The notes under the pieces are model-generated. The model had not been told where the DNA came from and made no database searches. It worked only from the letters and a program-made list of their open reading frames with translations. Made by a program: the position numbers and the translations under genes. This document shows positions 1 through 64,000 of a stretch of 64,000 nucleotides of DNA, piece by piece. The first letter of the stretch is position 1. Every line of letters begins with the position of its first letter. Origin of the DNA: Carcharhinus amblyrhynchos (lineage: Eukaryota). The DNA lies in contig OZ336885.1 of assembly GCA_965287045.1 (NCBI GenBank), positions 64,542,001-64,606,000 of the forward strand. The letters are read 5' to 3'.

Positions 1-2060
1 TTCAGGGTAAAGCTTTCGTCTTCCATTCCGATGGCAGAGAACGCACGTTCTGACAAGGTACCGGCAGCAAAACCTGCCTACCATCATCCATAACTACCCT
101 GCCCAATAAAAACACTCATAAGACCGATCACACCTCTTGTCCTGTATTTTCGTTACACACCAAAGAAAAACGTCACTGATTCTCAAAGTTCTGTGCCCAT
201 TTATATCCTGTTACCTCCTCAGCTCAACGGTGTTCACTCTACGAAGGATGCCGGACCCGAATCCTCTGACTTCCAACTTTATTCTCCCTTCCAGATACAG
301 AAACCATTACACACAGTTTCTTGTAATCATTACGCCCTGTAACAATTTTCTCCATCCATCTTGACCTCCCAGCGTACCATTCTTGATTCTTTATTTCGCC
401 ATTGATAAATCTCGCTTCAACTTTAGCCATCATAATTTATCTGCCCTCCTTGCTTGCTACAATCTTTCTCCTTGTGAAGATGGTGTGCTCGTTTCTCCTG
501 TACTGAATCCTGGTATTCTGATGAAACCTTTGGGGATCTTGGCTCACCATTGTTTTCTGCAATGTAGGCAAGTACCTCGCAAATGGAGAGTGTCAATAAT
601 CGGAAACTTTTTTTAAAATTCCAACGATATCATGACACAGCAACAGAAAACCCATGATTAATTTCTAGTTCCTTCATTGCCCTCATCAAAATTAAAGAAT
701 CCCTTCCACTTCGTCTTAACTTAACTTCCAGCTCACAGGCAACACTAATCCCTTCACTGTTCTGATTATACACGATAAGACATAATGTGCAGTCGGATTG
801 TAGTCGTAATTTCCTGCGCACATATCTAAGTTATTTATTATTGAGTATTCCCGTTATCCTGCTGCTCATGCTGTTTACACAAACGTTCACGATCATTCTG
901 ATGCGGAGGAGGAACATAAAATATTATTGTTCTCGAGCGTTCAGTGTTTCCGCTTAATTGCGCACATTTAGTGCCTCTCGACACTCACGCGATGGGAACC
1001 TGATTGATCACTCCTTCTTCCTTCAGCGGAGAGTAAACGAATATGATAATTCTGCTCCGACTGGGTCAATTCGTTTTGCGACTCAACAATAACAAATGTA
1101 CCACGTATTATTCTACGCAAATACGATGACGGGTTCTACGTACCTGAGTTGGCCAACATTTTGCTCATCATCTCTGCTTCGGAACATCCGTCCTGCCAGT
1201 TCAAAGCAGGATCATTCGGGGGAACGACTTTAGAGCTGTCGTCATGTCAACGGTGGTGCTGACGCCGTTTAATGTTCTCGTTCTGACAGAAATGCTTTTT
1301 ATATTGCCTTCAAATTATCATCGCCCTCTACCACCCCAGTATCCAACTACAAAACTTCACTTATATTCCTCGAAATGTCATTCGCTAATTTGTCAAGTAG
1401 AATGAAAACCAGTATGAATTGCAAACCTTTTACTCATGCTAGTTCAATGGCTGCAGAGTCTCAGTCCTGCTGCCTTTAAGGCCACAATCCATTCTTCACT
1501 GTGTTTCCATTGGCACGATTTGTGAACGCAATTCATAATTACATGTTTACGTTCTCCTGAGTGATGTTTTCTCCCGAAGTTGTCCGAGCGCCATTGACGG
1601 AACACGAATCCGAATGGCTCGTAACAGTTTCTGCAATTTATGCCTCATCAATTGTACTCCATTGCTGATACATGACAACATGTACTCCGTTACTTTCCAC
1701 CCGGAATCCTGTGACTAGAAAGAACCATCCTCCACCAAATTTATCTTGTTTCCAAATTTGAATACACATTGCCAGACCTCCTTCTGTATGCCACAGGTAC
1801 CATCCATGTGATACTGATGCATAATTGCAGCGAGCAAAAATACTCAGCCCCTTGCCATCGTAGATATTGTTGCAATGACAGCAAGTGTCAAACCAACCCC
1901 TTCAACTAATCCATCCACATCGCACGGGTAATCGAAAAATATTTTCAGGTGATCCAATGGCTCACCTCCTTGAAATTTCTCCCATATGTTCGCATTCCCA
2001 GCGCGACTTCCACCACAATGGAAGTGTGAACTGGACCGTCGCGTTACTTGTAATTCAAAC
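1..2060 (+). mobile_element. Highly decayed Penelope-like retroelement
   Basis: C/T-rich plus strand resembling remembered chondrichthyan Penelope RT and GIY-YIG segments (e.g. ttcaggtgatccaatggctcacct); no intact ORF. Confidence 0.45.
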
Positions 2061-2454
2061 GAATTCGTCTCCTGTTTTCCTGAACTGCATGGCATTTGTC
2101 TCTGGTACTGCTAAAGTGAAGCCAAGCCCAAATGCGGAGATATAAACTATTCTTCTTATCTTGGCGTCACAAGCTATTAAGTTCAACATTAATTTCCTAA
2201 AAAGAAAAATAGACTGAATTATTTTCTCCTTCATCAGAACCAATATTATTTTAGCACTTGTAAAACAAAATGCGAAAGAAAACCTGTCCCACTTCCACGC
2301 TGGAGCATATTGTCACTTCTTATTATGTTGTCATTTCACTGGACATGGGCGGTTGCCCCACTAGCAACATTTTATGACGTGCCATATTACGGACAGATAT
2401 CTGCTCCCAATCTCTGAATTTCAACAGTGTTCCAGCGGTTGCAAACCATTTAGT

Positions 2455-4540
2455 CCATAAAACATTGGTCCAGAATTAAGCCACTCGGCCCATCCAGTCT
2501 TCTCCACTATTCAACCGTGGCTGATATTTTTCACATTCCCATTCTCCTGGCTTTTCTCCATCACCCCTGATCCCCTTACTGATCAAGAAACGATGTATCT
2601 CTATCTTAAAGACATTTAAACACCTGGCCTCCACAGCCTTCTGCCACAAAGAGTTCCACAGATTCGCCACTCTCTGGTTGAAGAAATTCCTCCGTATCTC
2701 TATTCTAAAGGATAGTTCATTCAGCCTGAGGTTGTGCCCTCCTTTTTTTTCTACAAGTGGAAACATCTCCTCCACGTCCACTTAATCCAGGCCTCGAAGT
2801 TACCTGCAACTTTCAATAGGATCCCCCTCATCCTTCCAAACTCAAGCAATTCAGACTAAGAACCCTTAACCATTCCTTATCCGAAAAGCTCTTCCTGACA
2901 GCCATCATTCGTGTGAACCTCCTCTGGACCCTTTCCAAAGCCAGCTCATCCTTCCTTTCACGTGGAGCCCAAAACTGCTCACAATACTCCAAATTGGGTC
3001 TGGCCAGAACCTGATACATCCCTGGTCTTGCACTCTAATCCTCTGGACGTGAATGCAACATTACATGTTCCTCCCTATCTGCCGACTGAAACTACGTGTT
3101 TACTTTAAGGGAATCCTGAAAATGGTACGAAAGTCCCGTTTTGTTTCTGAATTCCTAATCCATTCCCCATTTAGTAAATAGTGTACACCTTCATTCCTTC
3201 TTCCAAAGTACATAACCTCACACTTTTCCACATTGTATTCCATTTGCCATTCTTTGCCCACTCTCCTAACCCGTCGAAGCCTTTCCGCAATCCCCCTGTT
3301 TTCTCAAGGCTACCTGTTCCTGTACATATTTTTGTATCATCTGCAAACTTAGTGACAGTTCCTTCAGTTCCTCCGTCGAAATCGTAAACGTATATTGCGA
3401 AATGTTATGGTCCCAGCACTGACCTCAAAGACACACAAGTCACGGGCTTCTATCCTGAAATAAAAATATTTATCAAACAATCCTCTATCCATACCCGGAT
3501 ATTACCCTTAACAGCATGAGCTCTTAATTGAGTTAAACCACCTTTGCAGCACTGTGTCACGTGGCTTTTGGAAATCTAAATAAACATCGAACGTTGAACA
3601 GTACAGCACAGAACAAACCCTGCGACCCTCGATGTTGCGCCGACCTAACTCCGAGCCAAAGATCGAGCGATCCCACTCCCTTTCATTCTGAAGCCATTTC
3701 CACGTCATCTCCTTCAGCGAAGGTCCTTGTTACCTCGTCAAATATCTCTGAGATTTATTGGACATGGCCTCTCCTTGACAAGGCCGCGCTGACTCAGTCC
3801 TAATTTATTATGGACTTCCAAGTTCTCTGCGATCTCATCTTTAATAGTGGATTCTAAAATCCAATGACTGAAATCAGGCTAAATGATCTATAATTCCGTG
3901 TTTCCTACTTCCCTCCCTTCTTAAATAGCGGCGTTATATTAGCTTATTTCCTCTGGTACCCTCCCTGCTTCCAATGATTCTTGAAAAATCACCAACAATG
4001 TCTCCAAAAGTTCGTCACTTATCTCTTTGGGAAGATTGGGGTGCAACGCATCCTTTGCAGGTGATTTATCCAGATTCAGTCCTTTCAGTGTACCCAGAAA
4101 TTTCTGCTTCGTGATGGCAACTACACTCAACTGTTCTATTCTGACATTTCTGGAGCTCTGGATACAAATATGATTTTATGTTTGGAACTAGCTTATACTC
4201 TTCTCCTCTTTTATTTCTTTTTTGTTCTTTTTCTCTGCTCGCTTTTAAAGGCTCCACAATCCTCTGGCTTCCCACGAATCACTGACTCGTTGTATGTTTT
4301 TCTTTTGCTTTCATGTGACCCTTGACTTATCTCATCTGCCACGAATGTATTGTAATCTCATAAGCATGCTTCCTCCTCATTGTGATGAATTTCTGTTGTA
4401 CTCCCGAATAACTCTCCAAAAAAACAGCCATTGTTGTTCCATTTTCTTCCCTGCGAGGCTTTCCAATCAACTCTAGCCAGCTCTCCATCACGTCTTTTCA
4501 CGCCGACCATGTTTATTGTAATTCTGCCCTTATATGTTCC
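2455..4540 (-). mobile_element. Decayed CR1 LINE (ORF2 RT to 3' end)
   Basis: ORF pieces LDKSPAKDALHP, YLDFQK, RPNLEYCEQFWAP, RRNFFNQRVANLWNSL; extra short tail fragment at ~3580-3680. Confidence 0.92.
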
Positions 4541-4567
4541 TTTTCTGTCTCCGGAATGCATAATTAC

Positions 4568-4633
4568 CTTTGCGATTCCACAACTTAATTTCATGCAGGC
4601 CAACATTGAAGTTATGTTTCTCCTTAGTTTTCT
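4568..4633 (-). CDS. 66-nt phase-1 exon, (E)KTKEKHNFNVGLHEIKLWNRK
   Basis: tgatttcttcag|AGAAAACT...CGCAAAG|gtaatt; duplicate of 7225-7290 with no indel or stop. Confidence 0.6.
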
Positions 4634-6240
4634 CTGAAGAAATCACAAGTATTCGAAATATACTCCCTCCGAATAGTGATTCACACGTCCTGCTGAGATC
4701 TCCAGGGTTTTTTTATTATTTGTTTGGATTCCTCCATTGATTTGTTTGGACAAAATAGACTAAATTTTCTTTACTTATGCCAGGGACTAATGGGCTGACA
4801 TCTGCAATATTGTCTACACTATAGGTCTAATGATAGAAGTGATAATGCAGTTCAAACAATTCAGAGAATAAACACTGCACTAATAACATGGGATGGAGGT
4901 TTTGACACATGCAAAATTTTGGGCAAACTAGGATGAATTTACAGGCGTTTCGTACAAGAAGAGTGAAAGTCAATGTAAGATTCCAGTTCATGAGCAGTTG
5001 TGAGGGAAAGGAAGTGAAGTGGATAAGTCCTCTTGTGCGATAATCTGGAACCAAAGTAACGTCTTATAAATATGCAATCGCTTGCATGTGACAGGGATTA
5101 TTCGTTTCCTCTTTATATGGGGACATAAAAACTTAGGGCTTTGGAGCTGAAGTAACTGATACAGGTGGCGGAGCCTTCTGCTTCATTTAATCCACCAATG
5201 ACCTATTTCTTCCTGCTGTCAGATCGAGCTGGTTACCTGTTCCTCATGTTCGTTATGAATTTAAATTTTTAGACAAGAAATACACCTATGTAGTTCTTGA
5301 AGAAAAAGCTTTAGGGTCGTTTGTGCTATGGGGCACAGAATTTCACAATATCACGACCATATGCGAGAATTAATTGCAACTCACATCGGTTTGAAATTCC
5401 ACGTTTCTCAATATGCAAATTTGAGCCTTATTTTCGAACAGTTTTCTGAAACTTCCTCAGTATCTTCCAAAAAACGAATTTAGAATAGTTTTATTTTTAT
5501 TTCTTTGTGAATAGGCATCCATTTTTTCCAACAAAAGCTCGTCCATTATCAATGGCAGGTGGATTCAGGTTTGTGGTTACAAATCAGAACAGATACGAAC
5601 CAATCAAACGATGAAGATTATCTGTGGGGGGGGGGGGGGGGTGGAGAGCGGGGGAGGGTGCGGGGGGACTGACTGTTCAAAATTATCCAGAGTTTTTGGT
5701 AGACTAATGAAATATATCTGCAGTGATTTAAAAGCCAAACCCAACTGGAAAAGCAGAAACTAAAACAAAATGCATACATTCAATTGATGAAAAGGAAATG
5801 ATGTCCCTTCCAATCTGAAATATACACTAAATTTCAACTTTTGATGGTAACCCATCAAGGATGAAAAACGAAACATTCCAGCACAATGAATAAAAATGTC
5901 ACTATTTAATGTTTGAGCTTCTATGTTTGCGACGCAATTGTAGAAACCCTACACTGTGCTTTAGTCATTTTTTTGCCCAGTATCGGTATGGTATTAAAGA
6001 TGAATTATTAACTGTCTCGTTTGAGTGAACATGTGGAAGCCGGCAGATTAATCGATATAATTACTTCAAAATAATGACGCTAGACAATTATTATTTAAGT
6101 ACGTTAGTAACAATTGAAATATTTACCCCATTGAAAAGTTCAAACAGTCAACAGTTATTCTTTATTTTGCAAAATGTCTTATCCCTTCCAACAGCTAATT
6201 CAAGTAACCAAATCATCATGCAGCTAAATCACATACTTTT

Positions 6241-6590
6241 AGAACAAAGAACAAAGAACAAAACAGTCCGAGAAACAGGCCTTTCGGCCCAACGAGCCTG
6301 CGCCGCCATTTTAACTCCGCCAGTGACCCCCCCCCCCCCCCCAAACCATGACCCTCATCTATTGTTTTATGGCTATCCACATTGAGGGAAACTAATTTAG
6401 GGACAATTTATTACTGCCAAGCTGCTTAATAGCACATCTGTGGGGTGTGGGAGGAAACCGGAGCACCCGGAGAAAACGCACGCAAGCACTGAGAGAATGC
6501 GCAAACTCCCACAGGCACTGGCCCAAACCCATGTATCTCCACAGCAAACAGTGATAGTCACTGAACTGTCGTCTTGCCCAGCATTTGGTC
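6241..6590 (-). mobile_element. HE1-like tRNA-derived SINE
   Basis: ggaggaaaccggagcacccggagaaaacgcacgca core; (agaacaa)n tail. Confidence 0.85.
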
Positions 6591-7154
6591 CCGTTTAAGC
6601 ACACACTAACGACATGAAGCACTAGGCCAATCTCGAACAACCAAGAGAAGCCCAAGTAGGACCCATCGCGTGTAATGGATTTCCATTTGTATCAAAGGAA
6701 AAAAAACATAATAATTAAACTGTTGGGATAATGAGTTGCATCCATCGCCATTGCTGTGGCTGGGGCTGGGTGCCTCAAACGTCCGTGGACACTCCCTCCT
6801 GGAATGTCAGAAAACAATTGTGCCGCAATTGTTCCTGCATACATTGACTTTTTTTTTATGGCGTCCTTGACGTATTCGTCAGCCACGGGAACCTTGTCCT
6901 CCCATTAGTATGCTTCTCCTTCATTGGGATGAATTTCTGTTGTGCCTCCCGAATAACTCTCTAAAAAAAAACCTTCCATTGTTGTTCCACTGTCTTCCCT
7001 GCTAGGCTCCCTTCCAAATCAACTCTGGCCAGCGCTTCCTCATGTCTTTCTATTACGAACGTGTTGATTGTAATATGTCCTCTTTTATACACCTTTTCTG
7101 TCTCCAAATTCATATTCCGCCCCATATCATGACTACTGCTCGGGAGTGGGGGCT

Positions 7155-7205
7155 GTGTGTGTGTGTGTATGTGTGTGTGTGTGGGCGGGGGGGGGGGGGG
7201 GGGGG
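7155..7205. repeat. (GT)n microsatellite followed by poly-G
   Basis: Read directly; lies ~20 nt inside the intron from the 7225 donor. Confidence 0.95.
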
Positions 7206-7224
7206 AGGTTGTTCAAAAAACTAC

Positions 7225-7290
7225 CTTTGCGATTCCGCAACTCGGTTTCATGCAGGGCAACATTGAAGTAAACTTTCTCCTTAGTTTTCT
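7225..7290 (-). CDS. 66-nt phase-1 exon, (K)KTKEKVYFNVALHETELRNRK
   Basis: tgatttcttcag|AGAAAACT...CGCAAAG|gtagtt; open frame; same length as its duplicate; donor is weak. Confidence 0.6.
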
Positions 7291-8889
7291 CTGAAGAAAT
7301 CAGAAGTACTCAAAATATACCCCTCTAAAATGTGATTCCCCCGTCCTGCTGAAATCCCAGTTTTGTTGTGTCCTTTTTTTTTTGACTTGCTGGGATTCCT
7401 GCATTTTGTTTTTTGACAAAATAGATGAACGTTCTTTTTCTTATTATACCAGGCACTAATGGGCTGAAATCTGCAATACGGTGCACACCATAGCTCTAAT
7501 TATAGAAGTGCTAATGCAGATGACACAATTCAGAGAGTATTCACTGCACGAATACCGAGGATGAAGGTTTTACCTCATGCAAAATTTTGGGCAAACCAAG
7601 ATGAATTTACTGCCGTTTATTACAGCAAGAGTGAATTTCAGTGCAACATTCCAGTTTATGAAGGTTTCTGAGAGAAAGGAGGTGAAGTAGATAAGTCCTC
7701 TCGCGTGTTCATCTGGAACCAACGGAACTTCTTATAAATATGCAATCGTCAATCTATAGCAGAGATTAGTCATTTCCTCTTTATATCAGGACGCAATACG
7801 TTCGGAGTTTGGAGCTGAAGTCGCCGATTCAGGTGTTTGACCCTTCTGCTTCATTCAGTCCAACAATGGCTTATTTCTTCCCGCTGCTAGAGCGAGCTAG
7901 CTACTTGCTCCCCATGTTATTTATGTACGTACTTATTTTTTTAGACTCAAAATATGCCTTTCTATTCCTTGAAAAAAAAACACGATTCAGGGTCCTTTGT
8001 ATTATGGGGCAACGAGTTTCAAAATTTGACTACCTTTTGCCGAGAATTAATTGCAACTCACCTCAGTTTGAAATTCCACTTTTCTCAATATGCAAATTTG
8101 AGCTTTGTTTTCAACTAGTGTTCTGAATCTTTCTCAGTATCTTCCAAAATACGAATTCGTTAGAGTGTTACTGTTGTTTCTTTATGAATAGGTATCCATT
8201 TTTTGAACGAAATGCTGGTCAATTATCAGTGACAGGTGGATGCAGATTTGTGGTTAAAATCAGAACAGATATGAGCCGATCAAACGATGAAGATTATATT
8301 GGTGGATGTGGGTGGGGTTGGGGGGAGAGGCGGAGGTGAAGGATCGAATGTTCAAAATTGTTCCAGCGTTTTGTAAAATGATGAGATATATCTGCAGTGG
8401 TTTAAAAGCCAAACCTCACTGGAAAAGCAGAAAAAAAACTCAGACATTCAGTCAATATGTACTGATTTTCAACTTTTGATGTTAACTGTCAAGAATGCAA
8501 AAAAAAAGTAACGTTCCAGCACAATGACCACAAATGTCATTAGTTCATACTTGAGCTTCTATGTTTGCCACGAATTTATAGAAACGCTACACTGTTCATA
8601 AGTCACTTTTTTTTATATACAACAACCGCGCAACCTTTGCCCAGGATCGGTATATTAAAGATAAATTGCTGACTGCATTGTTTGAGTGAACATGTGGAAG
8701 CTGGTAGAACAATCGATATACGTGCTTCAAAAAAACGATGCTTGACAATTATTATTTATGTACGATAGCAACAATTGGAATAGTTACCCATTGTGATGTT
8801 CAAGCAGTCCACATTTATTCTTTCCTTTGTGTTATCTCCTCCAACATGAAATTCGAGTAACCAAATAAACATGGAGTTAATTCACTTAC

Positions 8890-8916
8890 TTGTCTCGATT
8901 TCTTCCGACTCTTTCT
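8890..8916 (-). CDS. 27-nt phase-1 micro-exon, (K)KESEEIET
   Basis: cttttgcctcgacag-type acceptor|AGAAAGAGTCGGAAGAAATCGAGACAA|gtaagt. Confidence 0.75.
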
Positions 8917-10898
8917 CTGTCGAGGCAAAAAGTACACACACAAGATATACTACTGGATGTCCATTTGTAACAAAGGGAAAAAATGGAATAATTAAACTGC
9001 TTGAATAATGGCTTGCATCCATTGCTGGTGCTGGGGATGGGTGCTGCAAATGTTGGTGGACACTCCCTCCTGGAATGTCACAAAAAAAATTGTGCCGCAA
9101 TTGTCCAGCAGCTGGAAGTTGTCATTCGCAAGTTTCCAGTCCTAAAAAAAGCGAATCAAATTTTAAATTATAGCGATTCAGACGTGTTTACATTAATACT
9201 TACTGTTAAATAGATGGAAATAATAAGACTGCTACCCACCTCCAAATAAATATTTGTATTATGCAGCAACATTCCTACATAAAGGTCCTTTACCTGCCGA
9301 AATCGGACGAGATTCCACGACACATCTAAAAGTTAGGTCCACCCTTCCCCGAGGACATAATCGACTGGCTTTAGTTATGATCTTCATCGATCTGAACAGG
9401 GATATTCCCCGCTTTCCAACATGGTCGGGTTCCACTGCACAAGTAAACTTGATTCATCTGGAGCTTTCTTCTCAGAATAAACCTAACCTGACAAATTAAA
9501 AATGATAACACCCCGCCCAAAACACTCCAACTCCAATTTGGCCTGAACAACAAAACCCACATCGAAGCTCCCACATCCCAGAGATTCCCCTCAACCCAAA
9601 CGATTCGAAATAACGTTGCACTCACCACTACATTACATCACAAAATACTCAAAATCAATAATGAACTGTCCGTTAATTCATCATCCAGATGCGTCTCATA
9701 TCCGAAGACCAAAGGCACGCCACCCCTTCATCGCGCTGTTGCCTGAGGCACCCGCAACCTCCCAAGCACCAAACACGTGACTTTAACCCTTCTGTAGCGC
9801 CATCAGTTCGTCTTTCAGGAATTGAAATTTTAAGGCAATTTTTCATTGCCTGATACAGTTTTGTGGTCCGCTAAACTGCGGCTTTAAAATATTCTGCCGC
9901 TGTATTGGCGACCCACGAGACTGCCTGGGCTTTATTGGGCTTCAGTCAGGGAGATCATTTGATAGACTAACTTCGGATTTCTCCTTTCATGAAGACGAAT
10001 TCCCGTTCTTGCTCTTCTCATCCAACACAATGTGAATTTTTGAAAACAGCATCCTGCATCCTTGTCTTTTTTTTTCATTCAAGGTAAATTTTGCGAAATT
10101 TTGAATCTCCAGAATATCAGAGAAACTTTTTGAGGGAGGATGCATATCATAACACTGCAATAGTAGTTCCAACTCCTCTACATGTGACAGGCAATGATTT
10201 TCAATATTGCAGGCAGGCATTTCAGCTGACAAGAATGTCTGGAAGTTCCTGACAGTATGAATTATAATTGGAGTTGTGACATATCTCTACTACAATCGCC
10301 TATTGTAGCCTATCGGATTCCGAAAAGATTGAACACCGAACTCCTGTTTTTTTTTCTGCGAAAATGCTCTTACGATCTAAGAACATTCCACCCAACAGCC
10401 ACGAAATCTTCCAAAGCACCCAAGTTGCAATAGGAATCCGCCGTCCTGTATATCTTCAATTGCCCGACGATAGTATTTGTGCCAATTGCTCCTCGGAAAT
10501 TGTGGCCAAATGGAATACATAAAACATCAGTTGGCTAGTCGACGAAACGATTGCCGGTGGAAAATAACATGCCTTTCACGCGAACAACAGGTTATTCAAA
10601 CGTGCTGATTGGGCATTTGGATTTGCACTGGAACGCTTTCCCACTTTAGTGCATGAGTCATTATCACAGTACTTTTCTTGTTTGAGTGAACACGTGGAAG
10701 CTGGTAAAATAATCGATATACTCGCTTCAAAATAACGATGCTTGACAATTATTATTCATGTACCGTAGCAAAAATTGCATTAGTTACCCCATTGCGATGT
10801 TCAAGCAGCCCACATTGATTCTTTCCTGTTACCAATATATTTTCTCTTACGAACATGAAATTCAAGTAACCAAATCATCATGCAACTAAATCATTTAC

Positions 10899-10916
10899 TT
10901 TTCTCGATTTCCTTCT
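10899..10916 (-). CDS. 18-nt micro-exon copy with damaged acceptor, (K)KEIEK; possibly skipped
   Basis: gatgaagacttgacag|AGAAGGAAATCGAGAAAA|gtaaat; a deletion at ~10927 removed the polypyrimidine tract. Confidence 0.4.
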
Positions 10917-12471
10917 CTGTCAAGTCTTCATCGATCTGAACACGGGCATTCCCCGCTATGCAAACGGATCGCGTTCCACTGCACAACCATAATTACTTCA
11001 CCAGGAGTTTCCTCAGAAATATAACTAAACCTGCAAATTAAAAATGAGAGCACACTGCCCCAAAAACTCCCAGTACATTTTGCCCTGATCAACAAAAGCA
11101 GCATCGACGCTCCAAATTCACAGGGATTCCCCTCACCCCAAACCATTCGAAACAACTTTGCCCTCGCCCGTATAATACAACACAACATACACAAAATCCA
11201 CAATGAAATGTCTGATAATTCAGCATCAAGATGCGTCTCATATCCAAAGACCAAATGCGTGTCGTCCTTTCATCGCTTCGATGCATGAACGGCCTCCCCA
11301 GATGGGCCCATCCGCAACCTCGCAGGGATCAAACACAAAACTTTAACTCTTGTCTAGCTTCATCACTTCGGCTTTGACCAATTGGAAGTTTAATGCAATT
11401 TATCATTATCTGATGCAGTTTTGTGTTCCGCTAAACGGCGGCTTTAAAAGTTACTGCCGCTGTGGTGGCGACCCACTCGACGGTGTGGGCTTTATTGGGG
11501 TTCTTTCAGGGAGATCAATTGACAACGCAAAGTCGGATTTCTGCTTTCATCAAAATAAACTCCTGTTCGCGCTCTTGTCATCCAACACAAGTGAATATTT
11601 GGAAAACAGCATCATGCCTTTTTTTAAATTCTCTTTTTGTTTCATCCAAGGCAAATTTTGCGAACTTTTGAACCTCCAGAATATCAGAGAATCCTCTGAT
11701 AAGGAGAATGCATGTCACAGCAGTGCAATCGTAGTTACAACTCTTATAAATCTGTGACAGTCACTTCCTTTTTTAAAATTACAGGTCGGCATTTCAGCTG
11801 ACAAAAGTATCTGCAATTTCTGAAACTGTGAGTTATAATGAAAATTGGGACATGTCTCTACTACAATCGCTCATTGTAGCCTATCGGATTCCAAAAAGGT
11901 TCAGCACCTAACTCCTGTTTTCTCTGAAAATGTCCATTTACAGTCTTAAGAAAATTGGACCCAACAACCACAACATTCTTCGGAAGAACTCGCATTGCAA
12001 AAGGAATAACGTGGTCCTGCATATCTTTAATTGCCCGACGATAGTAATTGTGTCAATTGTTCCTTGGACATTGTAACCAAATGAAATAAATAATGCATCC
12101 CTTGACGAGTCGGCGAAACGATTACCGGTGGAAAATAACATGCCTTTGACGCGAACAACAAGTTATTCAAATGTGCTGACTAGGCATTTGTATTTGCACT
12201 GGACTGCTTTCCTCTTCAGTGTATGTGTCGCTATCGCAGTACGTTTTTTTTTTGTCTGAGTGAACACGTGGAAGCTGGTAGAATAATCAATATACTTGCT
12301 TCAAAACAACGATGCTTGACAATTATTATGTATGCACCTTAGCAACAATTGCAATAGTTACCCCATTGCGATGTTCAAGCAGTCCACGTTTACACTTTCC
12401 TTTGCAAAACATCTTATCCCTTCCAACATGAAATTCAAGTAACCAAATCATCATGCAGCTCAATCACTTAC

Positions 12472-12489
12472 TTTTCTCTGTTTCTTTCT
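12472..12489 (-). CDS. 18-nt phase-1 micro-exon, (K)KETEK
   Basis: tttttgccttgacag|AGAAAGAAACAGAGAAAA|gtaagt. Confidence 0.7.
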
Positions 12490-13402
12490 CTGTCAAGGCA
12501 AAAATTAAATTGACAAGATACAATGATGGTTGTCCATTTGAAACAAAGGAAAAATAAAGCAATGATTAAACTGCTTGAATTTGGCTGGCAACCATCGCAT
12601 TTGCTGGCGCTGGGGTGATGTGCCCCAAATGTGCGAGGGAGAACGGATATCATAACAATGCAATAGTCGTTCTAACTCTTCGATATCTGTGACAGACAGT
12701 GATTTTCAAAATTACAGGCAGGCATTTCAGCTGACAAAAAAATCTGCAAGTTTCTGCAACTTTGAGTTATAATTAGAATTGTGATATATCTCTACGACAA
12801 TTGCTTATTGTAGCCTAACGGATTCCGAAAAGAATTAACACCTAATTCCTGTTTTCTATGAAAATGCCCACTTACTGTGTTAGGAAAATTACACCCAAGA
12901 ACCACGACATTTTTCAAAAGAGTTCACATTGCCATAGGAATCGCGTGGTCCTGTATATCATCACTTGCCCGAGGATAGTATTAGCGCCAATTGCTCGTTG
13001 GGCATTGTAGCCATATGGAATACATAAAACATTCCTTGACTAGTCGATGAAACGATTGCCGGTGGAAAATAGCATGCCTTTGACGCGAACAACAGGTTAT
13101 TCAAATGTATTGACTGGGCATTTGTATTTGCACTGCACCGCATTCCTACTTCAGTGTACGTGTCGTTATCACAGTACTCTTCTTGTTTGAGTGAACACGT
13201 GGAAGCTGGTAGAAGAATCGATATACTCGCTTCAAAGTAAAGATGCTTGACAATTATTATTTATGTACCTTAGCAACAATTACAATATTTACCCCATTGC
13301 GACGTTCAAGCAGTCCACATTTATTTTTTCCTTTGCAAAACATCTCATCGCTTCCAACATGAAATTCAAGTAAGCAAATCATCATGTAGCCAAATCACTT
13401 AC

Positions 13403-13420
13403 TTTCCTCTGTTTCTTTCT
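13403..13420 (-). CDS. 18-nt phase-1 micro-exon, (K)KETEE
   Basis: tttttgcctttacag|AGAAAGAAACAGAGGAAA|gtaagt. Confidence 0.7.
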
Positions 13421-14333
13421 CTGTAAAGGCAAAAATTAAAATTACAAGATATAATGGTGGATGTCCATTTGGAACAAAGGGAAAAAAACACAATAATTAA
13501 ACTGCTTGAATAATGGCTTGCAACCATCGCAATTGCTGGTGCTGGGGATGAGTGTCCTAATTGTGCGAGGGAGAACGCATATCGTAACACTGCAATAGTA
13601 GTTCCAACTCTTCGATACCTGTGACAGACACTGGTTTTCAAAATTACAGGCAGGCAATTCAGCTGACAAAATAAAATCTGCAAGTTTCTGCAACTGTGAG
13701 TTATAATTAGTGTTGTGATATATCTCTACTACAATTTCTTCTTGTAGCCTAAAGGATTCCGCAAAAAAAAACACCTAACTCCTGTTTTCTACGAAAATAC
13801 CCACTTACTATCGAAGAACATTACACTCAACAACCACCACATTCTTCTGAAGCACTCACAGTGCAATATGGCTCACGCGGTCCTGAATATCTTCACTTGC
13901 CCGACGATATTAATTGCGGCAATTGAGCCTCGGACATTGTAGCCAAATGGAATGCATAAAACATCCATTGACTAGTTGGCGAAACGATTGCCGGTGGAAA
14001 ATAACATGACTTTCACGCGAGCCAAAGGCTATTCAAATGTGCTGACTGGGCATTTAGATTTGCTGTCGACCACTTTCCTACTTCTGTGTATGTGTCGCTA
14101 TCGCAGTACTTTTCTTGTTTGAGTGAACACGGAGAAGCTGGTAAAATAATCCGTATACTTGCTCCAAATTAAAGATGCTTGACAATTATTACTTACATAT
14201 CTTAGCTACAATTGCAAAAGTTACCCTATTACAATGTTCAAGCCGCCCACATTTATTCATGCCTTTTCAAAATATCTTATCTCTTCCAATACGAAATTCA
14301 AGTGACAAATCATTATGCAGCTAAATCACTTGG

Positions 14334-14360
14334 ATTTCTCGATTTCTTCCGCCTCTTTCT
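14334..14360 (-). pseudogene. Inactivated 27-nt micro-exon copy (donor GT replaced by CC)
   Basis: tttttgccttgacag|AGAAAGAGGCGGAAGAAATCGAGAAAT|ccaagtga versus gtaagtga in sister units. Confidence 0.75.
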
Positions 14361-16369
14361 CTGTCAAGGCAAAAACTAAATTCACAATATATAATGATCG
14401 ATGTCTATTTGTCACAAAGGAAAACAAAAACAAAATAATTACACTGCTTGAAGAATGGCTGGCAACCGTCTCAACTACGGGTGCTGCGGATGTGTGCCCC
14501 AAATGTGCGAAGACACCCCCTCGTGGAATGTCACAGAAAAATACACAATTTGTGCCGCAACTGTTCAGCAAACTGAAAGTTGCCATTCACAAGTTTCTTG
14601 TCCTAAAAAAAATAAACGATTCAAGTAGTAAATTTTAGAGATGCAGAAACGTTCGAATTAATACTTACTGTTAAATAGATAGAAACAATGAAACTGCTGC
14701 CCACCTCCAAATCAATATTTGTATTATGCAGTCAGACTCCCACATGAAGATCCTTTGTCTCCTGATATCGGATGTGACTCCACGAAACTTTTAAAAAGCC
14801 CACCCCACACCGAGATCTTAATCGACTGGATTTAGTTATGATCTTCATCGATCTGAACACGGACATTCCCCGCTATGCAAACGGATCGCGTTCCCCTGCA
14901 CAACCGTAATGGATCCATCTGGAGTTTTCCTCTCAGAAATATAACTAAACTGGCAAATCAAAAATGGCAGCACCCCGCCCCAAACACTCCCACTGCATTT
15001 TGCTCTGATCATCAAAACCAGCAACGAAGCTCCCACATCCCAGGGATTCCCCTCACCTCAAATGATTCTAAACAACCTTGCCCTCACCAGTATAATACAC
15101 CACAACATACCCAAAGTCCACAATGAGATGTCTGATAATTCATCATTCAGTTCCCTTTCATATCCGAAGACCAAAGGCATCGCGTCGATGCCTGAACCGG
15201 CCTCCCCAAATACTGCCATCCGCAACCTCCCAACTATTAAACACATAGCTTTAACTCTTATGTAGCGCCATCACACCGGAATTCTCAAATTCAAAAATCA
15301 ACGCAATTTTTCATTATCTGATACAGTTTTGTGGTCCGCTGAACGGCAGCTTTAAATGATTCTGCTGTTGTGGTGATGACCCACTCGACTGCCTGGGCTT
15401 CACTGGGCTTTCGTCAGGAAGATCAGTTGACAGCCTAACTTCGGATTTCTTCTTTCATCAAGATGATCTCCTGCTCTCGCTCTTCTCAGCCGACACAATG
15501 TGAATATTTGGAAAACAACGTCACACATGTTTTTGATTTTTTTTCATCCAAGTTAAATTTTGCGAAGTTTTTAATCTCCAGAATATCTGAGAAACATCTG
15601 TGGGGGAGAATGCAGATCATAACACTGCAATAGTAATTCCAACTCTTCTACATCTGTGAAAGACAGTGATTTTCAAAATTATAGCAGACGTCTCAGCTGA
15701 CAAAAATATCTGCTATTTTCTGAAACTGTGAGTTATGATTAGCATTGCGACATATCTCTCCTACAATCGCTCATTACAGCCTATCGGATACCGAAAAGAT
15801 TTAACACCTAACCCCTGTTTTTCTACGAAAATGCCGACTTACTACCTCAGAGCATCACACCCAACAACCACAACATTTTACTAAAGCACTCACATTGCAA
15901 TAAGAATCACGCGGACCTCTATGCCTTCAATTGCTGGACGATAGTATTTGCGCCAATTGCTCCTCGGTCATTGTAGCCAAATGGAATACATTTCTTGGCT
16001 CGACGAAAAAAACGATTGCCGGTGGCAAATAGCATGCCCTTCAAGCGATCAATATGTTATTCAAATGTGCTGACTGGGCACATTTGAGTTGGATTTGCAC
16101 TGGACCGTTTTCCTACTTCAGTGCATCTGTCGCGGTCACATTACATTTCTTGTTTCACTCAGCACGTGGAATCTGGTAGAATAATCGATATACTTGCTTC
16201 AAAATAAAGATGCTTGACAATTATTATTTATGTACTTGAGAAACAGTTGCAATATTTGCCCCATTACGACGATCAGGCAGTCCACATTTATTCTTTCCTT
16301 TGCAAAATATTTTATCTCTTCCAATATGGAATTCAAGAAACCAAATCATCATGCAGCTAAATCACTTAC

Positions 16370-16387
16370 TTTTCTCTATTTCTTTCT
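16370..16387 (-). CDS. 18-nt phase-1 micro-exon, (K)KEIEK
   Basis: ttctgcctcgacag|AGAAAGAAATAGAGAAAA|gtaagt; phase 0 has TAG. Confidence 0.7.
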
Positions 16388-19300
16388 CTGTCGAGGCAGA
16401 AATTAAGTTTAGAAAATATAATAATGGATGTCAATTTGTAACAAAGGAAAAATGATGCAATAATTACACTGCTTGAATAATGGCTTGCATCTATCGCAAA
16501 TGCTGGTGCTGGGGATGCGTGCCCAAAATGTGCGTGAGCACTCCCTCCTGGAATGTCATAATAAAACAACAATTTGTGCCGCAATTATCCAGCAGATGGA
16601 ACTTGTCATTCGCAAGTTTCCAGTCCTAAAACAAGAAGCGATTCAAATTTTAAATTTTAGAGATACAGAAACGTTTACATTGATAATTACTGAAAACAGG
16701 TAGAAAGAATAAAACTGCTGCCCATATCCAAATAAATATTTGTATTATGCAGCAAGATTCCTACACAAAGATCATTTACATCGCGACATCGGGTGAAACT
16801 CCAACAAACTTTTAAAAGTAAACCCACCCCGCCCCCTTCCCCACCCCCGCAAAAAAACTTAATCGACTGGGTTTGATTATGATCTTCGTCGATCTGAACG
16901 CGGATATTGCCCGCTATTGAACCGGGTGGCGTGCCACTGCACAATCAGACTTGATTCATCTGGATTTCTCCTCTCACAACCATAACTAACCTGACAAATT
17001 AAAAATGGCAGCTCCCCGTCCCAAACACTCCTTGTCCATATTGCCCTGATCAACAAAAAACAGCATCGAAGCTCTCACATCCCAGGGTTTTTCCTAAACC
17101 CAACCGATTAGAAAAAAACTTGCCCTCACCATTATAATTCACCACAACATGTCCAAAATCCCCGATCAAATCAATGATAATTTAGCATCCAGATGTCTCT
17201 CTTATCCGATGACCAACAGCACGCCATCCCTTCATCGAGTCGATGACTGAAACGGCCTCCGCAAATACGCCCACCCGCAACCTCGGAAGTATCAAACACA
17301 TAACTTAAACTCTTGTGTACCACCATCACTTTGGAATTGTCTAACTGAAACTTCAACGCAATTGTTCAATGTCTGAGACAGTTTTGTGGTCCGCTAAACG
17401 GCGGCTTTTAAAGATTCGGTCGCTGTGGTGGCGACCTACTTGACTGCCTGTGCTATATTGGGCTTCAGTCAGGGAGATCAGTCGACAGCCTAACTTCGGA
17501 TTTCTCCTTTCATCAAGATGAACTCCTGCTCTCGCACTTCTCAGCCGACACAAGGTGGACATTTGGAAAACAGCATCTCGCATTTTTGGATTTTTTTTTC
17601 ATCCAAGGTACATTTCGAGAAATATTGAATGTCCAGCATATCAGAGGAACATTTATGAGGGAGAACGCATATCAAAACACTACAATCGTAGTTCCAACTC
17701 ATCTATATCTGTGACAGACACTGATTTTCAATATTACAGGCAGGCATTTCAGCTGACAAAAAAAAATATGCAAGTTTCTGAAACTGTCAGTTATCATTAG
17801 AATTGCGACATATCACCAGTACAATCGCTCATTACAGCCTATCGGATTCTGAAAATATTTAACACCTAACTCCTGTTTTCGACGAAAATGCCCACTTGCT
17901 ATCTAAGAAAGTTACACCAAACAACCACGACATTCTTCTAAAGCACTCACATTGCAATAGGGATCACGGGGTCCTGCATATCTTCAATTGTCTGACGATA
18001 TTTTTTGCGCCAATTGCTCCTCGGTCATTGTAGCCAAATGGAATACATCTCTTGGCTCGTCGACCAAACGTTTGCCGGTGGAAAATAATATGCTTTCATG
18101 CGAACAGCAGGTTATTCAAATGTGTAGTCTGGGCACTTGTATTTTCACTGGACCATTGTCCTAATTCAGTGTATGTGCGGAATTACAGTACTTTTGTGGT
18201 TTCCTGGCGTACAACATTTGAGTGTCGCTATGGCCTATTGTTGCTTACGAGGCAAGTCGCCGTTCCACTGAATATACTAAACACAAATGCTACAAAGGGA
18301 AACTGACAATCGTAAGTCATTGAGCACATTGTAAGTATTGTTGGAGTTTTGGTTCACAGCAATGATAAGCGAAAATTCTTTTAAATCCGAGTGTGATTGA
18401 TCACTTGATTTCAATTATAACATACGGTCTGTTGGAATTTTGAAATCCGAGTGTAGGACATTGATATGCACCTATGGCTTCCGCTGCTATCAATAACATT
18501 CTCCGACAGCTGCTATCAACATTATGGTCCCTGGTGAGTATTTGGAACATATAATGGACTCGAGCAGAGCCAAATGTTGATACTGGGAATTAATTTATTC
18601 CACATGCATTTATGGAATTAAAACAAGCGGTGTTTGTAGTCGAATGATAACTTCAAGCAGATGAAGGAAAAATAGTAACTTTTCGTTAAGTATAGAAATG
18701 CCTTGGTACCGCAATTAAAATATGTACTTTTCCGTCTATGTTATCATCATATTTTACATGAAATTAGAAGAAGGGAGAAGATTTGGCTGGCAAAAAGTAT
18801 CAGCATTATCATCAATAATCCTGAAGTATGCAGGTTAAAAAAAAACAAACGGACAGTAGGATGAATATTGTGAAGACAAGGAGAAAATTGGTATGGCCTG
18901 TTTCATGCCTACATGTCAATTTGCAAAAGGAAGGAGCTTCTGCAAAATCAGCATTTATTTATATTTTAACCCATCCCTAAATTGCGCGGAGAGAGAATTG
19001 TTCAGGGAGCTTCTTGATGTCAGAGGTCCTACGTTTAATATGTAGCTGGGGTGTTGTGTGGCGCTACAACAATTTTAACACAGTATAATAGAGGAACTAT
19101 GGTGCATTTCAAGATCGGGAACTGAGTGCCTTGGCGCTCAGATTGAAATTGCTTCTATTCGCATGCACGTGTTTCCCCATTGGCTTTGTTTGTAGAGTCT
19201 GTCTGTGTCTTAAATGGTGTACAAAAAATGATGCAAATTAAATTATGGTATTGGAATAAGTGGCAATTATGATGGAAAAAAAAACTCCAGAAACCGTATT

Positions 19301-20329
19301 TTTCCTGAATGAAAGGAATGGATTGATACATGTCCCGTTTTGTCAAACACCACAGGGATATGTTTCCCCTCGGAAGCAACTCAACAAACTTCAAATGTTG
19401 CAGAATGTCAAACAATTGTTTTTTCGGGCTTAAGGGACATTACGCAATTAAAGAACGAACACAAAATGGGAGGGCTGATCCGTCAGTCGCTCTGTATTTT
19501 CTTCAAAACCATGTTTTGCAAACATCTGCACACATTTTAGCCTGAAACTTCGCATCTCTGAACGGAACAGTCCCTGCCAAGAAGCTCATACGTGTAATAC
19601 AAGCCCATTTTTACTGCGATACAATTACATTTGTTATTGTTTAGCCCTGTGTCAAAATTAGTCTTCCATAAGTTACGTCAACGACAAAAATTCGAATTTG
19701 ATGGCAATACAAATAAACCTCCTGACCCACAGATGATAACTATAATCTTTCAGAGCTGGAGTTATGATTGTATACATCTGCGCATGACCAACTTGCTGTT
19801 TCCGGTTGATTCACATTTTTTTTTGTAGAATTGCTTCCCCTTTCCTTCAACGCACCTGCTCATTTCACAAGTACTTCCATTAACTTTCACATGTTTTCCC
19901 TAATTGGTCTACACACTTTCAATGCCACAATCTGTCCCACATGATGAGCAATAGTTTGCGGGAAAAAAAAACACAATAAATGGTGTTTTATGATGACACT
20001 CATGTAGAAATAACATGTATCTATCACTGTCGAGAAATTAGAACGTCCTTAATTAAATATCACTGAGCAAGCTTTCATTCCAAGTCATCAATTCCCTTCT
20101 TCTCCTTAGTTTTCAATAAGCTTATGTCATTCTGTTAATTATTGAGACTGTTCTTTCAACTTGTATTGATTTGATTTGGTTTGAGTTATTACTGCCGCAT
20201 GCATCGGTATACATTGATTTTCGGTATGCATTATTTCTTGAGCACTGTGCCGGCAAAGCATACCGTTCATAGATAAGGAAAACAGCGCGTGCAGATTGCA
20301 CTGTTACAAACACACCTACGCTGAAGGGA

Positions 20330-21700
20330 AGATCAAATCGCAATGAGGTACGTTCATTCTCAAGTTTGTTGGCAGTAGGGATGAAAGTGTTCTTGTTACA
20401 TGTCCTTTAACGTGTGGATCTCCTTCATTGTCGCGTCTGAAGAAGGTGGGAAGAGTTTGCCGGCAGTGTATGGAATTCTTAATTATGTTCGCTGATTTTC
20501 AGAGCGAGCAGGAAACGATGCGCTGTCAATGGGTTGGAGGCTTGTTTAAATTATGCACTGGGCTTAGTTGATTGGCTTTTTTTCTGTTTTTTTTAATCTT
20601 TGAACCATTTCTCCTTCACGCCTATTGATTTAGACTTTTATTTCCTGTATTCCCCTGGTTGAAATCGATGACTGCCTTCTTCGTCGTCTTCACATTGGGG
20701 GAGGGTTATATTATTGTCGCGCCAGCTCAGTGGATTTTCTCGCTCTTTGCTGTAATTCACCTCGCCATTGTTTTTAGATCTAGCCCTCTCAGATGGCCTC
20801 ATGAGCAATCCTGAAAATTGTGTTGGAGGGGAATTTAGGCACGCATTCATACTTTTATGAGTGATGCACCTTGGCGCTGAATGCACGGCTTTGACGGGCA
20901 CCGGTTTTGAGGATGACCGTGCAGAAGGAATTGTGGTCTGTCATTACCAATTGCAGCCTGTGGATAAAAATGTTCAAGATTCTTTCCCCACGTTGGCGGA
21001 AGGGTGGATTGGTTTGCCTTCGGCAGGTACGGGGGATGAGGGGCGAGGGGTGTTGTGGAACCCCAGGTCACGGAGATTGGGGTAAATTTCGTAGGACTAA
21101 TGGTACCAACGACAGAGCTGAAGTCGATCAATCTGGCATAAGTATTCCCAGGTTTGAGCGCGATGCCAGCTAGATAGCATCTGCGGTAAAACTGTTGCGG
21201 TGGTAGGCGAAATGTTTTGGATACAGGCAATCTGGGAGACAATAATTGATTTGTGCTATGACGAACCATTTGAAATATTATACCATGACGCATGCCAGAG
21301 CCAACGGATAATCGTCATTAAGTGATGATTGACGTCTCGTTGAAGCAATTCGGGAGCTCAGATTGTTTTGAACCGAAATTAAAGCGGCCTGCCAGCACAG
21401 GTGCCAACTGAAGCGCTGGGATCACATCCGGGCCAGTCTCTTTATGCGCACAGATTTTTAACTGGTTTGCTCCGACATCCGCAATGATGACCGCGCACAC
21501 AGAATCATAGGAGGGATTCTTTTATTTTGACGAACGACGAAAATATCGATGACCTCTTTCTCAAAATAGACACATAGGATACCGTGTTCAGCAGGGAGGC
21601 TACGTTGGTGCCACCGATTTTACGTTCCAGCAGCCTGTTATATCTTGCAGACCTTGCTCGAAAGAGACAATATTTACTTATTAATTCAGCATACAATAAA
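20330..21700 (-). mobile_element. Decayed Rex1/Babar-type LINE fragment
   Basis: NTYARLIDFSSVVGTISP and HKETGPDVIP...QLAPV resemble Rex1 RT motifs (YVRxLFxDYSSAFNTI). Confidence 0.7.
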
Positions 21701-21889
21701 TGGGTTCAACTAATTTTGATTTATCATTGTCAAATACTTCTTATAGTTTTGCATTCAGTCAGCTATTTACGAATTGGCTTTTAATTTTGACAATAATTAC
21801 TTTATCAAATGCTTTCAAACTGGGATGCTAATTAGTTCCACAAGTAATTAATTGGTCAACATTCTCATTAAGTTTTAATGAAAATATAA

Positions 21890-22125
21890 CATTTATCTGC
21901 AAAAGGACATGGACAGAGGAGGAAAGTTGGCAAAGAATTGACAGTTGGAAGACGATGTTAAGATGTGTGAGGTCATGCGCTTTGGAAGGAGGAAGGGAGG
22001 CATAGTCTCTTCTCTAAATTGGGAAATACTTCGGAAATCAGAAGCATAATGGGACTTGGGAGTCCTTGTTTAAGGCTCTCTTAATGTGAACGTGCATTTT
22101 CAGTCAGCAGTTAGGAACGTGGTTG
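21890..22125 (+). mobile_element. Old CR1 fragment, shared with block B (~40515-40600)
   Basis: ctgcaaaaggacatggacag...tgtgaggtcatgcgctttgg...gggacttgggagtccttg. Confidence 0.7.
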
Positions 22126-22279
22126 GGGGCGGGGCGGGGGGGTGGGTGGGGGGGTGGTTCGGTGGCATCTGACATATCAGCTGTTAGATAAGTGAAAACC
22201 TATTACGGTATCGGCAAAAACTTGGCATTTAACAAAGACGTTGTAAAATATAAACTCTTGTTGTTGATTTAAATGATAG

Positions 22280-22562
22280 AATTTAAGGACACAGATTTAA
22301 GGTGCGGGGAGGAAAGTACAGAAGTGATGTTAGGGGTAAGTTTTTCACTCGGAGGGTGGTGAGTGAATGGAATCGGCTGCCGTCAGTGGTGGTGGAGGCG
22401 AACTCGCTGGGGTCTTTTAAAAGACTTCTGGATGAGTATATGGGGTTTAATGGGATTGGGGGTTATAGACAGGTCTATAGATTGGTAGGTGTTGATGAGA
22501 TCGGCGCAACTCGTGGGCCGAAGGGCCTGTTTGTGCTGTAGTGTTCTATGTTCTATGTTCTA
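22280..22562 (+). mobile_element. Young 5'-truncated CR1 3' end
   Basis: RGKFFTRRVVSEWNRLP...FKRLLDEYM; (gttctat)n tail. Confidence 0.92.
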
Positions 22563-22569
22563 TAATTTC

Positions 22570-23900
22570 CTCAGCAACATACCAAAACGCACTGCGAAAT
22601 TCATTGACGAAAGGCAGACTGATGTGTTTTTTTTGCCTCAAAAATGTTCAAATAAGCTGAGGGTCATATTATATGGGCGGCCCCCAAAGCTAGGGAATCT
22701 CCCCAAATAAATGCAACATCCTTAAAAAAAAACTTAGATCATTAGATAAAACGCGTTGCAGGATATCGAAAATACACCACAATTACGGAGATGCCTAAAG
22801 GAGATCGGAGGCCTGGAAAGTGCAGTTAGCTACAGCATGTTGCATCTCCAAAGCTGTCCGACCACGATGGCAGTCACGGCGAGAGACCGACAACCAGGCT
22901 GGGCGAACCCATCGATCGCCCACTGCCGGGACCTGCTATGTTTTTTTTTTGCCTGTGCCTCATAAAGTTAAAGGGGGAACCCTTGCATTTATTGTCTCGC
23001 TCCACAACACATGCCGGTTGATCAGGAGGATCGGTCTGAAGTTCAAACAAATCTGACTTTGAGTAGGTACTGGTGAAATGCAGGGTCCGCTTACGGAGAT
23101 CGCGGAGGCCTCCTCATGTTTACGAACAGGAATTACAATCCAAAGTTGTGTCCATGCATCTGGCGTAAGAAATGCATCAAGCCGGTGCAAAGACAAACAA
23201 GCGACTACCGTCTTCCAAAGGTGGGAGATTCAGAAATTCAGCAGGGACACACTGGTGATTTTTATTTTTAGCCCAGACGAACTGCACGAAAATATTATGC
23301 AAATTTGCATAAATATCAACTGCGGAGTCAAAGTGGCCAATCGATATCATAACAAAGAGGAATTAAAAAAAAGACAAACACTCGGCCCTATCAACGAGTA
23401 TTTGGAAGAGACCTATTTAATGATTCAGACGAGCGTGACCTTGGCATACAGCTTTTGGAAATTCGCCGGAGAGTAGTCCTCCGCTGGTCAAGCATGGACG
23501 TCCATGTAAACGATGTTGGTCCTGCGCTCTGGGTGAAATTATCTAGTCTCATTTTCGAGGGGAGGGGTGGGGGGGGGGCGTATGTGTCATTAACCATCCA
23601 GGAGTGTGGAACAGTTGGCCCAGTTTGCCCTGGCAGAGGATGTGGCAAAGTGTGCATTCTGGAATGCACGCATCTTCCACAGATGAGCTGACTCTGTGAA
23701 CAAGAGGAGCGCATAAATAACATAAGCTAACATAACCATACTGATGCCCGTTCTGTGCAGCGTCAACGCTGACAAACTGCTCCGCAAGAGGCACGGAACA
23801 AGGTCCAGGCAATATGGTTGACCAAAGAATGCATTCATGCGGTAGTCCTCCGCAAATGAAAGGTACCGAGAAAGTACTCGGAGCTGAGACACTTCATTTC
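22570..23900 (+). mobile_element. Decayed Tx1/L1-clade LINE 3' portion
   Basis: Resembles remembered shark Tx1 ORF2 C-terminal sequence (caaggtccaggcaatatg, ccatccaggagtgtg); no intact ORF. Confidence 0.5.
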
Positions 23901-25149
23901 AAATATATGAAAATGAATAACATAATACGGCTAATACTTGCATCGATCCAGAATTATGTAATGAGACGTTCATAATGCCACACACTGTGTAAAGTGTACG
24001 TCTTCTTCAGCATAAGTTGTCAGGCATCAATTCATGCATTGGAAGTTCAGCATGCTATTCATTGATATATTAGGATCACCACGTGAAACTGTTTGGCGAA
24101 AACCAAATGTATATATTTTTTCACAGCTCTATCCATCTCTTGCAAATATCCGACTGATGAATTCTTTGCTAGAATGTGTGCCACGACTTCACATTTTTTT
24201 GTAAGATATTTCTTGAAATTTTTAAGTATAAATTTATTTGTTTATCAATCGTTTATTTACTGTCTCCATGCATTTTCTTTTTCTTCCTCCTAGAACTCCG
24301 TCCATGCCATCAGCGAAGCGAATGCGACGTGGTTCTGAACTCGACTGTGTGGCATTCATGCATTCTGCTGGTTATGAACGTATCGGCTTGAATGCAAGAT
24401 TAAGTAATATCATGAAAATGTTGTCATACTCGGCTGTAAATGTAAATCCCTTTTCAAAGATTTTTTTTGGAATATTCTGAGGCAAGGAGTTTTTATTTCG
24501 TTTGACTGATATACATCAGACGTACCATGGAATTGTAACATCTGCGTTATTTCATAATAAGCTTTCTGCTTTCCTTTTTTATATATATAGACGCGTTGCA
24601 AAACAGCCAACAGGACATTATTTGAATGAATTAAGAGAAACAACTGTTTGTGTGCTGGTTTCCTACCTCTTTGGTGCAATTACGCAAAAAAAAATGCCCA
24701 CGTATGTTCACCTCCGATTTCACGGATGTAAGTAATTTCTGTCAGATAAGTACAAATGGAACCTGATGCAGGAAAGGGATTTTCATAAACAAACTCGTAC
24801 AGTTAGAAAATGCATCTATGCGGTTTTTTTCAGGAATTTGTTTGAATAGCTCGATTGTGCGATTGTTCCCCTTTCTGCTCAGTATACGACTTGAATTTAC
24901 TATCCCTCCAATGCTCTGGATTTCAACTCAAATTGCCGTTGGACCATTGAAGTTGATTAATTCATTCAAATTTATGAACCTTTATGATTAAGCTTGTATT
25001 TATTGACTGTCCTGTTTTTCTTTGAAAGAATGGTACTGACCAGTCATATTGATTAACTGCTGTCCATGTGCTTTCGGTGATCTATTGAGCTGTTCACAAG
25101 AATGTTGAAGAATGTAATCCCAGCGCAATGGAAAGAGTGATCATGATTT

Positions 25150-25610
25150 AGATATGATTTTGCAACTCGCTTTGAGAGCAACTAGCATCATCAGCTGCTC
25201 CCATATAAGTACTGCTATCGTCCTGTTGATTCTAATGGCCCGAGGTTGGACAATGCACTATCAGAATATTATTAGTTCTTGTAGTGCATCGCTTGCATGC
25301 TGCAGATTTCAGTACATGTGCCTCCGTGAGGCAGCATATGAATAAATGCCATGAGTGGCATGCAGGCCGTTTGCTGTCTCCAGAATACTGTAAGTTGCTT
25401 GAGTGTCGTGTTGCACACTCTTGATTGCCCGTTACAAATCCTGAGCGTATCTGGGGAGGCATGACGATAATAACTCGTCGCAGAATATCTACCGCATGCC
25501 TTATTCCTGCAGCTGGATACGTTAACATGGTTTGCCTAGTTAGGTTGCTGGTCCAAAACAGTGCTCGATTCACGGACGGCGCAGACTGAGATCGTCAAGG
25601 AGCTGTGTTT
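25150..25610 (-). mobile_element. Decayed CR1/L2-type LINE fragment; paralog at 43540-43880
   Basis: Paralog ORF YSNHVNSVATKAGHVADILR matches the family at 51410-54450. Confidence 0.6.
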
Positions 25611-26149
25611 AGATCCACATTTTTTTAAGACATCCCATTGCCTGTCTCACGTATGGCTCGACTTTTACTTTCGTGTTTTAGCACATCACTCGATCTTGCC
25701 CGTGGCTTGATATACTTGGCCATTTCGTATTAATTCGGAATCTGAAACTGATTATCGTTATTCCGTATACCACACGTGTGTGTCCTGATTTCCGACATCT
25801 TGAAGCTAGACAGCTGGTTAAGGGAGAAAATTAAATTTTTTGGTGCAGAGGCAAAAAAAAAGTCATTCATCCTGCGAACTTCACCAACTGACATGATTGG
25901 GGCTCATCAGTGATACTCAGCTTTCTGTGCCCTATTAATACACTCACAGAATAAAAAGTTTTACTCATGGTTCCAATGGCCTCAATTTTTCCTGGATATC
26001 TTGATGTCAGACTCGTATAAATTGTCCTTGTTATCAAAAGCAATCGCAACCTCTTTCCTCTTAGAGTGTAGCATTGCTAAAGATATTTGACCAAATGTGG
26101 ATATCAGGTCAGGAGCAAAGTGCCCCTGGCCGAAATCAAAACGAGTGAG

Positions 26150-26770
26150 AGTAAACATATCATTGCTAGGCTCTATGGTTCTGCTGATGGCGGTTACAAT
26201 TACAATACTGATATTACATTACAGGTTAATCGGCTAAGTTATGTTGAGTATCATTTCATCTGAGACGTCTCCTCAAATTCCAGTTGAGGGTCTCCGACGT
26301 TAACAATGGAGTAACGGATAGCCATTAGGATTTCAGATAACTATTGCAACGTCCATATCAATTCCTGTCAGGTGATTTGGTTTGTTTCTCGGGTCTCGTG
26401 TACGCCATTGCATCAAATGATATTTCCTGTTATTAGGACTTGTGAATTTGTTACTCACTGCCATAATTCGGCTTGTGCTCCAGAATGTTAATGCAATTCA
26501 AATTTATTGGAATTGACAATCTTGGATTAGGAATATAGTATATGTACAACGACCACAGAAATTCGCCGGCATCTCCAAGATGCAGTTTGCACTCCTCAGT
26601 AGGTCTGCTGAGCCACAAAATACAACATTATCGTCTGTTTCCTCCACAATTTCATCGGGAATGTTCATGATAAAATGGCGTTCATGCAGTTCCGTCTCTT
26701 CTGGGCGCCTGTCTCACAGAGTTTACCAACGACATTGCCCGATGTTGGGGATTAAACCTGTCTGCGTAAT
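26150..26770 (-). mobile_element. Probable Gypsy gag-protease remnant (block A copy)
   Basis: DDNVVFCG and KPNHLTGIDMDVAIV loosely resemble LRDRLVCG and NGHPxxMEVDTGAAV. Confidence 0.35.
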
Positions 26771-27011
26771 TTAACTCGTATTCTGTTGCAGGCTCTTGTT
26801 ACATATGTATTTTGTTTTATTTCGGAAAATTCAATCTTTGATACATGCAGCAACAGATGTTTCGCTTTGTTATATTATGTATGCTTCTGACATCATTCAC
26901 GGCTAGGAAAAATAAGCTGAAGAGATTTTTCTTTGAGGTGCTGGGCAGATAACTGTCTGTCCGCTTTTCAGACGCCGAATACGATTCACATTTAGTTCAC
27001 ACCCTGATGCA

Positions 27012-27335
27012 AGAGAACATGCAGTGCAGAAGGAGGCCATTCGGCCCAACGTATATGCAGACACAATCCCATCCAGGCCCGATCCCTATAAAATCATGTG
27101 TTTACCCTAGTTAGTCGCCCTACCGTTTCGGGCCGATTTACTCCGGGCGGATCTACCTAACCTACACATCGAGGGAATGTGGGAGAAAGTCGAAGCACTC
27201 GGAGGAAACACACCCAAACACGGAGAGAACATGTAAATTCCACACATACGATGACCGAAGCACGAAATGGAACCGATTGTCCCAATTTCAATTCTGTGAG
27301 GTAGCAGTATTAACGACAGTGCCACAGTTTCACCA
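27012..27335 (-). mobile_element. HE1-like SINE
   Basis: ggaggccattcggccc tail; gtgggagaaagtcgaagcactcggaggaaacacacc core. Confidence 0.85.
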
Positions 27336-27733
27336 ATGATACTTGTTTCTCAGTTGATGCAGTGAACTGCAACTTACAGTCTTACAGTTTCTGAACGCTG
27401 AGCGCAATCACTTTAGCAGCTTATTCGTCCATATTTGTAAAACAAATCAGACATATTCCAATAATGATAGATTATGTTTCGTTATCTCAATGTGTGTCAG
27501 TTTATTTCCCCTAATTATCGTGGAACAATGGACAGGCGTCAGATGTTCCCCATATTTAGATTTTGCTGAAATCTCCGTGCCAGTATAATTGAATCAATAG
27601 AACACATATTCCACTGATTCACAATTGCGAAATTTTGCAACATCTCACCATTCAAAAGAGAAGCCAGACTAAGGACCTTCTCCTGAAGGCAACATCGTGA
27701 TACCACAAGTTAAAATGTACACCCTCGACTCAC

Positions 27734-27769
27734 TGAAATCTGTACTTTCGGTCTGACACTGCTTTACTT
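27734..27769 (-). CDS. 36-nt phase-1 micro-exon, (K)VKQCQTESTDF
   Basis: atcatctttgcattttacag|AAGTAAAGCAGTGTCAGACCGAAAGTACAGATTTCA|gtgagt; paralog of 45534-45569. Confidence 0.85.
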
Positions 27770-28659
27770 CTGTAAAATGCAAAGATGATATCAAGTTAGT
27801 TTTTCTTTTCAAAATGTATCCGGAAACTGTTGACATGTTTTTTTTTTCCTCTCGTCAGACAAAATGAACATTTTCAGCTTGCCGTGTCGGCAGTGACACC
27901 CTTCTTCTCAATTCCCTGTAAAGGCGTGTACTCATGTGAATAACGTTACAGTACTGCTGTTGAGGAATGGGAGATGACAGAATCTAAACTAAGCCTACAT
28001 TCAGGGAACTTACCTCAGCGTGTGAGCAATATAGATGTGTTTTATCCAATGCAAATGAATCCTAGACATCATGATGATACATCGTTCATTTTCGTTAGAT
28101 TAGATCAATACAAATCAGTTTCCATTTCGGTAAATCATACATTTTTGAAACACCATTATGTCGGCAGGCGCTAACTGTGCAATAAGTAAAATAAATAATA
28201 ATAATAAGAATAGGTTTTCCCATTAGAAAAAAACAGGTAGAGCTAGAGGCATTTCTGATCCGTTGTAGACAGTTAGTAGAAAAACTTGACCGACTGGCCC
28301 GTAACTTATTAACGTCTGTGGAAATGCATAGTTCGCAAGAAACAAGGGAAAAAGAAACCTTCGTTTCATGAGCAATTGTGCCCACATTTCCGATGAGTGC
28401 AGCAGCTTGAGGCGCTCAGCACTCGGGCCAGCCCTCAGCTCGTCGCAGGAGGTTACTAAGCACGCACCGTAATCGCGCGAAAAGGCTGTGAGCTGCCTTT
28501 GAGGCCCTAGTTCCAAAAGGCAGTTTTGCAGGTAAAACTGGATCACCTACTCTTATAAAAGGATTAAATTTTGTTTCCTTATTTGGTAATTATTTTAAGC
28601 AATGAAAATGACTGTTTTTTGCTTATCCAAACAACACTTTTTTAAAAAAAATTACTAGA

Positions 28660-31600
28660 ATGATAAAAGGGCAAAACAGTCATAAGAAAAACAAATACAT
28701 AACAGACAAAAGAAAAATAATGGAGAATTTATGGGTCTTAAGGATCAACAAGTTCATTTCTGTGCGGGTCCAAAAGAGACGGGTGAGATTCTAATTAATG
28801 ACTATTTCTCATTAGTATTTACTGTTGAGAAAGGAGTGAATGTTAGTGAATTTGGGGAAATCGATAGTGATATCTTGAGGAGTGTACATGTTACAGAAAG
28901 TGAGGTATTCGGTGTCTTAAGGCGCATCACGGTAGGTAAATTCCCGGGACCTGATGAAGTGTGCCCCACGACAGTGCGGGAGGCTACTGGTGGGAGGGGG
29001 GGGGGGGGGGTTGCAATTGTGCTTGCCCTGGCCGAGATATTTGTATTATCGATCGTCACAGGTGAGGTGCCTGAAAATTGGAGAGTGGTAAATGTTGTGC
29101 CTTTGATTAAAAAGGGCTGCAGGGAAAACCCTGAGAACCACAGGTTAGTGATCCTCATATCCCTGGTGGGTCAGCTGTTGAAAATATTTTGAGTGTCAGG
29201 ATATGCAGGCATTTCGAGAACAAGGACTGATTAGGAAAATTCAGGATGCCTATGTGAGTGAAAAATAATTTCGCACAAATTTGATTGAGTTTTTTGAACG
29301 GTAACCAATAGGTAGAGGAGGGCACTGCAGTAGATGTTGTCCGTATGGACCTGAGCAGTGCCATTTACAAGGTACCACATGGGAGATTGTTGCATAAGGT
29401 TAATTCCCGCGGGATCCAGCGTGAGGTATCTCAGTGGATAAAAAAAAAGGCTTCTCAACAGAAGCCAGAGGGTGGTTGCGGAGGGTTGTTTTTCAAACTG
29501 AAGGTCTGTGATCTGAGGTGAGCCTTAGGCATCAGTGCTGGGTCCTATGTTATTTGTTATTTGTATTAATGTTTTGGAAGAGAATATAGTAGGCCTGCCT
29601 AGTAAGTTTGCAGATGACATTAAGAATGGTGACATCGTGGAAAGTGAAGTAAGTTGCAATGGGATCTTGATCTGTTGGGTCAGTGGGCTGATGAATGGCA
29701 GATTAAGTTTAATTTAGACAAGTATGCGGTGATGTAGTTTGATAGATTGAACCAGGGCAGGATTTACTCAGTGAATGGTAGGGCGTCGGGGAATGGTACA
29801 GAACAAACATATCTGGCGTTACATATTCATAGCTCCTTGAAAGAGAAGTCACAACTGGGCAAAGGGGGAGAAGAAGTCATTTGTCATATTTGGTTCCATT
29901 AGTCAAAACATTGAATACAGGAGTTGGGGCATATTGTGCAAGACATTGGGAAGACCACACTTGGAATATGGTGCGAAGCTCTGGTCAGCCTATTACAGAA
30001 AGTACATTAATAAACTAGAAAGACTGCAGAACAGAAATACGAGGATGCTACCTGAACTTGATGATTTGAGTTATAAGGAGCAGCTTGATAGATTGGGACA
30101 TTTTTATCTGGAACGGAGGAGGCTGAGGGGTTACCTTATTGAGGTCTACAAAATAATGAGTGGCATATAAAAAAGGATAGCAAGAGTTTTTATAAGTATA
30201 TAAAAAGGAAGAGGCTGGCTAGGGTGAACGTTGGACCCTTAGAGGATGAGAAGGGGGACTTAGTGGTAGGGGATGGGGAAATGGCTGAGGTCTTGAATAA
30301 CTTTTTTGTTTTGGTCTTCACGGAGGAGGACGTGAAAAATTTGCCGGGTGTTAGAGATGGAAAGGTGGTAGGACTGGAGGGTCTCAATGACATTACTGTT
30401 ACTAGAGAAGCGGTGCTCGACAGACTGGAGGGGCTGATTGTGGACAAGTCTCCAGGACCGGATGGAATGCATCCGAGGGTTCTGAAAGAAATGGCGGAGG
30501 TGATAGCGGATGGCTTGGTGGTTATTTTCCAGACGTCGCTGGATTCCGGGGAAGTGCCGGAAGATTGGAAAGTGGCTAAGGTTACACTGTTGTTTAAGAA
30601 GGGTGCCAGGCAAAAGGCGGGGAATTATAGGCCGGTTAGTTTAACGTCTGTTGTAGGTAAAATGTTAGAATCCGTCATCAAGGAGGAAATAGCGAGGCAT
30701 CTTAAGGGGAATTGCTTGATAGAGCAGACGCAGCACGGTTTCGTGAAGGGGAAGTCGTGTCTGACGAATTTACTGGAGTTCTATGAGGATGTGTCTAGGG
30801 CGTTGGATAGGGGAGAGCCGGTGGATGTGGTCTTTCTTGATTTTCAGAAGGCATTTGATAAGGTACCTCACAAGAGGTTATTGCAGAAGGTCAGGGGACG
30901 TGAATTTAGGGGTAGGGTGTTAGCGTGGATAGAGGACTGGTTGTCAAATAGGAGGCAGAAAGTGGGGGTCAATGGGTGCTAGTCGGATTGGCGGTTGGTG
31001 ACTAGTGGAGTGCCTCAGGGTCGGTGCTGGGGCTTCAGCTATTTACCATTAATATCGATGATCTGGAGGAGGGAACCGAGTGTAGGGTGTCGAAATTTGC
31101 TGATGACACCAAGATTGGTGGAACGGCAAATTGTGCGGAGGGTGTGGAGAGTCTGCAGAAGGATCTAGATAGGCTGGGCGAATGGGCCAGGAACTGGCAA
31201 ATGGAATTTAATGTTGGCAAGTGTGAGGTGGTCCACTTTGGTAGGAATAATGGTAGAAAGGATTATCACTTAAATGGAGAAAATCTGCAGCAGGCGACGG
31301 TGCAGAGGGACCTCGGGGTCCTTGTGCATGAGTCGCAAAAAACAGCTTGCAGGTGCAGCAGATGGTCAGGTAGGAGAATGGGATGCTGGCCTTCATAGCG
31401 AGGGGGATTGCATATAAAAGTAGGGAGGTCTTGCTCCGGCTGGACAGGGCATTGGTGAGGCCGCAGCTGGAGTACTGTGTGCAGTTTTGGGCGCCGTACT
31501 TACGCAAGGATATTTTGGCCTTGGAGGTAGTGCAGAGGAGGTTTACTAGGCTGATGCCGGAGTTGAGTGGGTTGAGCTATGAGGAGAGGCTGAATAAACT

Positions 31601-32360
31601 GGGCTTGTACTCGTTAGAGTTTAGAAGAATGAGGGGAGATCTCATTCAGACGTACAAGATGATGGATGGGATGGATAGGATAGAGGTGGAGAGACTCTTC
31701 CCGCTCAGAAAGGACAGTAAGACTCGGGAGAACAGCCTCAAGATAAAGGGGGGGCGGTTTAGAACGGAGTTGAGGAGGAACTTCTTCACACAAAGGGTGG
31801 TGAATCTCTGGAATTCTCTGCCCGTTGAAGTAGTGGAGGCTACCTCGCTAAATATTTTTAAGACGCGGGTTGATGGGTTTTTGATAAGAGAGGGGGTTAA
31901 GGGTTATGGGGAGAGAGCCGGAATGTGGAACTGAGCCACGACAGATCAGTCATGATCTTATTGAATGGCGGGTCAGGCTCGAAGGGCCAGATGGCCTACT
32001 CCTGCTCCTATTTCTTATGTTCTTATGTTCTCATATATTTTCCCAAATGCAGAAAAGTCTAAAACTAGAGGACATTGATTTAACGTGAGAGGGGAGAGAC
32101 ACAAAAGTGTTCAAACTGACATGTTTTTCACATAGAGGATGGTGAGTTTCTGCAACAAGCTGCCAGATGCGGTAGTAGAGGCGGGTACAATTTTGTCTTT
32201 TGAAATAACATATAGATAATTATAAGGATATGATGGGTAGAGAAGGCTATGGTCAAATGTAGGAATTGGGATCAGGTTAGTGTTTAAAATAAATGACGGC
32301 ATAGACAAGTTGAGCCGAAGGGCACGTTTCCCTGTTGTAAATCTCTATGATTCTATGAGT
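28660..32360 (+). mobile_element. Old CR1 LINE split by a nested younger CR1 (old parts 28660-30165 and 32030-32360)
   Basis: GKFPGPDEVCP, SKFADDIK, RPHLEYGAKLWS; resumes after the insert with ttttcccaaa...ctaaaactagaggacat; tail tctatgattctatga. Confidence 0.9.
30166..32030 (+). mobile_element. Young 5'-truncated CR1 LINE, ORF2 RT nearly intact (one stop, two frameshifts)
   Basis: ORFs 30224-30982, 31024-31398, 31383-31934 with NYRPVSLTS, LDFQKAFDKV, KFADDTK; (ttcttatg)n tail. Confidence 0.97.
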
Positions 32361-33964
32361 CTATTTATTGAGTATGGGATTGATTCGATATGTGAAAATG
32401 AAGAAACGTTCCATTTCGTACAATTTTGTGAAAACTTTTTTTTTTAGATTCGTGGATCAATCGGGGAGAGTTTACCATTTTAACGCAAGGGTGGGCGAGG
32501 GGAAGCGTTGTTAACCTCTACGGGATGTTCTGTTTCGCGGCAAAGCGATCTGAAGAATTACACGGGGAAAGTAGGTACTGGTAAGGTGGGGAAGGGGAAA
32601 AGCATGCGGAATGACTGAGAGGCGGAGGGGATAAACTTTGGATTTTGCATGTTGTGCGATTTTTCTCTGCCAGTATCAAAGTCTCAAAAAGAACGAGATT
32701 TAAGACCCAAATGAAAACAAAAAATGCGATGTTCCAGTGGTGGCACAACATAATTCCTGATTTTCAGCTACACTGGAAAAAGGTACTACCGAGTTCACAT
32801 CAGCTTACAGGAAAGTTGAATACGTCGTCTTAAGGGATATGCATTCCTAAAATATTTGAATTAGCCAATGTTCATAATGACCAACGTTGCATCAGTAAGA
32901 CTCTTAACGTTAGGATAAAGATTCCGGGATTTTAAGGGATACGATTTCCTGAAGCATTTCAACCAGTTGCGTTCCAAAAGGGACAACATTATAAAAAAGT
33001 GTTAATAATTTTCAAAAGTCTTAGAAACTGTTGAAATACATTGTGAAATCCAAATGTTGAAATTCTTTTCAGACATAGTTATCCATTTTACAATAGGTGA
33101 ACGATCATATTTAATGATTTTTTTAATCATGATAGTGTAATTAAAAAAGATTTTACCATTGATTTTGTTCAGATAATGTGTAGTAAGACATGTGTTAAAT
33201 CATCTGTTGCCTCGATACATTGTAGCTAGGCCAAAAAAACACGTGAACATTAATAAGGGCAAAAGTTCAGATAACTCCAGCGCACGTGATGGAGGTGGCA
33301 TCACAAGTACAGCTTAGCGATTCAGGACTAACCATTTTGCGAAACTAGATCGGAGGCTTACAATTGGCGCTCTTTCAATGCATATGCACACGCGCATGGA
33401 ATTCCGTGAATGACCAAAGTAATCTTGCATTTCAGGTCGGGAGTTGCAGGCTAATAATACGGACGTGTGTGAAAGTGGACATCTAGATTTTACACATCAG
33501 CATCACATTTGTTGCAGCTTGATATTTCAGGCATATTCAAGATCTAAATTAACATTTAGTAAATGTCCACTATTGGACACACAATTAACGTGAAGCAACA
33601 TTTCTATCTAAGAAACACGGCGCATAGTACACACATGTAGAAATGTGACGTGGTGGGAAATCGATGGCAAAAAATGTATGTTGAAATTCAGATTAGAAAA
33701 AAAACAATCTGAACTAGAGTTCACCAGTTGTCGCAAACGATGTTTCTGCATGTTACGTCCACTAATTGAACAGTTAAACATGCAAGTTACAAGCAATGAG
33801 AATTCACACCACCCAGATCGTCAAAGTTGCAATCTCATTGAGACAGAGGTGAAAGCAGAACATTGTCTTAAAATGGAAGGTCGGTGCAAGAGAGGGAACC
33901 ACTTCATGCAACCATTATATGCACTGATAGGCAAGGTGGTGGAAGGCTACCTGGAGCTCCATTT

Positions 33965-35330
33965 TTAAGAATATAAAAACTCGGAGCAGGAGTATGTCAT
34001 CTGGCCCCTCGAGCCACTCCCACCATTCAATAACATCATGGCAGATCTTTCTTTTGAAGACTCATCTCCATTTGCCGCCCCCCCCCCCCTCCACAACTCA
34101 CCATAACCCTTATTTCCTTTACTGTTCAAAAATGTATCCATCCTTGCTTTAAAGAACATTCCAAAAAGATATCCTGAACTGCTTCACTGAAGGGGAATTC
34201 CAAGATTCACAATCCTTTCTGTGAAGATGTCCCTCCTCAACTCGGACCTAAATTACTTTCCCTTATTTTGAGGCTACAATCCACCCTCCCCCCCCCCCCC
34301 CCACCCCACCCCGCAGTCCTCCAGTTCTACATTCACCCGCCAGTGGAAACAACTTTCCTGCTTCGATTTAATCTAGTCCCTTCATAATCTTATTTGTCTC
34401 TATAAGATCTCCCTCTCCTTCTTCTGAATGCCAGCCTACTCCATTTCTCCTCATAAGCCAAACCTCTCAACTACGGAATCAACCTTGTGAATCTCCTCTG
34501 AACCCCCTCCATCGCCTGTTTATCTTTTCTCAAGTAAGGTGACCAAAACTGTACACAGTACTCCAGGTGGGGGACTATTCAGTAGCCACTTAACCTCGCT
34601 GTTTTTAAACACTATATCTCTGGCCATGAACGATACAATTCCACTTGCCTTATTGATTAACTGCTGCACCTGCAAACCAACTCGTTGGGACTCCTGTACA
34701 AGGATACCCATGTCCCTCTGCACAGATCTTGCTGCATTTTTTAATCATTTAAACAATATTCATTTTGTTGTTTTTCCTACCAGAATGGATGACCTCACAT
34801 TTATCAACATTATACTCCATCTGCCAGTCCCTCGCCCACTCACTTCGACTATCTGCCGGCTTTCGACGAACTCTCCACACTTTGCTCTGCCACCCTTACA
34901 GATGACAACGATCTTAGTGTCGTCTGCAAATTTTGACACTACACTTCATCTCCTACTCCAAATCATCTGTGGAAATCGTAAACATTTGCGGTCCCAGCTC
35001 TGATCCCTGAGGCCACCACCCCCGCCCTTCCACTCGTCACAGATCGCTAACCAGAAAGAGAAAAAACACCCACTTACCCCCACTGTTTGTTTGTAGTTAC
35101 TAAACTAATCATCTGTACATGTTAATGGGTTATCCATAACATTGTGCACCTTTATCTGACGTAACATTTTTCGTTGCCTTCTGGAAATCCAGATACACCA
35201 GAACCACAGGTCCCGCATTGTCCAAAGCACATGCAGTATTCTTAAAGACTTCCCGAAAATTAGTTAAACATGACTTTCTCTTCATTAACACGTGCTGCGT
35301 CTTATCAATATATACTTTTTTTTATCCAAG
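33965..35330 (-). mobile_element. Decayed CR1 LINE 3' part
   Basis: QRDMGILVQES, FKARMDTFL, CR1 tail ggagcaggagta. Confidence 0.9.
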
Positions 35331-35720
35331 GGCAATTTAACGTATATTGCCTTGTAAGTTCTGAGTTTCAGTCCCTCAGACATGCTTTGTTTTTTTTTAA
35401 GAACAACATTCCAGCGGAAAGAAAAAACATGTGAACTTTTCTATTTGGTGCGCAATTAGAGAAACTTTCGCCCAGATCAATATGATGTTAAAGTTGACAT
35501 CCTGATTACTCCAAATGTGGTAACTGCTAGAATAATCGATACACTTGCTACAAAATAATGACACTGAACAATTATTCCTTATGCACGACAGCAGCAATTG
35601 GAACAAACGCCCCACTGTGATGTTCAAGCAATATACATTCATTCATTCCTTTGCAAAATGATTCATCACTTGTGACATAAAATTCCAAGAATCAAATCGT
35701 CATGCAGCTGAATCGCTTAC

Positions 35721-35747
35721 TTTTCTCAAGTTCCGCCACCTCTGACT
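35721..35747 (-). CDS. 27-nt phase-1 micro-exon, (K)SEVAELEK
   Basis: ttcttccttgacag|AGTCAGAGGTGGCGGAACTTGAGAAAA|gtaagc. Confidence 0.85.
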
Positions 35748-38700
35748 CTGTCAAGGAAGAAATTAAATTCAAAGGATAAAAATGTTAATTTGTAAGAAGG
35801 GAAAACATACACAACAATTAAACTGCTTCATTAATGCTTGACTCCTTCTCCACTGTCCTGGATGAGTGCAGGTGCCCCAGGTGTGCGTGGGCGTTCCCTC
35901 CTGGAATGTGATTAAATAAATAAAACAATTTGCGCCACAATTGCGCAGAAGGTAGAAGTTGCTTTTCGCAAGTTTGCACTGCGAGAACACATCCAATTAA
36001 AACAAAAGGATTTCAATCATTAAATTTTAGCGATGAAGACACGTTTACGTTAATATTTACTGTTAAATGGATGGAAAGAATAAAATTTGTCTCAAAAAGA
36101 AAATATGTATTATGCAGGAAGATTCCTATACGGACACCCATTTTTCCCCAACACAGGATGAAATTCACGAAACTGCTAAAAGTAGATCCTTCCCACCCCT
36201 AGAACTTAATCGAATGATTTGAATTATGACCTTCAACGATCTGAGCACGGACCATTCCCGCCATTCACTCGGGTTGGGCTCCACTGCACAATCATACTTG
36301 ATTCATCTAGAGTTTCCACGGACCGAATCTGACAAATTAGAAATGGCAACTCCCCACCCTTAGCATTCCCACCCCAATTTGCCCTGATCAACATGATCAT
36401 TATCGAAAAGCCTACATTCTTGAGATTCCCATCACTGCAAAATTTGTGCTCACCAGTATCGGCACACCACCAAACACCCAAAATACGCAACTAAATGTCT
36501 GATAATTCAGCGTTCAGATACATCTCATATCCGAAGACCAAAAGGAATCTTTGGCGCTCATTTGCATGCCGAACCTTCGTCGCTTCAATGCCCGGTCTCC
36601 CCAAGTGCACTTAAAACCACATATTGCCCTCGTCATGTGAATTCACCTGGGTGTCCCAAATACAAAAAACATAACTTTAACACTTATGGGCATGTGGCAC
36701 CTTCACATTCGGTTTTGTCAATTTAAAACATTGTTTCACTATCTGTGGTCCGCTATCTACGATTTTAAATGATTCTGCCGCTGGATCGGCGACCCAATCT
36801 ATGGTCTCGACCTTATTTGGCTTGCTTAAGGGATATCAGTTCACAGACTAATTTTAGTTTTCTCCTTTCCTCAGGAGGAACACTTGCTACTTTCATCGGA
36901 GACAATTTGAATATTTGGGAAACAGTATCATGCATTTTTGATTTCTTTTTCACCCAAGGTAATTTTTGTTAAATTTTGATTCTTCGGAATATCATAGAAA
37001 CTCTATGAAGGAAGATTCAAATCACAACAATGCAATGGCGATTCCGACTCTGCCATACCTGTGAGAGCCACTGAAGTTCAAAATTACAGACAGGCATTCC
37101 CGCTGACAAGAAATCTCTGCAAGTTTCTGAAATTGTGATTCATAATTGGAATTGTGACATATCTACATTACAATCGCTCAATATAATCTGCCGGATTCCG
37201 GAAAGATTTAACCTCTAACACCAGCGAGCTGCACAAATGCCGACGCAATATCTAAGAACATTTCACCCAAAAACCACAACACTCTTCAAAAACATTCAGA
37301 TTAAAATAGGAATCAAACTATATCATGTAACTCCAAAAAACCTGCGACGGTATTTGAGTCAATTGTTGCTCGGACATTGCGGTCACCATAAATGAATAAA
37401 AAGTATCTTTATGAGTCGGTAAACGATTGCTCTAAAAAAAAGACATGCTTTCATGCGACCAACAGCTTATTCAAATATGCTGACTGGGCAGTTGGAAATG
37501 CGCTGCACCAATTCCTCCCTCAGTGTTTGTGGAGCTTTCACAATACGTTTGCGGTCTCCTGACGGACAGCACTTGAAGGCCCCAGTGACTTATTACTGCT
37601 TCCGAGGCAAGTTACTCTTCTACTGAATGTACTTGACAGAAATGATGTACAAGTGGCACTGAATATCATTGACTTCATTACAGACATTGTTGGACTTTTC
37701 GTTGTATATACGCCAATTGACAATTTCACACCAGTGATAAGTGAAATTACTTTCAAATTCGAGTTTTGTTTACACTTGATTTCAATTACACCATATGGCC
37801 CGTTGGAATGAGTGGGGTATTGATATGCATCTATGAATTCGGCTATAATGAAACTGCCCCACACCTGCAATGAACATCTGTATATTGGCGAGTGTTTAGA
37901 ACATGACATGGGCGGAATCGAGCCACATCACGATCCTGGGGACGAATTTATTGAACATCCGCTTATAGAGTTAATATATGCGGCATTTGTAATCGAATGA
38001 CAACTTCAGGCAGATGTCGGAAGAAAGTAAGTTTGCATCGCTTATCGAAGTGCATAACTAATGTAATTAAAATGTATGTTTTGTCATCTACGTTAGCATT
38101 GTATTTAACAAGGGAAGGGATTTGGCTGGCAATAAATAAATATCAATATTATCTTCAGTAATCCTGCAAAATGCAGGTACGAATGTAAAAAGGGACGTGG
38201 AGAATATTGGAAAGTTCCGGGAGAAATGTGTAATATTTGTGTCACATACTCATACCAATTTTCAGAAGGGAGGGGCTGCTGCAAAATCAGCACTTCTTTA
38301 ATCCAACCCGAACTTCGACTGAGAAAGATATAGTAAGTTTTTTTCTACGAGGTAAGTTCCATGTTTAATGTGTAGTATGTTATTCTGAGGCATAGCATTG
38401 AGACACAATAATAATGTGGGTTTTTTTAGAGCTGGTTTCGTGAAACTGCTCACTTCAGAATTACTAACATTAGCTTTAATCGGACGAACTGTGAACTGCT
38501 CTTCCGAATTGGCTGTGCCCACAATATGCCCCACAAGATTTGTTGGAGTTTTAGAACAATTTTAATAGCGGATAATGATGATGTCATAGAGAAATGATAT
38601 GCATCTATCACTGTCCAGAAATTACAACATCCTCAAATAAATGTTGCTGAGCAAATGGTCGTTCCAAATCATCAATTCCCCTTCTCCTACTTAAATTTCC

Positions 38701-38929
38701 TTCAGCTTATGTCATACTGCTCATTTTTTTTTGAAACTGTTCCTTAAGCTTGAATTAAGTTGACTTGATCTGACATGTTAATATCATTGCATTGGCACTC
38801 ATTGGACTAGATTATTTTTTGAGCACTGTGCCGTCAAGGCATACCGTTCAGGGATAAGGGAGGGAGTGCGTGCAGGTTGCACTGTTACACACAAAGCTAC
38901 GGTGAAAGAAAGATCATATCAATGTGAGA

Positions 38930-40290
38930 ACTATTCATTCTAAAGTTTTATGTCAGTACGAGTGAAGCTGTTCTTGAGTGGTTGATGCATGGCGCCAGAT
39001 ATTTGTTTTTTTTTTCGCGGCTAGAAAAGGTGAAAGTGACTTTGTCCAAACTGCATGGAATCGTACATTATGATTGTTGTTTTCCAGAGGCTTCAGGAAT
39101 GAAGCAGTGTCAAAGCGCTGGGGGCTAGTTTGAGTAACAGATCGGGATTCGGCCATGGTCCTTTCTGTTCTTTATTCGTTGTTTGAACCATTTGAAACCC
39201 ATTAATATAGACAGGGGCATTTCCTGCAATATGCCGGCTAAAGTCGATTACTATCTCCTTCACTTTTTTTTACATTGTGGGAGAGATTACTATCGTCACG
39301 CAAGTTTAGTGGATGTTCATTCGCTTTCCTGTACTCCGCGTGGTCACCATGCGGATGGTGTCATCAACAACTTAGAAAACTGTATTGTCGGAGAATGTAA
39401 CCACAAACCCACACCTTGATAAAGGGTATACTCAGTCGCTGAATAAACAGCTTTGTGGGGTACCTGTGTCAAGTGTGATCGTGGCCTATCCTTACGAATT
39501 GCAGACTGTGGGTCAAGAAGTTAAGAATTTGTTCATCGGGATGTGATAGATCTGTGGAGCTGGGGCGGGGTGGGGGGTCGAGGGGCGTGAGGGAGGTCTG
39601 GGAAGGCCGGTGCGAAGGGGAGGTGGGGGCTGCCGAATCCGGGCCAAGGAGTTTGGAGATATGTTTCGCAGGAATAATGGTACCAAAGGCGAAGCTGTAG
39701 TTGATTAATCTGACATAGGTATTATTTATAATCCAGGTGTTCAAGGATTGCCTTAGGCCAGAAGAAAGGCATCTGCTGTGAAGCTGTTGCGGTGATAGCC
39801 GAACTATAGTGGATCCAGGCAATATGGGAGACTAGAATTAATTCATGCCTTGACAAACCTTTTGACGCACGACAACATGATGCATGCCAGAGCCAACGGA
39901 TGATAGTAATTAAGGGATTCCGCTTTTGTGTTCTTCAGTATCGTGAAGATCATTGTCCTGTGGAAGCAATTCGGGAATTGAGATTGTCCTGAACCGAGTT
40001 TGGAGCTGTCTACAAATGCGCCTGCCAGCTGATAAGCTGAAGATTTGAGCTCCGGAACGGATACCCATCCGCTCCAGTCACTTTTCGTGCACAGGTCTTC
40101 GAGCACTCTGCTCTGACTTCCGCAAAGATGTTCTCGGATGCTGATTCGTCATAGGCTTCCGGGTTGGATGGCGTATTCTTCTCAAAAAAAGCGCATAGAA
40201 TATATTTAGTTCAGCAGGGAAACTGTGAGTTGGTACCGTCGAGTTTACGTTATAGTAGCCTGTTACATCTCACAAGCAGTGCCATAAGCA
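38930..40290 (-). mobile_element. Rex1/Babar fragment (block B paralog of 20330-21700)
   Basis: NTYVRLINYSFAFGTIIP; LNYYHPLALACIMLSC. Confidence 0.75.
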
Positions 40291-40599
40291 GACAATACTT
40301 GCATATTAATTCAACGTGATCATAAATGGTTTCAGCTAATTCCGATTCACCTTTGTCAAATATTTCTTAGTGTTTCATTTTCAACCTTACATGATTTTTG
40401 TTTTAGTTTTGACAATAATTATTTTTACAAATACTTTGAAGCAGGAGGGCGAATCAGTTCACCCCAAAATGAACTGGTCAGCATTCTAAATTAGTTTGAA
40501 GGAAAATAATAGCTTCCATCTGCAGAAGGACTTGAACAGACGAAGAGAACGGGCACATAAGTGGCAGCTGGAATGTAATATGGACAGGCATGAGATTAT

Positions 40600-41130
40600 G
40601 ACACCACTAGTCAACGTCTGCAAGCCCGAAGTTAAAAACCTTTTGTCCCCGCTCTCTGCCTTCTGTCAGTCAGCCAATCTCCTATCCATGTCATAATCTT
40701 ACTCTGGAAACCATGGTCATTCAACTTATTTAACCGTCAGCTATGCAGCACCCTGTCAAAGGTCTTATGTGGATCTAAATAGGTCACATCCACTGATTCT
40801 CCGAAATCTAACTTCCTTGTCACTTTCACAAAAAGAACTCGAACAGGTTTGTGATATCTGACGTTCCCTTGACAACGCTGCGCTCATTCAGTCTATTTCA
40901 TCACACTCTTCCAATTACTCTACAATTCATCTTTAATAATGGACTCCCAAATTTTGCCAATAACCGAAATAAGGCTAACCAGCCTGCATTTTTTTTTATT
41001 TCAGATTGTTTCCTCCCTGCTTTCTTAAACAGCGGTGTTACGTTAGGTGCTATCCAGTCGTCTGGTATCCTCCCTGCCTCCAGTGATTCCTGAATGATCA
41101 CCACCAATTCCTCCAGTGACAACTTTGTGC
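40600..41130 (-). mobile_element. CR1 ORF2 fragment
   Basis: IIQESLEAGRIPDDWIAPNVTPLFKK. Confidence 0.85.
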
Positions 41131-41394
41131 TAGATGTAATGTGGCCAATTTTAACAGACTGCAAGCGTCAAAAGACTCAGTAAGCCATGGAACCAATTAT
41201 CAAATGATGTGAATGTGAGCTATCCAGCTGACTTGCTACACAAAATAATCCATTGGGAATTAGAGGGAACTTGGATTCACACAGGGTGTGGCCCAATTTG
41301 GATTACTGAAGTTTTTTTTTATTATTTCCATTACTCAAATGACTCTTTATTAAAGCATTGATTTGATTTATAAGTTGAAATAATGTTTTTTTTT

Positions 41395-41585
41395 TATTTC
41401 AGGGCCAATCCACCGAACCCGTACATCCTTAGAATGTGCGAGGAATCTAGAGCACTTGGAGGAAACACACGCAGGCATGAAAGTTCATGCAGACTCCACA
41501 TAGGCCATGACCCAAGCCAGGAATCGAAACTGCGTCCCTGGCGCTGGAAACAAATGCGCAGCAGTGTTCCTCCATGCCGTCCATC
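41395..41585 (-). mobile_element. HE1-like SINE fragment
   Basis: ggccaatccaccgaacc...gcacttggaggaaacacacgcag...gcagactccaca. Confidence 0.8.
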
Positions 41586-44329
41586 TTGCTCTCAAGCTGT
41601 GAGCTTTGACATAGGCTGGCTGACATAGCCTTTCGTGTCTAGTTCTTTGGATCTCGTCATTATAATCCTGATGACGCCCCAACTTTTCTCCGATAGGATT
41701 GTTTTGCCGGTTATAAAAACGTCATAATGAAAGCTGATTGGTTGCTCCTATTCCAATGTATATTTGATCTGACTGCTTAACGTCCTGTTGTCTTTGCAGC
41801 AACGCGACCTCGCCTCAGAATGCTATTGTTCTACGGTATGTACTCTATATCGCCTCATTTAACTCTCTAAGTTCGGAAAAAAATATATACCTTTTTAACA
41901 GACTATGCTATTTCAAACTCCAATGTTATTTTGCAAGCAATAAACTCACAACATTAATAAAGCATTAATAAAGTCACAGTTAATGTAACATGTGATTGTT
42001 TATCAGAATCAATGGCCAGGATTTAAGTTATTCAACACACTGCACGTTCAAATTGTTGTCCAATGATTTATTACAATGATCAAAGGAATGGTTCAGCGGA
42101 AAGTTCATGTATTGTTTCACAACATGGCGCTGAGGCGTGTCATGAAGAAGCTAAGTTAAATTTCTCGACTGCATCCGGATTCACGTGAACAGTCGACTGT
42201 AAACGTGTTCTACTGTCGGTACATATCCGACTGAGTTACGGCATGGTCAAATCTGAACAATTATTTTAAATGTTAAATTCATCTTAGGCAATACGTTTAT
42301 TGAAATATTAAGTCTTATGTGATTTATGTTTTCCGTCATCCGTTCATTCAGTCCGACATTTTTTTTTGTCATCCTTCTGGATCTCCGTACTTCCCTTAAT
42401 TGACGTGATTGGATTTCGACTGGTTTTTATGCTTGCTTTTAGTTATGCCTCCGTTTTGACGCAAGATTGCGTGACATCAATGATAATGCTGCCATCTTTG
42501 GATTTGACTGTAATTCGCTTTTCAACCCATTTCGTGGCAATTTTATGAGACTTGGAGTTAATCTTCTTCGCTGCCTGACATTTAACTGGGGTATCAGGGG
42601 CCGGCAACACCTCACTTCTTTCATAATAAAGTATCTGCTTTCTTTCCTTGGAGTTGTCTTTGCAAACAAAAACAAAGGTGGACAACAATATTTGAAGGGG
42701 TTATCAGCATCAGATGATTTTCGCTTATATTCACACCTCTTTAGGAAGGGTCTTCAAAAATGACTGCATTCATATATTCACCGCTGACTTTACGGATAGC
42801 TCCAAGGAACCTATGCCGGGCTTAAACGTAAAAATAATGCAGGATGGTGATTATCATCACTGAATTCAGACTCGTTGGGAACAAATTCAGAAGAATAACG
42901 GGCATACCTTAAAGAGGGTGAAGTGATACAATTGTGTCATTCATATTCTTTTCAAATCAGATGCATTAAAAATGACCCCCATATATTATCTCGTTGTTAG
43001 ACTTGAAATTACTGGATTAAAAAAAAACGTGTACAATAAATTGGCAGATCTATAAATAGACATTGGAGAGCTGGAAGCTTTGCGTTTTTTTTTCCTCCTT
43101 CCTGCTTCCTATTCAGATTAAATGTGCTGTTCCTTCAATGCTATGGACGTCAATTCAAAGAGCCGTTGTGCCATATAGTTTGATGAATTCATCCACTTGT
43201 ATGAGCAAGACAGATTAAGCAGCGATTTGTTGACTATCCATATCCCCTTTCGAAAGAGGCGACCAAATTACAATGCTGATTCCCTAGAGCCCATTGATTT
43301 TGCTGAACCCTAATAGTTCTTGTGTTGTTCGGAAGAGAGATCAAAAATTTATCGCAGCGAAATGCAGACAGAAGCACGACTCGATTGTGATTTTGTAAAT
43401 CTCTTGGAAGCCAAGTTGCGTCACCTGTGCCTCCCATGTATGAACTGTCCTCATCCCATCGATCATGGTGGCCCTAGGTTAGAAATGTTTTTTTGAGGAT
43501 CGCTATTAGTTCCTGTTGTGTATCTTCGAAATGATACATATTGCAGCTGCAGGGCGCTTATGAGGCAGGATATGAATATAAGCGGATTATGCAACAAACA
43601 GGCGAGATGCTTACTACAGAATGGTGAAAGTTGGTTGAGTGTTGTCTTACCGGCTGTTATCAAGGAAAGCTGAATGTTTTCGGCCCCACTTCCAATCGTC
43701 CTTTGCAGATCATTTGCATGCATTGGGCGACATGTGGAGGGTTGCTGTCGTAGAATATCTGCAACGTGCCCTGCTTTCGTAGCTACACTATTCACGTGGT
43801 TTGAATAGTGAATCTGCTGTCCCAATTCCGTGCTGGATACAGCGATGGCGCTGCGATGGTCGTCAAGGTCTATGTTTATTTCAGGTTATTTTGATCCGCA
43901 GTAAGCATTTACATGCAAATATCCTGATTTCTAGCGTTTTGAAAGGTCTCAGGTGCCTTATGAAATAAATCGCATGTTTGAGTGCAAAGACAAACAGAGT
44001 AATTTACCTCGCGAAATCCTGCAACTAACATGATTGACATTCATCACTGAAAAACAGCTTTATGCCCAAAGCTGAAACAGTCACATATTAAACGATTTGC
44101 CATCATTCCGATTGTCTTTCAACCTTTTTTTCTGAGATATCTTGATGACACACTAATAAAAGTGGTCCTGAATGTCAGAGGCAATCACGCTTTCTTTAAA
44201 TTTGGATCTTAGTTTGCCGACGATGTTTGATTGATATAGGTCATCAGGTCAGCCGTAGAGTCGACCTTGTCGAAATGAAAGTGAATGCCAACGAAAATAT
44301 CATTTTAAAACAAGAGCCGTTTTCTCGAC

Positions 44330-44950
44330 CAGTTGAAAGCGATTTCACTTACGTTACTGACATTCGATTGGAGGATTACTGGCAATGCTACGTTGGGTAT
44401 TATTGCATATTATTCTTCTCTTCGAACTCCAATTCGAGCCTCAGATGTTAGTAATGTATTAGCGAAGAGTTTGCATCTTCGTTGGACTTCAATTTGCCTT
44501 TGGAATTTCTGGTAACCAATGCGATGGTTAGATCAGTTTCCATCAACTTCATTGGTTGTTTGTGCAGTCTAATATAGGTCACAGCAGCAAAGGGTGAATT
44601 ATTTATTCCTGTTACTGTGATTTGTGTATTAGTTTTTTCGCTGTCGTAATACGATATTAACTCTTGGATTATAATGGAATTCAGATCTAATTGGCGCTGA
44701 AAATTTTGGATCACGAATACAGAGTATGTACCACGACACCGCCACTTCGCCACAATGCTGCAACAGCAAGCTAGGTGTGTTTGCAGTGCTCAGTATATCA
44801 GCGAAGCCAGAAACTAAACAGTCCACCGCATGTTTCCTACAAAATTAAGACAGACATCCTCATTGCAAGATGCCGTTCACACTGATCAGTCGCCCGTGGA
44901 CATCTGTCCCACAAAACGTCCCCAAATGCCTTGAGCACTGTTGGGACTTA
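44330..44950 (-). mobile_element. Probable Gypsy gag-protease remnant (block B copy)
   Basis: DCLVSG and IRLHKQPMKLMETDLTIALV; collinear with 26150-26770. Confidence 0.35.
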
Positions 44951-45533
44951 GGGCTGAATGCATCATTTAACTCGAATTGTGCTGCTGCAGCTTATATTTG
45001 TCCAGACAATGTCAAGCTTTGATGCACCAACAGACATTTTGATCTTCTCGAAGAAGTATGTGCTTTACACACCATTCGTGTCGAGGAAAATAAAGTGGAA
45101 TAATGTTCTTTTAAGGACTTGGACAGATAATAGCCCGAACGACTTTTTACGCCGAATAGGACGGATTTTTATGTTGTACCCTGATGTGATTCCCTCCTTT
45201 TCAATGTTGGCAAATTGCATGTACTTCTCTCAGAGTTCTTAAACGCTGAGTATGAACTTATAAACATCGTCCTCATGCAGACAGGTAAATCTAATCAAAC
45301 ATATGTTCTCTATTATTTTTATTCGAATCTACGTAAGTGTGTTGTGGTCTAATTATAAAAAAAACATGAATACACGTGCCTAGGGTGTGATGATGTCATC
45401 CGATGGGTCTAATCTATACTTGCGGCATTTTGTAACATCTGTCAACTCATAAGCGAAGCCAGGCTATAGATAATTACGTCTTGTGGCGGCAATATTGTCA
45501 CATCAAACGTCGAACTTTATTCCCTTGACTTAC

Positions 45534-45569
45534 TTGAATCCTTAATGTCTTTTTCGCATCCTTTCAGTT
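45534..45569 (-). CDS. 36-nt phase-1 micro-exon, (K)LKGCEKDIKDS
   Basis: atcatctttacattttgcag|AACTGAAAGGATGCGAAAAAGACATTAAGGATTCAA|gtaagt; phases 0 and 2 contain stops (TGA, TAA), only phase 1 is open. Confidence 0.85.
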
Positions 45570-46493
45570 CTGCAAAATGTAAAGATGATTTTATTTATTT
45601 TTTGTTGGATTGCATCCGAATTTCGATGAGTTACCTTTATCGTTAGTTAACACGGAAATGATTGGAACGCCATGCCAGCAGTAACACTATTCTGCTAAAT
45701 ATTCTGCAACATCTTTTGTTTACGTGAATGATGTTACCGCATTGCTGCTGAAAATTCAACGATAACAACATCTAACCAACGCAAATATCCAGATGCATTT
45801 ATATAGAATGAGTAGCATATGAAAGCGTTATCTGAAATGTAAATAAATTCTTAACAGCAAAATTAAACATTTGTTAGTTTTGCCATTTTGAATATAATGC
45901 AATGTCTTTTCCAATATCGCGTATCTTATAGTTAACAGTAATCCTTTTCTCTAGCGGCAATTATTGAGCAGATATTTTGAGGAAAAAAAAACGGTCTTCC
46001 CGTTCGAAAGATTAGTTATGGGCAGAAAAAACTCGGATCATGTGTAGAGAGCTATTGAAATTCGCAAGGCTGGAACCTTCCGATCGTCGCTGGAAATATG
46101 TTGCCTGCCAAATATGAAAAAAAAAGAATCATGCATTCGTTTCTCCGACGAGTTTCTTGATGTGCGCAGCAAACTGGAAACTTCAACTTGACTTTCTGAC
46201 AAACCGACAGCACGTTGCACGAGATCCTAACCACTCCTTGACGGCGCAAAAAGCCCGGGAACGCCCAGTGAAAGTCTGGTCCCAGAAGATAATGTTGCAG
46301 CCAATCCCATGCTTACAAAAAGTATGCATTTGTGAGTTTTTGCTATTTATCGTCAGTAGTTGGTGGCACTGTTGCTGCCTAAAAATAACTGATTTTTAAA
46401 AAGTATTGTATTAAACATTATATGCTTCAATATGTAAATATAAATCACGTGATCCCATCTTTTTGAAAGCGCGTTTTAGCATCATGGAGTCAT

Positions 46494-46619
46494 TGGCCGA
46501 ATTTTCTTTCCGTCCGCAAGAGAATTTTAGCTGGCAAGTGACGGACGTTCGAAAGGCTCCTTGAACTCCGGACGAATTTTCCGGTTTCAGGACGAAAGAG
46601 GCCAGACAATTCCGCCCAT
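46494..46619. mobile_element. Possible short MITE with imperfect terminal inverted repeats
   Basis: tggccgaattttct ... agacaattccgccca. Confidence 0.3.
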
Positions 46620-46679
46620 AAGATGGCAAGTGCAGAAGGTGTCCTTTCAGCCTGTCAATCCTGCACCGACAGCAATCCT

Positions 46680-46940
46680 ACCCAGGACCCACCGTCGTAA
46701 TGCCATGAATTCACTTTGCTAAACCACAAGAGACTAAAAGACAATTTAATATAGTCAATCGAACTAACATGCAAATCGTTGGACTGTGGGCAAAAAAATA
46801 GGAACACCCAAAGGAAAAAAAACACGCAGACCCGGCGAAAACGTGCAAACTCCACAAACTATTGAGTCAAGTCTGGAGTTGAGCCCTCTTTCCTGGACCT
46901 GTAAGGCAACAGTGCTAACTACTGCGCCTCAATGACACCC
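46680..46940 (-). mobile_element. HE1-like SINE
   Basis: acgtgcaaactccaca...gtaaggcaacagtgctaactactgcgcc. Confidence 0.8.
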
Positions 46941-47699
46941 TAAATCTGCATTGAATTATTGTGTAACTTTTTTTAAAGATGCGTTGCATGCGACTAAGTG
47001 TTAATTTACTGTTAACATCTTTTGACATGGTCAGGAATTCTTGAACCATGATTTGGATAACTGCACGGGATCAATAACAATGGAGTTTACGTTATGGGCT
47101 GTAAAATAAAATGCAATTTGTTTACATTATTTGTTTTCTCCTACACGCATGCGTTTATTTATAATTCTTGTGTTCAAATGCCCGTTTTGCTTAAATACAG
47201 CATTTGCATTTTGATATATATTTTAGTGGAAATAGGCACTAACAAAATTAGTGTTATACATAGCAAACTTTGAGATTATGTTAAAATTTGACGAAGGAGA
47301 AAAACATTCAAAGCTGCACTGACACGTTTAGTTACCTCGATTTTTTTAGTTTCTTGCAACCTTTACTTTTCTAGTATAATAATCCTATTATTTTTAAACA
47401 AACATTTGAGAGATAGATATGAGGAAGGACAAGATGTGGGGTGAAATTCTGTGGGGGATGCATCAGAGAGGGAGGGGATGTGGGAGGGGATGGTGCCAGG
47501 CGGGGCAAGGAGCCGAAGGGGATTAGGTAAGTCGTTGTGGGGGAGGGGGTGCTGGTGAAGGAAATGAAGAAGCAGGCGGAGGAGAGTGGATGGGGGATAT
47601 GAAGGAGAGCGGGATGGAAAACAGGGGATAGTGAAGGGTTTCGATTTTACGGGTAGATCGTCTCTTCTTTCTCTACACCATGCATCAAAATGGACAAGT

Positions 47700-47995
47700 T
47701 GGATGGCACGGCGACAAAATGATTTGCACTGTTTTTAGTACTGCTGCCTCACAGTGGCAAAGAATTCGGCCGGATTCTCTCCTTTGGTCACTGTCTGTGT
47801 GGAGTTTGCACGTTGTCCCCGCGTCAGTGTGGGTTTCCATTAGATGGCTCTGGTTCCTCCCACATTACAGTGATGTGCAAGTTCGGTGCATTGGCCATAC
47901 TATGTGGATCCGCACAGGTGGCAGAATGTGGCGTCTCGGAGATTCTCAGAGTAACTCCATTGCAGTGTGAATGTAAGCCTATCTGTTACTAATAC
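47700..47995 (+). mobile_element. HE1-like SINE
   Basis: ctgctgcctcacag...ctgtctgtgtggagtttgcacgtt...gtgtgggtttcc. Confidence 0.85.
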
Positions 47996-49649
47996 ATAAA
48001 CTGTTTTAAATCCTCACGTCTTTGTTACTTCAATTAATAATCAAGGGAAAAGAGAAATGTTCCATCGGCGCAGAAAATGACGCCAGGTATGCAAGCTGTG
48101 TTAGATTCTCTCATACCTAGTCCACGTCAGCTTAGAGACAATTTGCGTATGCCATCTTTTGGGACCTGACCTTCCAAAAGCATTTGCACGAGCCAAGTTG
48201 CTTGATGATCAGCAATGCATCAGGGAAACTCTTGAAATTTCGATAAACATTGGAAGAACAATTGCCATCTAAATCGGTCTACTTTCCTGAAGCGTTTGTG
48301 CAAACCGAGTTACATAAGGTTGGACGTTTCATCAGGGGTCCTCTTAAAACTGGGTTAATAGTTAATCCTATTTTATTGCAAATTCTAAATGCAGAAATTT
48401 GTCCCAGAAACTGAAATCCATTTCACAACTTGGCGGCAAACATTTTGAGGGGAGCATTTGTCATGACAAAGTTGCCAAGAAAATATTTCACTTTATGTGG
48501 TTTATTTATATGTTAAACAGCTTGTACGAAAGAAAAGACAAAAACATGTCTGTTGTCTGTGCGCGCTGCAGCTTGAGGGGTGGGGTGGGGTGGTGGGGGG
48601 GAGGGTGGGGTGGCGAAGCACAGTGAAAATATATATGGGCAGAACCTCGTTGAACAACTGCGCAAGATCGGACGTTTCAGACAATTACAGCTCAGCGCTT
48701 GACGAAAGACAGCGTTCCGAAACTCGGTCTGTGATTCAAATCTGAGCTCTGTGAGTTTTTGTGCGCACGTGCTTGGACTTCATTGACTGATGTCCCGCAG
48801 ACATGGGCATCGCTTAATCAACGTCACGTGGCATTTTAGGAACATGTTACAAGCCAATATTTTTCACATGTGCGAATATGAACATCTGGATTTTCAATAT
48901 TAACAACATATTGGATACAACTTAACGTGCTAGGCAAAATTAAAAAAAAACACAAGTAACAGTTGGATTATTAAAAAAAAGTTTTTTTTTCACCTCAGGA
49001 CGAAATGGAAGCTTCTGGATTGTAATTAATCAAGCAGTCGTAGCATATTAGTATGCAGCTTAGAGCAGATATAACAGGAAGTGAATGGAATGTGAAAGTT
49101 ATCACTGAAGGAATTTAATATGAAGGTAACGAAGTTTGTTGCAACAAACGAAGTGTCTCCTCTTTACCCAGGGTCAACATAACTGGAATGAAAGGTTAAA
49201 CATTAATTTTGCCCCCTCACCAATCCACATTTCGCTGGGTGCAAACCGACATTACAGGCCAATTGCCGCTTTTACAGGAGCCTTCAAAATATCGTGTTTC
49301 AAACTAGTTGTAAACGCAGAGACCATGTTAGAAATTATAAATATTTCGCATGCTTCATTCAGCAGCTCTTTCTGACCCCGTGACTATCTGCGTCACGTAG
49401 AGGTGGAAAAAAAATTGCAGAAACTAGACAAATTTGCTCAACTTTCTTGGCCATTCTTTGTCTTTGTTTTAATAAACAAAGAACAACGAATCAGTTTAAT
49501 TGCCAATGCTGCAAAGTCATTAGCATCCAAAACAGTCCCTTTCGAAAGCTGATCTCATGAATTTAACAATGCTTAATTCCGACGCACAGCCCGTGTCATC
49601 TCTGCGTGTGTGTCTCACACAATATGATTGACAGCATTCTTATAAGTCC

Positions 49650-50570
49650 TAAGACGTTAACTGAGGTTGACTGGCCATGCTATGTTGACCCTAATGTCAG
49701 GGGATTACATTATAAACGCGTGTTGTTGTGGTTGTGGGATCTGGGTGGCATTGTGGTCACTACAGACTGGATGGGCCGAATGATCTCCTCCTGTACTGCA
49801 TCGATTGTATGATTGTATGAGTCTTTGGCTAAGAGAATAGATTAGACCAATAAATGAGCGGCAGAAAAATAGCGTACAGATAGAACAGTTATTAAATACA
49901 GCGCATGCATTTTGAAATCTAGATAAATGAATAGATTACAAAAGTAAGCTAGTGCTGATGGAACTAAAAACACTACAGGCGCACTTGTAGTTTTGAGTAC
50001 AGTTTTGGTCAGTTATAAGAGGACAGATGCAGTGGCATTGTAGGCAGTTTAAAGGAAATTCGCCAATTTGATTGCAGAGATGGCTTATTGCCATCTAAAG
50101 GCAGATTGATCAGTTTGGACCTGTATTCGCCAGAATTTAGAAGAATGAGAGGGGGAATCAAATTGAGGTATAGAAGATGATAAAAAGCAAAAAAAAAACT
50201 TGGACGGATCTTCCTTTTGTGAGACATTGTAGGCCGAGATGTTATCGTCTTGGAATAAGGGATAGCAAATTTAAATATATTTGAGGAGATATCCAACTGA
50301 GCATTTGTGCGTGACGGAACATTACAGCAGGATGCCAACGAGGATTGTGCCGAATGGTAAGAGTCGTGAATAACAACTTCGCCAAAAGCGTTGTGAATCT
50401 GTGAAATTCGCTACCCAAAGAGTGATGAATGCTGAGGCAGTGGAGTTACACATATTTTTATTCTTTAACAAAAGGTTTTGAAAGGTTATGGCGAGAAAAC
50501 AGAAAAGTGGGAATGAAGGGCCTTTTCATCCATGAACGAACGACAGATGTATTAGGTGGGTTGACATACC
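49650..50570 (+). mobile_element. SINE 3' remnant (~49650-49820) followed by a very old CR1 3' fragment
   Basis: gatgggccgaatgatctcctcctgtactg; gaatttagaagaatgagaggg; gttgtgaatctgtgaaattc. Confidence 0.65.
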
Positions 50571-51409
50571 TAATTCTCTCGGAAATCTTTCGTTGTTGTG
50601 AAAAATGTCAAATGACATTAATTAGTTAAGAACACTAACTGAAAAACGTCGATACCCATGTGATAAGCAGTGAGGATTCACATCACGCAGATCGTTAAGG
50701 CTGCATGATCGAGACGGAAACACCCTCTTTCCGTACATTTACGTTTCCAATGGGGAGAGTCAGCGAAAAGAGGAAATTAGATTATACAAGACAGAGACTC
50801 ATACAACTTCATTAGCTATGGATTCCCCGCCCTGCTACCGCTCAGAAAGCGCTCATTCATGCACTTACGTCATATCCGAACTGATGATAACACATTTCAA
50901 AAGGCATGTTTATGTTTTCCTGATAGAACATTTCGCTCAAAACCTACACAGTGTTTTTGATGGACCATTCATCCCATTGGCTGACAACAATTTCTGGCTT
51001 GTGTGCCTTCCAACTTGTACTCAATTGCAGAAACATAATGGCATCCCTCGTCCTCACTTTCAACCAAAATCCTGTGCATTAAAATGACTATTTTCCACCA
51101 ATTTCGTCATCTGCCAACCCTGAACACACATTCCCCAGACGATACTTACCATTCGGCAGCAATCCTCGTTGGCATCCTTTTGTAATGTTCCATCACGCAC
51201 AAATGCTCAGCCCCTTGCCATGACACTTTTCCTTCCAACATCAATAAGTGCGGCACCAACCCCTTCAATTACCCCATCGTCATCGTGCAGGAGAAACACT
51301 GTTACACGTCCTTTAATTTTGATTGTTGTGTTCCATGTTCCCAATGAAATCTCCACCGTATTCGATAATCAGTGTTTCACTGATGATGTTGATGATGACA
51401 TTTTCCATA

Positions 51410-54400
51410 GTCGGAAATAACCATCTGGTTCACTCACGTCCTTTAGGGCAAACCATCTGCCATGCTTACCTGGCCTGGCCTAATTGTGACTTCAGAGCAA
51501 CAGTAAGCTTGCTGAATCTCAATGGCCCTCAGAAATGGCCTGGCAACCATTCAGTTGTATCATTCGCTAACAAGTATCAACAAAAAAAAACCGGATGGAA
51601 CGACTAACATCAGCCTGGGCACCATAAAAGAAAACAGCAAATAATCATCCCCGACAACTCTGCAAAGAACGTCTTTTTAACATCTGGGGGCTAGTATCAA
51701 CATTAGGGAGCTGACTCACGTATTAGGCAAACAACAGCCTGTTATTATCATTCTCATGAAATCGTATCTTACAGATAACATCACAGACAGCAACGTACCA
51801 AGATTTGTTTTGACCCAGCAGCAGCACTGACCCAGCAAATGTGTTCATATTGTGGTGTATAGTCAGGAGCGATTTGCCCAAGGAGTCCTTAACATTGAAT
51901 CTGGAAGCCGTGAAGTCTCGTTTGAGGATTAATATTGCCAAGGAAACCCGTTGCTGTTTACTATGTACAGTCTTTCTTCGGCTGATTAATAAATAGTCCA
52001 TGTTGAACAACACTTGGAGGAAGCACTGAGAATGGGAAGGGCGCAAAATGCGCTCTTAGTGGGGCATTAATTGCCCACTACCAAGAGTGGCACGGCAGCA
52101 GCACAACTCATCGGGCTGGCCAAAATCATAGAACTGATACTTTGGGTCTGCAGCAGTTGGTTGAGGATCCAACAAGAGGGAAATAAAACATACTTGAACT
52201 CAGCCTTACCAATCTGCCGGCTGCAGATGCACCTGCCCATGACAGTATCGGTCACAATGACCATCACACATTCTTCTGGAGACGAAGTCCTGCCTTCACA
52301 TTGGGAATTACCTCTAAATGTTGTGTGGCACTATCACCATTATAAATGGAACTGACTTCGAACTGATCTAGCAACCCAAGAATGAATATCCAAGATGGGC
52401 TGTGGGTCATCAGCAGCAGCGGAACTACACTCCAACAAATCATGGTATGGCATATCCCTGACTCAACCATTGCTATCAAGCCAGGGGATAAACCCTATTC
52501 AATGGAGAGTGGAGGGGGGCATGTGAGGAGCAGCAGCAGGCCTAACTAAAATGAAGCGTTATACTGGTAGCTACCAAACACAAATACGTGCATGCCAAAT
52601 GGCAAAAAAAGAACAAGTAATAAACAGAGTTAAGCGATCCCACAACGAACGTGTCGGATAGAAGATCTGCAGTTCTTGAACGTCCAGTCGTGAATGTTGG
52701 TGAACAATTAAACAATTCGTTGGAGGAGGAGGCACCACAAGTATCCGTGCTCTCAATGATGGAGGAGACCAGCACGACAGTGCAAATGATAAGGCTGAAT
52801 ATTAGCAGCAATCCTCAGCCAGAAATGCAAGGTATATAATCCATCTCGGCCTCCTGAAATGGTCCTCAACATCTCAGATGTCAGTCGCAAGTCAATCCGA
52901 TTCGCTCCACGTGATATCAAGAAATGGTTGCAGGTACTGAATGCTATGAAGGCAATAGGCGCTGATAACACTCTGACAACAAGACTGAAGACTTGTGCTC
53001 CAGTACTTGCTGCTCCACTAGCCAAGTTTTTCCAGCATAGTTACAGAACTGGCTTCTGTCCGACAACGTGGCAAATTGTCCAAATATGTCCTGTGCACAA
53101 AACGGAGGACAAATCTAACACTGCCAATCAGTCTATCCTTGATCATCTGTAAAGTGATGGAAGAGATCACTGAGAGTGCTATCAAACAACACCTGTTCAG
53201 TGTTGCACAGTTTATGTTTTGGCAGAGTCACTTAGGCCCTGACCTCATCACAGTTTGGTTGAAACGTGGAAGAATCAGCTGAATTCCAGAGATTAGGTGA
53301 GAGTGACCGGCCTTAACATTAGGACGCATTTCATCACGTATGGTTTCAAGAATCCCGAACCAAATTGGAGTGAATGAGTAAATGAAGAGAAACACTCCGC
53401 TGGTTAGATAAATATCTGATACATGGGCAGAATGGTACAGTTGTGGAGGGTCAGTCGTTCCTGATCCAGGGCACCTCTGCAGGAAACCCTCAGGGTCGTG
53501 TCCTAGACACTAAAAATCTTCAGCTATTTCATCAAAGACTTCCCCCGCCATAAGGTCGGAGGTGAGGATGTTAGCCAAAAAATTGCACAATGTTCAGCAC
53601 CATTCGCGACTCCTCAGACACCGAAGCAGTCCTATTTTTGAGGCAAAAAGGTAAGGACGATATCGAGGCTTGTTCTGACAAGTGGCAGGTAACATTACTG
53701 CCGCACAAATGACAGGCAGTGACCATCATCAATAAGAGACACTCTAACGGCAACCACTTGACCTCCAATGGTGTTATCATCACTGATTCCTCCATTGTCA
53801 ACATGCTTGTCGTTATCGATGATCAGAAGCTCAACTGATCTCACCAAATAAACACAGTGGCTACAAAAGCAGGTTAAAGGCTGATAATTTTGTGGCGAGT
53901 AATTCCCCTCCTGAACCAAAACTTTACCACCATCTACAAGGCACAACCCAAGAAGGTTATGGCACACTGCATACTCGCATGAATGGGTGCAGCTCCAGCA
54001 TAACTCAAGAAACTTGACACCACCCAGGAAAAAGCAACTCACTTGATTGGCGCCACATCACAGGAATCCATTCCCTCCACCACCGACGCTCAGCAGCAGC
54101 AGTGTCTACTGTCTACAAGATGCACTGCAGAAATTCCCAAAGTTCCTGGGACGCCACCTTCCAAATCCACGACCACTTCCATCTAGAATGGGAGTAGTAG
54201 CGCATACCTGGGGTCAACATCGTCTGCGGTTACCCTCCAAGCCACTCACCATCTTGTCTTATAATATATCGCCATTCCTTCACAGTCAAAGTCCTGCAGT
54301 TTTCTCGCCAATGGCACTGTGGGTCAAACAGCAGCCCATGGATTGCAGGGATTCAAGATGACAGCTCGCCACAACCTTCTCAATTGCGTATAGGTATGTA

Positions 54401-54452
54401 CAATAAATGCTGACCTGCCAGCGACGTCCATGTCCCGCAAATGAATTCTTAA
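51410..54452 (+). mobile_element. Long decayed CR1/L2-type LINE (endonuclease + RT + 3' end)
   Basis: KAIGADN...LKTCAPVLAAPLAKFFQHSY; ends aataaatgctgacc...gaattcttaaaaa; interrupts the A/C homology. Confidence 0.85.
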
Positions 54453-54964
54453 AAACCTACAACGTAGAGACTAAATATGGCTTACTATTTGTTGATTCAT
54501 TCAGCAAGTGAATGATAACTATTTCGTTTTCCAAGCAATCTAAACACGTGTCCTTCTTATATCATGCCGTTTCTGTTTCTTCCCTGTGGCAACTGCTGCA
54601 GTGAAGCTCAGTTCAAATTCGAGGACAAAAATGTTTTTTTTTCACGTCATCTTGGTGTCTCAGCCCATTAAAATCAATACACATTAATGAAATTTTTATT
54701 GAGGCATTTTCTCCTCCAATGTAATAATGCGCTTTCATTTACATTCAATAAAATGCAGTATGCACTCCGCCAGTGTCCCTATGAAGCAGGCTCTCACTTC
54801 CCCATACGTTTACCTTTCAAGAGACTTGCCTTCGTTCTTCTATCAACATTTTGTGAACGCGATATACAAAGGACAAATTGCTGCACCCAGGCCCAACTGT
54901 TTCAACACATGTCATGCAGCAGCACATCGAGGTTAATTTACGCCCCAGTTAAATATGTACCTTG

Positions 54965-55930
54965 AACCCAGTTATCTAGGGTCAGTTGCGTAAGTCCAAA
55001 TATCTCCAACTCATTCATCAAAGGCCTTCCCTCCGTTACAAGCTCTGAAGTAGGAAAGTTCGCCACGTTTGAACAATGCTCAACAGCGTTCACAACACCT
55101 CAGATACCAAAGCTGGGCATGTTCAAAAGCAAAATTATCTTAACAATTTCAATGCTTGATCTGGCAAGTGGAATGTCACATTAGCGTCAGACAAATTCCA
55201 GGTAATAACCACCAGCAATAAGAGCTACTCCATCCACCAATACTTGGTGTCCAATTGTCTTACCAATACCGAATCCACGACTGTCAACATCCTTGAGGTC
55301 ACCATTGACGCACTGGACGCTCTAATTAAAAACAGTGCCGACAAGAGCACTTGAGATGCCAGGACGTATTGCATCGAGTAATCTTGAGAATCCTCAAGAC
55401 TATCCACCAGTTGTAAGTCGCAAGTCAGGGATGTGATTGAAAACTCCCAATATGCCCGGGTGGGTGCAACTCCGGAAACACAAAATAAAAGCTTGACGTA
55501 ATCCAGGACAAAGCAGAATGTTTGGCAAGCGCCACATCAACAAACATTCAATCCCTCCGCCACCGACACTCAATCACAGCAGTGCGCAATACCGACAAAA
55601 TACACTGCAGCAATTCATCAAAAATCCGTAGAGAACACCATCCAAATCCACCACCCCTTCCATCAAAAAGGACAAGGACACGGGTAAATGGGAAGACGAC
55701 TATCTATTTTGACACGATACGGTATCTTCCACTCCAAGCAACTCACCGGCCACACTTGGGAATATATCCCTTTTCTTTTTCAGTCACTGGATCAAAATCT
55801 TGGAATTCCCACCCTAAATGCATTGTGGACAAACCACAAAACATAGACACAACGAATGAAGAAGCACGCCACCACATTCTCAAGGCAAACAACACATCGG
55901 CAATAATATCTGCCAGCCACCGGCGCTCAT
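54965..55930 (+). mobile_element. Second, more decayed 3' fragment of the same LINE family
   Basis: ttcatcaaaggccttccctcc, caatccctccgccaccgacactc, ccaaatccaccacccctt match 53530-54400. Confidence 0.8.
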
Positions 55931-56659
55931 TTTTTTTTGTTTGAATTCCTGCGTTTTTAAATGGGACAACATTAGCTAAAATTGGCTTCATTTCACCGAG
56001 AACTAATAGGCCGACAGATAGAATAGTGTGTACATTTTGGTCGAATTTTAAGTGAAAATGTAAATGTGTTTGAACCAGTTCAAGATTATTTGCAGATTAT
56101 TAACTGGTTTGGACGATTTGTGTTATGTATATTTGCATAAATCACAATTGATTCGAACGTGTTGTTAGAATTGCAACAGTGAAATTTTCAGACACATTTA
56201 AGTTCTTGAGCAATTTTGAATGACTGGTGTTGAAGTCACTGGTTCCTTTGTTGTCATAATTTAGAACCACAGGTACCTCTTACAGATGTACAATCGCCTA
56301 TCTATAACAGATTTTTTTTTGTCCGTTGTGACATGGGAAACAGGATGTTAGGAATTCGGAACTGAAGCAGCCAATTCAACTGTTGACGCCGCTGTATCAG
56401 AGTATGTCTAACTTATTCCCGGTCTCAGATCTACACCACTATGTGGTCTCCATGTTTGTTTGTTTTTAACATAAATATACCTATGTCATTCTTGAAACCA
56501 TTTAATGACTCAGGCTTCGGAATACAATTAGGCAGCGAGTTGCAAATTTCACTAACTTCAGCGAGAATTAAGTTCAACTCATCTCAATTCGAAATTTTTC
56601 GCCTCTTAACTGTAAATGTGACTTCTTGCTCTCTCATATTTAAAGAGTTTCTGCAAATA

Positions 56660-58418
56660 CATAAACTGCAAAAGAGTAACAATGGAGAGAGTAGGGCCTT
56701 TAACGACCAACAAAATCATCTTTGTGCCGAACCATAAGAGCTGGGCGATATTCTAAATTAATATTCCTCATCCGTGTTTACTGGTGAGAAAAGCACGGTT
56801 GTTAGGAAGCTTGGGGAAATAAATATTAATGTCTTAAGCAGTGGAAATATGACAAAGAATGGTGTGCTGGAGGTCTTAAAGCGCACCAAGGTAGACAAAT
56901 CCCCAAGACAAAATGGAAGGTATCCCAGGGAGTTGTGGGAGACTAGGGTGGAAATTGCGCGTCCCCTAGCTGTGATATTTGAGTTATCGGTAGTCACAGA
57001 TGAGGTCCCATAAAATTGTGTGGTGGGGGGGCGGGGGGGGCGGCAAATCGCGTGCCTCTCATTTGAAAGGGCTGCGGTGGATAAATTGTTGGAAGACATT
57101 TTGAAAGACAGCATCTACAGGCATTGAGAAACTCAAGAACTGATTTGGGACAGTCAGCATGGCTTTCTGAGTGTAAAATCAGTCTCGCAAATTTAACTGA
57201 ATTTTTGAAGGGGTAGCCAAGAAGGTCGACAAGGGTAGTGCATTTGATATGGTCTACATTGAATTTAGCACGGCCTTTGACAAGTACCGCATGTTCCGTT
57301 GTTGTATCAGGTTAAATATTACGGGATCCCGGATGAGGTATCTAAATGGGTGCAAAATTGGCTTCTTGGCAGATGCCAGAGGATGGTTGTAGAGATTTTA
57401 TTTCAAACTGGAGGCCTGTGACCAGGGATCAGTGCTGGCTCCGCTGTTATATTTCTTATTTATGAATGATTTGGATGAGAATACGGGAGGCACTGTTAGT
57501 ACGTTTGCAGATTAGAGAAAGATTGGTGGTGTATTTTTTGTGAACAAAGTTATCTCCAATTGTAACAGGACTTTGATCAATTGTGCCAGTGGTCTGATGA
57601 ATTGCAGATGCAGTTTAATTTAGACAAATGCGAGGTGACGCGTTTCAGTGGATTGAAGGACAGGTCTTAATCAGTTAATGGTAAGAAGTTGGGGACAGTT
57701 ATAAACAAAATAAAAACAAGGAGCACATGTGCATAGCTCCTTGAATGTGCAGTCTCAGGTGGAAGACTTTCAGCATGTTTGGTCTCATCGATCAGAACAT
57801 TGAATGCAGGAATTGGAATGTCTTGTTGAAGTTATACAATTCATTGGTAAGGCCACACTTGGAATATTGTGTGCAATGCAGAGGACACTATTATAGAAAG
57901 AATATTATTAAACTAGGCAGAGTGCAGAAAACATTTACTAGGATGCTAATGGCACTTGATGAATTGAGTTATAATGAGGAGTTGGATATACTGGAACATT
58001 TTTTTCTCTGAAGTGTCGGAGGCTGAGGGGTGATCTTATAGAGATCTACAAAATAATGAGAGGCACAGATCAGCTTCACAGTCAATATAATTCCCCAAAG
58101 GCAAGGGAGGCTAAAACTGGAGGGCATAGGTTAAAGGTGAGAGGAGAGAGATACAGAAGTATCCAGAGGGGCACTTTTTTTGACGCAGAGGGTGATGAGT
58201 GGCTGAAACAATCTGCCAGAGCTAATTGTCGAGGCGGGTAGAATTCTATATAAAAAAAAAACATTAGGTGGTAACAGGGATACAATGCGTGTAGAAGCAT
58301 ATGGGACAAATGCGGGCAATTGGGATTGATTTGATTGTTAAAATAAAACGGCATGAACAAGTTGGGCCGAAGGGCCTGTTTCCATGCTGTAAATCTCTGT
58401 GTATCTTTGATTCCATAT
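56660..58418 (+). mobile_element. Old CR1 LINE, same subfamily as 28660-32360
   Basis: [17 protein letters not shown], 3' tail gttgggccgaagggcctgtttccatgctgta. Confidence 0.92.
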
Positions 58419-59190
58419 AATTTGTGAATAGTTTACAGCACCATCCAAAAAAAAAATCAACATGAGCGAAATTTATGTGTTATTTGTGTATTGATCAGTG
58501 GCAGGTGGGTACAGAGTTTTGATTAGTATCAGATCAGACACAAACTGATCAAACGATGAAGAATGTGACAGGTGTAGAACGGTTGAATGCTGAAAATTGT
58601 TCCAAAAGTTATTTGTAAAATAATGAGCTCATGCGTCAGTGACGGAAAGCCAACCGCAACTATCAAAAGCTAATTTCAAACGGAACTATTCGATCACTTC
58701 CTTAAAAGGGAAATATATCCCTGTCAAAATGACATAATTTCTGCATGACAACGTTTAATTGTAAACCATCAATAATGACGAAAATATCAGTGAATTTCCA
58801 GGACAGTGAAAAATGTCACTCTCTTATGATTGTGCGTGTTTGCCAGGCAATAATAGGAAAAAAAAACGAAATCTGCATGAGGCAATTTAATTTCATGTCA
58901 TGCAACAGCAGCATCACTTCTGCAGAGGAATTGGCATAATTTCAAAAGCAAACTCTGGTTTCATTCCTTTGAGTGAGAGGATGGGAGACTGTGAATAATC
59001 TATTTGCTTCCTTCAAAATGGCAACGCTTAATAATACGTTTTATGCATTATATGAAATAAGTAAAATTGATGTTCGAATTTAATTTCAAGCAATCCTCAT
59101 TTCTTTTCTTTTTTTTTCCGTTCTGAATTTATTTACAACGTTCAACAAGAAGTTCAATTGACCACATCAGCATCAAGCAGAATCCCTTAC

Positions 59191-59217
59191 TTTCCTCTTT
59201 TTCTGCCGCCACTTTCT
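59191..59217 (-). CDS. 27-nt phase-1 micro-exon of coiled-coil gene, (x)KVAAEKEE
   Basis: tttctcccttgacag|AGAAAGTGGCGGCAGAAAAAGAGGAAA|gtaagg; paralogous to 35721-35747 and 8890-8916 with the same length and splice sites. Confidence 0.8.
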
Positions 59218-60389
59218 CTGTCAAGGGAGAAAGCAAATTCACAAGATTGAATAGTGTGTGTTAATATCGAACTAAAAAAAGAGAGAAAGCACTATATCCT
59301 AACCATTAATGGCTTTTATCCATTGCCAAAAGTGGGGCTGGGCGGAGGACGCTCCAAATGTGTCTTCTTGACTTCCTCCTGGAGGATCACAAAAATAGTT
59401 GTTGCGGCAATTGCTCACAATTTGAAGTTGCCCTGGGTAGTTTTGCTGCGTTGTACCCATCTGAAAACAAAACACACAAAGCGATTCAAATAATTTACTT
59501 TGAAAGATGTGCGCATTGACAGAGTTATTTTGAACAGCACGTAGTTAATAAGAATACGCCTCACCTCTAAAGAACCACTTGAAGGAACACTTTCGATACC
59601 TGCACAGACATCCTTTATCTCCGACAACGGATGAGACTCCCTCAGGCAAGCACAATCCCACACCAAACATGTGATCTAATGATATTGATCGCAATTACCA
59701 TCGATCTGACATTGGCCGTCCCTGCTATTCAACCAAGTTGGGCACACCTCACAACCAAAAACTAAGTAATGTGGAATCTTCTTGACAAAAAAAAGACGCG
59801 ATCTATCCGATTAAACAGAGGTTTATTATGGAATTCAAACTAAATAATACTTATTTCGCACTATCTAGGAATTAGAACAAGGGCAATTAAATGGCAATGA
59901 GTGAAACTTCAATCAAAGTCACATATTCGTTGCCTCATTGCATGACAGTTTTTTTTCTGGGATTATATCATCCTTCGTATTATTGAAAAAGATGTTTCAG
60001 GTTATTTTGATTTGACTTGAAACAATTGCAATTATTATTGTCAAATGCATTTCCATACAGTGAAAATATCGGTTTTTTTTTTGCAAACTATGCACACAAA
60101 CATACTCACAATTAATTAAAAAAGGGTGAAAAAAATGCAAACTTCATGGTGCAACAAATATCAACTTAATATGAGCCAGGTTCATTCAAAAGAATGGTGT
60201 TGGCAAGGATGAATCTGTTTCCAGTGATTTTTCCATCATTCCCCAGACTAAAACAGATGGGGGAAAACATGTCCGGTGGGCATGGGGTTCTTGTTTTTAT
60301 TATTGTTTTTTTTTTTATTTTTGAATCAGCGGGCAGTTTATATATTGTCAATGGGTCGGAGAGTGCTCTAAGTGATATACATCGCTTTG

Positions 60390-61690
60390 TTTACGTCCCT
60401 TTGTAGTTGTTTGCCGCCTTGGCTAGGGAAGAAGGCATACCAAACAGTGATACATCCAGAAAGAATGTTTTCTACGCTGCAGCTGCAAAAGTTGCTGAGA
60501 ACCGGGGAGGCTTTGTCAAGTGGACATTACAAATTTGCTTCGTCTACTGAGAACCTGGAAGCTTCATTAACTGCATTGGGGCGGGGGAATCAGAGCAATT
60601 TTTTTGTAATCTGGGCATCTGAAAACGTTAAGCTTATGACCTTATTACTTCGTCTCCATTAATGTACATAGCGTCACTTCCTCCACCCCGCTTGCCAAAC
60701 TTCATCACTATTTCCACCGTTCTGTTGACACTGAGGGACAAATTATTATCGCTGCATCACTCCAACAGATTCTGCATCTCTTTCCTATATTCCGTCCCGT
60801 CATTGCTTAAAATCCGGCCCAAAGGTTGTTTCAGCAGCAACGTTGTAACTCGAATTTTAGGTCACTTTAGCCGCACAGTCATAGTTGTATGCGGATAATA
60901 GCAAGCGGCGGGGAACAGAACAGTGTTGGGCACGAATGTTCAGGAGGAGGTTTTATTGCCAATCTTTGCTGATTGTGATCTGTGTGTTGGGATGCTAAGA
61001 ATCTAATTAGTAAGGGAGGGAGCAAATTCCCAAGGCTACGGAGTTCGGAGGTTAGTTTCCGAGTGGCAATGGTGTTGAATGCTCAAACGTAGTCAATAAT
61101 AGAGCATGACATAGTTGATTTTGTTATCGTAGTGTACAACCGCTGAGCACCAGGCGCAGGAGGAAATGTCTGCTTCGCGGTGGAAGGCGAACAATAGTGG
61201 ATCCAGGCAATCTGGAAGGTCAGAAGTGATTCAAGCCACGACTACCCTGTGGAAGCGCTGCATTATGATGGGTGACAGAACCAGCAGATTGCAGTCATTT
61301 GGAGCACTGCTTTGATGTTACTTGGTAGATGGATGATGGTCATCGTGTTGAAGCAGATACTGACCTCGGATTGTTGTAAAGAGTGGTTGAAGACGCCCGC
61401 GATTGCCTCTGACTAGAAAACGCTCAGGATCGAATTTCTCCTCCCAATACCACATCCGGGCCAGTCGTTTTTTTTCTTGATTTGATCATCGAGTCGGCTG
61501 CTCTGACATCAACAATGGAGACGTCGGTCAATGGTTCATCCGAGACTTCCGTGATGGATGTCATCTATCGCTGAACTCTTGCTCAAAACAGGCCAAGGAA
61601 ACATTTAGTTCATCAAGGAGATGGCGTGGTGGTTCCAGCGAATTTACGATCTTATAGCCTGTTACACCTGGCAGAACATACCATAAACAT
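60390..61690 (-). mobile_element. Rex1/Babar fragment (block C paralog)
   Basis: tagtggatccaggcaat and cacatccgggccagtc shared with ~39807 and ~21423. Confidence 0.7.
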
Positions 61691-63412
61691 GCAGTATTAT
61701 CTTAATGACTCAAAGTCAAAGGAAATGCGCTCGGATAAATACGGTTTAACATTAGCAAATAATTCTAATGTTTCTGCATTTTGCCAACCATTATCGTGTT
61801 GTTTTGCTTTTATTTTAACACGGCTTACATTTGATCAAATGATTTGAAACGGGGGTGGGGGAGTATTTTATGTCCCACTCCGCCCTCCATCCCCCGCCCC
61901 CATGAATTTATACTCTGCCATCCATCTTAAACGTATTCGCATTTCGGTATCATCTGTCTATTGTGGTCCCTCAGTCCTGTTGTGTTTTGCGAGAAATTCA
62001 ATATTTCAGCTTCAATTTTGATGGATAACACACCTCTTTACTTGAAACACTCTGATCCAACATTGCAGAGTGAAGAACTACGATAAAGCAATTCATTTTC
62101 ATACTACATTCCCACGTTTTCACACAAAAATATATTATTTTATTGATTTGGCGAACTCTGTTGCCTCAGGTATATTTGGTTACAAAGTGAAACTTGCATG
62201 TTGCTCCCTGATACGGCAGCCATCTAGTTAGTTTCTCCAATATCAGTAACTTCAGCACATGTCTCAGTTATAATTGTTTTTGTTTGTTTGTTTTGTTCCC
62301 GATCCTCGAAGTTCATGCTGACGTCCTCTTGGGACTTCAATGACGTTAACCAATTGAGCTAGGTTTTAAAAATTGACGGTTTATCGTGCATCCTGACCGA
62401 GCTTCCGTACCTGTCCAATCATCGTCCAATAATATTCGACTCTGCTTAATTATCAGAATGTTAATCCACGCCATATGCTGCACCACGATTTATTTCCTGG
62501 AATTAAATGCTGTTGAATCAAAATAATGCCCTGTCAACAGTTTGCAAATTATGACCTCCGTTAACACCTCAATGTTGTGTCGCAGACTCTGTTCGAGTAT
62601 GTACAGAATGAGTGCAAACAAGATGCAGAACCTGGCCAAAATTTAAACAACAATCAACAATTTACAGGACCACAACGTTCAAACAATATTTTACTTTGAA
62701 CATTATGACTATCGCATCTGCAACTGCCGCTGTCGTGATTCAGATTTTTTTTTAAATAGCTGATCACCACATTCGCCATAGGCAAATTTAATCTTTCTTT
62801 TTTTTTCATTTCCCGTTTGCTTCATTACATGCAGTTCATGTTTTGCAGATCAAAATAACACGGTGACCCGATCTCCTTCAATTGGAACTGCACCCTGTAT
62901 AAAAATAAACCTTTTTTTTTAATACTCGCCATGCCAATTCTATCACCCCCTTTTGAACGATATTAATCATTCAATACATTCCAGGGGTTGAGCTATGAAA
63001 GCTGTCATTTTTGCCCACCACGTTAACTGCCTCACTATTCCTGACCATGCATAGCCCTTTCTGAGAATTTAGCTGTGGTGGCAACTTCTTAACGACGAAC
63101 ACTAACGATTTCTTGTTAACTGTCGTAAAAAGTTAGTATTTTAAGTGTATATGATCACATTTCGTTAGTTTACTGCTGTGGAGCATCTTTTTTGCAAATC
63201 TCCTATGATACACATTAGTTAAACTAATGATGCCACACAAACAACATGTTTCATTTCAGTTTCGACTGTGCAGCACACTGATCGTTCCGCCATCGACTTC
63301 AGTTGTTTGAATTGTACATTTAACACAACATCACTCATATATCAGTGCAATTAGCAAAACATTTTGAAATCCAACGTGGAGCAGAGCAGGGTGTGAAAAG
63401 GTGTTCATGATT

Positions 63413-63883
63413 GAACATAGAACATAAGAACATAAGAATTAGGAGCAGGAGTAGGCCATCTAGCCCTTCGAGCCTGCCCCGCCATTCAATAAGATCATGG
63501 CTGATCTGTCGTGGCTCAGTTGCGATGGAAAGGTGGTAGGAATGGAGGGTCTTAATGACATTACTGTTACTAGAGAGGTGGTGCTCGACAGACTGGAGGG
63601 GCTGATTGTGGACAAGTCCCCAGGACCGGATGGAATGCATCCGAGGGTTCTGAAAGAAATGGCGGAGGTGATAGTGGATGCCTTGGTGGTTATTTTCCAG
63701 ACGTCGCTGGATTCCGGGGAAGTGCCGGAAGATTGGAAAACGGCTAATGTTACGCCGTTGTTTAAGAAGGGTGCCAGGCAAAAGGCGGGGAATTATAGGC
63801 CGGTTAGTTTAACGTCTGTGGTAGGTAAAATGTTAGAATCCATCATTAAGCAGGAAATTGCGAGGCATCTTGAAGGGAAATTG
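63413..63883 (-). mobile_element. Young CR1 with inverted 5' part (minus-strand tail 63413-63521 plus plus-strand ORF2 piece 63524-63883)
   Basis: Both halves are near-identical to parts of the 30166-32030 copy (31929-32030 reversed; ~30356-30714 direct). Confidence 0.92.
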
Positions 63884-64000
63884 GTTACATAATGTGACAG
63901 GCATAGCTGTCATAATGTATTCCAAGCGAAGAAGTCAACAATAGATGATGTTGCAGAGCGAGACATGATGTTTCACGCATAAAGTTGGTGCCCGAGTAAA

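What the first reader, a model, noticed from the sequence alone, without database searches (positions are those of the whole stretch)
4568..59217. Hidden micro-exon gene spread over 55 kb that splices into a coiled coil
Seen: eleven AG/GT-bounded minus-strand exons, all multiples of 3 and open in phase 1. Joined they read xKVAAEKEE-KLKGCEKDIKDS-KSEVAELEK-KVKQCQTESTDF-KKEIEK-KKETEE-KKETEK-KKEIEK-KKESEEIET-KKTKEKVYFNVALHETELRNRK-EKTKEKHNFNVGLHEIKLWNRK. The a/d heptad register L,C,I,S,V,L,V,C,S,F,I runs unbroken across introns of 8-11 kb. Established: tiny symmetric exons build the cytoplasmic heptad tails of butyrophilins/MOG/chicken BG proteins, and 63-nt exons build the CD23 stalk. Inference: a shark BTN/BG-like receptor (ELRNRK recalls the ELRWR/ELKWK segment before B30.2) or a type II lectin-like receptor, probably missed or mis-modelled by automated annotation.
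Basis: partly seen in the sequence, partly recalled or inferred. Interest (0 to 1): 0.9.

Follow-up and report, generated by a model that had tools for sequence, protein, structure and literature searches.

The report
Megabase shark micro-exon coiled-coil gene
The window holds a slice of an array of about 100 tiny exon-like segments, spread over nearly a million bases, that likely form one gene and would spell a very long coiled-coil rod whose length changes as exons are copied or lost, probably ending in a B30.2 recognition domain, which was not located here.

Summary
All 11 AG/GT segments are at the stated places and are open in phase 1. Two are 66 nt, one has lost its pyrimidine tract, and one has a broken donor in a close relative.

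They are the middle of an array that spans at least 936 kb (window coordinates 722,800 to −213,630). At a strict score, minus-strand candidates of 21/27/36 nt number 44/30/23, against 2/2/4 on the plus strand; 95 of 100 are open in phase 1. About 100 exons would give a rod of roughly 900–1,000 aa with hydrophobic a/d positions. Nine segmental duplications each added 63 nt (three heptads). Paralogous 21-nt exons lie at 62.1 and 65.6 Mb.

It is not a canonical butyrophilin or BG gene: no BTN-type IgC on this contig, the MHC is on another contig, and the heptad register differs from BG. Neither end of the gene was reached. A B30.2 end is inferred from two SPRY-type motifs further down the contig and from three unchecked earlier notes, which found similar genes in other shark genomes. 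No RNA evidence was available.

The parts
1..64000 (-). The whole window lies inside the array. It continues upstream beyond base 64000: a 36-nt exon at 85157, nine duplicated units with a 36-nt and a 27-nt exon each (93,042-232,817), and about 45-50 21-nt heptad exons (257,719-722,800). It continues downstream below base 1: about 33 more 27/36-nt candidates and three Thr/Ser/Pro-rich 30-nt exons (-2,935 to -213,630). Neither end was reached.
59191..59217 (-). 27-nt phase-1 micro-exon
   Evidence: acceptor score 8.9, donor 4.4
45534..45569 (-). 36-nt phase-1 micro-exon (Cys class)
35721..35747 (-). 27-nt phase-1 micro-exon
27734..27769 (-). 36-nt phase-1 micro-exon (Cys class), weak donor
16370..16387 (-). 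18-nt micro-exon; reads as the 27-nt class less 9 nt; breaks the heptad register
13403..13420 (-). 18-nt micro-exon
12472..12489 (-). 18-nt micro-exon
10899..10916 (-). 18-nt copy without a pyrimidine tract, probably decayed
8890..8916 (-). 27-nt micro-exon
7225..7290 (-). 66-nt phase-1 exon
6197..6240 (-). remnant of an 18/27-nt copy (donor side only), cut by a high-copy repeat
4568..4633 (-). 66-nt exon, duplicate of 7290-7225 (86% alike with flanks); donor changed in a close relative
5956..18200 (.). tandem 0.9-2-kb intronic duplications that carry the 18/27-nt copies

Best explanation
The 11 segments lie inside an array of about 100 phase-1 symmetric AG/GT micro-exons spanning at least 936 kb, which likely form one gene and would encode a coiled-coil rod of about 900-1,000 residues, probably ending in a B30.2 (SPRY) domain that was not located here. 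Shown: the array, its strand, length and phase bias, the heptad pattern, its growth by segmental duplication with decayed copies, and paralogous exons at 62.1 Mb (minus) and 65.6 Mb (plus) on the same contig. Inferred: splicing into one transcript; dimerisation through the Leu/Cys a/d stripe; a role as spacer or ruler that holds paired B30.2 domains at a set distance, as TRIM and butyrophilin coils do, most likely in innate-immune recognition; and length tuning by exon gain, loss and skipping. Skipping is possible because every exon is in frame and 121 of 123 candidates end in G, A or C, so their junction codons cannot be stops.
For: Length and strand excess over 1,014 kb, score >7: 44/30/23 minus against 2/2/4 plus for 21/27/36 nt; other lengths average 3.65. 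Open in phase 1: 95 of 100, against 63 and 50 in the other phases. Leu at codon 1 in 28 of 50 21-nt exons, using all six Leu codons, which points to constraint on the protein and not on a DNA repeat. Hydrophobic fraction 0.77 and 0.66 at the two core positions, at most 0.25 elsewhere; no stop in 123 auto-selected exons taken in order. A tight 36-nt pattern hits 12 places genome-wide, all in this array, control 0. All 18 exon copies in nine units keep AG/GT, length and frame; the units are 93-98% identical; 36-nt pN 0.086 against pS 0.218; 27-nt exons differ by 0.021 against 0.06-0.07 for introns. Paralogs. Two minus-strand SPRY-type motifs lie at C16:61.08 and 60.45 Mb, the first 1.0 Mb below the 62.1-Mb exons, which is the size of this array (pattern from a recalled motif; 232 hits against 20 control).
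Against: No transcript evidence, and neither end of the gene was found. There is no Ig, SPRY, lectin or clear membrane exon in 1,014 kb: motif scans and Pfam on 89 outer ORFs found none. PRY, SPRY and B-box searches list nothing on C16, but scored only 150 of 373, 376 and 486 candidates. Motif patterns give no hit between 62.1 and 64.3 Mb, where this gene's own B30.2 should lie. The two C16 motifs were seen as 33-base matches only, and could belong to unrelated TRIM genes or arise by chance. 36-nt exons differ more overall (0.113) than their upstream introns (0.06). Three in-window copies are decayed, and one donor is lost in a relative. About 20-25 of the 123 auto-selected candidates are expected background. 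No protein relative was found.
Confidence: 0.5

Rival explanations
1. The rod is the extracellular stalk of a type II membrane or secreted protein (CD23/CD209-, scavenger-receptor- or tetherin-like). It would be cross-linked by the d-position cysteines and end in a lectin or other domain.
For: Cys at d in 17 of 50 21-nt exons. Three Thr/Ser/Pro-rich 30-nt exons resemble a mucin patch. A possible 87-nt form of the 5'-most 21-nt exon reads as basic residues followed by a hydrophobic run. The 27+36 pair gives 63 nt, the CD23 stalk unit (recalled). A CD33/Siglec-like cluster lies 2.7 Mb or more away.
Against: N-glycosylation sequons are not enriched: 3 against 5.0 +/- 2.1 in shuffles. No C-type lectin match on C16 (59 matches from 150 of 211 candidates). 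The hydrophobic run overlaps a pyrimidine tract, contains an Arg and has a weak acceptor (1.8). Cysteines also occur in cytoplasmic BG tails (PMC5938342).
Confidence: 0.22
2. It is a BG/MOG-like type I receptor (IgV, membrane segment, giant cytoplasmic heptad tail) whose Ig and membrane exons lie in the unread 240 kb above 65.34 Mb.
For: Dozens of 21-nt split-codon heptad exons are the BG design (PMC4046983; PMC5938342). The V-set search scored only 150 of 1,793 candidates. The stretch 65.34-65.57 Mb was not read.
Against: The register differs from BG. No BTN-type IgC on C16. The MHC is on C9, while shark butyrophilins are mostly MHC-linked (PMC12841164). No IgV motif or Pfam Ig match in the 70 kb above the first exon.
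Confidence: 0.13
3. It is a structural rod with no globular end (for example in testis, egg case or skin), or several shorter genes laid head to tail.
For: No domain in 1,014 kb. Rapid exon turnover. No relative in the protein collections.
Against: Exon classes follow one polar order (21, then 36/27, then 18, 66, 27/36, 30, 27/36 nt) with no internal start or terminal exon seen, and minus-strand density exceeds plus in all 20 full 50-kb bins. SPRY-type motifs lie below the paralogs.
Confidence: 0.12
4. It is a decaying pseudogene or a by-product of duplicated intronic repeats.
For: Dead copies at 14360, 10916 and 6240. Donor loss in the relative. The youngest classes are near-identical copies.
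Against: The old 21-nt exons are divergent, yet keep length, phase and Leu through six codons; 50 of 51 are open. All 18 young copies are intact.
Confidence: 0.03

Closest known systems
Chicken BG genes (butyrophilin family; PMC4046983, PMC5938342, passages read)
   Same: A coiled coil built one heptad per 21-nt split-codon exon, dozens of exons, variable exon number, cysteines in the tail.
   Different: BG has about 29-38 repeats, an IgV and a membrane segment, is MHC-linked, and has a/d at codons 4 and 7. Here: about 100 exons of 18-66 nt over at least 936 kb, a/d at codons 2 and 5, no Ig found, not on the MHC contig.
Butyrophilins and TRIM/B30.2 proteins (PMC4046983, PMC12841164, passages read)
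   Same: Heptad repeats that lead, as inferred here, to a B30.2 domain.
   Different: Butyrophilins have IgV-IgC, a membrane segment and a few heptads; this genome's BTN-type IgC domains lie on C46, C53, C9, C12 and other contigs. No RING/B-box was seen on C16 (incomplete scoring).
Schistosome micro-exon genes, MEGs (PMC4350168, passages read)
   Same: Most of the coding region lies in very small symmetrical exons that can be skipped in frame.
   Different: MEGs are described as restricted to flatworms. There is no sign of homology; skipping is not shown here; this gene spans about a megabase and has a heptad pattern.
Giant micro-exon coiled-coil (B30.2) genes noted earlier by this scan in other shark genomes
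   Same: Dispersed 21-, 27- and 36-nt phase-1 exons and a long coiled coil.
   Different: Those notes are unchecked AI notes; one gives about 300 kb and reports a B30.2 end. Orthology was not shown (one search found no look-alike), and this array is at least three times longer.

Membership tests
Butyrophilin (BTN/BTNL) | BTN-type IgC domain | tested here: not met
   PF22705: 87 of 87 candidates scored, 35 matches, none on C16
Butyrophilin (BTN/BTNL) | IgV domain and membrane exon upstream of the heptads | tested here: inconclusive
   None up to window coordinate 794,000; V-set scored 150 of 1,793; 65.34-65.57 Mb not read
Butyrophilin (BTN/BTNL) | Only a few heptads, then B30.2 | tested here: not met
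   About 100 exons; no B30.2 within 220 kb below the window
Butyrophilin / BG | Usual linkage to the MHC | tested here: not met
   MHC class I 80 of 80 matches on C9; exceptions to linkage are known (PMC12841164)
Chicken BG | Many 21-nt split-codon heptad exons | tested here: met
   44 minus against 2 plus at score >7; 50 of 51 open in phase 1
Chicken BG | a/d residues at codons 4 and 7 of the exon | tested here: not met
   Hydrophobic positions are codons 2 and 5, counting the split codon as 1 (PMC5938342)
Coiled-coil + B30.2 proteins (TRIM-like) | Terminal PRY-SPRY exon | tested here: inconclusive
   Not in the DNA read; family searches incomplete; SPRY-type motifs at 61.08 and 60.45 Mb only
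TRIM | N-terminal RING/B-box | tested here: inconclusive
   No C16 row among 150 of 486 B-box candidates scored
Type II C-type lectin receptor (CD23/CD209) | C-terminal lectin domain | tested here: inconclusive
   None on C16 among 59 matches; 150 of 211 scored; split exons score weakly
Type II C-type lectin receptor (CD23/CD209) | Signal anchor and glycosylated stalk | tested here: inconclusive
   One weak hydrophobic candidate at 722866; sequons 3 against 5.0 expected
Micro-exon gene (MEG-like behaviour) | Alternative splicing that yields a pool of variants | not testable with these tools
   No RNA run could be laid on the locus

The most novel reading that the evidence does not exclude
A chondrichthyan family of megabase micro-exon genes, the vertebrate counterpart of schistosome MEGs. 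About 100 freely skippable in-frame exons, plus copy-number change of whole 63-nt units, would make a repertoire of variable-length coiled-coil rulers carrying B30.2 recognition heads, clustered near the Siglec-like genes rather than in the MHC.
Probability: 0.2. Interest if true: 0.88.

Novelty: new variant of a known kind. Interest (0 to 1): 0.66.

Why it matters
If it is one gene, it is a megabase vertebrate gene made almost wholly of 18-36-nt exons, which ordinary homology search does not see: three protein searches found no relative, and literature searches found no description of it. It shows exon birth and death within one locus: nine duplications that each add three heptads, register-breaking 18-nt derivatives, dead copies, and a donor lost between close relatives. 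It extends the BG design of one heptad per exon to a cartilaginous fish, outside the MHC and in another register. That makes it testable whether such tails arose once or several times, and whether rod length is tuned by splicing.

Tried and rejected
RNA: no RNA holder listed. The one run found (X1) covers introns continuously and shows no splice joints, so it is genomic DNA of a close relative; it says nothing on expression.

Protein searches: the ORF around a 66-nt exon gave 34 candidates, none at E<=10. A profile of eleven 36-nt-class ORFs gave 2,881 candidates, none at E<=10. The same profile on 1.84 billion representatives gave 4 hits; three are teleost IgD-type Ig repeats and one is an unnamed repeat protein, all rejected as artefacts of summed weak repeats. 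These queries are mostly intron-derived residues around 11-21 real ones, so the blanks are weak.

Genome searches: a loose 21-nt pattern was swamped by background (267 hits against 163 control, list cut at C4). One SPRY-motif list was cut before C16. Seven stretches fetched as possible butyrophilin IgV seeds gave none: one is NKp30-like by PDB search, and the others were judged by eye to be other V types or held no V domain. DNA searches with two 3' exons found only a local duplicate or self. The sequence around the two C16 SPRY-type motifs could not be read.

Leads dropped: human TSBP1/C6orf10 and triadin (both recalled) were considered; one search gave no usable paper and there is no MHC linkage, so they were dropped untested. 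Candidates at -65020 (165 nt) and -189812 (55 nt) were considered as membrane or terminal exons and rejected, because more micro-exons follow. Splice scores use my own approximate vertebrate consensus weights (recalled), not a trained model.
Full report
Observation. The window is G000:C16:64,542,001-64,606,000 of a 2.92-Gb genome. All 11 segments are present with AG/GT ends and are open in phase 1. Their lengths are 27, 36, 27, 36, 18, 18, 18, 18, 27, 66 and 66 nt. The copy at 10916 lacks a pyrimidine tract. Two further copies (14360 and about 6240) are dead, and all of these sit in tandem 0.9-2-kb duplications. In the window alone the excess over chance is small.

Extent. I read 1,014 kb of contiguous DNA around the window. 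From 5' to 3' on the minus strand there are: about 45-50 exons of 21 nt (722,800 to 257,739); nine 36+27-nt pairs (232,817 to 93,042); a 36-nt exon at 85,157; the window's exons; and about 33 more 27/36-nt candidates with three Thr/Ser/Pro-rich 30-nt exons, down to -213,630. Neither end was reached. Minus-strand density exceeds plus-strand density in all 20 full 50-kb bins (3-12 against 0-4).

Is it more than chance? At splice score >7, candidates of 21/27/36 nt number 44/30/23 on the minus strand and 2/2/4 on the plus strand; other lengths average 3.65 on the minus strand. Of 100 minus candidates of 18/21/27/36 nt, 95 are open in phase 1, 63 in phase 0 and 50 in phase 2. In the 21-nt class, 50 of 51 are open. 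Codon 1 is Leu in 28 of 50, through all six Leu codons; codon 3 is Lys in 29; codon 4 is Cys in 17. Taken in order, the 53-exon block has hydrophobic fractions of 0.77 and 0.66 at two positions three apart, and at most 0.25 elsewhere. The 3.5-residue periodicity is partly built in, because the exons are seven-residue homologs. A looser automatic set has 123 candidates (1,063 aa, no stop), of which about 20-25 are expected background; 121 of 123 end in G, A or C. A tight 36-nt pattern matches 12 places in the genome, all in this array, control 0.

How it grew. The nine units are 12-22-kb segmental duplications, 93-98% identical to one reference unit, and carry an LTR-element remnant present in eight copies. 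Each unit added 63 coding bases, or three heptads. All 18 exon copies keep splice dinucleotides, length and frame. The 27-nt exons differ by 0.021 against 0.06-0.07 in flanking introns. The 36-nt exons have pN 0.086 and pS 0.218, but differ more overall (0.113) than their upstream introns (0.06); this evidence is modest and the copies are not independent. In a genomic run of a close relative, the donor of the second 66-nt exon is changed (one contig; 40 of 353 differences shown). Together with the dead copies, this points to continuing gain and loss of exons.

Family. A tight 21-nt pattern gave 11 genome hits, control 0. Nine are on C16: three at 62.06-62.10 Mb (minus), five in this array, and one at 65.576 Mb (plus). 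Reading there showed further 21-nt exons, and the plus-strand one is 88% alike over 42 bases to an exon of this array. So at least three paralogous arrays are likely. MHC class I is on C9. The Ig cluster at C16:68.0-69.3 Mb is CD33/Siglec/MAG-like (one domain tested).

End domains. No Ig, B30.2 or lectin exon was found in the DNA read (motif scans; Pfam on 89 of 89 minus-strand ORFs of 105 aa or more in the outer 140 and 80 kb; ORFs crossing locus edges were missed). The BTN-type IgC family was scored in full and has no match on C16. PRY, SPRY, V-set, Lectin_C and B-box searches list none on C16, but each scored only 150 candidates. Three earlier unchecked notes on other shark genomes proposed a B30.2/SPRY end. 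Testing that lead with a recalled SPRY motif gave two C16 matches, both minus, at 61.08 and 60.45 Mb (232 hits against 20 control; the list passed C16). The first lies 1.0 Mb below the 62.1-Mb paralog, which is the size of this array. No match lies where this gene's own end should be, and the DNA around the two motifs could not be read. The B30.2 end is therefore inferred, at a little better than even odds.

Mechanism. Shown: array, phase, heptad pattern, duplication history and paralogs. Inferred: one transcript; a dimeric rod with a Leu/Cys core, a Lys/Glu-rich stretch that breaks the register (the window's 18-nt exons) and a short Thr/Ser/Pro hinge; a terminal B30.2 domain held at a distance set by rod length; and length tuned by exon gain, loss and in-frame skipping. 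That B30.2 domains act as recognition modules is established knowledge (for butyrophilins: PMC12841164, passages; for TRIMs: recalled). An immune role for this gene is untested. Rivals are an extracellular stalk (cysteines and a mucin-like patch, but sequons 3 against 5.0 expected), a BG-like receptor with unread Ig exons, a domain-less structural rod or several genes, and a pseudogene.

Comparison and novelty. It works like the chicken BG tail, one heptad per 21-nt split-codon exon (PMC4046983, passages; PMC5938342, passages). It fails the BG register, the BTN IgC and the MHC-linkage tests, so it is not filed as BTN or BG. Its gene structure resembles schistosome MEGs (PMC4350168, passages), with no sign of homology. 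Nine literature searches (listings only, apart from the four papers named) found no description of such a gene. The library lacks most subscription papers, and no supplements were read; genome-paper supplements or database annotations may list it. The scan itself noted similar genes in other shark genomes. Verdict: a real feature, a new variant of the heptad micro-exon design, interest 0.66.

Noticed in passing
window coordinates 95,000-242,000 (L014-L028): The duplicated units carry a decayed LTR-retroelement remnant (integrase and RNase H by Pfam; eight copies, 87-94% alike to the reference copy), amplified with the exons. It may have seeded the unequal crossing-over.
   Followed up: partly
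L017:4882-7773 (minus) and L090 (plus, window coordinates 780,243-783,143): Two long open LINE ORF2 frames of 964 and 967 codons; the first has endonuclease and reverse-transcriptase domains by Pfam. These are probably young insertions.
   Followed up: partly
G000:C16:67.98-69.29 Mb (L096-L098): A cluster of at least 11 C2-set Ig exons; the one tested is closest to CD33, MAG and Siglec-5 in the PDB.
   Followed up: partly
G000:C9:89.6-101.1 Mb: MHC class I cluster (80 matches), with large PRY/SPRY/B-box expansions at C9:96-112 Mb and on C41, C46, C53 and C73; BTN-type IgC genes on C46 and C53.
   Followed up: no
G000:C3:57,902,732-57,905,173: A 38-bp tandem array whose unit contains an AG-21 nt-GT stretch. 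It is probably a minisatellite, but would read as 21-nt exons with 17-nt gaps.
   Followed up: no
window coordinates -111,454 to -116,910 (L083): A local duplication places 135-nt AG/GT-bounded stretches, open in phase 1, next to the 30-nt Thr-rich exons; it is unclear whether these are exons.
   Followed up: no
window coordinate -59,720 (L008): A 36-nt Cys-class exon with a GC donor.
   Followed up: no
window 2500-4200 and 29,000-35,000: LINE-type fragments on both strands, including several of the inverted repeats found.
   Followed up: no

Follow-up and report, generated by a model that had tools for sequence, protein, structure and literature searches.

The chicken BG genes, as they are described in PMC5938342 and PMC4046983, encode a long predicted coiled coil by means of many small heptad-type exons; these are 21 nt long in most cases and 18 or 24 nt in a few, and their number varies. 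Alternative splicing also alters the length of the product, the length change reported in these accounts being intron read-through and not the skipping of cassettes. The BG genes have Ig-V and transmembrane exons as well as 13-38 tail exons, and no B30.2 domain. In the mammalian butyrophilins (viz. BTN3A1 and its kin) heptad exons precede a terminal B30.2 exon and, as portrayed in PMC4046983, these proteins carry Ig domains, span the membrane and have no more than a few heptads. Short exons that are mostly multiples of three and lie amid long introns are described for the Schistosoma MEG genes, whose products have a signal peptide and occur as splicing isoforms according to the account in PMC10526429. 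These genes consist of 10-20 exons and specify small secreted parasite proteins, without a rod or a B30.2 domain. The teleost (salmon) coiled-coil + PRY-SPRY protein XP_045550229 has a signal-like start and a very long heptad rod ahead of its B30.2 domain, and a rod of this kind in the same position is also present in the guinea-pig enterophilins. Further, a number of annotated, unstudied coiled-coil + B30.2 proteins are found in cartilaginous fishes (XP_055510696, XP_042192744, XP_069775384, XP_038672306 and XP_060706632), where most of the models are 175-460 residues long and named as TRIM, A33 or nuclear-pore proteins.

The array described here is present in a window of 64,000 nt (the whole stretch of DNA that was analysed) from Carcharhinus amblyrhynchos (OZ336885.1, positions 64,542,001 to 64,606,000). 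Its host gene resembles chicken BG in having small in-frame heptad-type exons, ~30 candidates in its 5' part being of 21 nt, but it differs in its ~160 candidates over >1.5 Mb, its likely B30.2 end, the signal-like N-termini of its relatives and the lack of any Ig-V or transmembrane exon in the ORFs and motifs scanned. The initial annotation had likened the array to BG tails, and this likeness holds for a heptad-type micro-exon gene; however, the array segment is predicted to lie within a probably secreted rod ahead of a B30.2 domain rather than within a BG-type cytoplasmic tail. With the MEG genes the short in-frame exons amid long introns are shared by analogy only. The closest solved structure to a paralogous B30.2 domain is that of BTN3A1 (E 1.6e-17), but the B30.2 domains of the host-gene type form, together with those of the cartilaginous-fish relatives, a separate clade with support of 100/100 (one TRIM-type row from the shark's own genome in this tree is out of frame, has a long branch and carries no weight). 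The salmon B30.2 is placed outside this clade, and its rod gave 36 matches as against 25-37 in shuffles, whereas the rod peptides gave 46 matches to a 1,697-residue chimaera protein as against 17-28 in shuffles. The cartilaginous-fish proteins share with the host gene the B30.2 clade, similar rod peptides and exon-sized isoform blocks, but none of them is as long, and they are relatives of which none is established as its orthologue. The open-access literature that was searched makes no mention of the array or of its gene family, and word-index homologue searches, which are weak evidence, were without match.

Organization of the tandem array

The array consists of six tandem units of 0.9-2.0 kb on the minus strand, each with a phase-1 micro-exon, the sizes of which from 5' to 3' are 18, 27, 18, 18, 18 and 27 nt (Table 1). 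The series of 27, 18, 18, 18, 27 (dead) and 18 nt given in ascending order in the initial annotation is thus found, as are the single 27-nt exons of blocks B and C; the block B flank (35524-37550) is 67% identical to an array unit. The pairwise identity between units is 80-85% over ~750 nt, which indicates that the array is neither a chance occurrence nor an assembly duplication, and an artefact of the assembly is ruled out as its source. The difference in exon size was correctly described as a frame-preserving loss of 9 nt, since an identical 9-nt gap is common to all four 18-nt copies. The copies are also GAA-rich as claimed, with 3-4 GAA each and a purine content of 0.81-0.94. Their assignment to phase 1 is sound, but it is fixed by the remainder of the gene, as phase 2 is open in 6/6 array exons and the array alone leaves the phase unfixed. 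In the seventh copy the donor-side and acceptor-side flanks are still present. The 27-nt copy at 8890..8916 probably works as the partner of the 36-nt exon immediately upstream of the array, based on the alternation of 36- and 27-nt exons in the gene. The 36-nt exon that follows is at C16:64,539,030-64,539,065, some 2.9 kb outside the start of the window.

Table 1. Predicted exons and array units in the window, from 5' to 3' on the minus strand
Feature	Positions	Strand	Remarks
27-nt phase-1 micro-exon, block C	59191..59217	-	score 19.0
36-nt phase-1 micro-exon, block B	45534..45569	-	score 12.9
27-nt phase-1 micro-exon, block B	35721..35747	-	
36-nt phase-1 micro-exon, block A, immediately upstream of array	27734..27769	-	score 9.0
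Array unit 1	16150..18177	-	full length, 2.03 kb
18-nt copy	16370..16387	-	both splice sites intact
Array unit 2	14115..16150	-	full length, 2.04 kb
27-nt dead copy	14334..14360	-	donor lost; final base would make stop
Array unit 3	13183..14115	-	0.93 kb; ~1.1 kb intron deletion
18-nt copy	13403..13420	-	splice sites intact; best scoring
Array unit 4	12252..13183	-	0.93 kb; intron deletion common to unit 3
18-nt copy	12472..12489	-	splice sites intact
Array unit 5	10678..12252	-	1.57 kb; ~500 nt deletion ending 8 nt before exon
18-nt copy, crippled	10899..10916	-	pyrimidine tract deleted, donor weaker
Array unit 6	8678..10678	-	full length, 2.0 kb
27-nt copy	8890..8916	-	intact; score 18.5
66-nt exon candidate, doubtful	7225..7290	-	donor weak, score 1.8
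Seventh, destroyed copy	6019..6834	-	exon replaced by ~430-nt insertion
Duplicate of 66-nt candidate	4568..4633	-	within duplicated block 4562-6238

The 66-nt candidate, named initially as an exon, is doubtful. Its donor is weak, a duplicate of it is present, and its eight weak matches in upstream repeat units (E 0.0008-0.24) all lack an acceptor AG, due to which this segment may be intron. Run X1 covers 30/30 bins of 4300-18600 at 2-3% difference; as this coverage includes the introns, X1 resembles genomic DNA from a relative and carries no information on splicing.

The host gene and its relatives

The host gene appears to comprise about 160 predicted tiny exons across >1.5 Mb. The scan, which used hand-set splice and residue weights and a cut-off of 10 so that its counts are approximate, gave 161 non-redundant candidates of 15-36 nt; the 36-nt exon immediately upstream of the array scores under this cut-off. 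Over 1.645 Mb, matches with a score >12 numbered 143 on the minus strand as against 4 on the plus strand. The candidates are mainly of alternating 36 and 27 nt, besides those of 21 nt, seven of 15 nt and five of 18 nt, three of which are in the array. A pattern based on the 21-nt exons gave five matches genome-wide, every one at the host locus (control 0).

The closest downstream B30.2 exon on the same strand (C16:63,735,740-63,736,261; 806 kb downstream) is a search match with an open frame. It is divergent, showing 46% identity to the domain of a paralogue, which is a SPRY domain, and is likely the terminal exon of the host gene. A terminal phase-1 B30.2 exon was read directly in two paralogues, and in the neighbouring paralogue the micro-exons extend to 5 kb before its own B30.2 exon; seven B30.2 loci of this kind are present in the genome. 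No B30.2 was found within the 1.784 Mb scanned, which argues for a single gene across this span. The downstream locus was detected by a SPRY motif search, and it was missed by SPRY and PRY family searches in which the best 150 of about 375 candidates were scored; of the 189 matches to a canonical PRY motif, the first 100 listed include none on C16. A C-type lectin or C1q terminus for the rod was rejected, as the searches (59 matches from the best 150 of 211 candidates, and 56 from 64 candidates) gave no match near C16:60-67 Mb. The Ig family was not found in 146 + 150 selected ORFs (79/470, 67/322 and 150/360 of those listed, with 400 kb covered by motif only and the first exon of the gene not among them), Ig motif searches were also without match, and within the same scope no transmembrane exon was found upstream of the heptad-type exons. 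RING and B-box domains are similarly absent from the 146 + 150 ORFs, which do not cover the host first exon, and from the 7/7 cartilaginous-fish relatives scanned, in which SPRY is the only family match. In scans for a first exon encoding a signal peptide, none of the 14 and 116 candidates was convincing. Tetherin is located next to PLVAP; identity of the host gene with this locus was rejected, as the sole PV-1 match is on C26 and not on C16.

Hydrophobic signal-like starts, judged by hydropathy and by eye, are present in three relatives (P0151, P0035 and P0031). The host gene product is likely a long coiled-coil rod of at least 1,500 residues ending in a B30.2 domain, and it is probably secreted. 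The host gene is indicative of a 6-Mb cluster in which very large genes are for the most part overlooked or misnamed by annotation.

Among the RefSeq models, which derive from paralogues rather than orthologues of the array, isoforms without a 9-residue block are seen in Narcine (X3), Scyliorhinus (X2) and Callorhinchus (X2), and one without a 6-residue block in Narcine (X2, a paralogue). Due to these differences of single 6- or 9-residue blocks, skipping of exons is plausible in this gene family.

Decay and conservation of the copies

The array is more decayed than first described. In the copy at 14334..14360 the donor GT has changed to CC, and its terminal T would result in a stop codon at 7/7 downstream junctions tested. 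Due to this, the claim that any subset of copies can be included does not extend to this 27-nt copy; the three intact 18-nt copies are frame-neutral. In the copy at 10899..10916, ~500 nt of the upstream intron have been deleted, leaving 6/17 pyrimidines where the seven other exons examined have 12-14, and the donor is weaker. Counting the seventh copy, three of the six extra copies are broken as against 0/12 ordinary 27-nt paralogues (Fisher P 0.025, in a comparison whose branch lengths are unmatched).

The array exons are not conserved beyond their introns (86.4% vs 84.7% identity), and the splice-site losses fit the neutral expectation: over nine positions 3 changes are observed and 5.1 expected (P 0.25), and at AG/GT 2 are observed vs 2.3 expected (P 0.60). 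The proposal of a maintained module is thus not borne out. At the nine splice positions, 0 changes are seen in the four undamaged copies vs 3.1 expected (P 0.047), a value to be read with the caveat that these copies were chosen for their intactness. In nine recent upstream units the 27-nt exon is 97.9% identical vs 92.9% for its intron, with splice sites intact in 9/9, whereas for the 36-nt exon the identity is lower than for its intron (88.7% vs 94.2%), which indicates that the exon-versus-intron test is of low power. The three intact 18-nt copies have acceptor scores of 1.4-5.2 and a donor score of 5.1, within the range of the ordinary micro-exons of the gene (medians across 62 27-nt exons: acceptor 4.4, donor 3.9).

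Interpretation of the array

The interpretation that we favour, with about even confidence, is that the array arose by an old tandem duplication, in which a 2-kb segment of intron was copied together with its 27-nt exon, and that the three intact 18-nt copies are likely frame-neutral exons of optional use, retained because they are tolerated rather than selected. The unit would first have doubled, and one copy would then have lost 9 nt by slippage between two short direct repeats, a process that yields an in-frame exon size without selection. The 18+27 pair would have doubled again, and the two shortened 18-type units would have been added last. The alignment of 8678-10924 with 14115-16395 spans a unit boundary, as is expected from a two-unit duplication, and the copy tree is near star-like, with support of 21-64 that fixes no order of duplication. 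As each copy is in phase 1 and a multiple of three in length, the frame is preserved whichever is included; new copies are therefore only weakly selected against and decay slowly. Upon transcription of the gene, the spliceosome is predicted to use between zero and three of the intact copies, so that 6, 12 or 18 residues rich in K/E could be added to the rod; these would have almost no hydrophobic core and would locally interrupt the heptad register, a shift that the earlier reading of a 6-residue insert had rightly anticipated. The change would amount to ~1% of a rod of at least 1,500 residues.

It is also possible, though in our view unlikely, that the 27-nt copy at 8916 alone is spliced and that the 18-nt copies are silent pseudo-exons, either too short or without enhancers. 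The lack of excess conservation, the neutral rate of splice-site loss, the breakage of half of the extra copies and the rarity of 18-nt candidates in the gene agree with this. However, the 18-nt copies score like ordinary exons and are GAA-rich, a 6-residue skip is modelled in a related gene, and the seven 15-nt candidates indicate that short size is no bar to splicing.

Alternatively, the three intact 18-nt copies could always be included. The repeat would then be fixed at 39 residues (12+6+6+6+9), with a single stutter and a hinge that is charged and lacks a core, and two copies that would have disturbed it would have been lost. In coiled coils a remainder of 4 mod 7 is the mildest break of register, and 39 mod 7 is 4; the perfect splice sites of the four intact copies also accord with this. 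However, a tolerated remainder has a chance of ~2 in 7, the exons show no excess of conservation over intron, and departures from 21-residue repeats elsewhere in the gene indicate that the register is loosely constrained, so that we regard a fixed insert as quite unlikely. It is very unlikely that the array represents a selected length-tuning module, in which regulated combinatorial inclusion varies the length or flexibility of the rod, as was proposed by comparison with BG tails and schistosome MEG genes. Although its design is frame-neutral, three copies have good splice sites, three related genes have modelled single-exon skips, and length variation of the BG heptad tail is on record (in the account of PMC5938342), breakage affects half of the extra copies, no more than 18 of at least 1,500 residues are at stake, slippage accounts for the in-frame size, and the array is not special, as any exon of the gene could be skipped just as readily. 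That the host gene, or the array part of it, is silent and all copies are fossils, a reading with which the failure of the signal-peptide exon scans to find a first exon would agree, is highly improbable in view of the intact sites and open frames of ~160 candidates, the open B30.2 frame, and the nine recent units, whose 27-nt exons are more conserved than their introns and have kept their splice sites.

A broader proposal, which we advance with considerable doubt, is that cartilaginous fishes possess giant secreted, disulfide-linked, B30.2-tipped rods, the megabase genes for which would each contain 100-200 frame-neutral micro-exons. Combinatorial skipping would vary the length and flexibility of the rods, and this array would be a young hinge cassette of the system.

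Significance

The array provides a snapshot of a micro-exon rod gene in the course of gaining and losing exons, in which frame-neutral copies, as they cost little, accumulate and decay. Of greater importance than the array is the host gene. Its B30.2 domain belongs to a clade of its own and its product is probably secreted; if so, an immune recognition domain that is normally cytoplasmic would be placed at the tip of a very long extracellular rod. Further, if combinatorial skipping holds true, these genes would represent a vertebrate counterpart of the micro-exon variation of parasites and would offer a testable link to the heptad tails of BG and butyrophilins.

Structure and origin of the micro-exon array

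The array is a real feature of this 2.92-Gb genome (window at C16:64,542,001-64,606,000), which the LINEs present and the identity of the gene's relatives suggest to be that of a cartilaginous fish. It extends on the minus strand over positions 8678-18177, filled by six tandem units that are 80-85% identical: three are full-length (~2.0 kb), two measure 0.93 kb and the remaining one 1.57 kb. Its six units and exon sizes (see table), as well as the single 27-nt exon in each of blocks B and C, are mapped as the initial annotation described them, and the 9-nt loss invoked there is borne out by one 9-nt gap, read directly in the sequence, which is common to all four 18-nt copies and flanked by two short direct repeats.

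Coordinates of the array micro-exons (window scale) and of micro-exon fields in the genome (contigs C16 and C9)
Feature	Position	Strand	Remark
Micro-exon copy, 18 nt	16387-16370	minus	16.4-kb copy
Micro-exon copy, 27 nt	14360-14334	minus	14.3-kb copy
Micro-exon copy, 18 nt	13420-13403	minus	13.4-kb copy
Micro-exon copy, 18 nt	12489-12472	minus	12.5-kb copy
Micro-exon copy, 18 nt	10916-10899	minus	10.9-kb copy
Micro-exon copy, 27 nt	8916-8890	minus	8.9-kb copy
Further micro-exon field	C16 60.47-61.25 Mb	minus	genome-wide pattern search
Further micro-exon field	C16 62.35-62.77 Mb	plus	genome-wide pattern search
Micro-exon field	C16 63.24-65.42 Mb	minus	genome-wide pattern search
Further micro-exon field	C16 65.53-66.39 Mb	plus	genome-wide pattern search
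Further micro-exon field	C9 104.1-106.3 Mb	minus	genome-wide pattern search

The array may have arisen by doubling of one unit, loss of 9 nt from one copy through slippage, doubling of the two-unit pair and addition of two shortened units; the pair doubling is proposed because the match of 8678-10924 to 14115-16395 spans a unit boundary. Trees of the copies did not settle the duplication order. The copies predate nine recent upstream units (6-7% apart) and the split from the related genome represented by run X1 (2-3% apart; 30 of 30 bins covered). One X1 contig links window 13333 to 16369 with 32 other letters between, which would reflect either misaligned paralogues or units arranged differently in the X1 genome.

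Damage and constraint in the copies

The proposal that any subset of copies is usable without a frameshift fails for the 14.3-kb copy, which has CC where the donor GT is expected and whose last base would produce a stop codon at all 7 downstream junctions tested. However, three of the six extra copies (16.4, 13.4 and 12.5 kb) are intact, with good splice scores (acceptor 1.4-5.2, donor 5.1, versus medians of 4.4 and 3.9 for the 27-nt exons of the gene), and for these the proposal stands. Ahead of the 10.9-kb copy ~500 nt are deleted, up to 8 nt before the exon, and pyrimidines number 6 of 17 versus 12-14 in seven other exons checked; the deletion junction forms a chance in-frame 27-nt exon candidate (10925-10899) whose acceptor is very weak (score -3.9). 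A seventh copy (6019-6834) has lost its exon through an insertion. The 66-nt exon proposed at 7225-7290 is doubtful, as its donor score is 1.8, it is duplicated at 4633-4568, and its eight weak matches in upstream units all lack an acceptor. Both 66-nt segments, with open frames, are carried by a 1.7-kb duplication (4562-6238 and 7219-8891; 75% identical) downstream of the array.

Among the six copies (15 pairs) identity is 86.4% in the exon, 88.9% at splice positions and 84.7% in the intron. With expectations derived from a tree length of ~0.57, the nine splice positions show 3 changes versus 5.1 expected (P 0.25) and the AG/GT positions 2 versus 2.3 (P 0.60), while four copies chosen for lack of damage show none versus 3.1 (P 0.047). 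Damage affects 3/6 extra copies versus 0/12 ordinary 27-nt paralogues (Fisher's test with unmatched branch lengths, P 0.025). In the nine recent upstream units, examined as a control, conservation of the 27-nt exon exceeds that of the intron (97.9% versus 92.9%) but conservation of the 36-nt exon falls below it (88.7% versus 94.2%), and hence exon conservation is a weak test in a gene that changes this fast. The sequences of the array copies fit relaxed constraint, and their use is still compatible with these data.

There is an even chance, in our view, that the 18-nt copies are optional by-product inserts. Inclusion of 0-3 of them would give a local repeat of 21, 27, 33 or 39 residues, altering total length by a predicted ~1%; since K, E and T make up nearly all of the inserts, each would form a short charged segment interrupting the hydrophobic seam. 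That the copies are instead silent, which the constraint figures favour and the splice scores of the intact copies speak against, is unlikely, and a fixed 39-residue insert, which would use all three, is quite unlikely. The initial interpretation as a selected tuning module, to which the same scores lend some favour, is improbable with half of the extra copies decayed. A dead gene is hardly credible.

The host gene and its relatives

When 1.645 Mb was scanned for exons of 12-66 nt in phase 1, 143 matches above score 12 lay on the minus strand and 4 on the plus strand. The 161 non-redundant candidates above score 10 (27 nt, 62; 36 nt, 57; 21 nt, 30; 15 nt, 7; 18 nt, 5) would encode ~1,500 residues (23% K, 14% L, 14% E, 4% C). 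About 30 candidates of 21 nt stand 5' of long, mostly alternating 36/27 series, in which 36+27 nt equal three heptads; runs such as 27-27-36 are also present. Signal-peptide exon scans did not find the first exon.

The nine recent tandem units (G000:C16 ~64.63-64.78 Mb, L053-L068; 89-242 kb on the window scale) measure 13-22 kb, are ~93% identical and each carry a 36-nt and a 27-nt exon; most also contain fragments of endogenous retroviruses and LINEs. Nine repeats of three heptads each come from these units, which make good candidates for copy-number variation. Upstream of the 21-nt exons there is a short series of 36/27-nt exons (L171, C16 ~65.353 Mb; L190-L195). Its final 27-nt exon is similar to the last one ahead of B30.2, yet no B30.2 follows it, and the series is possibly a truncated paralogue or separate 5' segment. 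A host-gene intron (L102:1671-6905) holds an endogenous retrovirus whose long open frames match reverse transcriptase and protease; LINE fragments lie in introns at window 30143-32030, 28692-30165, 33966-35013 and 56654-58065, one of them young (~90-94% identical to many nearby copies).

Two facing B30.2 exons were reached via a SPRY motif at C16:63.068 (+) and 63.149 Mb (-), the latter starting in phase 1, 5 kb after its gene's last 27-nt exon; when it served as query, seven loci scored E below 1e-20, of which six are on C16 and one on C9. The closest same-strand B30.2 match downstream of the window (C16:63,735,740-63,736,261; open, 46% identical) lies 806 kb off and none was found in the 1.784 Mb of 63.78-65.57 Mb, so the host gene likely spans 1.5-1.7 Mb. 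Genes combining a micro-exon rod with B30.2, at least six in number and in both orientations, form a cluster at G000:C16:60.45-66.44 Mb. A further field and a B30.2 (C9:104.1-106.4 Mb) have TRIM-type B30.2 and C-type lectin clusters as neighbours; the C9 B30.2 match at 106.38 Mb is upstream of that field.

Among 1.84 billion representatives searched, RefSeq models were returned from skate, catshark, electric ray, basking, epaulette and whale shark, and chimaera. SPRY is the sole family in 7/7 scanned relatives, and in a B30.2 tree of 27 rows (one mis-framed row ignored) their B30.2 domains and two from the own genome form one group (support 100/100) apart from TRIM-type rows. Three relatives (295, 267 and 1,697 residues) have a signal-like hydrophobic start; the remaining models look 5'-incomplete. 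One internal block differs between RefSeq isoform models, of 6 residues in Narcine X2 and of 9 in Narcine X3, Scyliorhinus X2 and Callorhinchus X2, sizes matching 18- and 27-nt exons.

Comparison with known gene families

Chicken BG tails comprise 13-38 exons, mostly of 21 nt but occasionally 18 or 24, BG genes have Ig-V and transmembrane exons and change length through intron read-through, and butyrophilins have a few heptads and a B30.2 (PMC5938342, PMC4046983); MEGs are small secreted proteins encoded by 10-20 short exons (PMC10526429). The host gene is like a stretched heptad-exon and B30.2 design, and BTN3A1 is the nearest solved structure to the B30.2 domain of its paralogue. However, as no Ig, transmembrane or RING exon was found among the scanned ORFs, it is not assigned, within the limits of these tests, to BG, butyrophilins, TRIM or MEGs. 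Searches of the open literature found no description of the gene family or array. The architecture suggests an oligomerising, cysteine-bearing coiled coil that would keep its B30.2 binding heads spaced away, probably in the extracellular space. By itself the array is an unspectacular example of exons arising and decaying, and its interest rests on the surrounding gene.

What the first reader, a model, noticed from the sequence alone, without database searches (positions are those of the whole stretch)
27734..59217. Coiled coil lengthened three heptads at a time by very large intragenic block duplications
Seen: three collinear blocks (A, B, C) share the same ancient TE fossils. A and B each have one 36-nt exon position and one 27-nt exon position; C has the 27-nt exon and is cut off by the window edge. 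27+36 = 63 nt = 21 aa = exactly 3 heptads. I found no large exon between blocks. Inference: these are repeats within one gene, each adding 21 residues at the cost of roughly 18-23 kb of intron. Prediction: a third 36-nt exon with an atcatcttt.catttt.cag acceptor lies a few kb right of the window.
Basis: partly seen in the sequence, partly recalled or inferred. Interest (0 to 1): 0.75.

Follow-up and report, generated by a model that had tools for sequence, protein, structure and literature searches.

The report
Megabase shark gene of heptad micro-exons
The repeated blocks are slices of what is likely one 1.7-megabase cartilaginous-fish gene whose roughly 250 predicted tiny exons would spell a very long coiled-coil rod ending in a B30.2/SPRY domain, a rod that likely changes length when whole 13-34 kb exon-plus-intron blocks are copied.

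Summary
They belong to a chain of about 250 predicted phase-1 micro-exons (mostly 21, 27 and 36 nt). The chain runs over 1.7 Mb of contig C16 and ends in a single B30.2/SPRY exon. No other B30.2, Ig or RING exon was found inside it. The 36+27 pair is a true three-heptad unit (110 of 144 hydrophobic residues at a/d), but only 33 of 72 modules are heptad multiples. In the window only one interval adds 21 residues; its neighbours add about 39-45. The predicted third 36-nt exon exists, but 21 kb right of the edge. Beyond it lie nine young 13-22 kb copies; relatives appear to have about 1 and about 4-5. The B30.2 falls in a clade apart from TRIMs and butyrophilins whose named members are all cartilaginous fish. 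A head-to-head sister gene and a 1,697-aa chimaera protein share the modules. A secreted, cysteine-stapled rod is my best guess. There is no RNA evidence and the first exon was not found. It works like chicken BG tails, on a far larger scale; nine literature searches found no description.

The parts
59191..59217 (-). 27-nt phase-1 exon, family A (block C)
45534..45569 (-). 36-nt phase-1 exon, family B (block B); a/d positions L, C, I, S
35721..35747 (-). 27-nt phase-1 exon, family A (block B); with 45534-45569 gives one clean 21-aa, three-heptad unit
27734..27769 (-). 36-nt phase-1 exon, family B (block A)
16370..16387 (-). 18-nt in-frame-shortened family A exon, intact splice sites
14334..14360 (-). 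27-nt family A copy whose donor GT is changed; likely a dead exon
13403..13420 (-). 18-nt family A exon, intact
12472..12489 (-). 18-nt family A exon, intact
10899..10916 (-). 18-nt family A copy that lost its pyrimidine tract; weak or dead
8890..8916 (-). 27-nt family A exon, intact
4300..18200 (.). local sub-array of 0.9-2.7 kb units (75-83% identical) that multiplied the family A exon seven times
16148..64000 (.). old collinear blocks A (about 16.1-35.5 kb), B (about 35.5-59.0 kb) and C (59.0 kb on to about 93 kb, past the edge)
1..64000 (-). the whole window lies inside the predicted gene. Parts outside it, in window-relative coordinates (C16 position = value + 64,542,000), all minus strand: most 5' exon found 898988-899098 (111 nt); mostly 21-nt exons 257719-722800; nine young 36+27 units 89145-241206; third 36-nt exon 85122-85157; 27-nt exons 66048-66074 and (weak) 64043-64069; 36-nt exon -2970..-2935; 36/27/15-nt exons on to -804913; terminal B30.2 exon -806260..-805743

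Best explanation
The blocks are tandem copies of exon-plus-intron modules inside what is likely one 1.7-Mb gene, predicted to encode a rod of about 2,300 coiled-coil residues capped by a B30.2 domain and likely secreted. SHOWN in DNA: about 250 same-strand micro-exon candidates with lengths divisible by 3; one terminal B30.2 exon; block copies at three age levels (62-75%, 75-83%, 92-94% identity); hydrophobic and Cys residues on a/d positions. INFERRED, mechanism of growth: because every exon is phase 1 at both ends, unequal crossing-over can add or drop any run of exons with their introns without a frameshift. Selection keeps splice sites, exon length and the a/d stripe, while the other codons drift at about intron rate. 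36+27 nt adds three heptads, 21 nt one, and 36+27+27+15 nt five; 39-aa modules would insert a stutter. INFERRED, function: a parallel coiled coil about 340 nm long, stapled by disulfides between d-position cysteines after secretion, carrying B30.2 heads as binding or cross-linking tips in a mucus, gel or fibre. Exon skipping would give a ladder of lengths.
For: Strand asymmetry: 222 minus-strand candidates inside the gene against 6 plus-strand in 1.86 Mb at score 18 or more, and 0 minus-strand outside it. The model was trained on these exons, but out of sample it found 16 plus against 1 minus upstream of the sister B30.2, 15 of the 16 being 27 or 36 nt. a/d enrichment: 110 of 144, expected 45.5, P about 3e-28. 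In 11 old exon pairs (two young pairs and two pairs with the dead copy left out) acceptors and donors mostly exceed flanking intron identity. Only 8-10% of equal-sized intron windows survive without a gap or changed end, yet the 36-nt position is intact in all five old lineages and the 27-nt position keeps an intact 27-nt exon in all four. SPRY hit at E 2.4e-13. A 15-member clade at 100/100 support, apart from TRIM and BTN. Callorhinchus XP_042192744.1 is 1,697 aa of coil plus the same B30.2. Its two annotation versions differ at 15 gaps, 11 of them 9 or 12 aa. RefSeq isoforms of smaller members include 9-aa differences in three species. The 36-nt profile hits the chimaera coil 17 times against 2.2 in shuffles. 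Secretion: hydrophobic N-termini in 3 of 8 NCBI models, two R-x-K/R-R motifs in the chimaera N-terminus, and no 19-residue membrane span in any of 10 members.
Against: No splice junction was observed: every exon here is a prediction. The chain has 2 junction stop codons among 249 exons, so it is incomplete or holds false exons. Exon bodies are no more conserved than introns: 63-81% in old pairs; 15 of 63 against 854 of 3,823 variable columns in the young copies, P 0.68. Only 33 of 72 modules are heptad multiples, or 24 of 63 without the nine young copies. The window's own exons have a weak core (polar a/d residues; 18-nt exons nearly all E/K). The first coding exon and a signal peptide were not identified. 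5 of 8 NCBI models lack a hydrophobic start. Only hydropathy was used, no signal-peptide predictor.
Confidence: 0.55

Rival explanations
1. Same giant gene and same growth by block duplication, but the protein is cytosolic: a soluble cytoskeleton-associated rod, like the soluble chicken BG tail ('zipper protein') or the enterophilins (recalled).
For: B30.2 domains of TRIMs and butyrophilins are intracellular (established; PMC12841164 passages). 5 of 8 NCBI family models lack a hydrophobic start. No signal exon found here. A soluble BG tail displaces tropomyosin (PMC5938342 passage).
Against: The three models with a hydrophobic start come from chimaera, skate and carpet shark. Cys is confined to one core position (22 of 53 21-nt exons at position 4, none elsewhere). 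One of the models without such a start has an N-terminal part matching dispersed repeats, so some are 5'-unreliable.
Confidence: 0.25
2. Only part of the array is used. Many duplicated exons, including those in the window, are skipped or nearly neutral passengers, and the working protein is much shorter.
For: Exon sequence drifts at intron rate. 3 of 7 copies in the window sub-array are damaged. Copy number seems to differ freely among relatives. Most annotated family members are 175-460 aa.
Against: Old copies keep length, AG/GT and open frame at about 30% intron divergence. The a/d stripe persists across 28 distinct units. The chimaera model has about 1,500 residues before its B30.2.
Confidence: 0.12
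3. It is a butyrophilin/BG-type membrane receptor with an Ig ectodomain and membrane span that I missed at the 5' end.
For: Heptad micro-exons followed by B30.2 is the butyrophilin layout (PMC4046983 passages). The best PDB sequence match is BTN3A1 B30.2, E 1.8e-30.
Against: No Ig motif or butyrophilin Ig tblastn hit in 1.86 Mb, and no Ig motif in the next 80 kb. No Ig family among 92 of 147 minus-strand ORFs at 874-964 kb (repeats dropped). The sister gene starts head-to-head by about 950 kb, closing the space. No Ig domain in six family members scanned. The tree separates the clade from BTN.
Confidence: 0.05
4. The blocks are separate tandem paralogous genes.
For: Block-wise collinearity alone fits gene duplication; the family does form a six-gene cluster on C16.
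Against: No B30.2 or other large exon between blocks. All exons on one strand and in one phase, up to a single terminal exon.
Confidence: 0.03

Closest known systems
Chicken BG genes (butyrophilin family; PMC4046983 and PMC5938342, passages read)
   Same: Long coiled coil built from many small exons that begin with a split codon, variable exon number between genes and haplotypes, alternative splicing, gene cluster.
   Different: BG has an IgV domain and a membrane span, 13-38 repeats of 21 (18, 24) nt and no B30.2. Here: about 250 exons, added 27/36/15-nt module types, a terminal B30.2, no Ig found, 1.7 Mb.
Butyrophilins (BTN3A1, BTN2A1; PMC12841164 passages; PDB hits)
   Same: Heptad repeats followed by a terminal B30.2 exon.
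   Different: BTNs have a few heptads, IgV/IgC and a membrane span. This B30.2 lies in a separate clade.
TRIM-B30.2 proteins (TRIM39/69, A33-like)
   Same: Coiled coil plus B30.2; RefSeq names family members 'TRIM39-like' or 'A33-like'.
   Different: No RING in this gene (motif and tblastn scans) and no RING or B-box in the six members scanned; B30.2 only 24-43% identical to the hits.
Callorhinchus milii XP_042192744.1 'nuclear-pore anchor-like' (automatic model, 1,697 aa)
   Same: Same B30.2 clade, long coil, 9- and 12-aa modules, core cysteines.
   Different: Orthology is not shown: it groups weakly with another C16 paralog. No paper among those searched cites the accession.
Enterophilins (recalled, not read; 0 occurrences in the ten papers listed)
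   Same: Recalled as long leucine zipper plus B30.2 without Ig.
   Different: Recalled as mammalian, cytosolic and far shorter; not tested here.

Membership tests
Butyrophilin / BG | Extracellular IgV (with or without IgC) exon | tested here: not met
   No Ig motif or tblastn hit in the 1.86 Mb covering the gene, no Ig motif in the next 80 kb; none in six relatives. The 5' end is bounded by the sister gene, but the first exon itself was not identified.
Butyrophilin / BG | Transmembrane exon before the heptads | tested here: not met
   No convincing hydrophobic phase-1 exon (one 117-nt candidate at 772209 looks intronic); best 19-residue hydropathy 1.6 or less in 10 family members.
Butyrophilin / BG | Coiled coil from small phase-1 heptad exons | tested here: met
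   (predicted exons; no RNA).
Butyrophilin | Terminal B30.2 exon of the BTN clade | tested here: not met
   B30.2 present but in a separate 100/100 clade among 39 domains (midpoint root, limited sampling).
TRIM | RING and B-box at the N-terminus | tested here: not met
   No RING motif or tblastn hit; none in relatives.
Chondrichthyan coil-B30.2 clade (unnamed) | B30.2 in the clade of XP_042192744.1, XP_055510696.1, XP_038668997.1 | tested here: met
Chondrichthyan coil-B30.2 clade (unnamed) | Coil built of 9- and 12-aa modules | tested here: met
Secreted protein | Cleavable signal peptide | tested here: inconclusive
   3 of 8 NCBI models have a hydrophobic start. For this gene several candidate first exons exist (for example at window-relative 915173), none singled out.
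Expressed gene | Spliced transcript joining the micro-exons | not testable with these tools
   No RNA holder listed.

The most novel reading that the evidence does not exclude
Cartilaginous fish have an undescribed family of megabase genes, hidden from annotation by their micro-exons. They secrete disulfide-stapled coiled-coil rods hundreds of nanometres long with B30.2 heads, as a structural or defensive material. Rod length is retuned between close species by copying 13-34 kb blocks, three heptads at a time, with the same block amplified or homogenised separately in sister lineages.
Probability: 0.35. Interest if true: 0.87.

Novelty: new variant of a known kind. Interest (0 to 1): 0.72.

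Why it matters
If expressed as predicted, this is among the largest vertebrate genes by span and exon count (for comparison, recalled: titin about 363 exons, dystrophin about 2.2 Mb). A sister gene of about 0.9 Mb sits head-to-head, and relatives are annotated only as fragments or under misleading names. It shows protein length evolving at a cost of about 300 intronic bases per coding base in these blocks, with dated duplication layers and apparent copy-number differences between close species. That makes 'is coil register under selection?' directly testable. It also points to an old (chimaera plus elasmobranch) B30.2 lineage outside TRIM and butyrophilin that may work outside the cell.

Tried and rejected
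RNA evidence: no RNA holder listed. The four runs laid behaved as genomic DNA of relatives, with unspliced contigs across introns. AlphaFold model of the B30.2 from six sequences: pLDDT 43, not used. Pfam scans of flanking minus-strand ORFs: 150 of 229 ORFs left of the window gave only reverse-transcriptase and sub-threshold hits; 106 ORFs at -900 to -800 kb gave SPRY plus LINE domains; 92 of 147 at 874-964 kb gave nothing real. A genome-wide V-set search was saturated by large Ig-type clusters on other contigs, so it is uninformative. The chimaera N-terminal 396 aa found no match in this genome. Word-index protein searches were crowded by TRIMs: no clade member recognised, only the chimaera model and its older version, one member among the 120 listed. 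Search for the first coding exon by hydropathy, CpG island and homology to the sister gene was inconclusive. Collagen-like reading (exons are multiples of 9 nt) rejected: Gly is 1%. Triadin- or troponin-like charged micro-exon gene rejected once the B30.2 end was found. Sequencing error as the source of the young copies' divergence is unlikely: substitutions dominate, only 156 of 3,979 columns are gapped, and Ti/Tv is 0.87, similar to the between-species spectrum. No complex prediction was run; oligomer state is untested. Literature searches found no description of this family; the library lacks most subscription papers and supplements were not searched, so an accession in a proteomics table could be missed.
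Full report
OBSERVATION. The window lies at G000:C16:64,542,001-64,606,000 of a 2.92-Gb genome; homologs place it among cartilaginous fishes. Coordinates outside 1-64000 below are window-relative. The quoted acceptor occurs twice, in front of 36-nt minus-strand exons at 27734-27769 and 45534-45569, against 0.22 expected. 27-nt exons lie at 35721-35747 and 59191-59217. Blocks are collinear at 18-23 kb offsets, with 62-75% intron identity. Most shared sequence is unique intron; one shared segment pair is about half dispersed repeat. Of 57 window ORFs of 100 aa or more, 2 hit Pfam, both LINE reverse transcriptase.

THE PREDICTION. A third 36-nt exon is at 85122-85157, 21 kb past the edge, with a diverged acceptor. 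27-nt exons at 66048-66074 and probably 64043-64069 lie in between. Another 36-nt exon is 3 kb left of the window. Beyond 89 kb are nine young units spaced 12.9-21.8 kb, 4.5-8.3% divergent in a star-like tree, each with one 36-nt and one 27-nt exon.

THE WHOLE GENE. I fetched 1.94 Mb of contiguous sequence including the window and scanned both strands with a splice-site and composition model trained on the first exons found. At score 18 or more there are 222 minus-strand candidates between -806 kb and +885 kb, 0 outside, and 6 on the plus strand of 1.86 Mb; lengths are 21 (53), 27 (80), 36 (67), 15 (11) and 11 others. Training makes this partly circular. Out of sample, however, the model found 16 plus-strand against 1 minus-strand candidates upstream of the nearest paralogous B30.2, 15 of them 27 or 36 nt. 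The chain ends in an open 172-aa SPRY/B30.2 exon at -806260..-805743. No other B30.2 of this type lies within it. The most 5' exon found is 111 nt at 898988-899098. It is weakly homologous (E 0.007) to a 120-nt exon of a sister gene that runs the other way from about 950 kb to C16:66.44 Mb. The span is 1,705,358 bases. The working chain has 249 micro-exons and about 2,300 aa, with 2 junction stops that show it is imperfect. It is 20% Lys, 16% Glu, 13% Leu and 3.6% Cys (on a 221-exon version).

HEPTADS. In 28 distinct 36+27 units, 110 of 144 L/I/V/M/F/C residues fall on positions 1, 4, 8, 11, 15 and 18, against 45.5 expected (P about 3e-28; positions were chosen after inspection, which a seven-fold correction does not affect). 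But of 72 intervals between 36-nt exons, 30 are 21 aa (nine of them the young copies), 3 are 35, 7 are 39, 11 are 30, 9 are 12 and 12 are other lengths. Some of the odd lengths are probably missed exons. In the window only 45569-35747-27769 gives 21. Cysteine sits at the d position: 22 of 53 21-nt exons, none elsewhere in them, and 22 of 72 36-nt exons.

SELECTION. In 11 old pairs exon bodies are 63-81% identical, like their introns (58-76%), while acceptors are 68-92% and donors 80-100% identical (two young pairs and two pairs with the dead copy left out). Only 8-10% of intron windows of exon size keep both ends and no gap, yet the old exon positions remain intact. In the young copies exons vary as much as introns (15 of 63 against 854 of 3,823 columns). 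Inference: selection acts on splicing, length and the hydrophobic stripe, not on exact sequence. This also leaves room for the rival that many exons are passengers.

RELATIVES. Contigs of related organisms were laid on the first young unit and the unique sequence beside it. In X3 and X5 (one sample, about 6.5% divergent) depth is 11-15 in both parts, and one 8,994-nt contig crosses the boundary, pointing to a single copy. In X1 (about 3% divergent) depth is 34-68 against about 10-14. X2 is too shallow to read. The tool warns that depth is not copy number, so this is suggestive only: about 1, about 4-5, and 9 here.

FAMILY. A profile of the six C16 B30.2 domains retrieved single-domain relatives named from Scyliorhinus, Leucoraja, Narcine, Cetorhinus, Hemiscyllium and Callorhinchus, plus two unnamed assembly fragments. 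With the C16 domains they form a 15-member clade at 100/100, apart from 24 TRIM, butyrophilin and related domains (midpoint root). None of six scanned has Ig or RING. Callorhinchus XP_042192744.1 is 1,697 aa of coil plus B30.2. Its two annotation versions differ at 15 gaps, 11 of 9 or 12 aa, and RefSeq isoforms in Narcine, Scyliorhinus and Callorhinchus include 9-aa differences. These are automatic models, not proof of splicing. Three of eight NCBI models begin with a hydrophobic stretch.

MECHANISM. Shown: same-phase micro-exon candidates, block copies of three ages, the a/d stripe, one B30.2 end. Inferred: unequal crossing-over copies symmetric exons with their introns, at about 300 intronic bases per coding base. 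The product is a rod of about 340 nm (0.15 nm per residue, established), likely secreted and disulfide-stapled, with B30.2 tips, and exon skipping varies its length. I put 0.55 on this full reading, and about 0.9 on 'one giant coil-B30.2 gene grown by block duplication'.

COMPARISON AND NOVELTY. It works like chicken BG tails, which are built from 13-38 repeats of mostly 21-nt exons with a split first codon (PMC4046983, PMC5938342; passages read). It also resembles butyrophilins, which put a few heptads before a B30.2 (PMC12841164 passages). It fails the Ig, membrane-span, RING and B30.2-clade tests, so it is a member of neither family. Nine searches (listings only, except the three papers named) found no description, and six accessions gave 0 papers. 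An unchecked note of this scan from another shark genome reached a similar reading for 21-nt exons (e1-8029684); it is not independent evidence. Verdict: a real feature and a new variant of a known architecture on an extreme scale; interest 0.72.

Noticed in passing
C16:65,492,438 (window-relative 950438) to 66,436,908, plus strand; L189-L202, L184: Head-to-head sister gene of about 0.9 Mb with 21-nt exons at its 5' side, 27/36-nt exons at its 3' side and a B30.2 58% identical to this one. Only its two ends were fetched.
   Followed up: partly
C16:60.45, 61.08, 63.07, 63.15 Mb (L185-L188): Four more intact B30.2 exons of the same clade (35-46% identical); their upstream exons were not fetched.
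   Followed up: partly
window-relative 89145-241206 (L015-L030): The young units share the same broken retroviral-type insertion (integrase, RNase H and RT domains in the first copy; shorter in one copy), so it was probably copied with the block. Observed only.
   Followed up: partly
L015:6013-9352: In run X1 single contigs of 316-865 nt have depth 24-49 against about 10 in unique sequence, suggesting about 4-5 near-identical copies, unlike the 6.4% divergent copies here. In X3 and X5 depth stays at single-copy level. Possible separate amplification or homogenisation.
   Followed up: partly
window 8890-16387: Three intact 18-nt exons plus one 27-nt equal 81 nt, the same as three 27-nt exons, so this module would again be 39 aa if the damaged copies are skipped. 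May be chance.
   Followed up: no
window 30165-32048, 63419-64000, 28692-30165, 56654-58065: Block-specific LINE insertions, some young (92-94% identical to other copies).
   Followed up: no
G000 contigs C9, C41, C46, C53, C73: Most of the 150 B30.2 matches scored lie in tandem clusters on these contigs and are only 27-40% identical to this gene's domain.
   Followed up: no
ESM Atlas: Three clusters of 1,277-1,802-aa proteins with SPRY (55-137 members, chordate, one named 'isoform X51') resemble the chimaera protein; their species were not shown.
   Followed up: no
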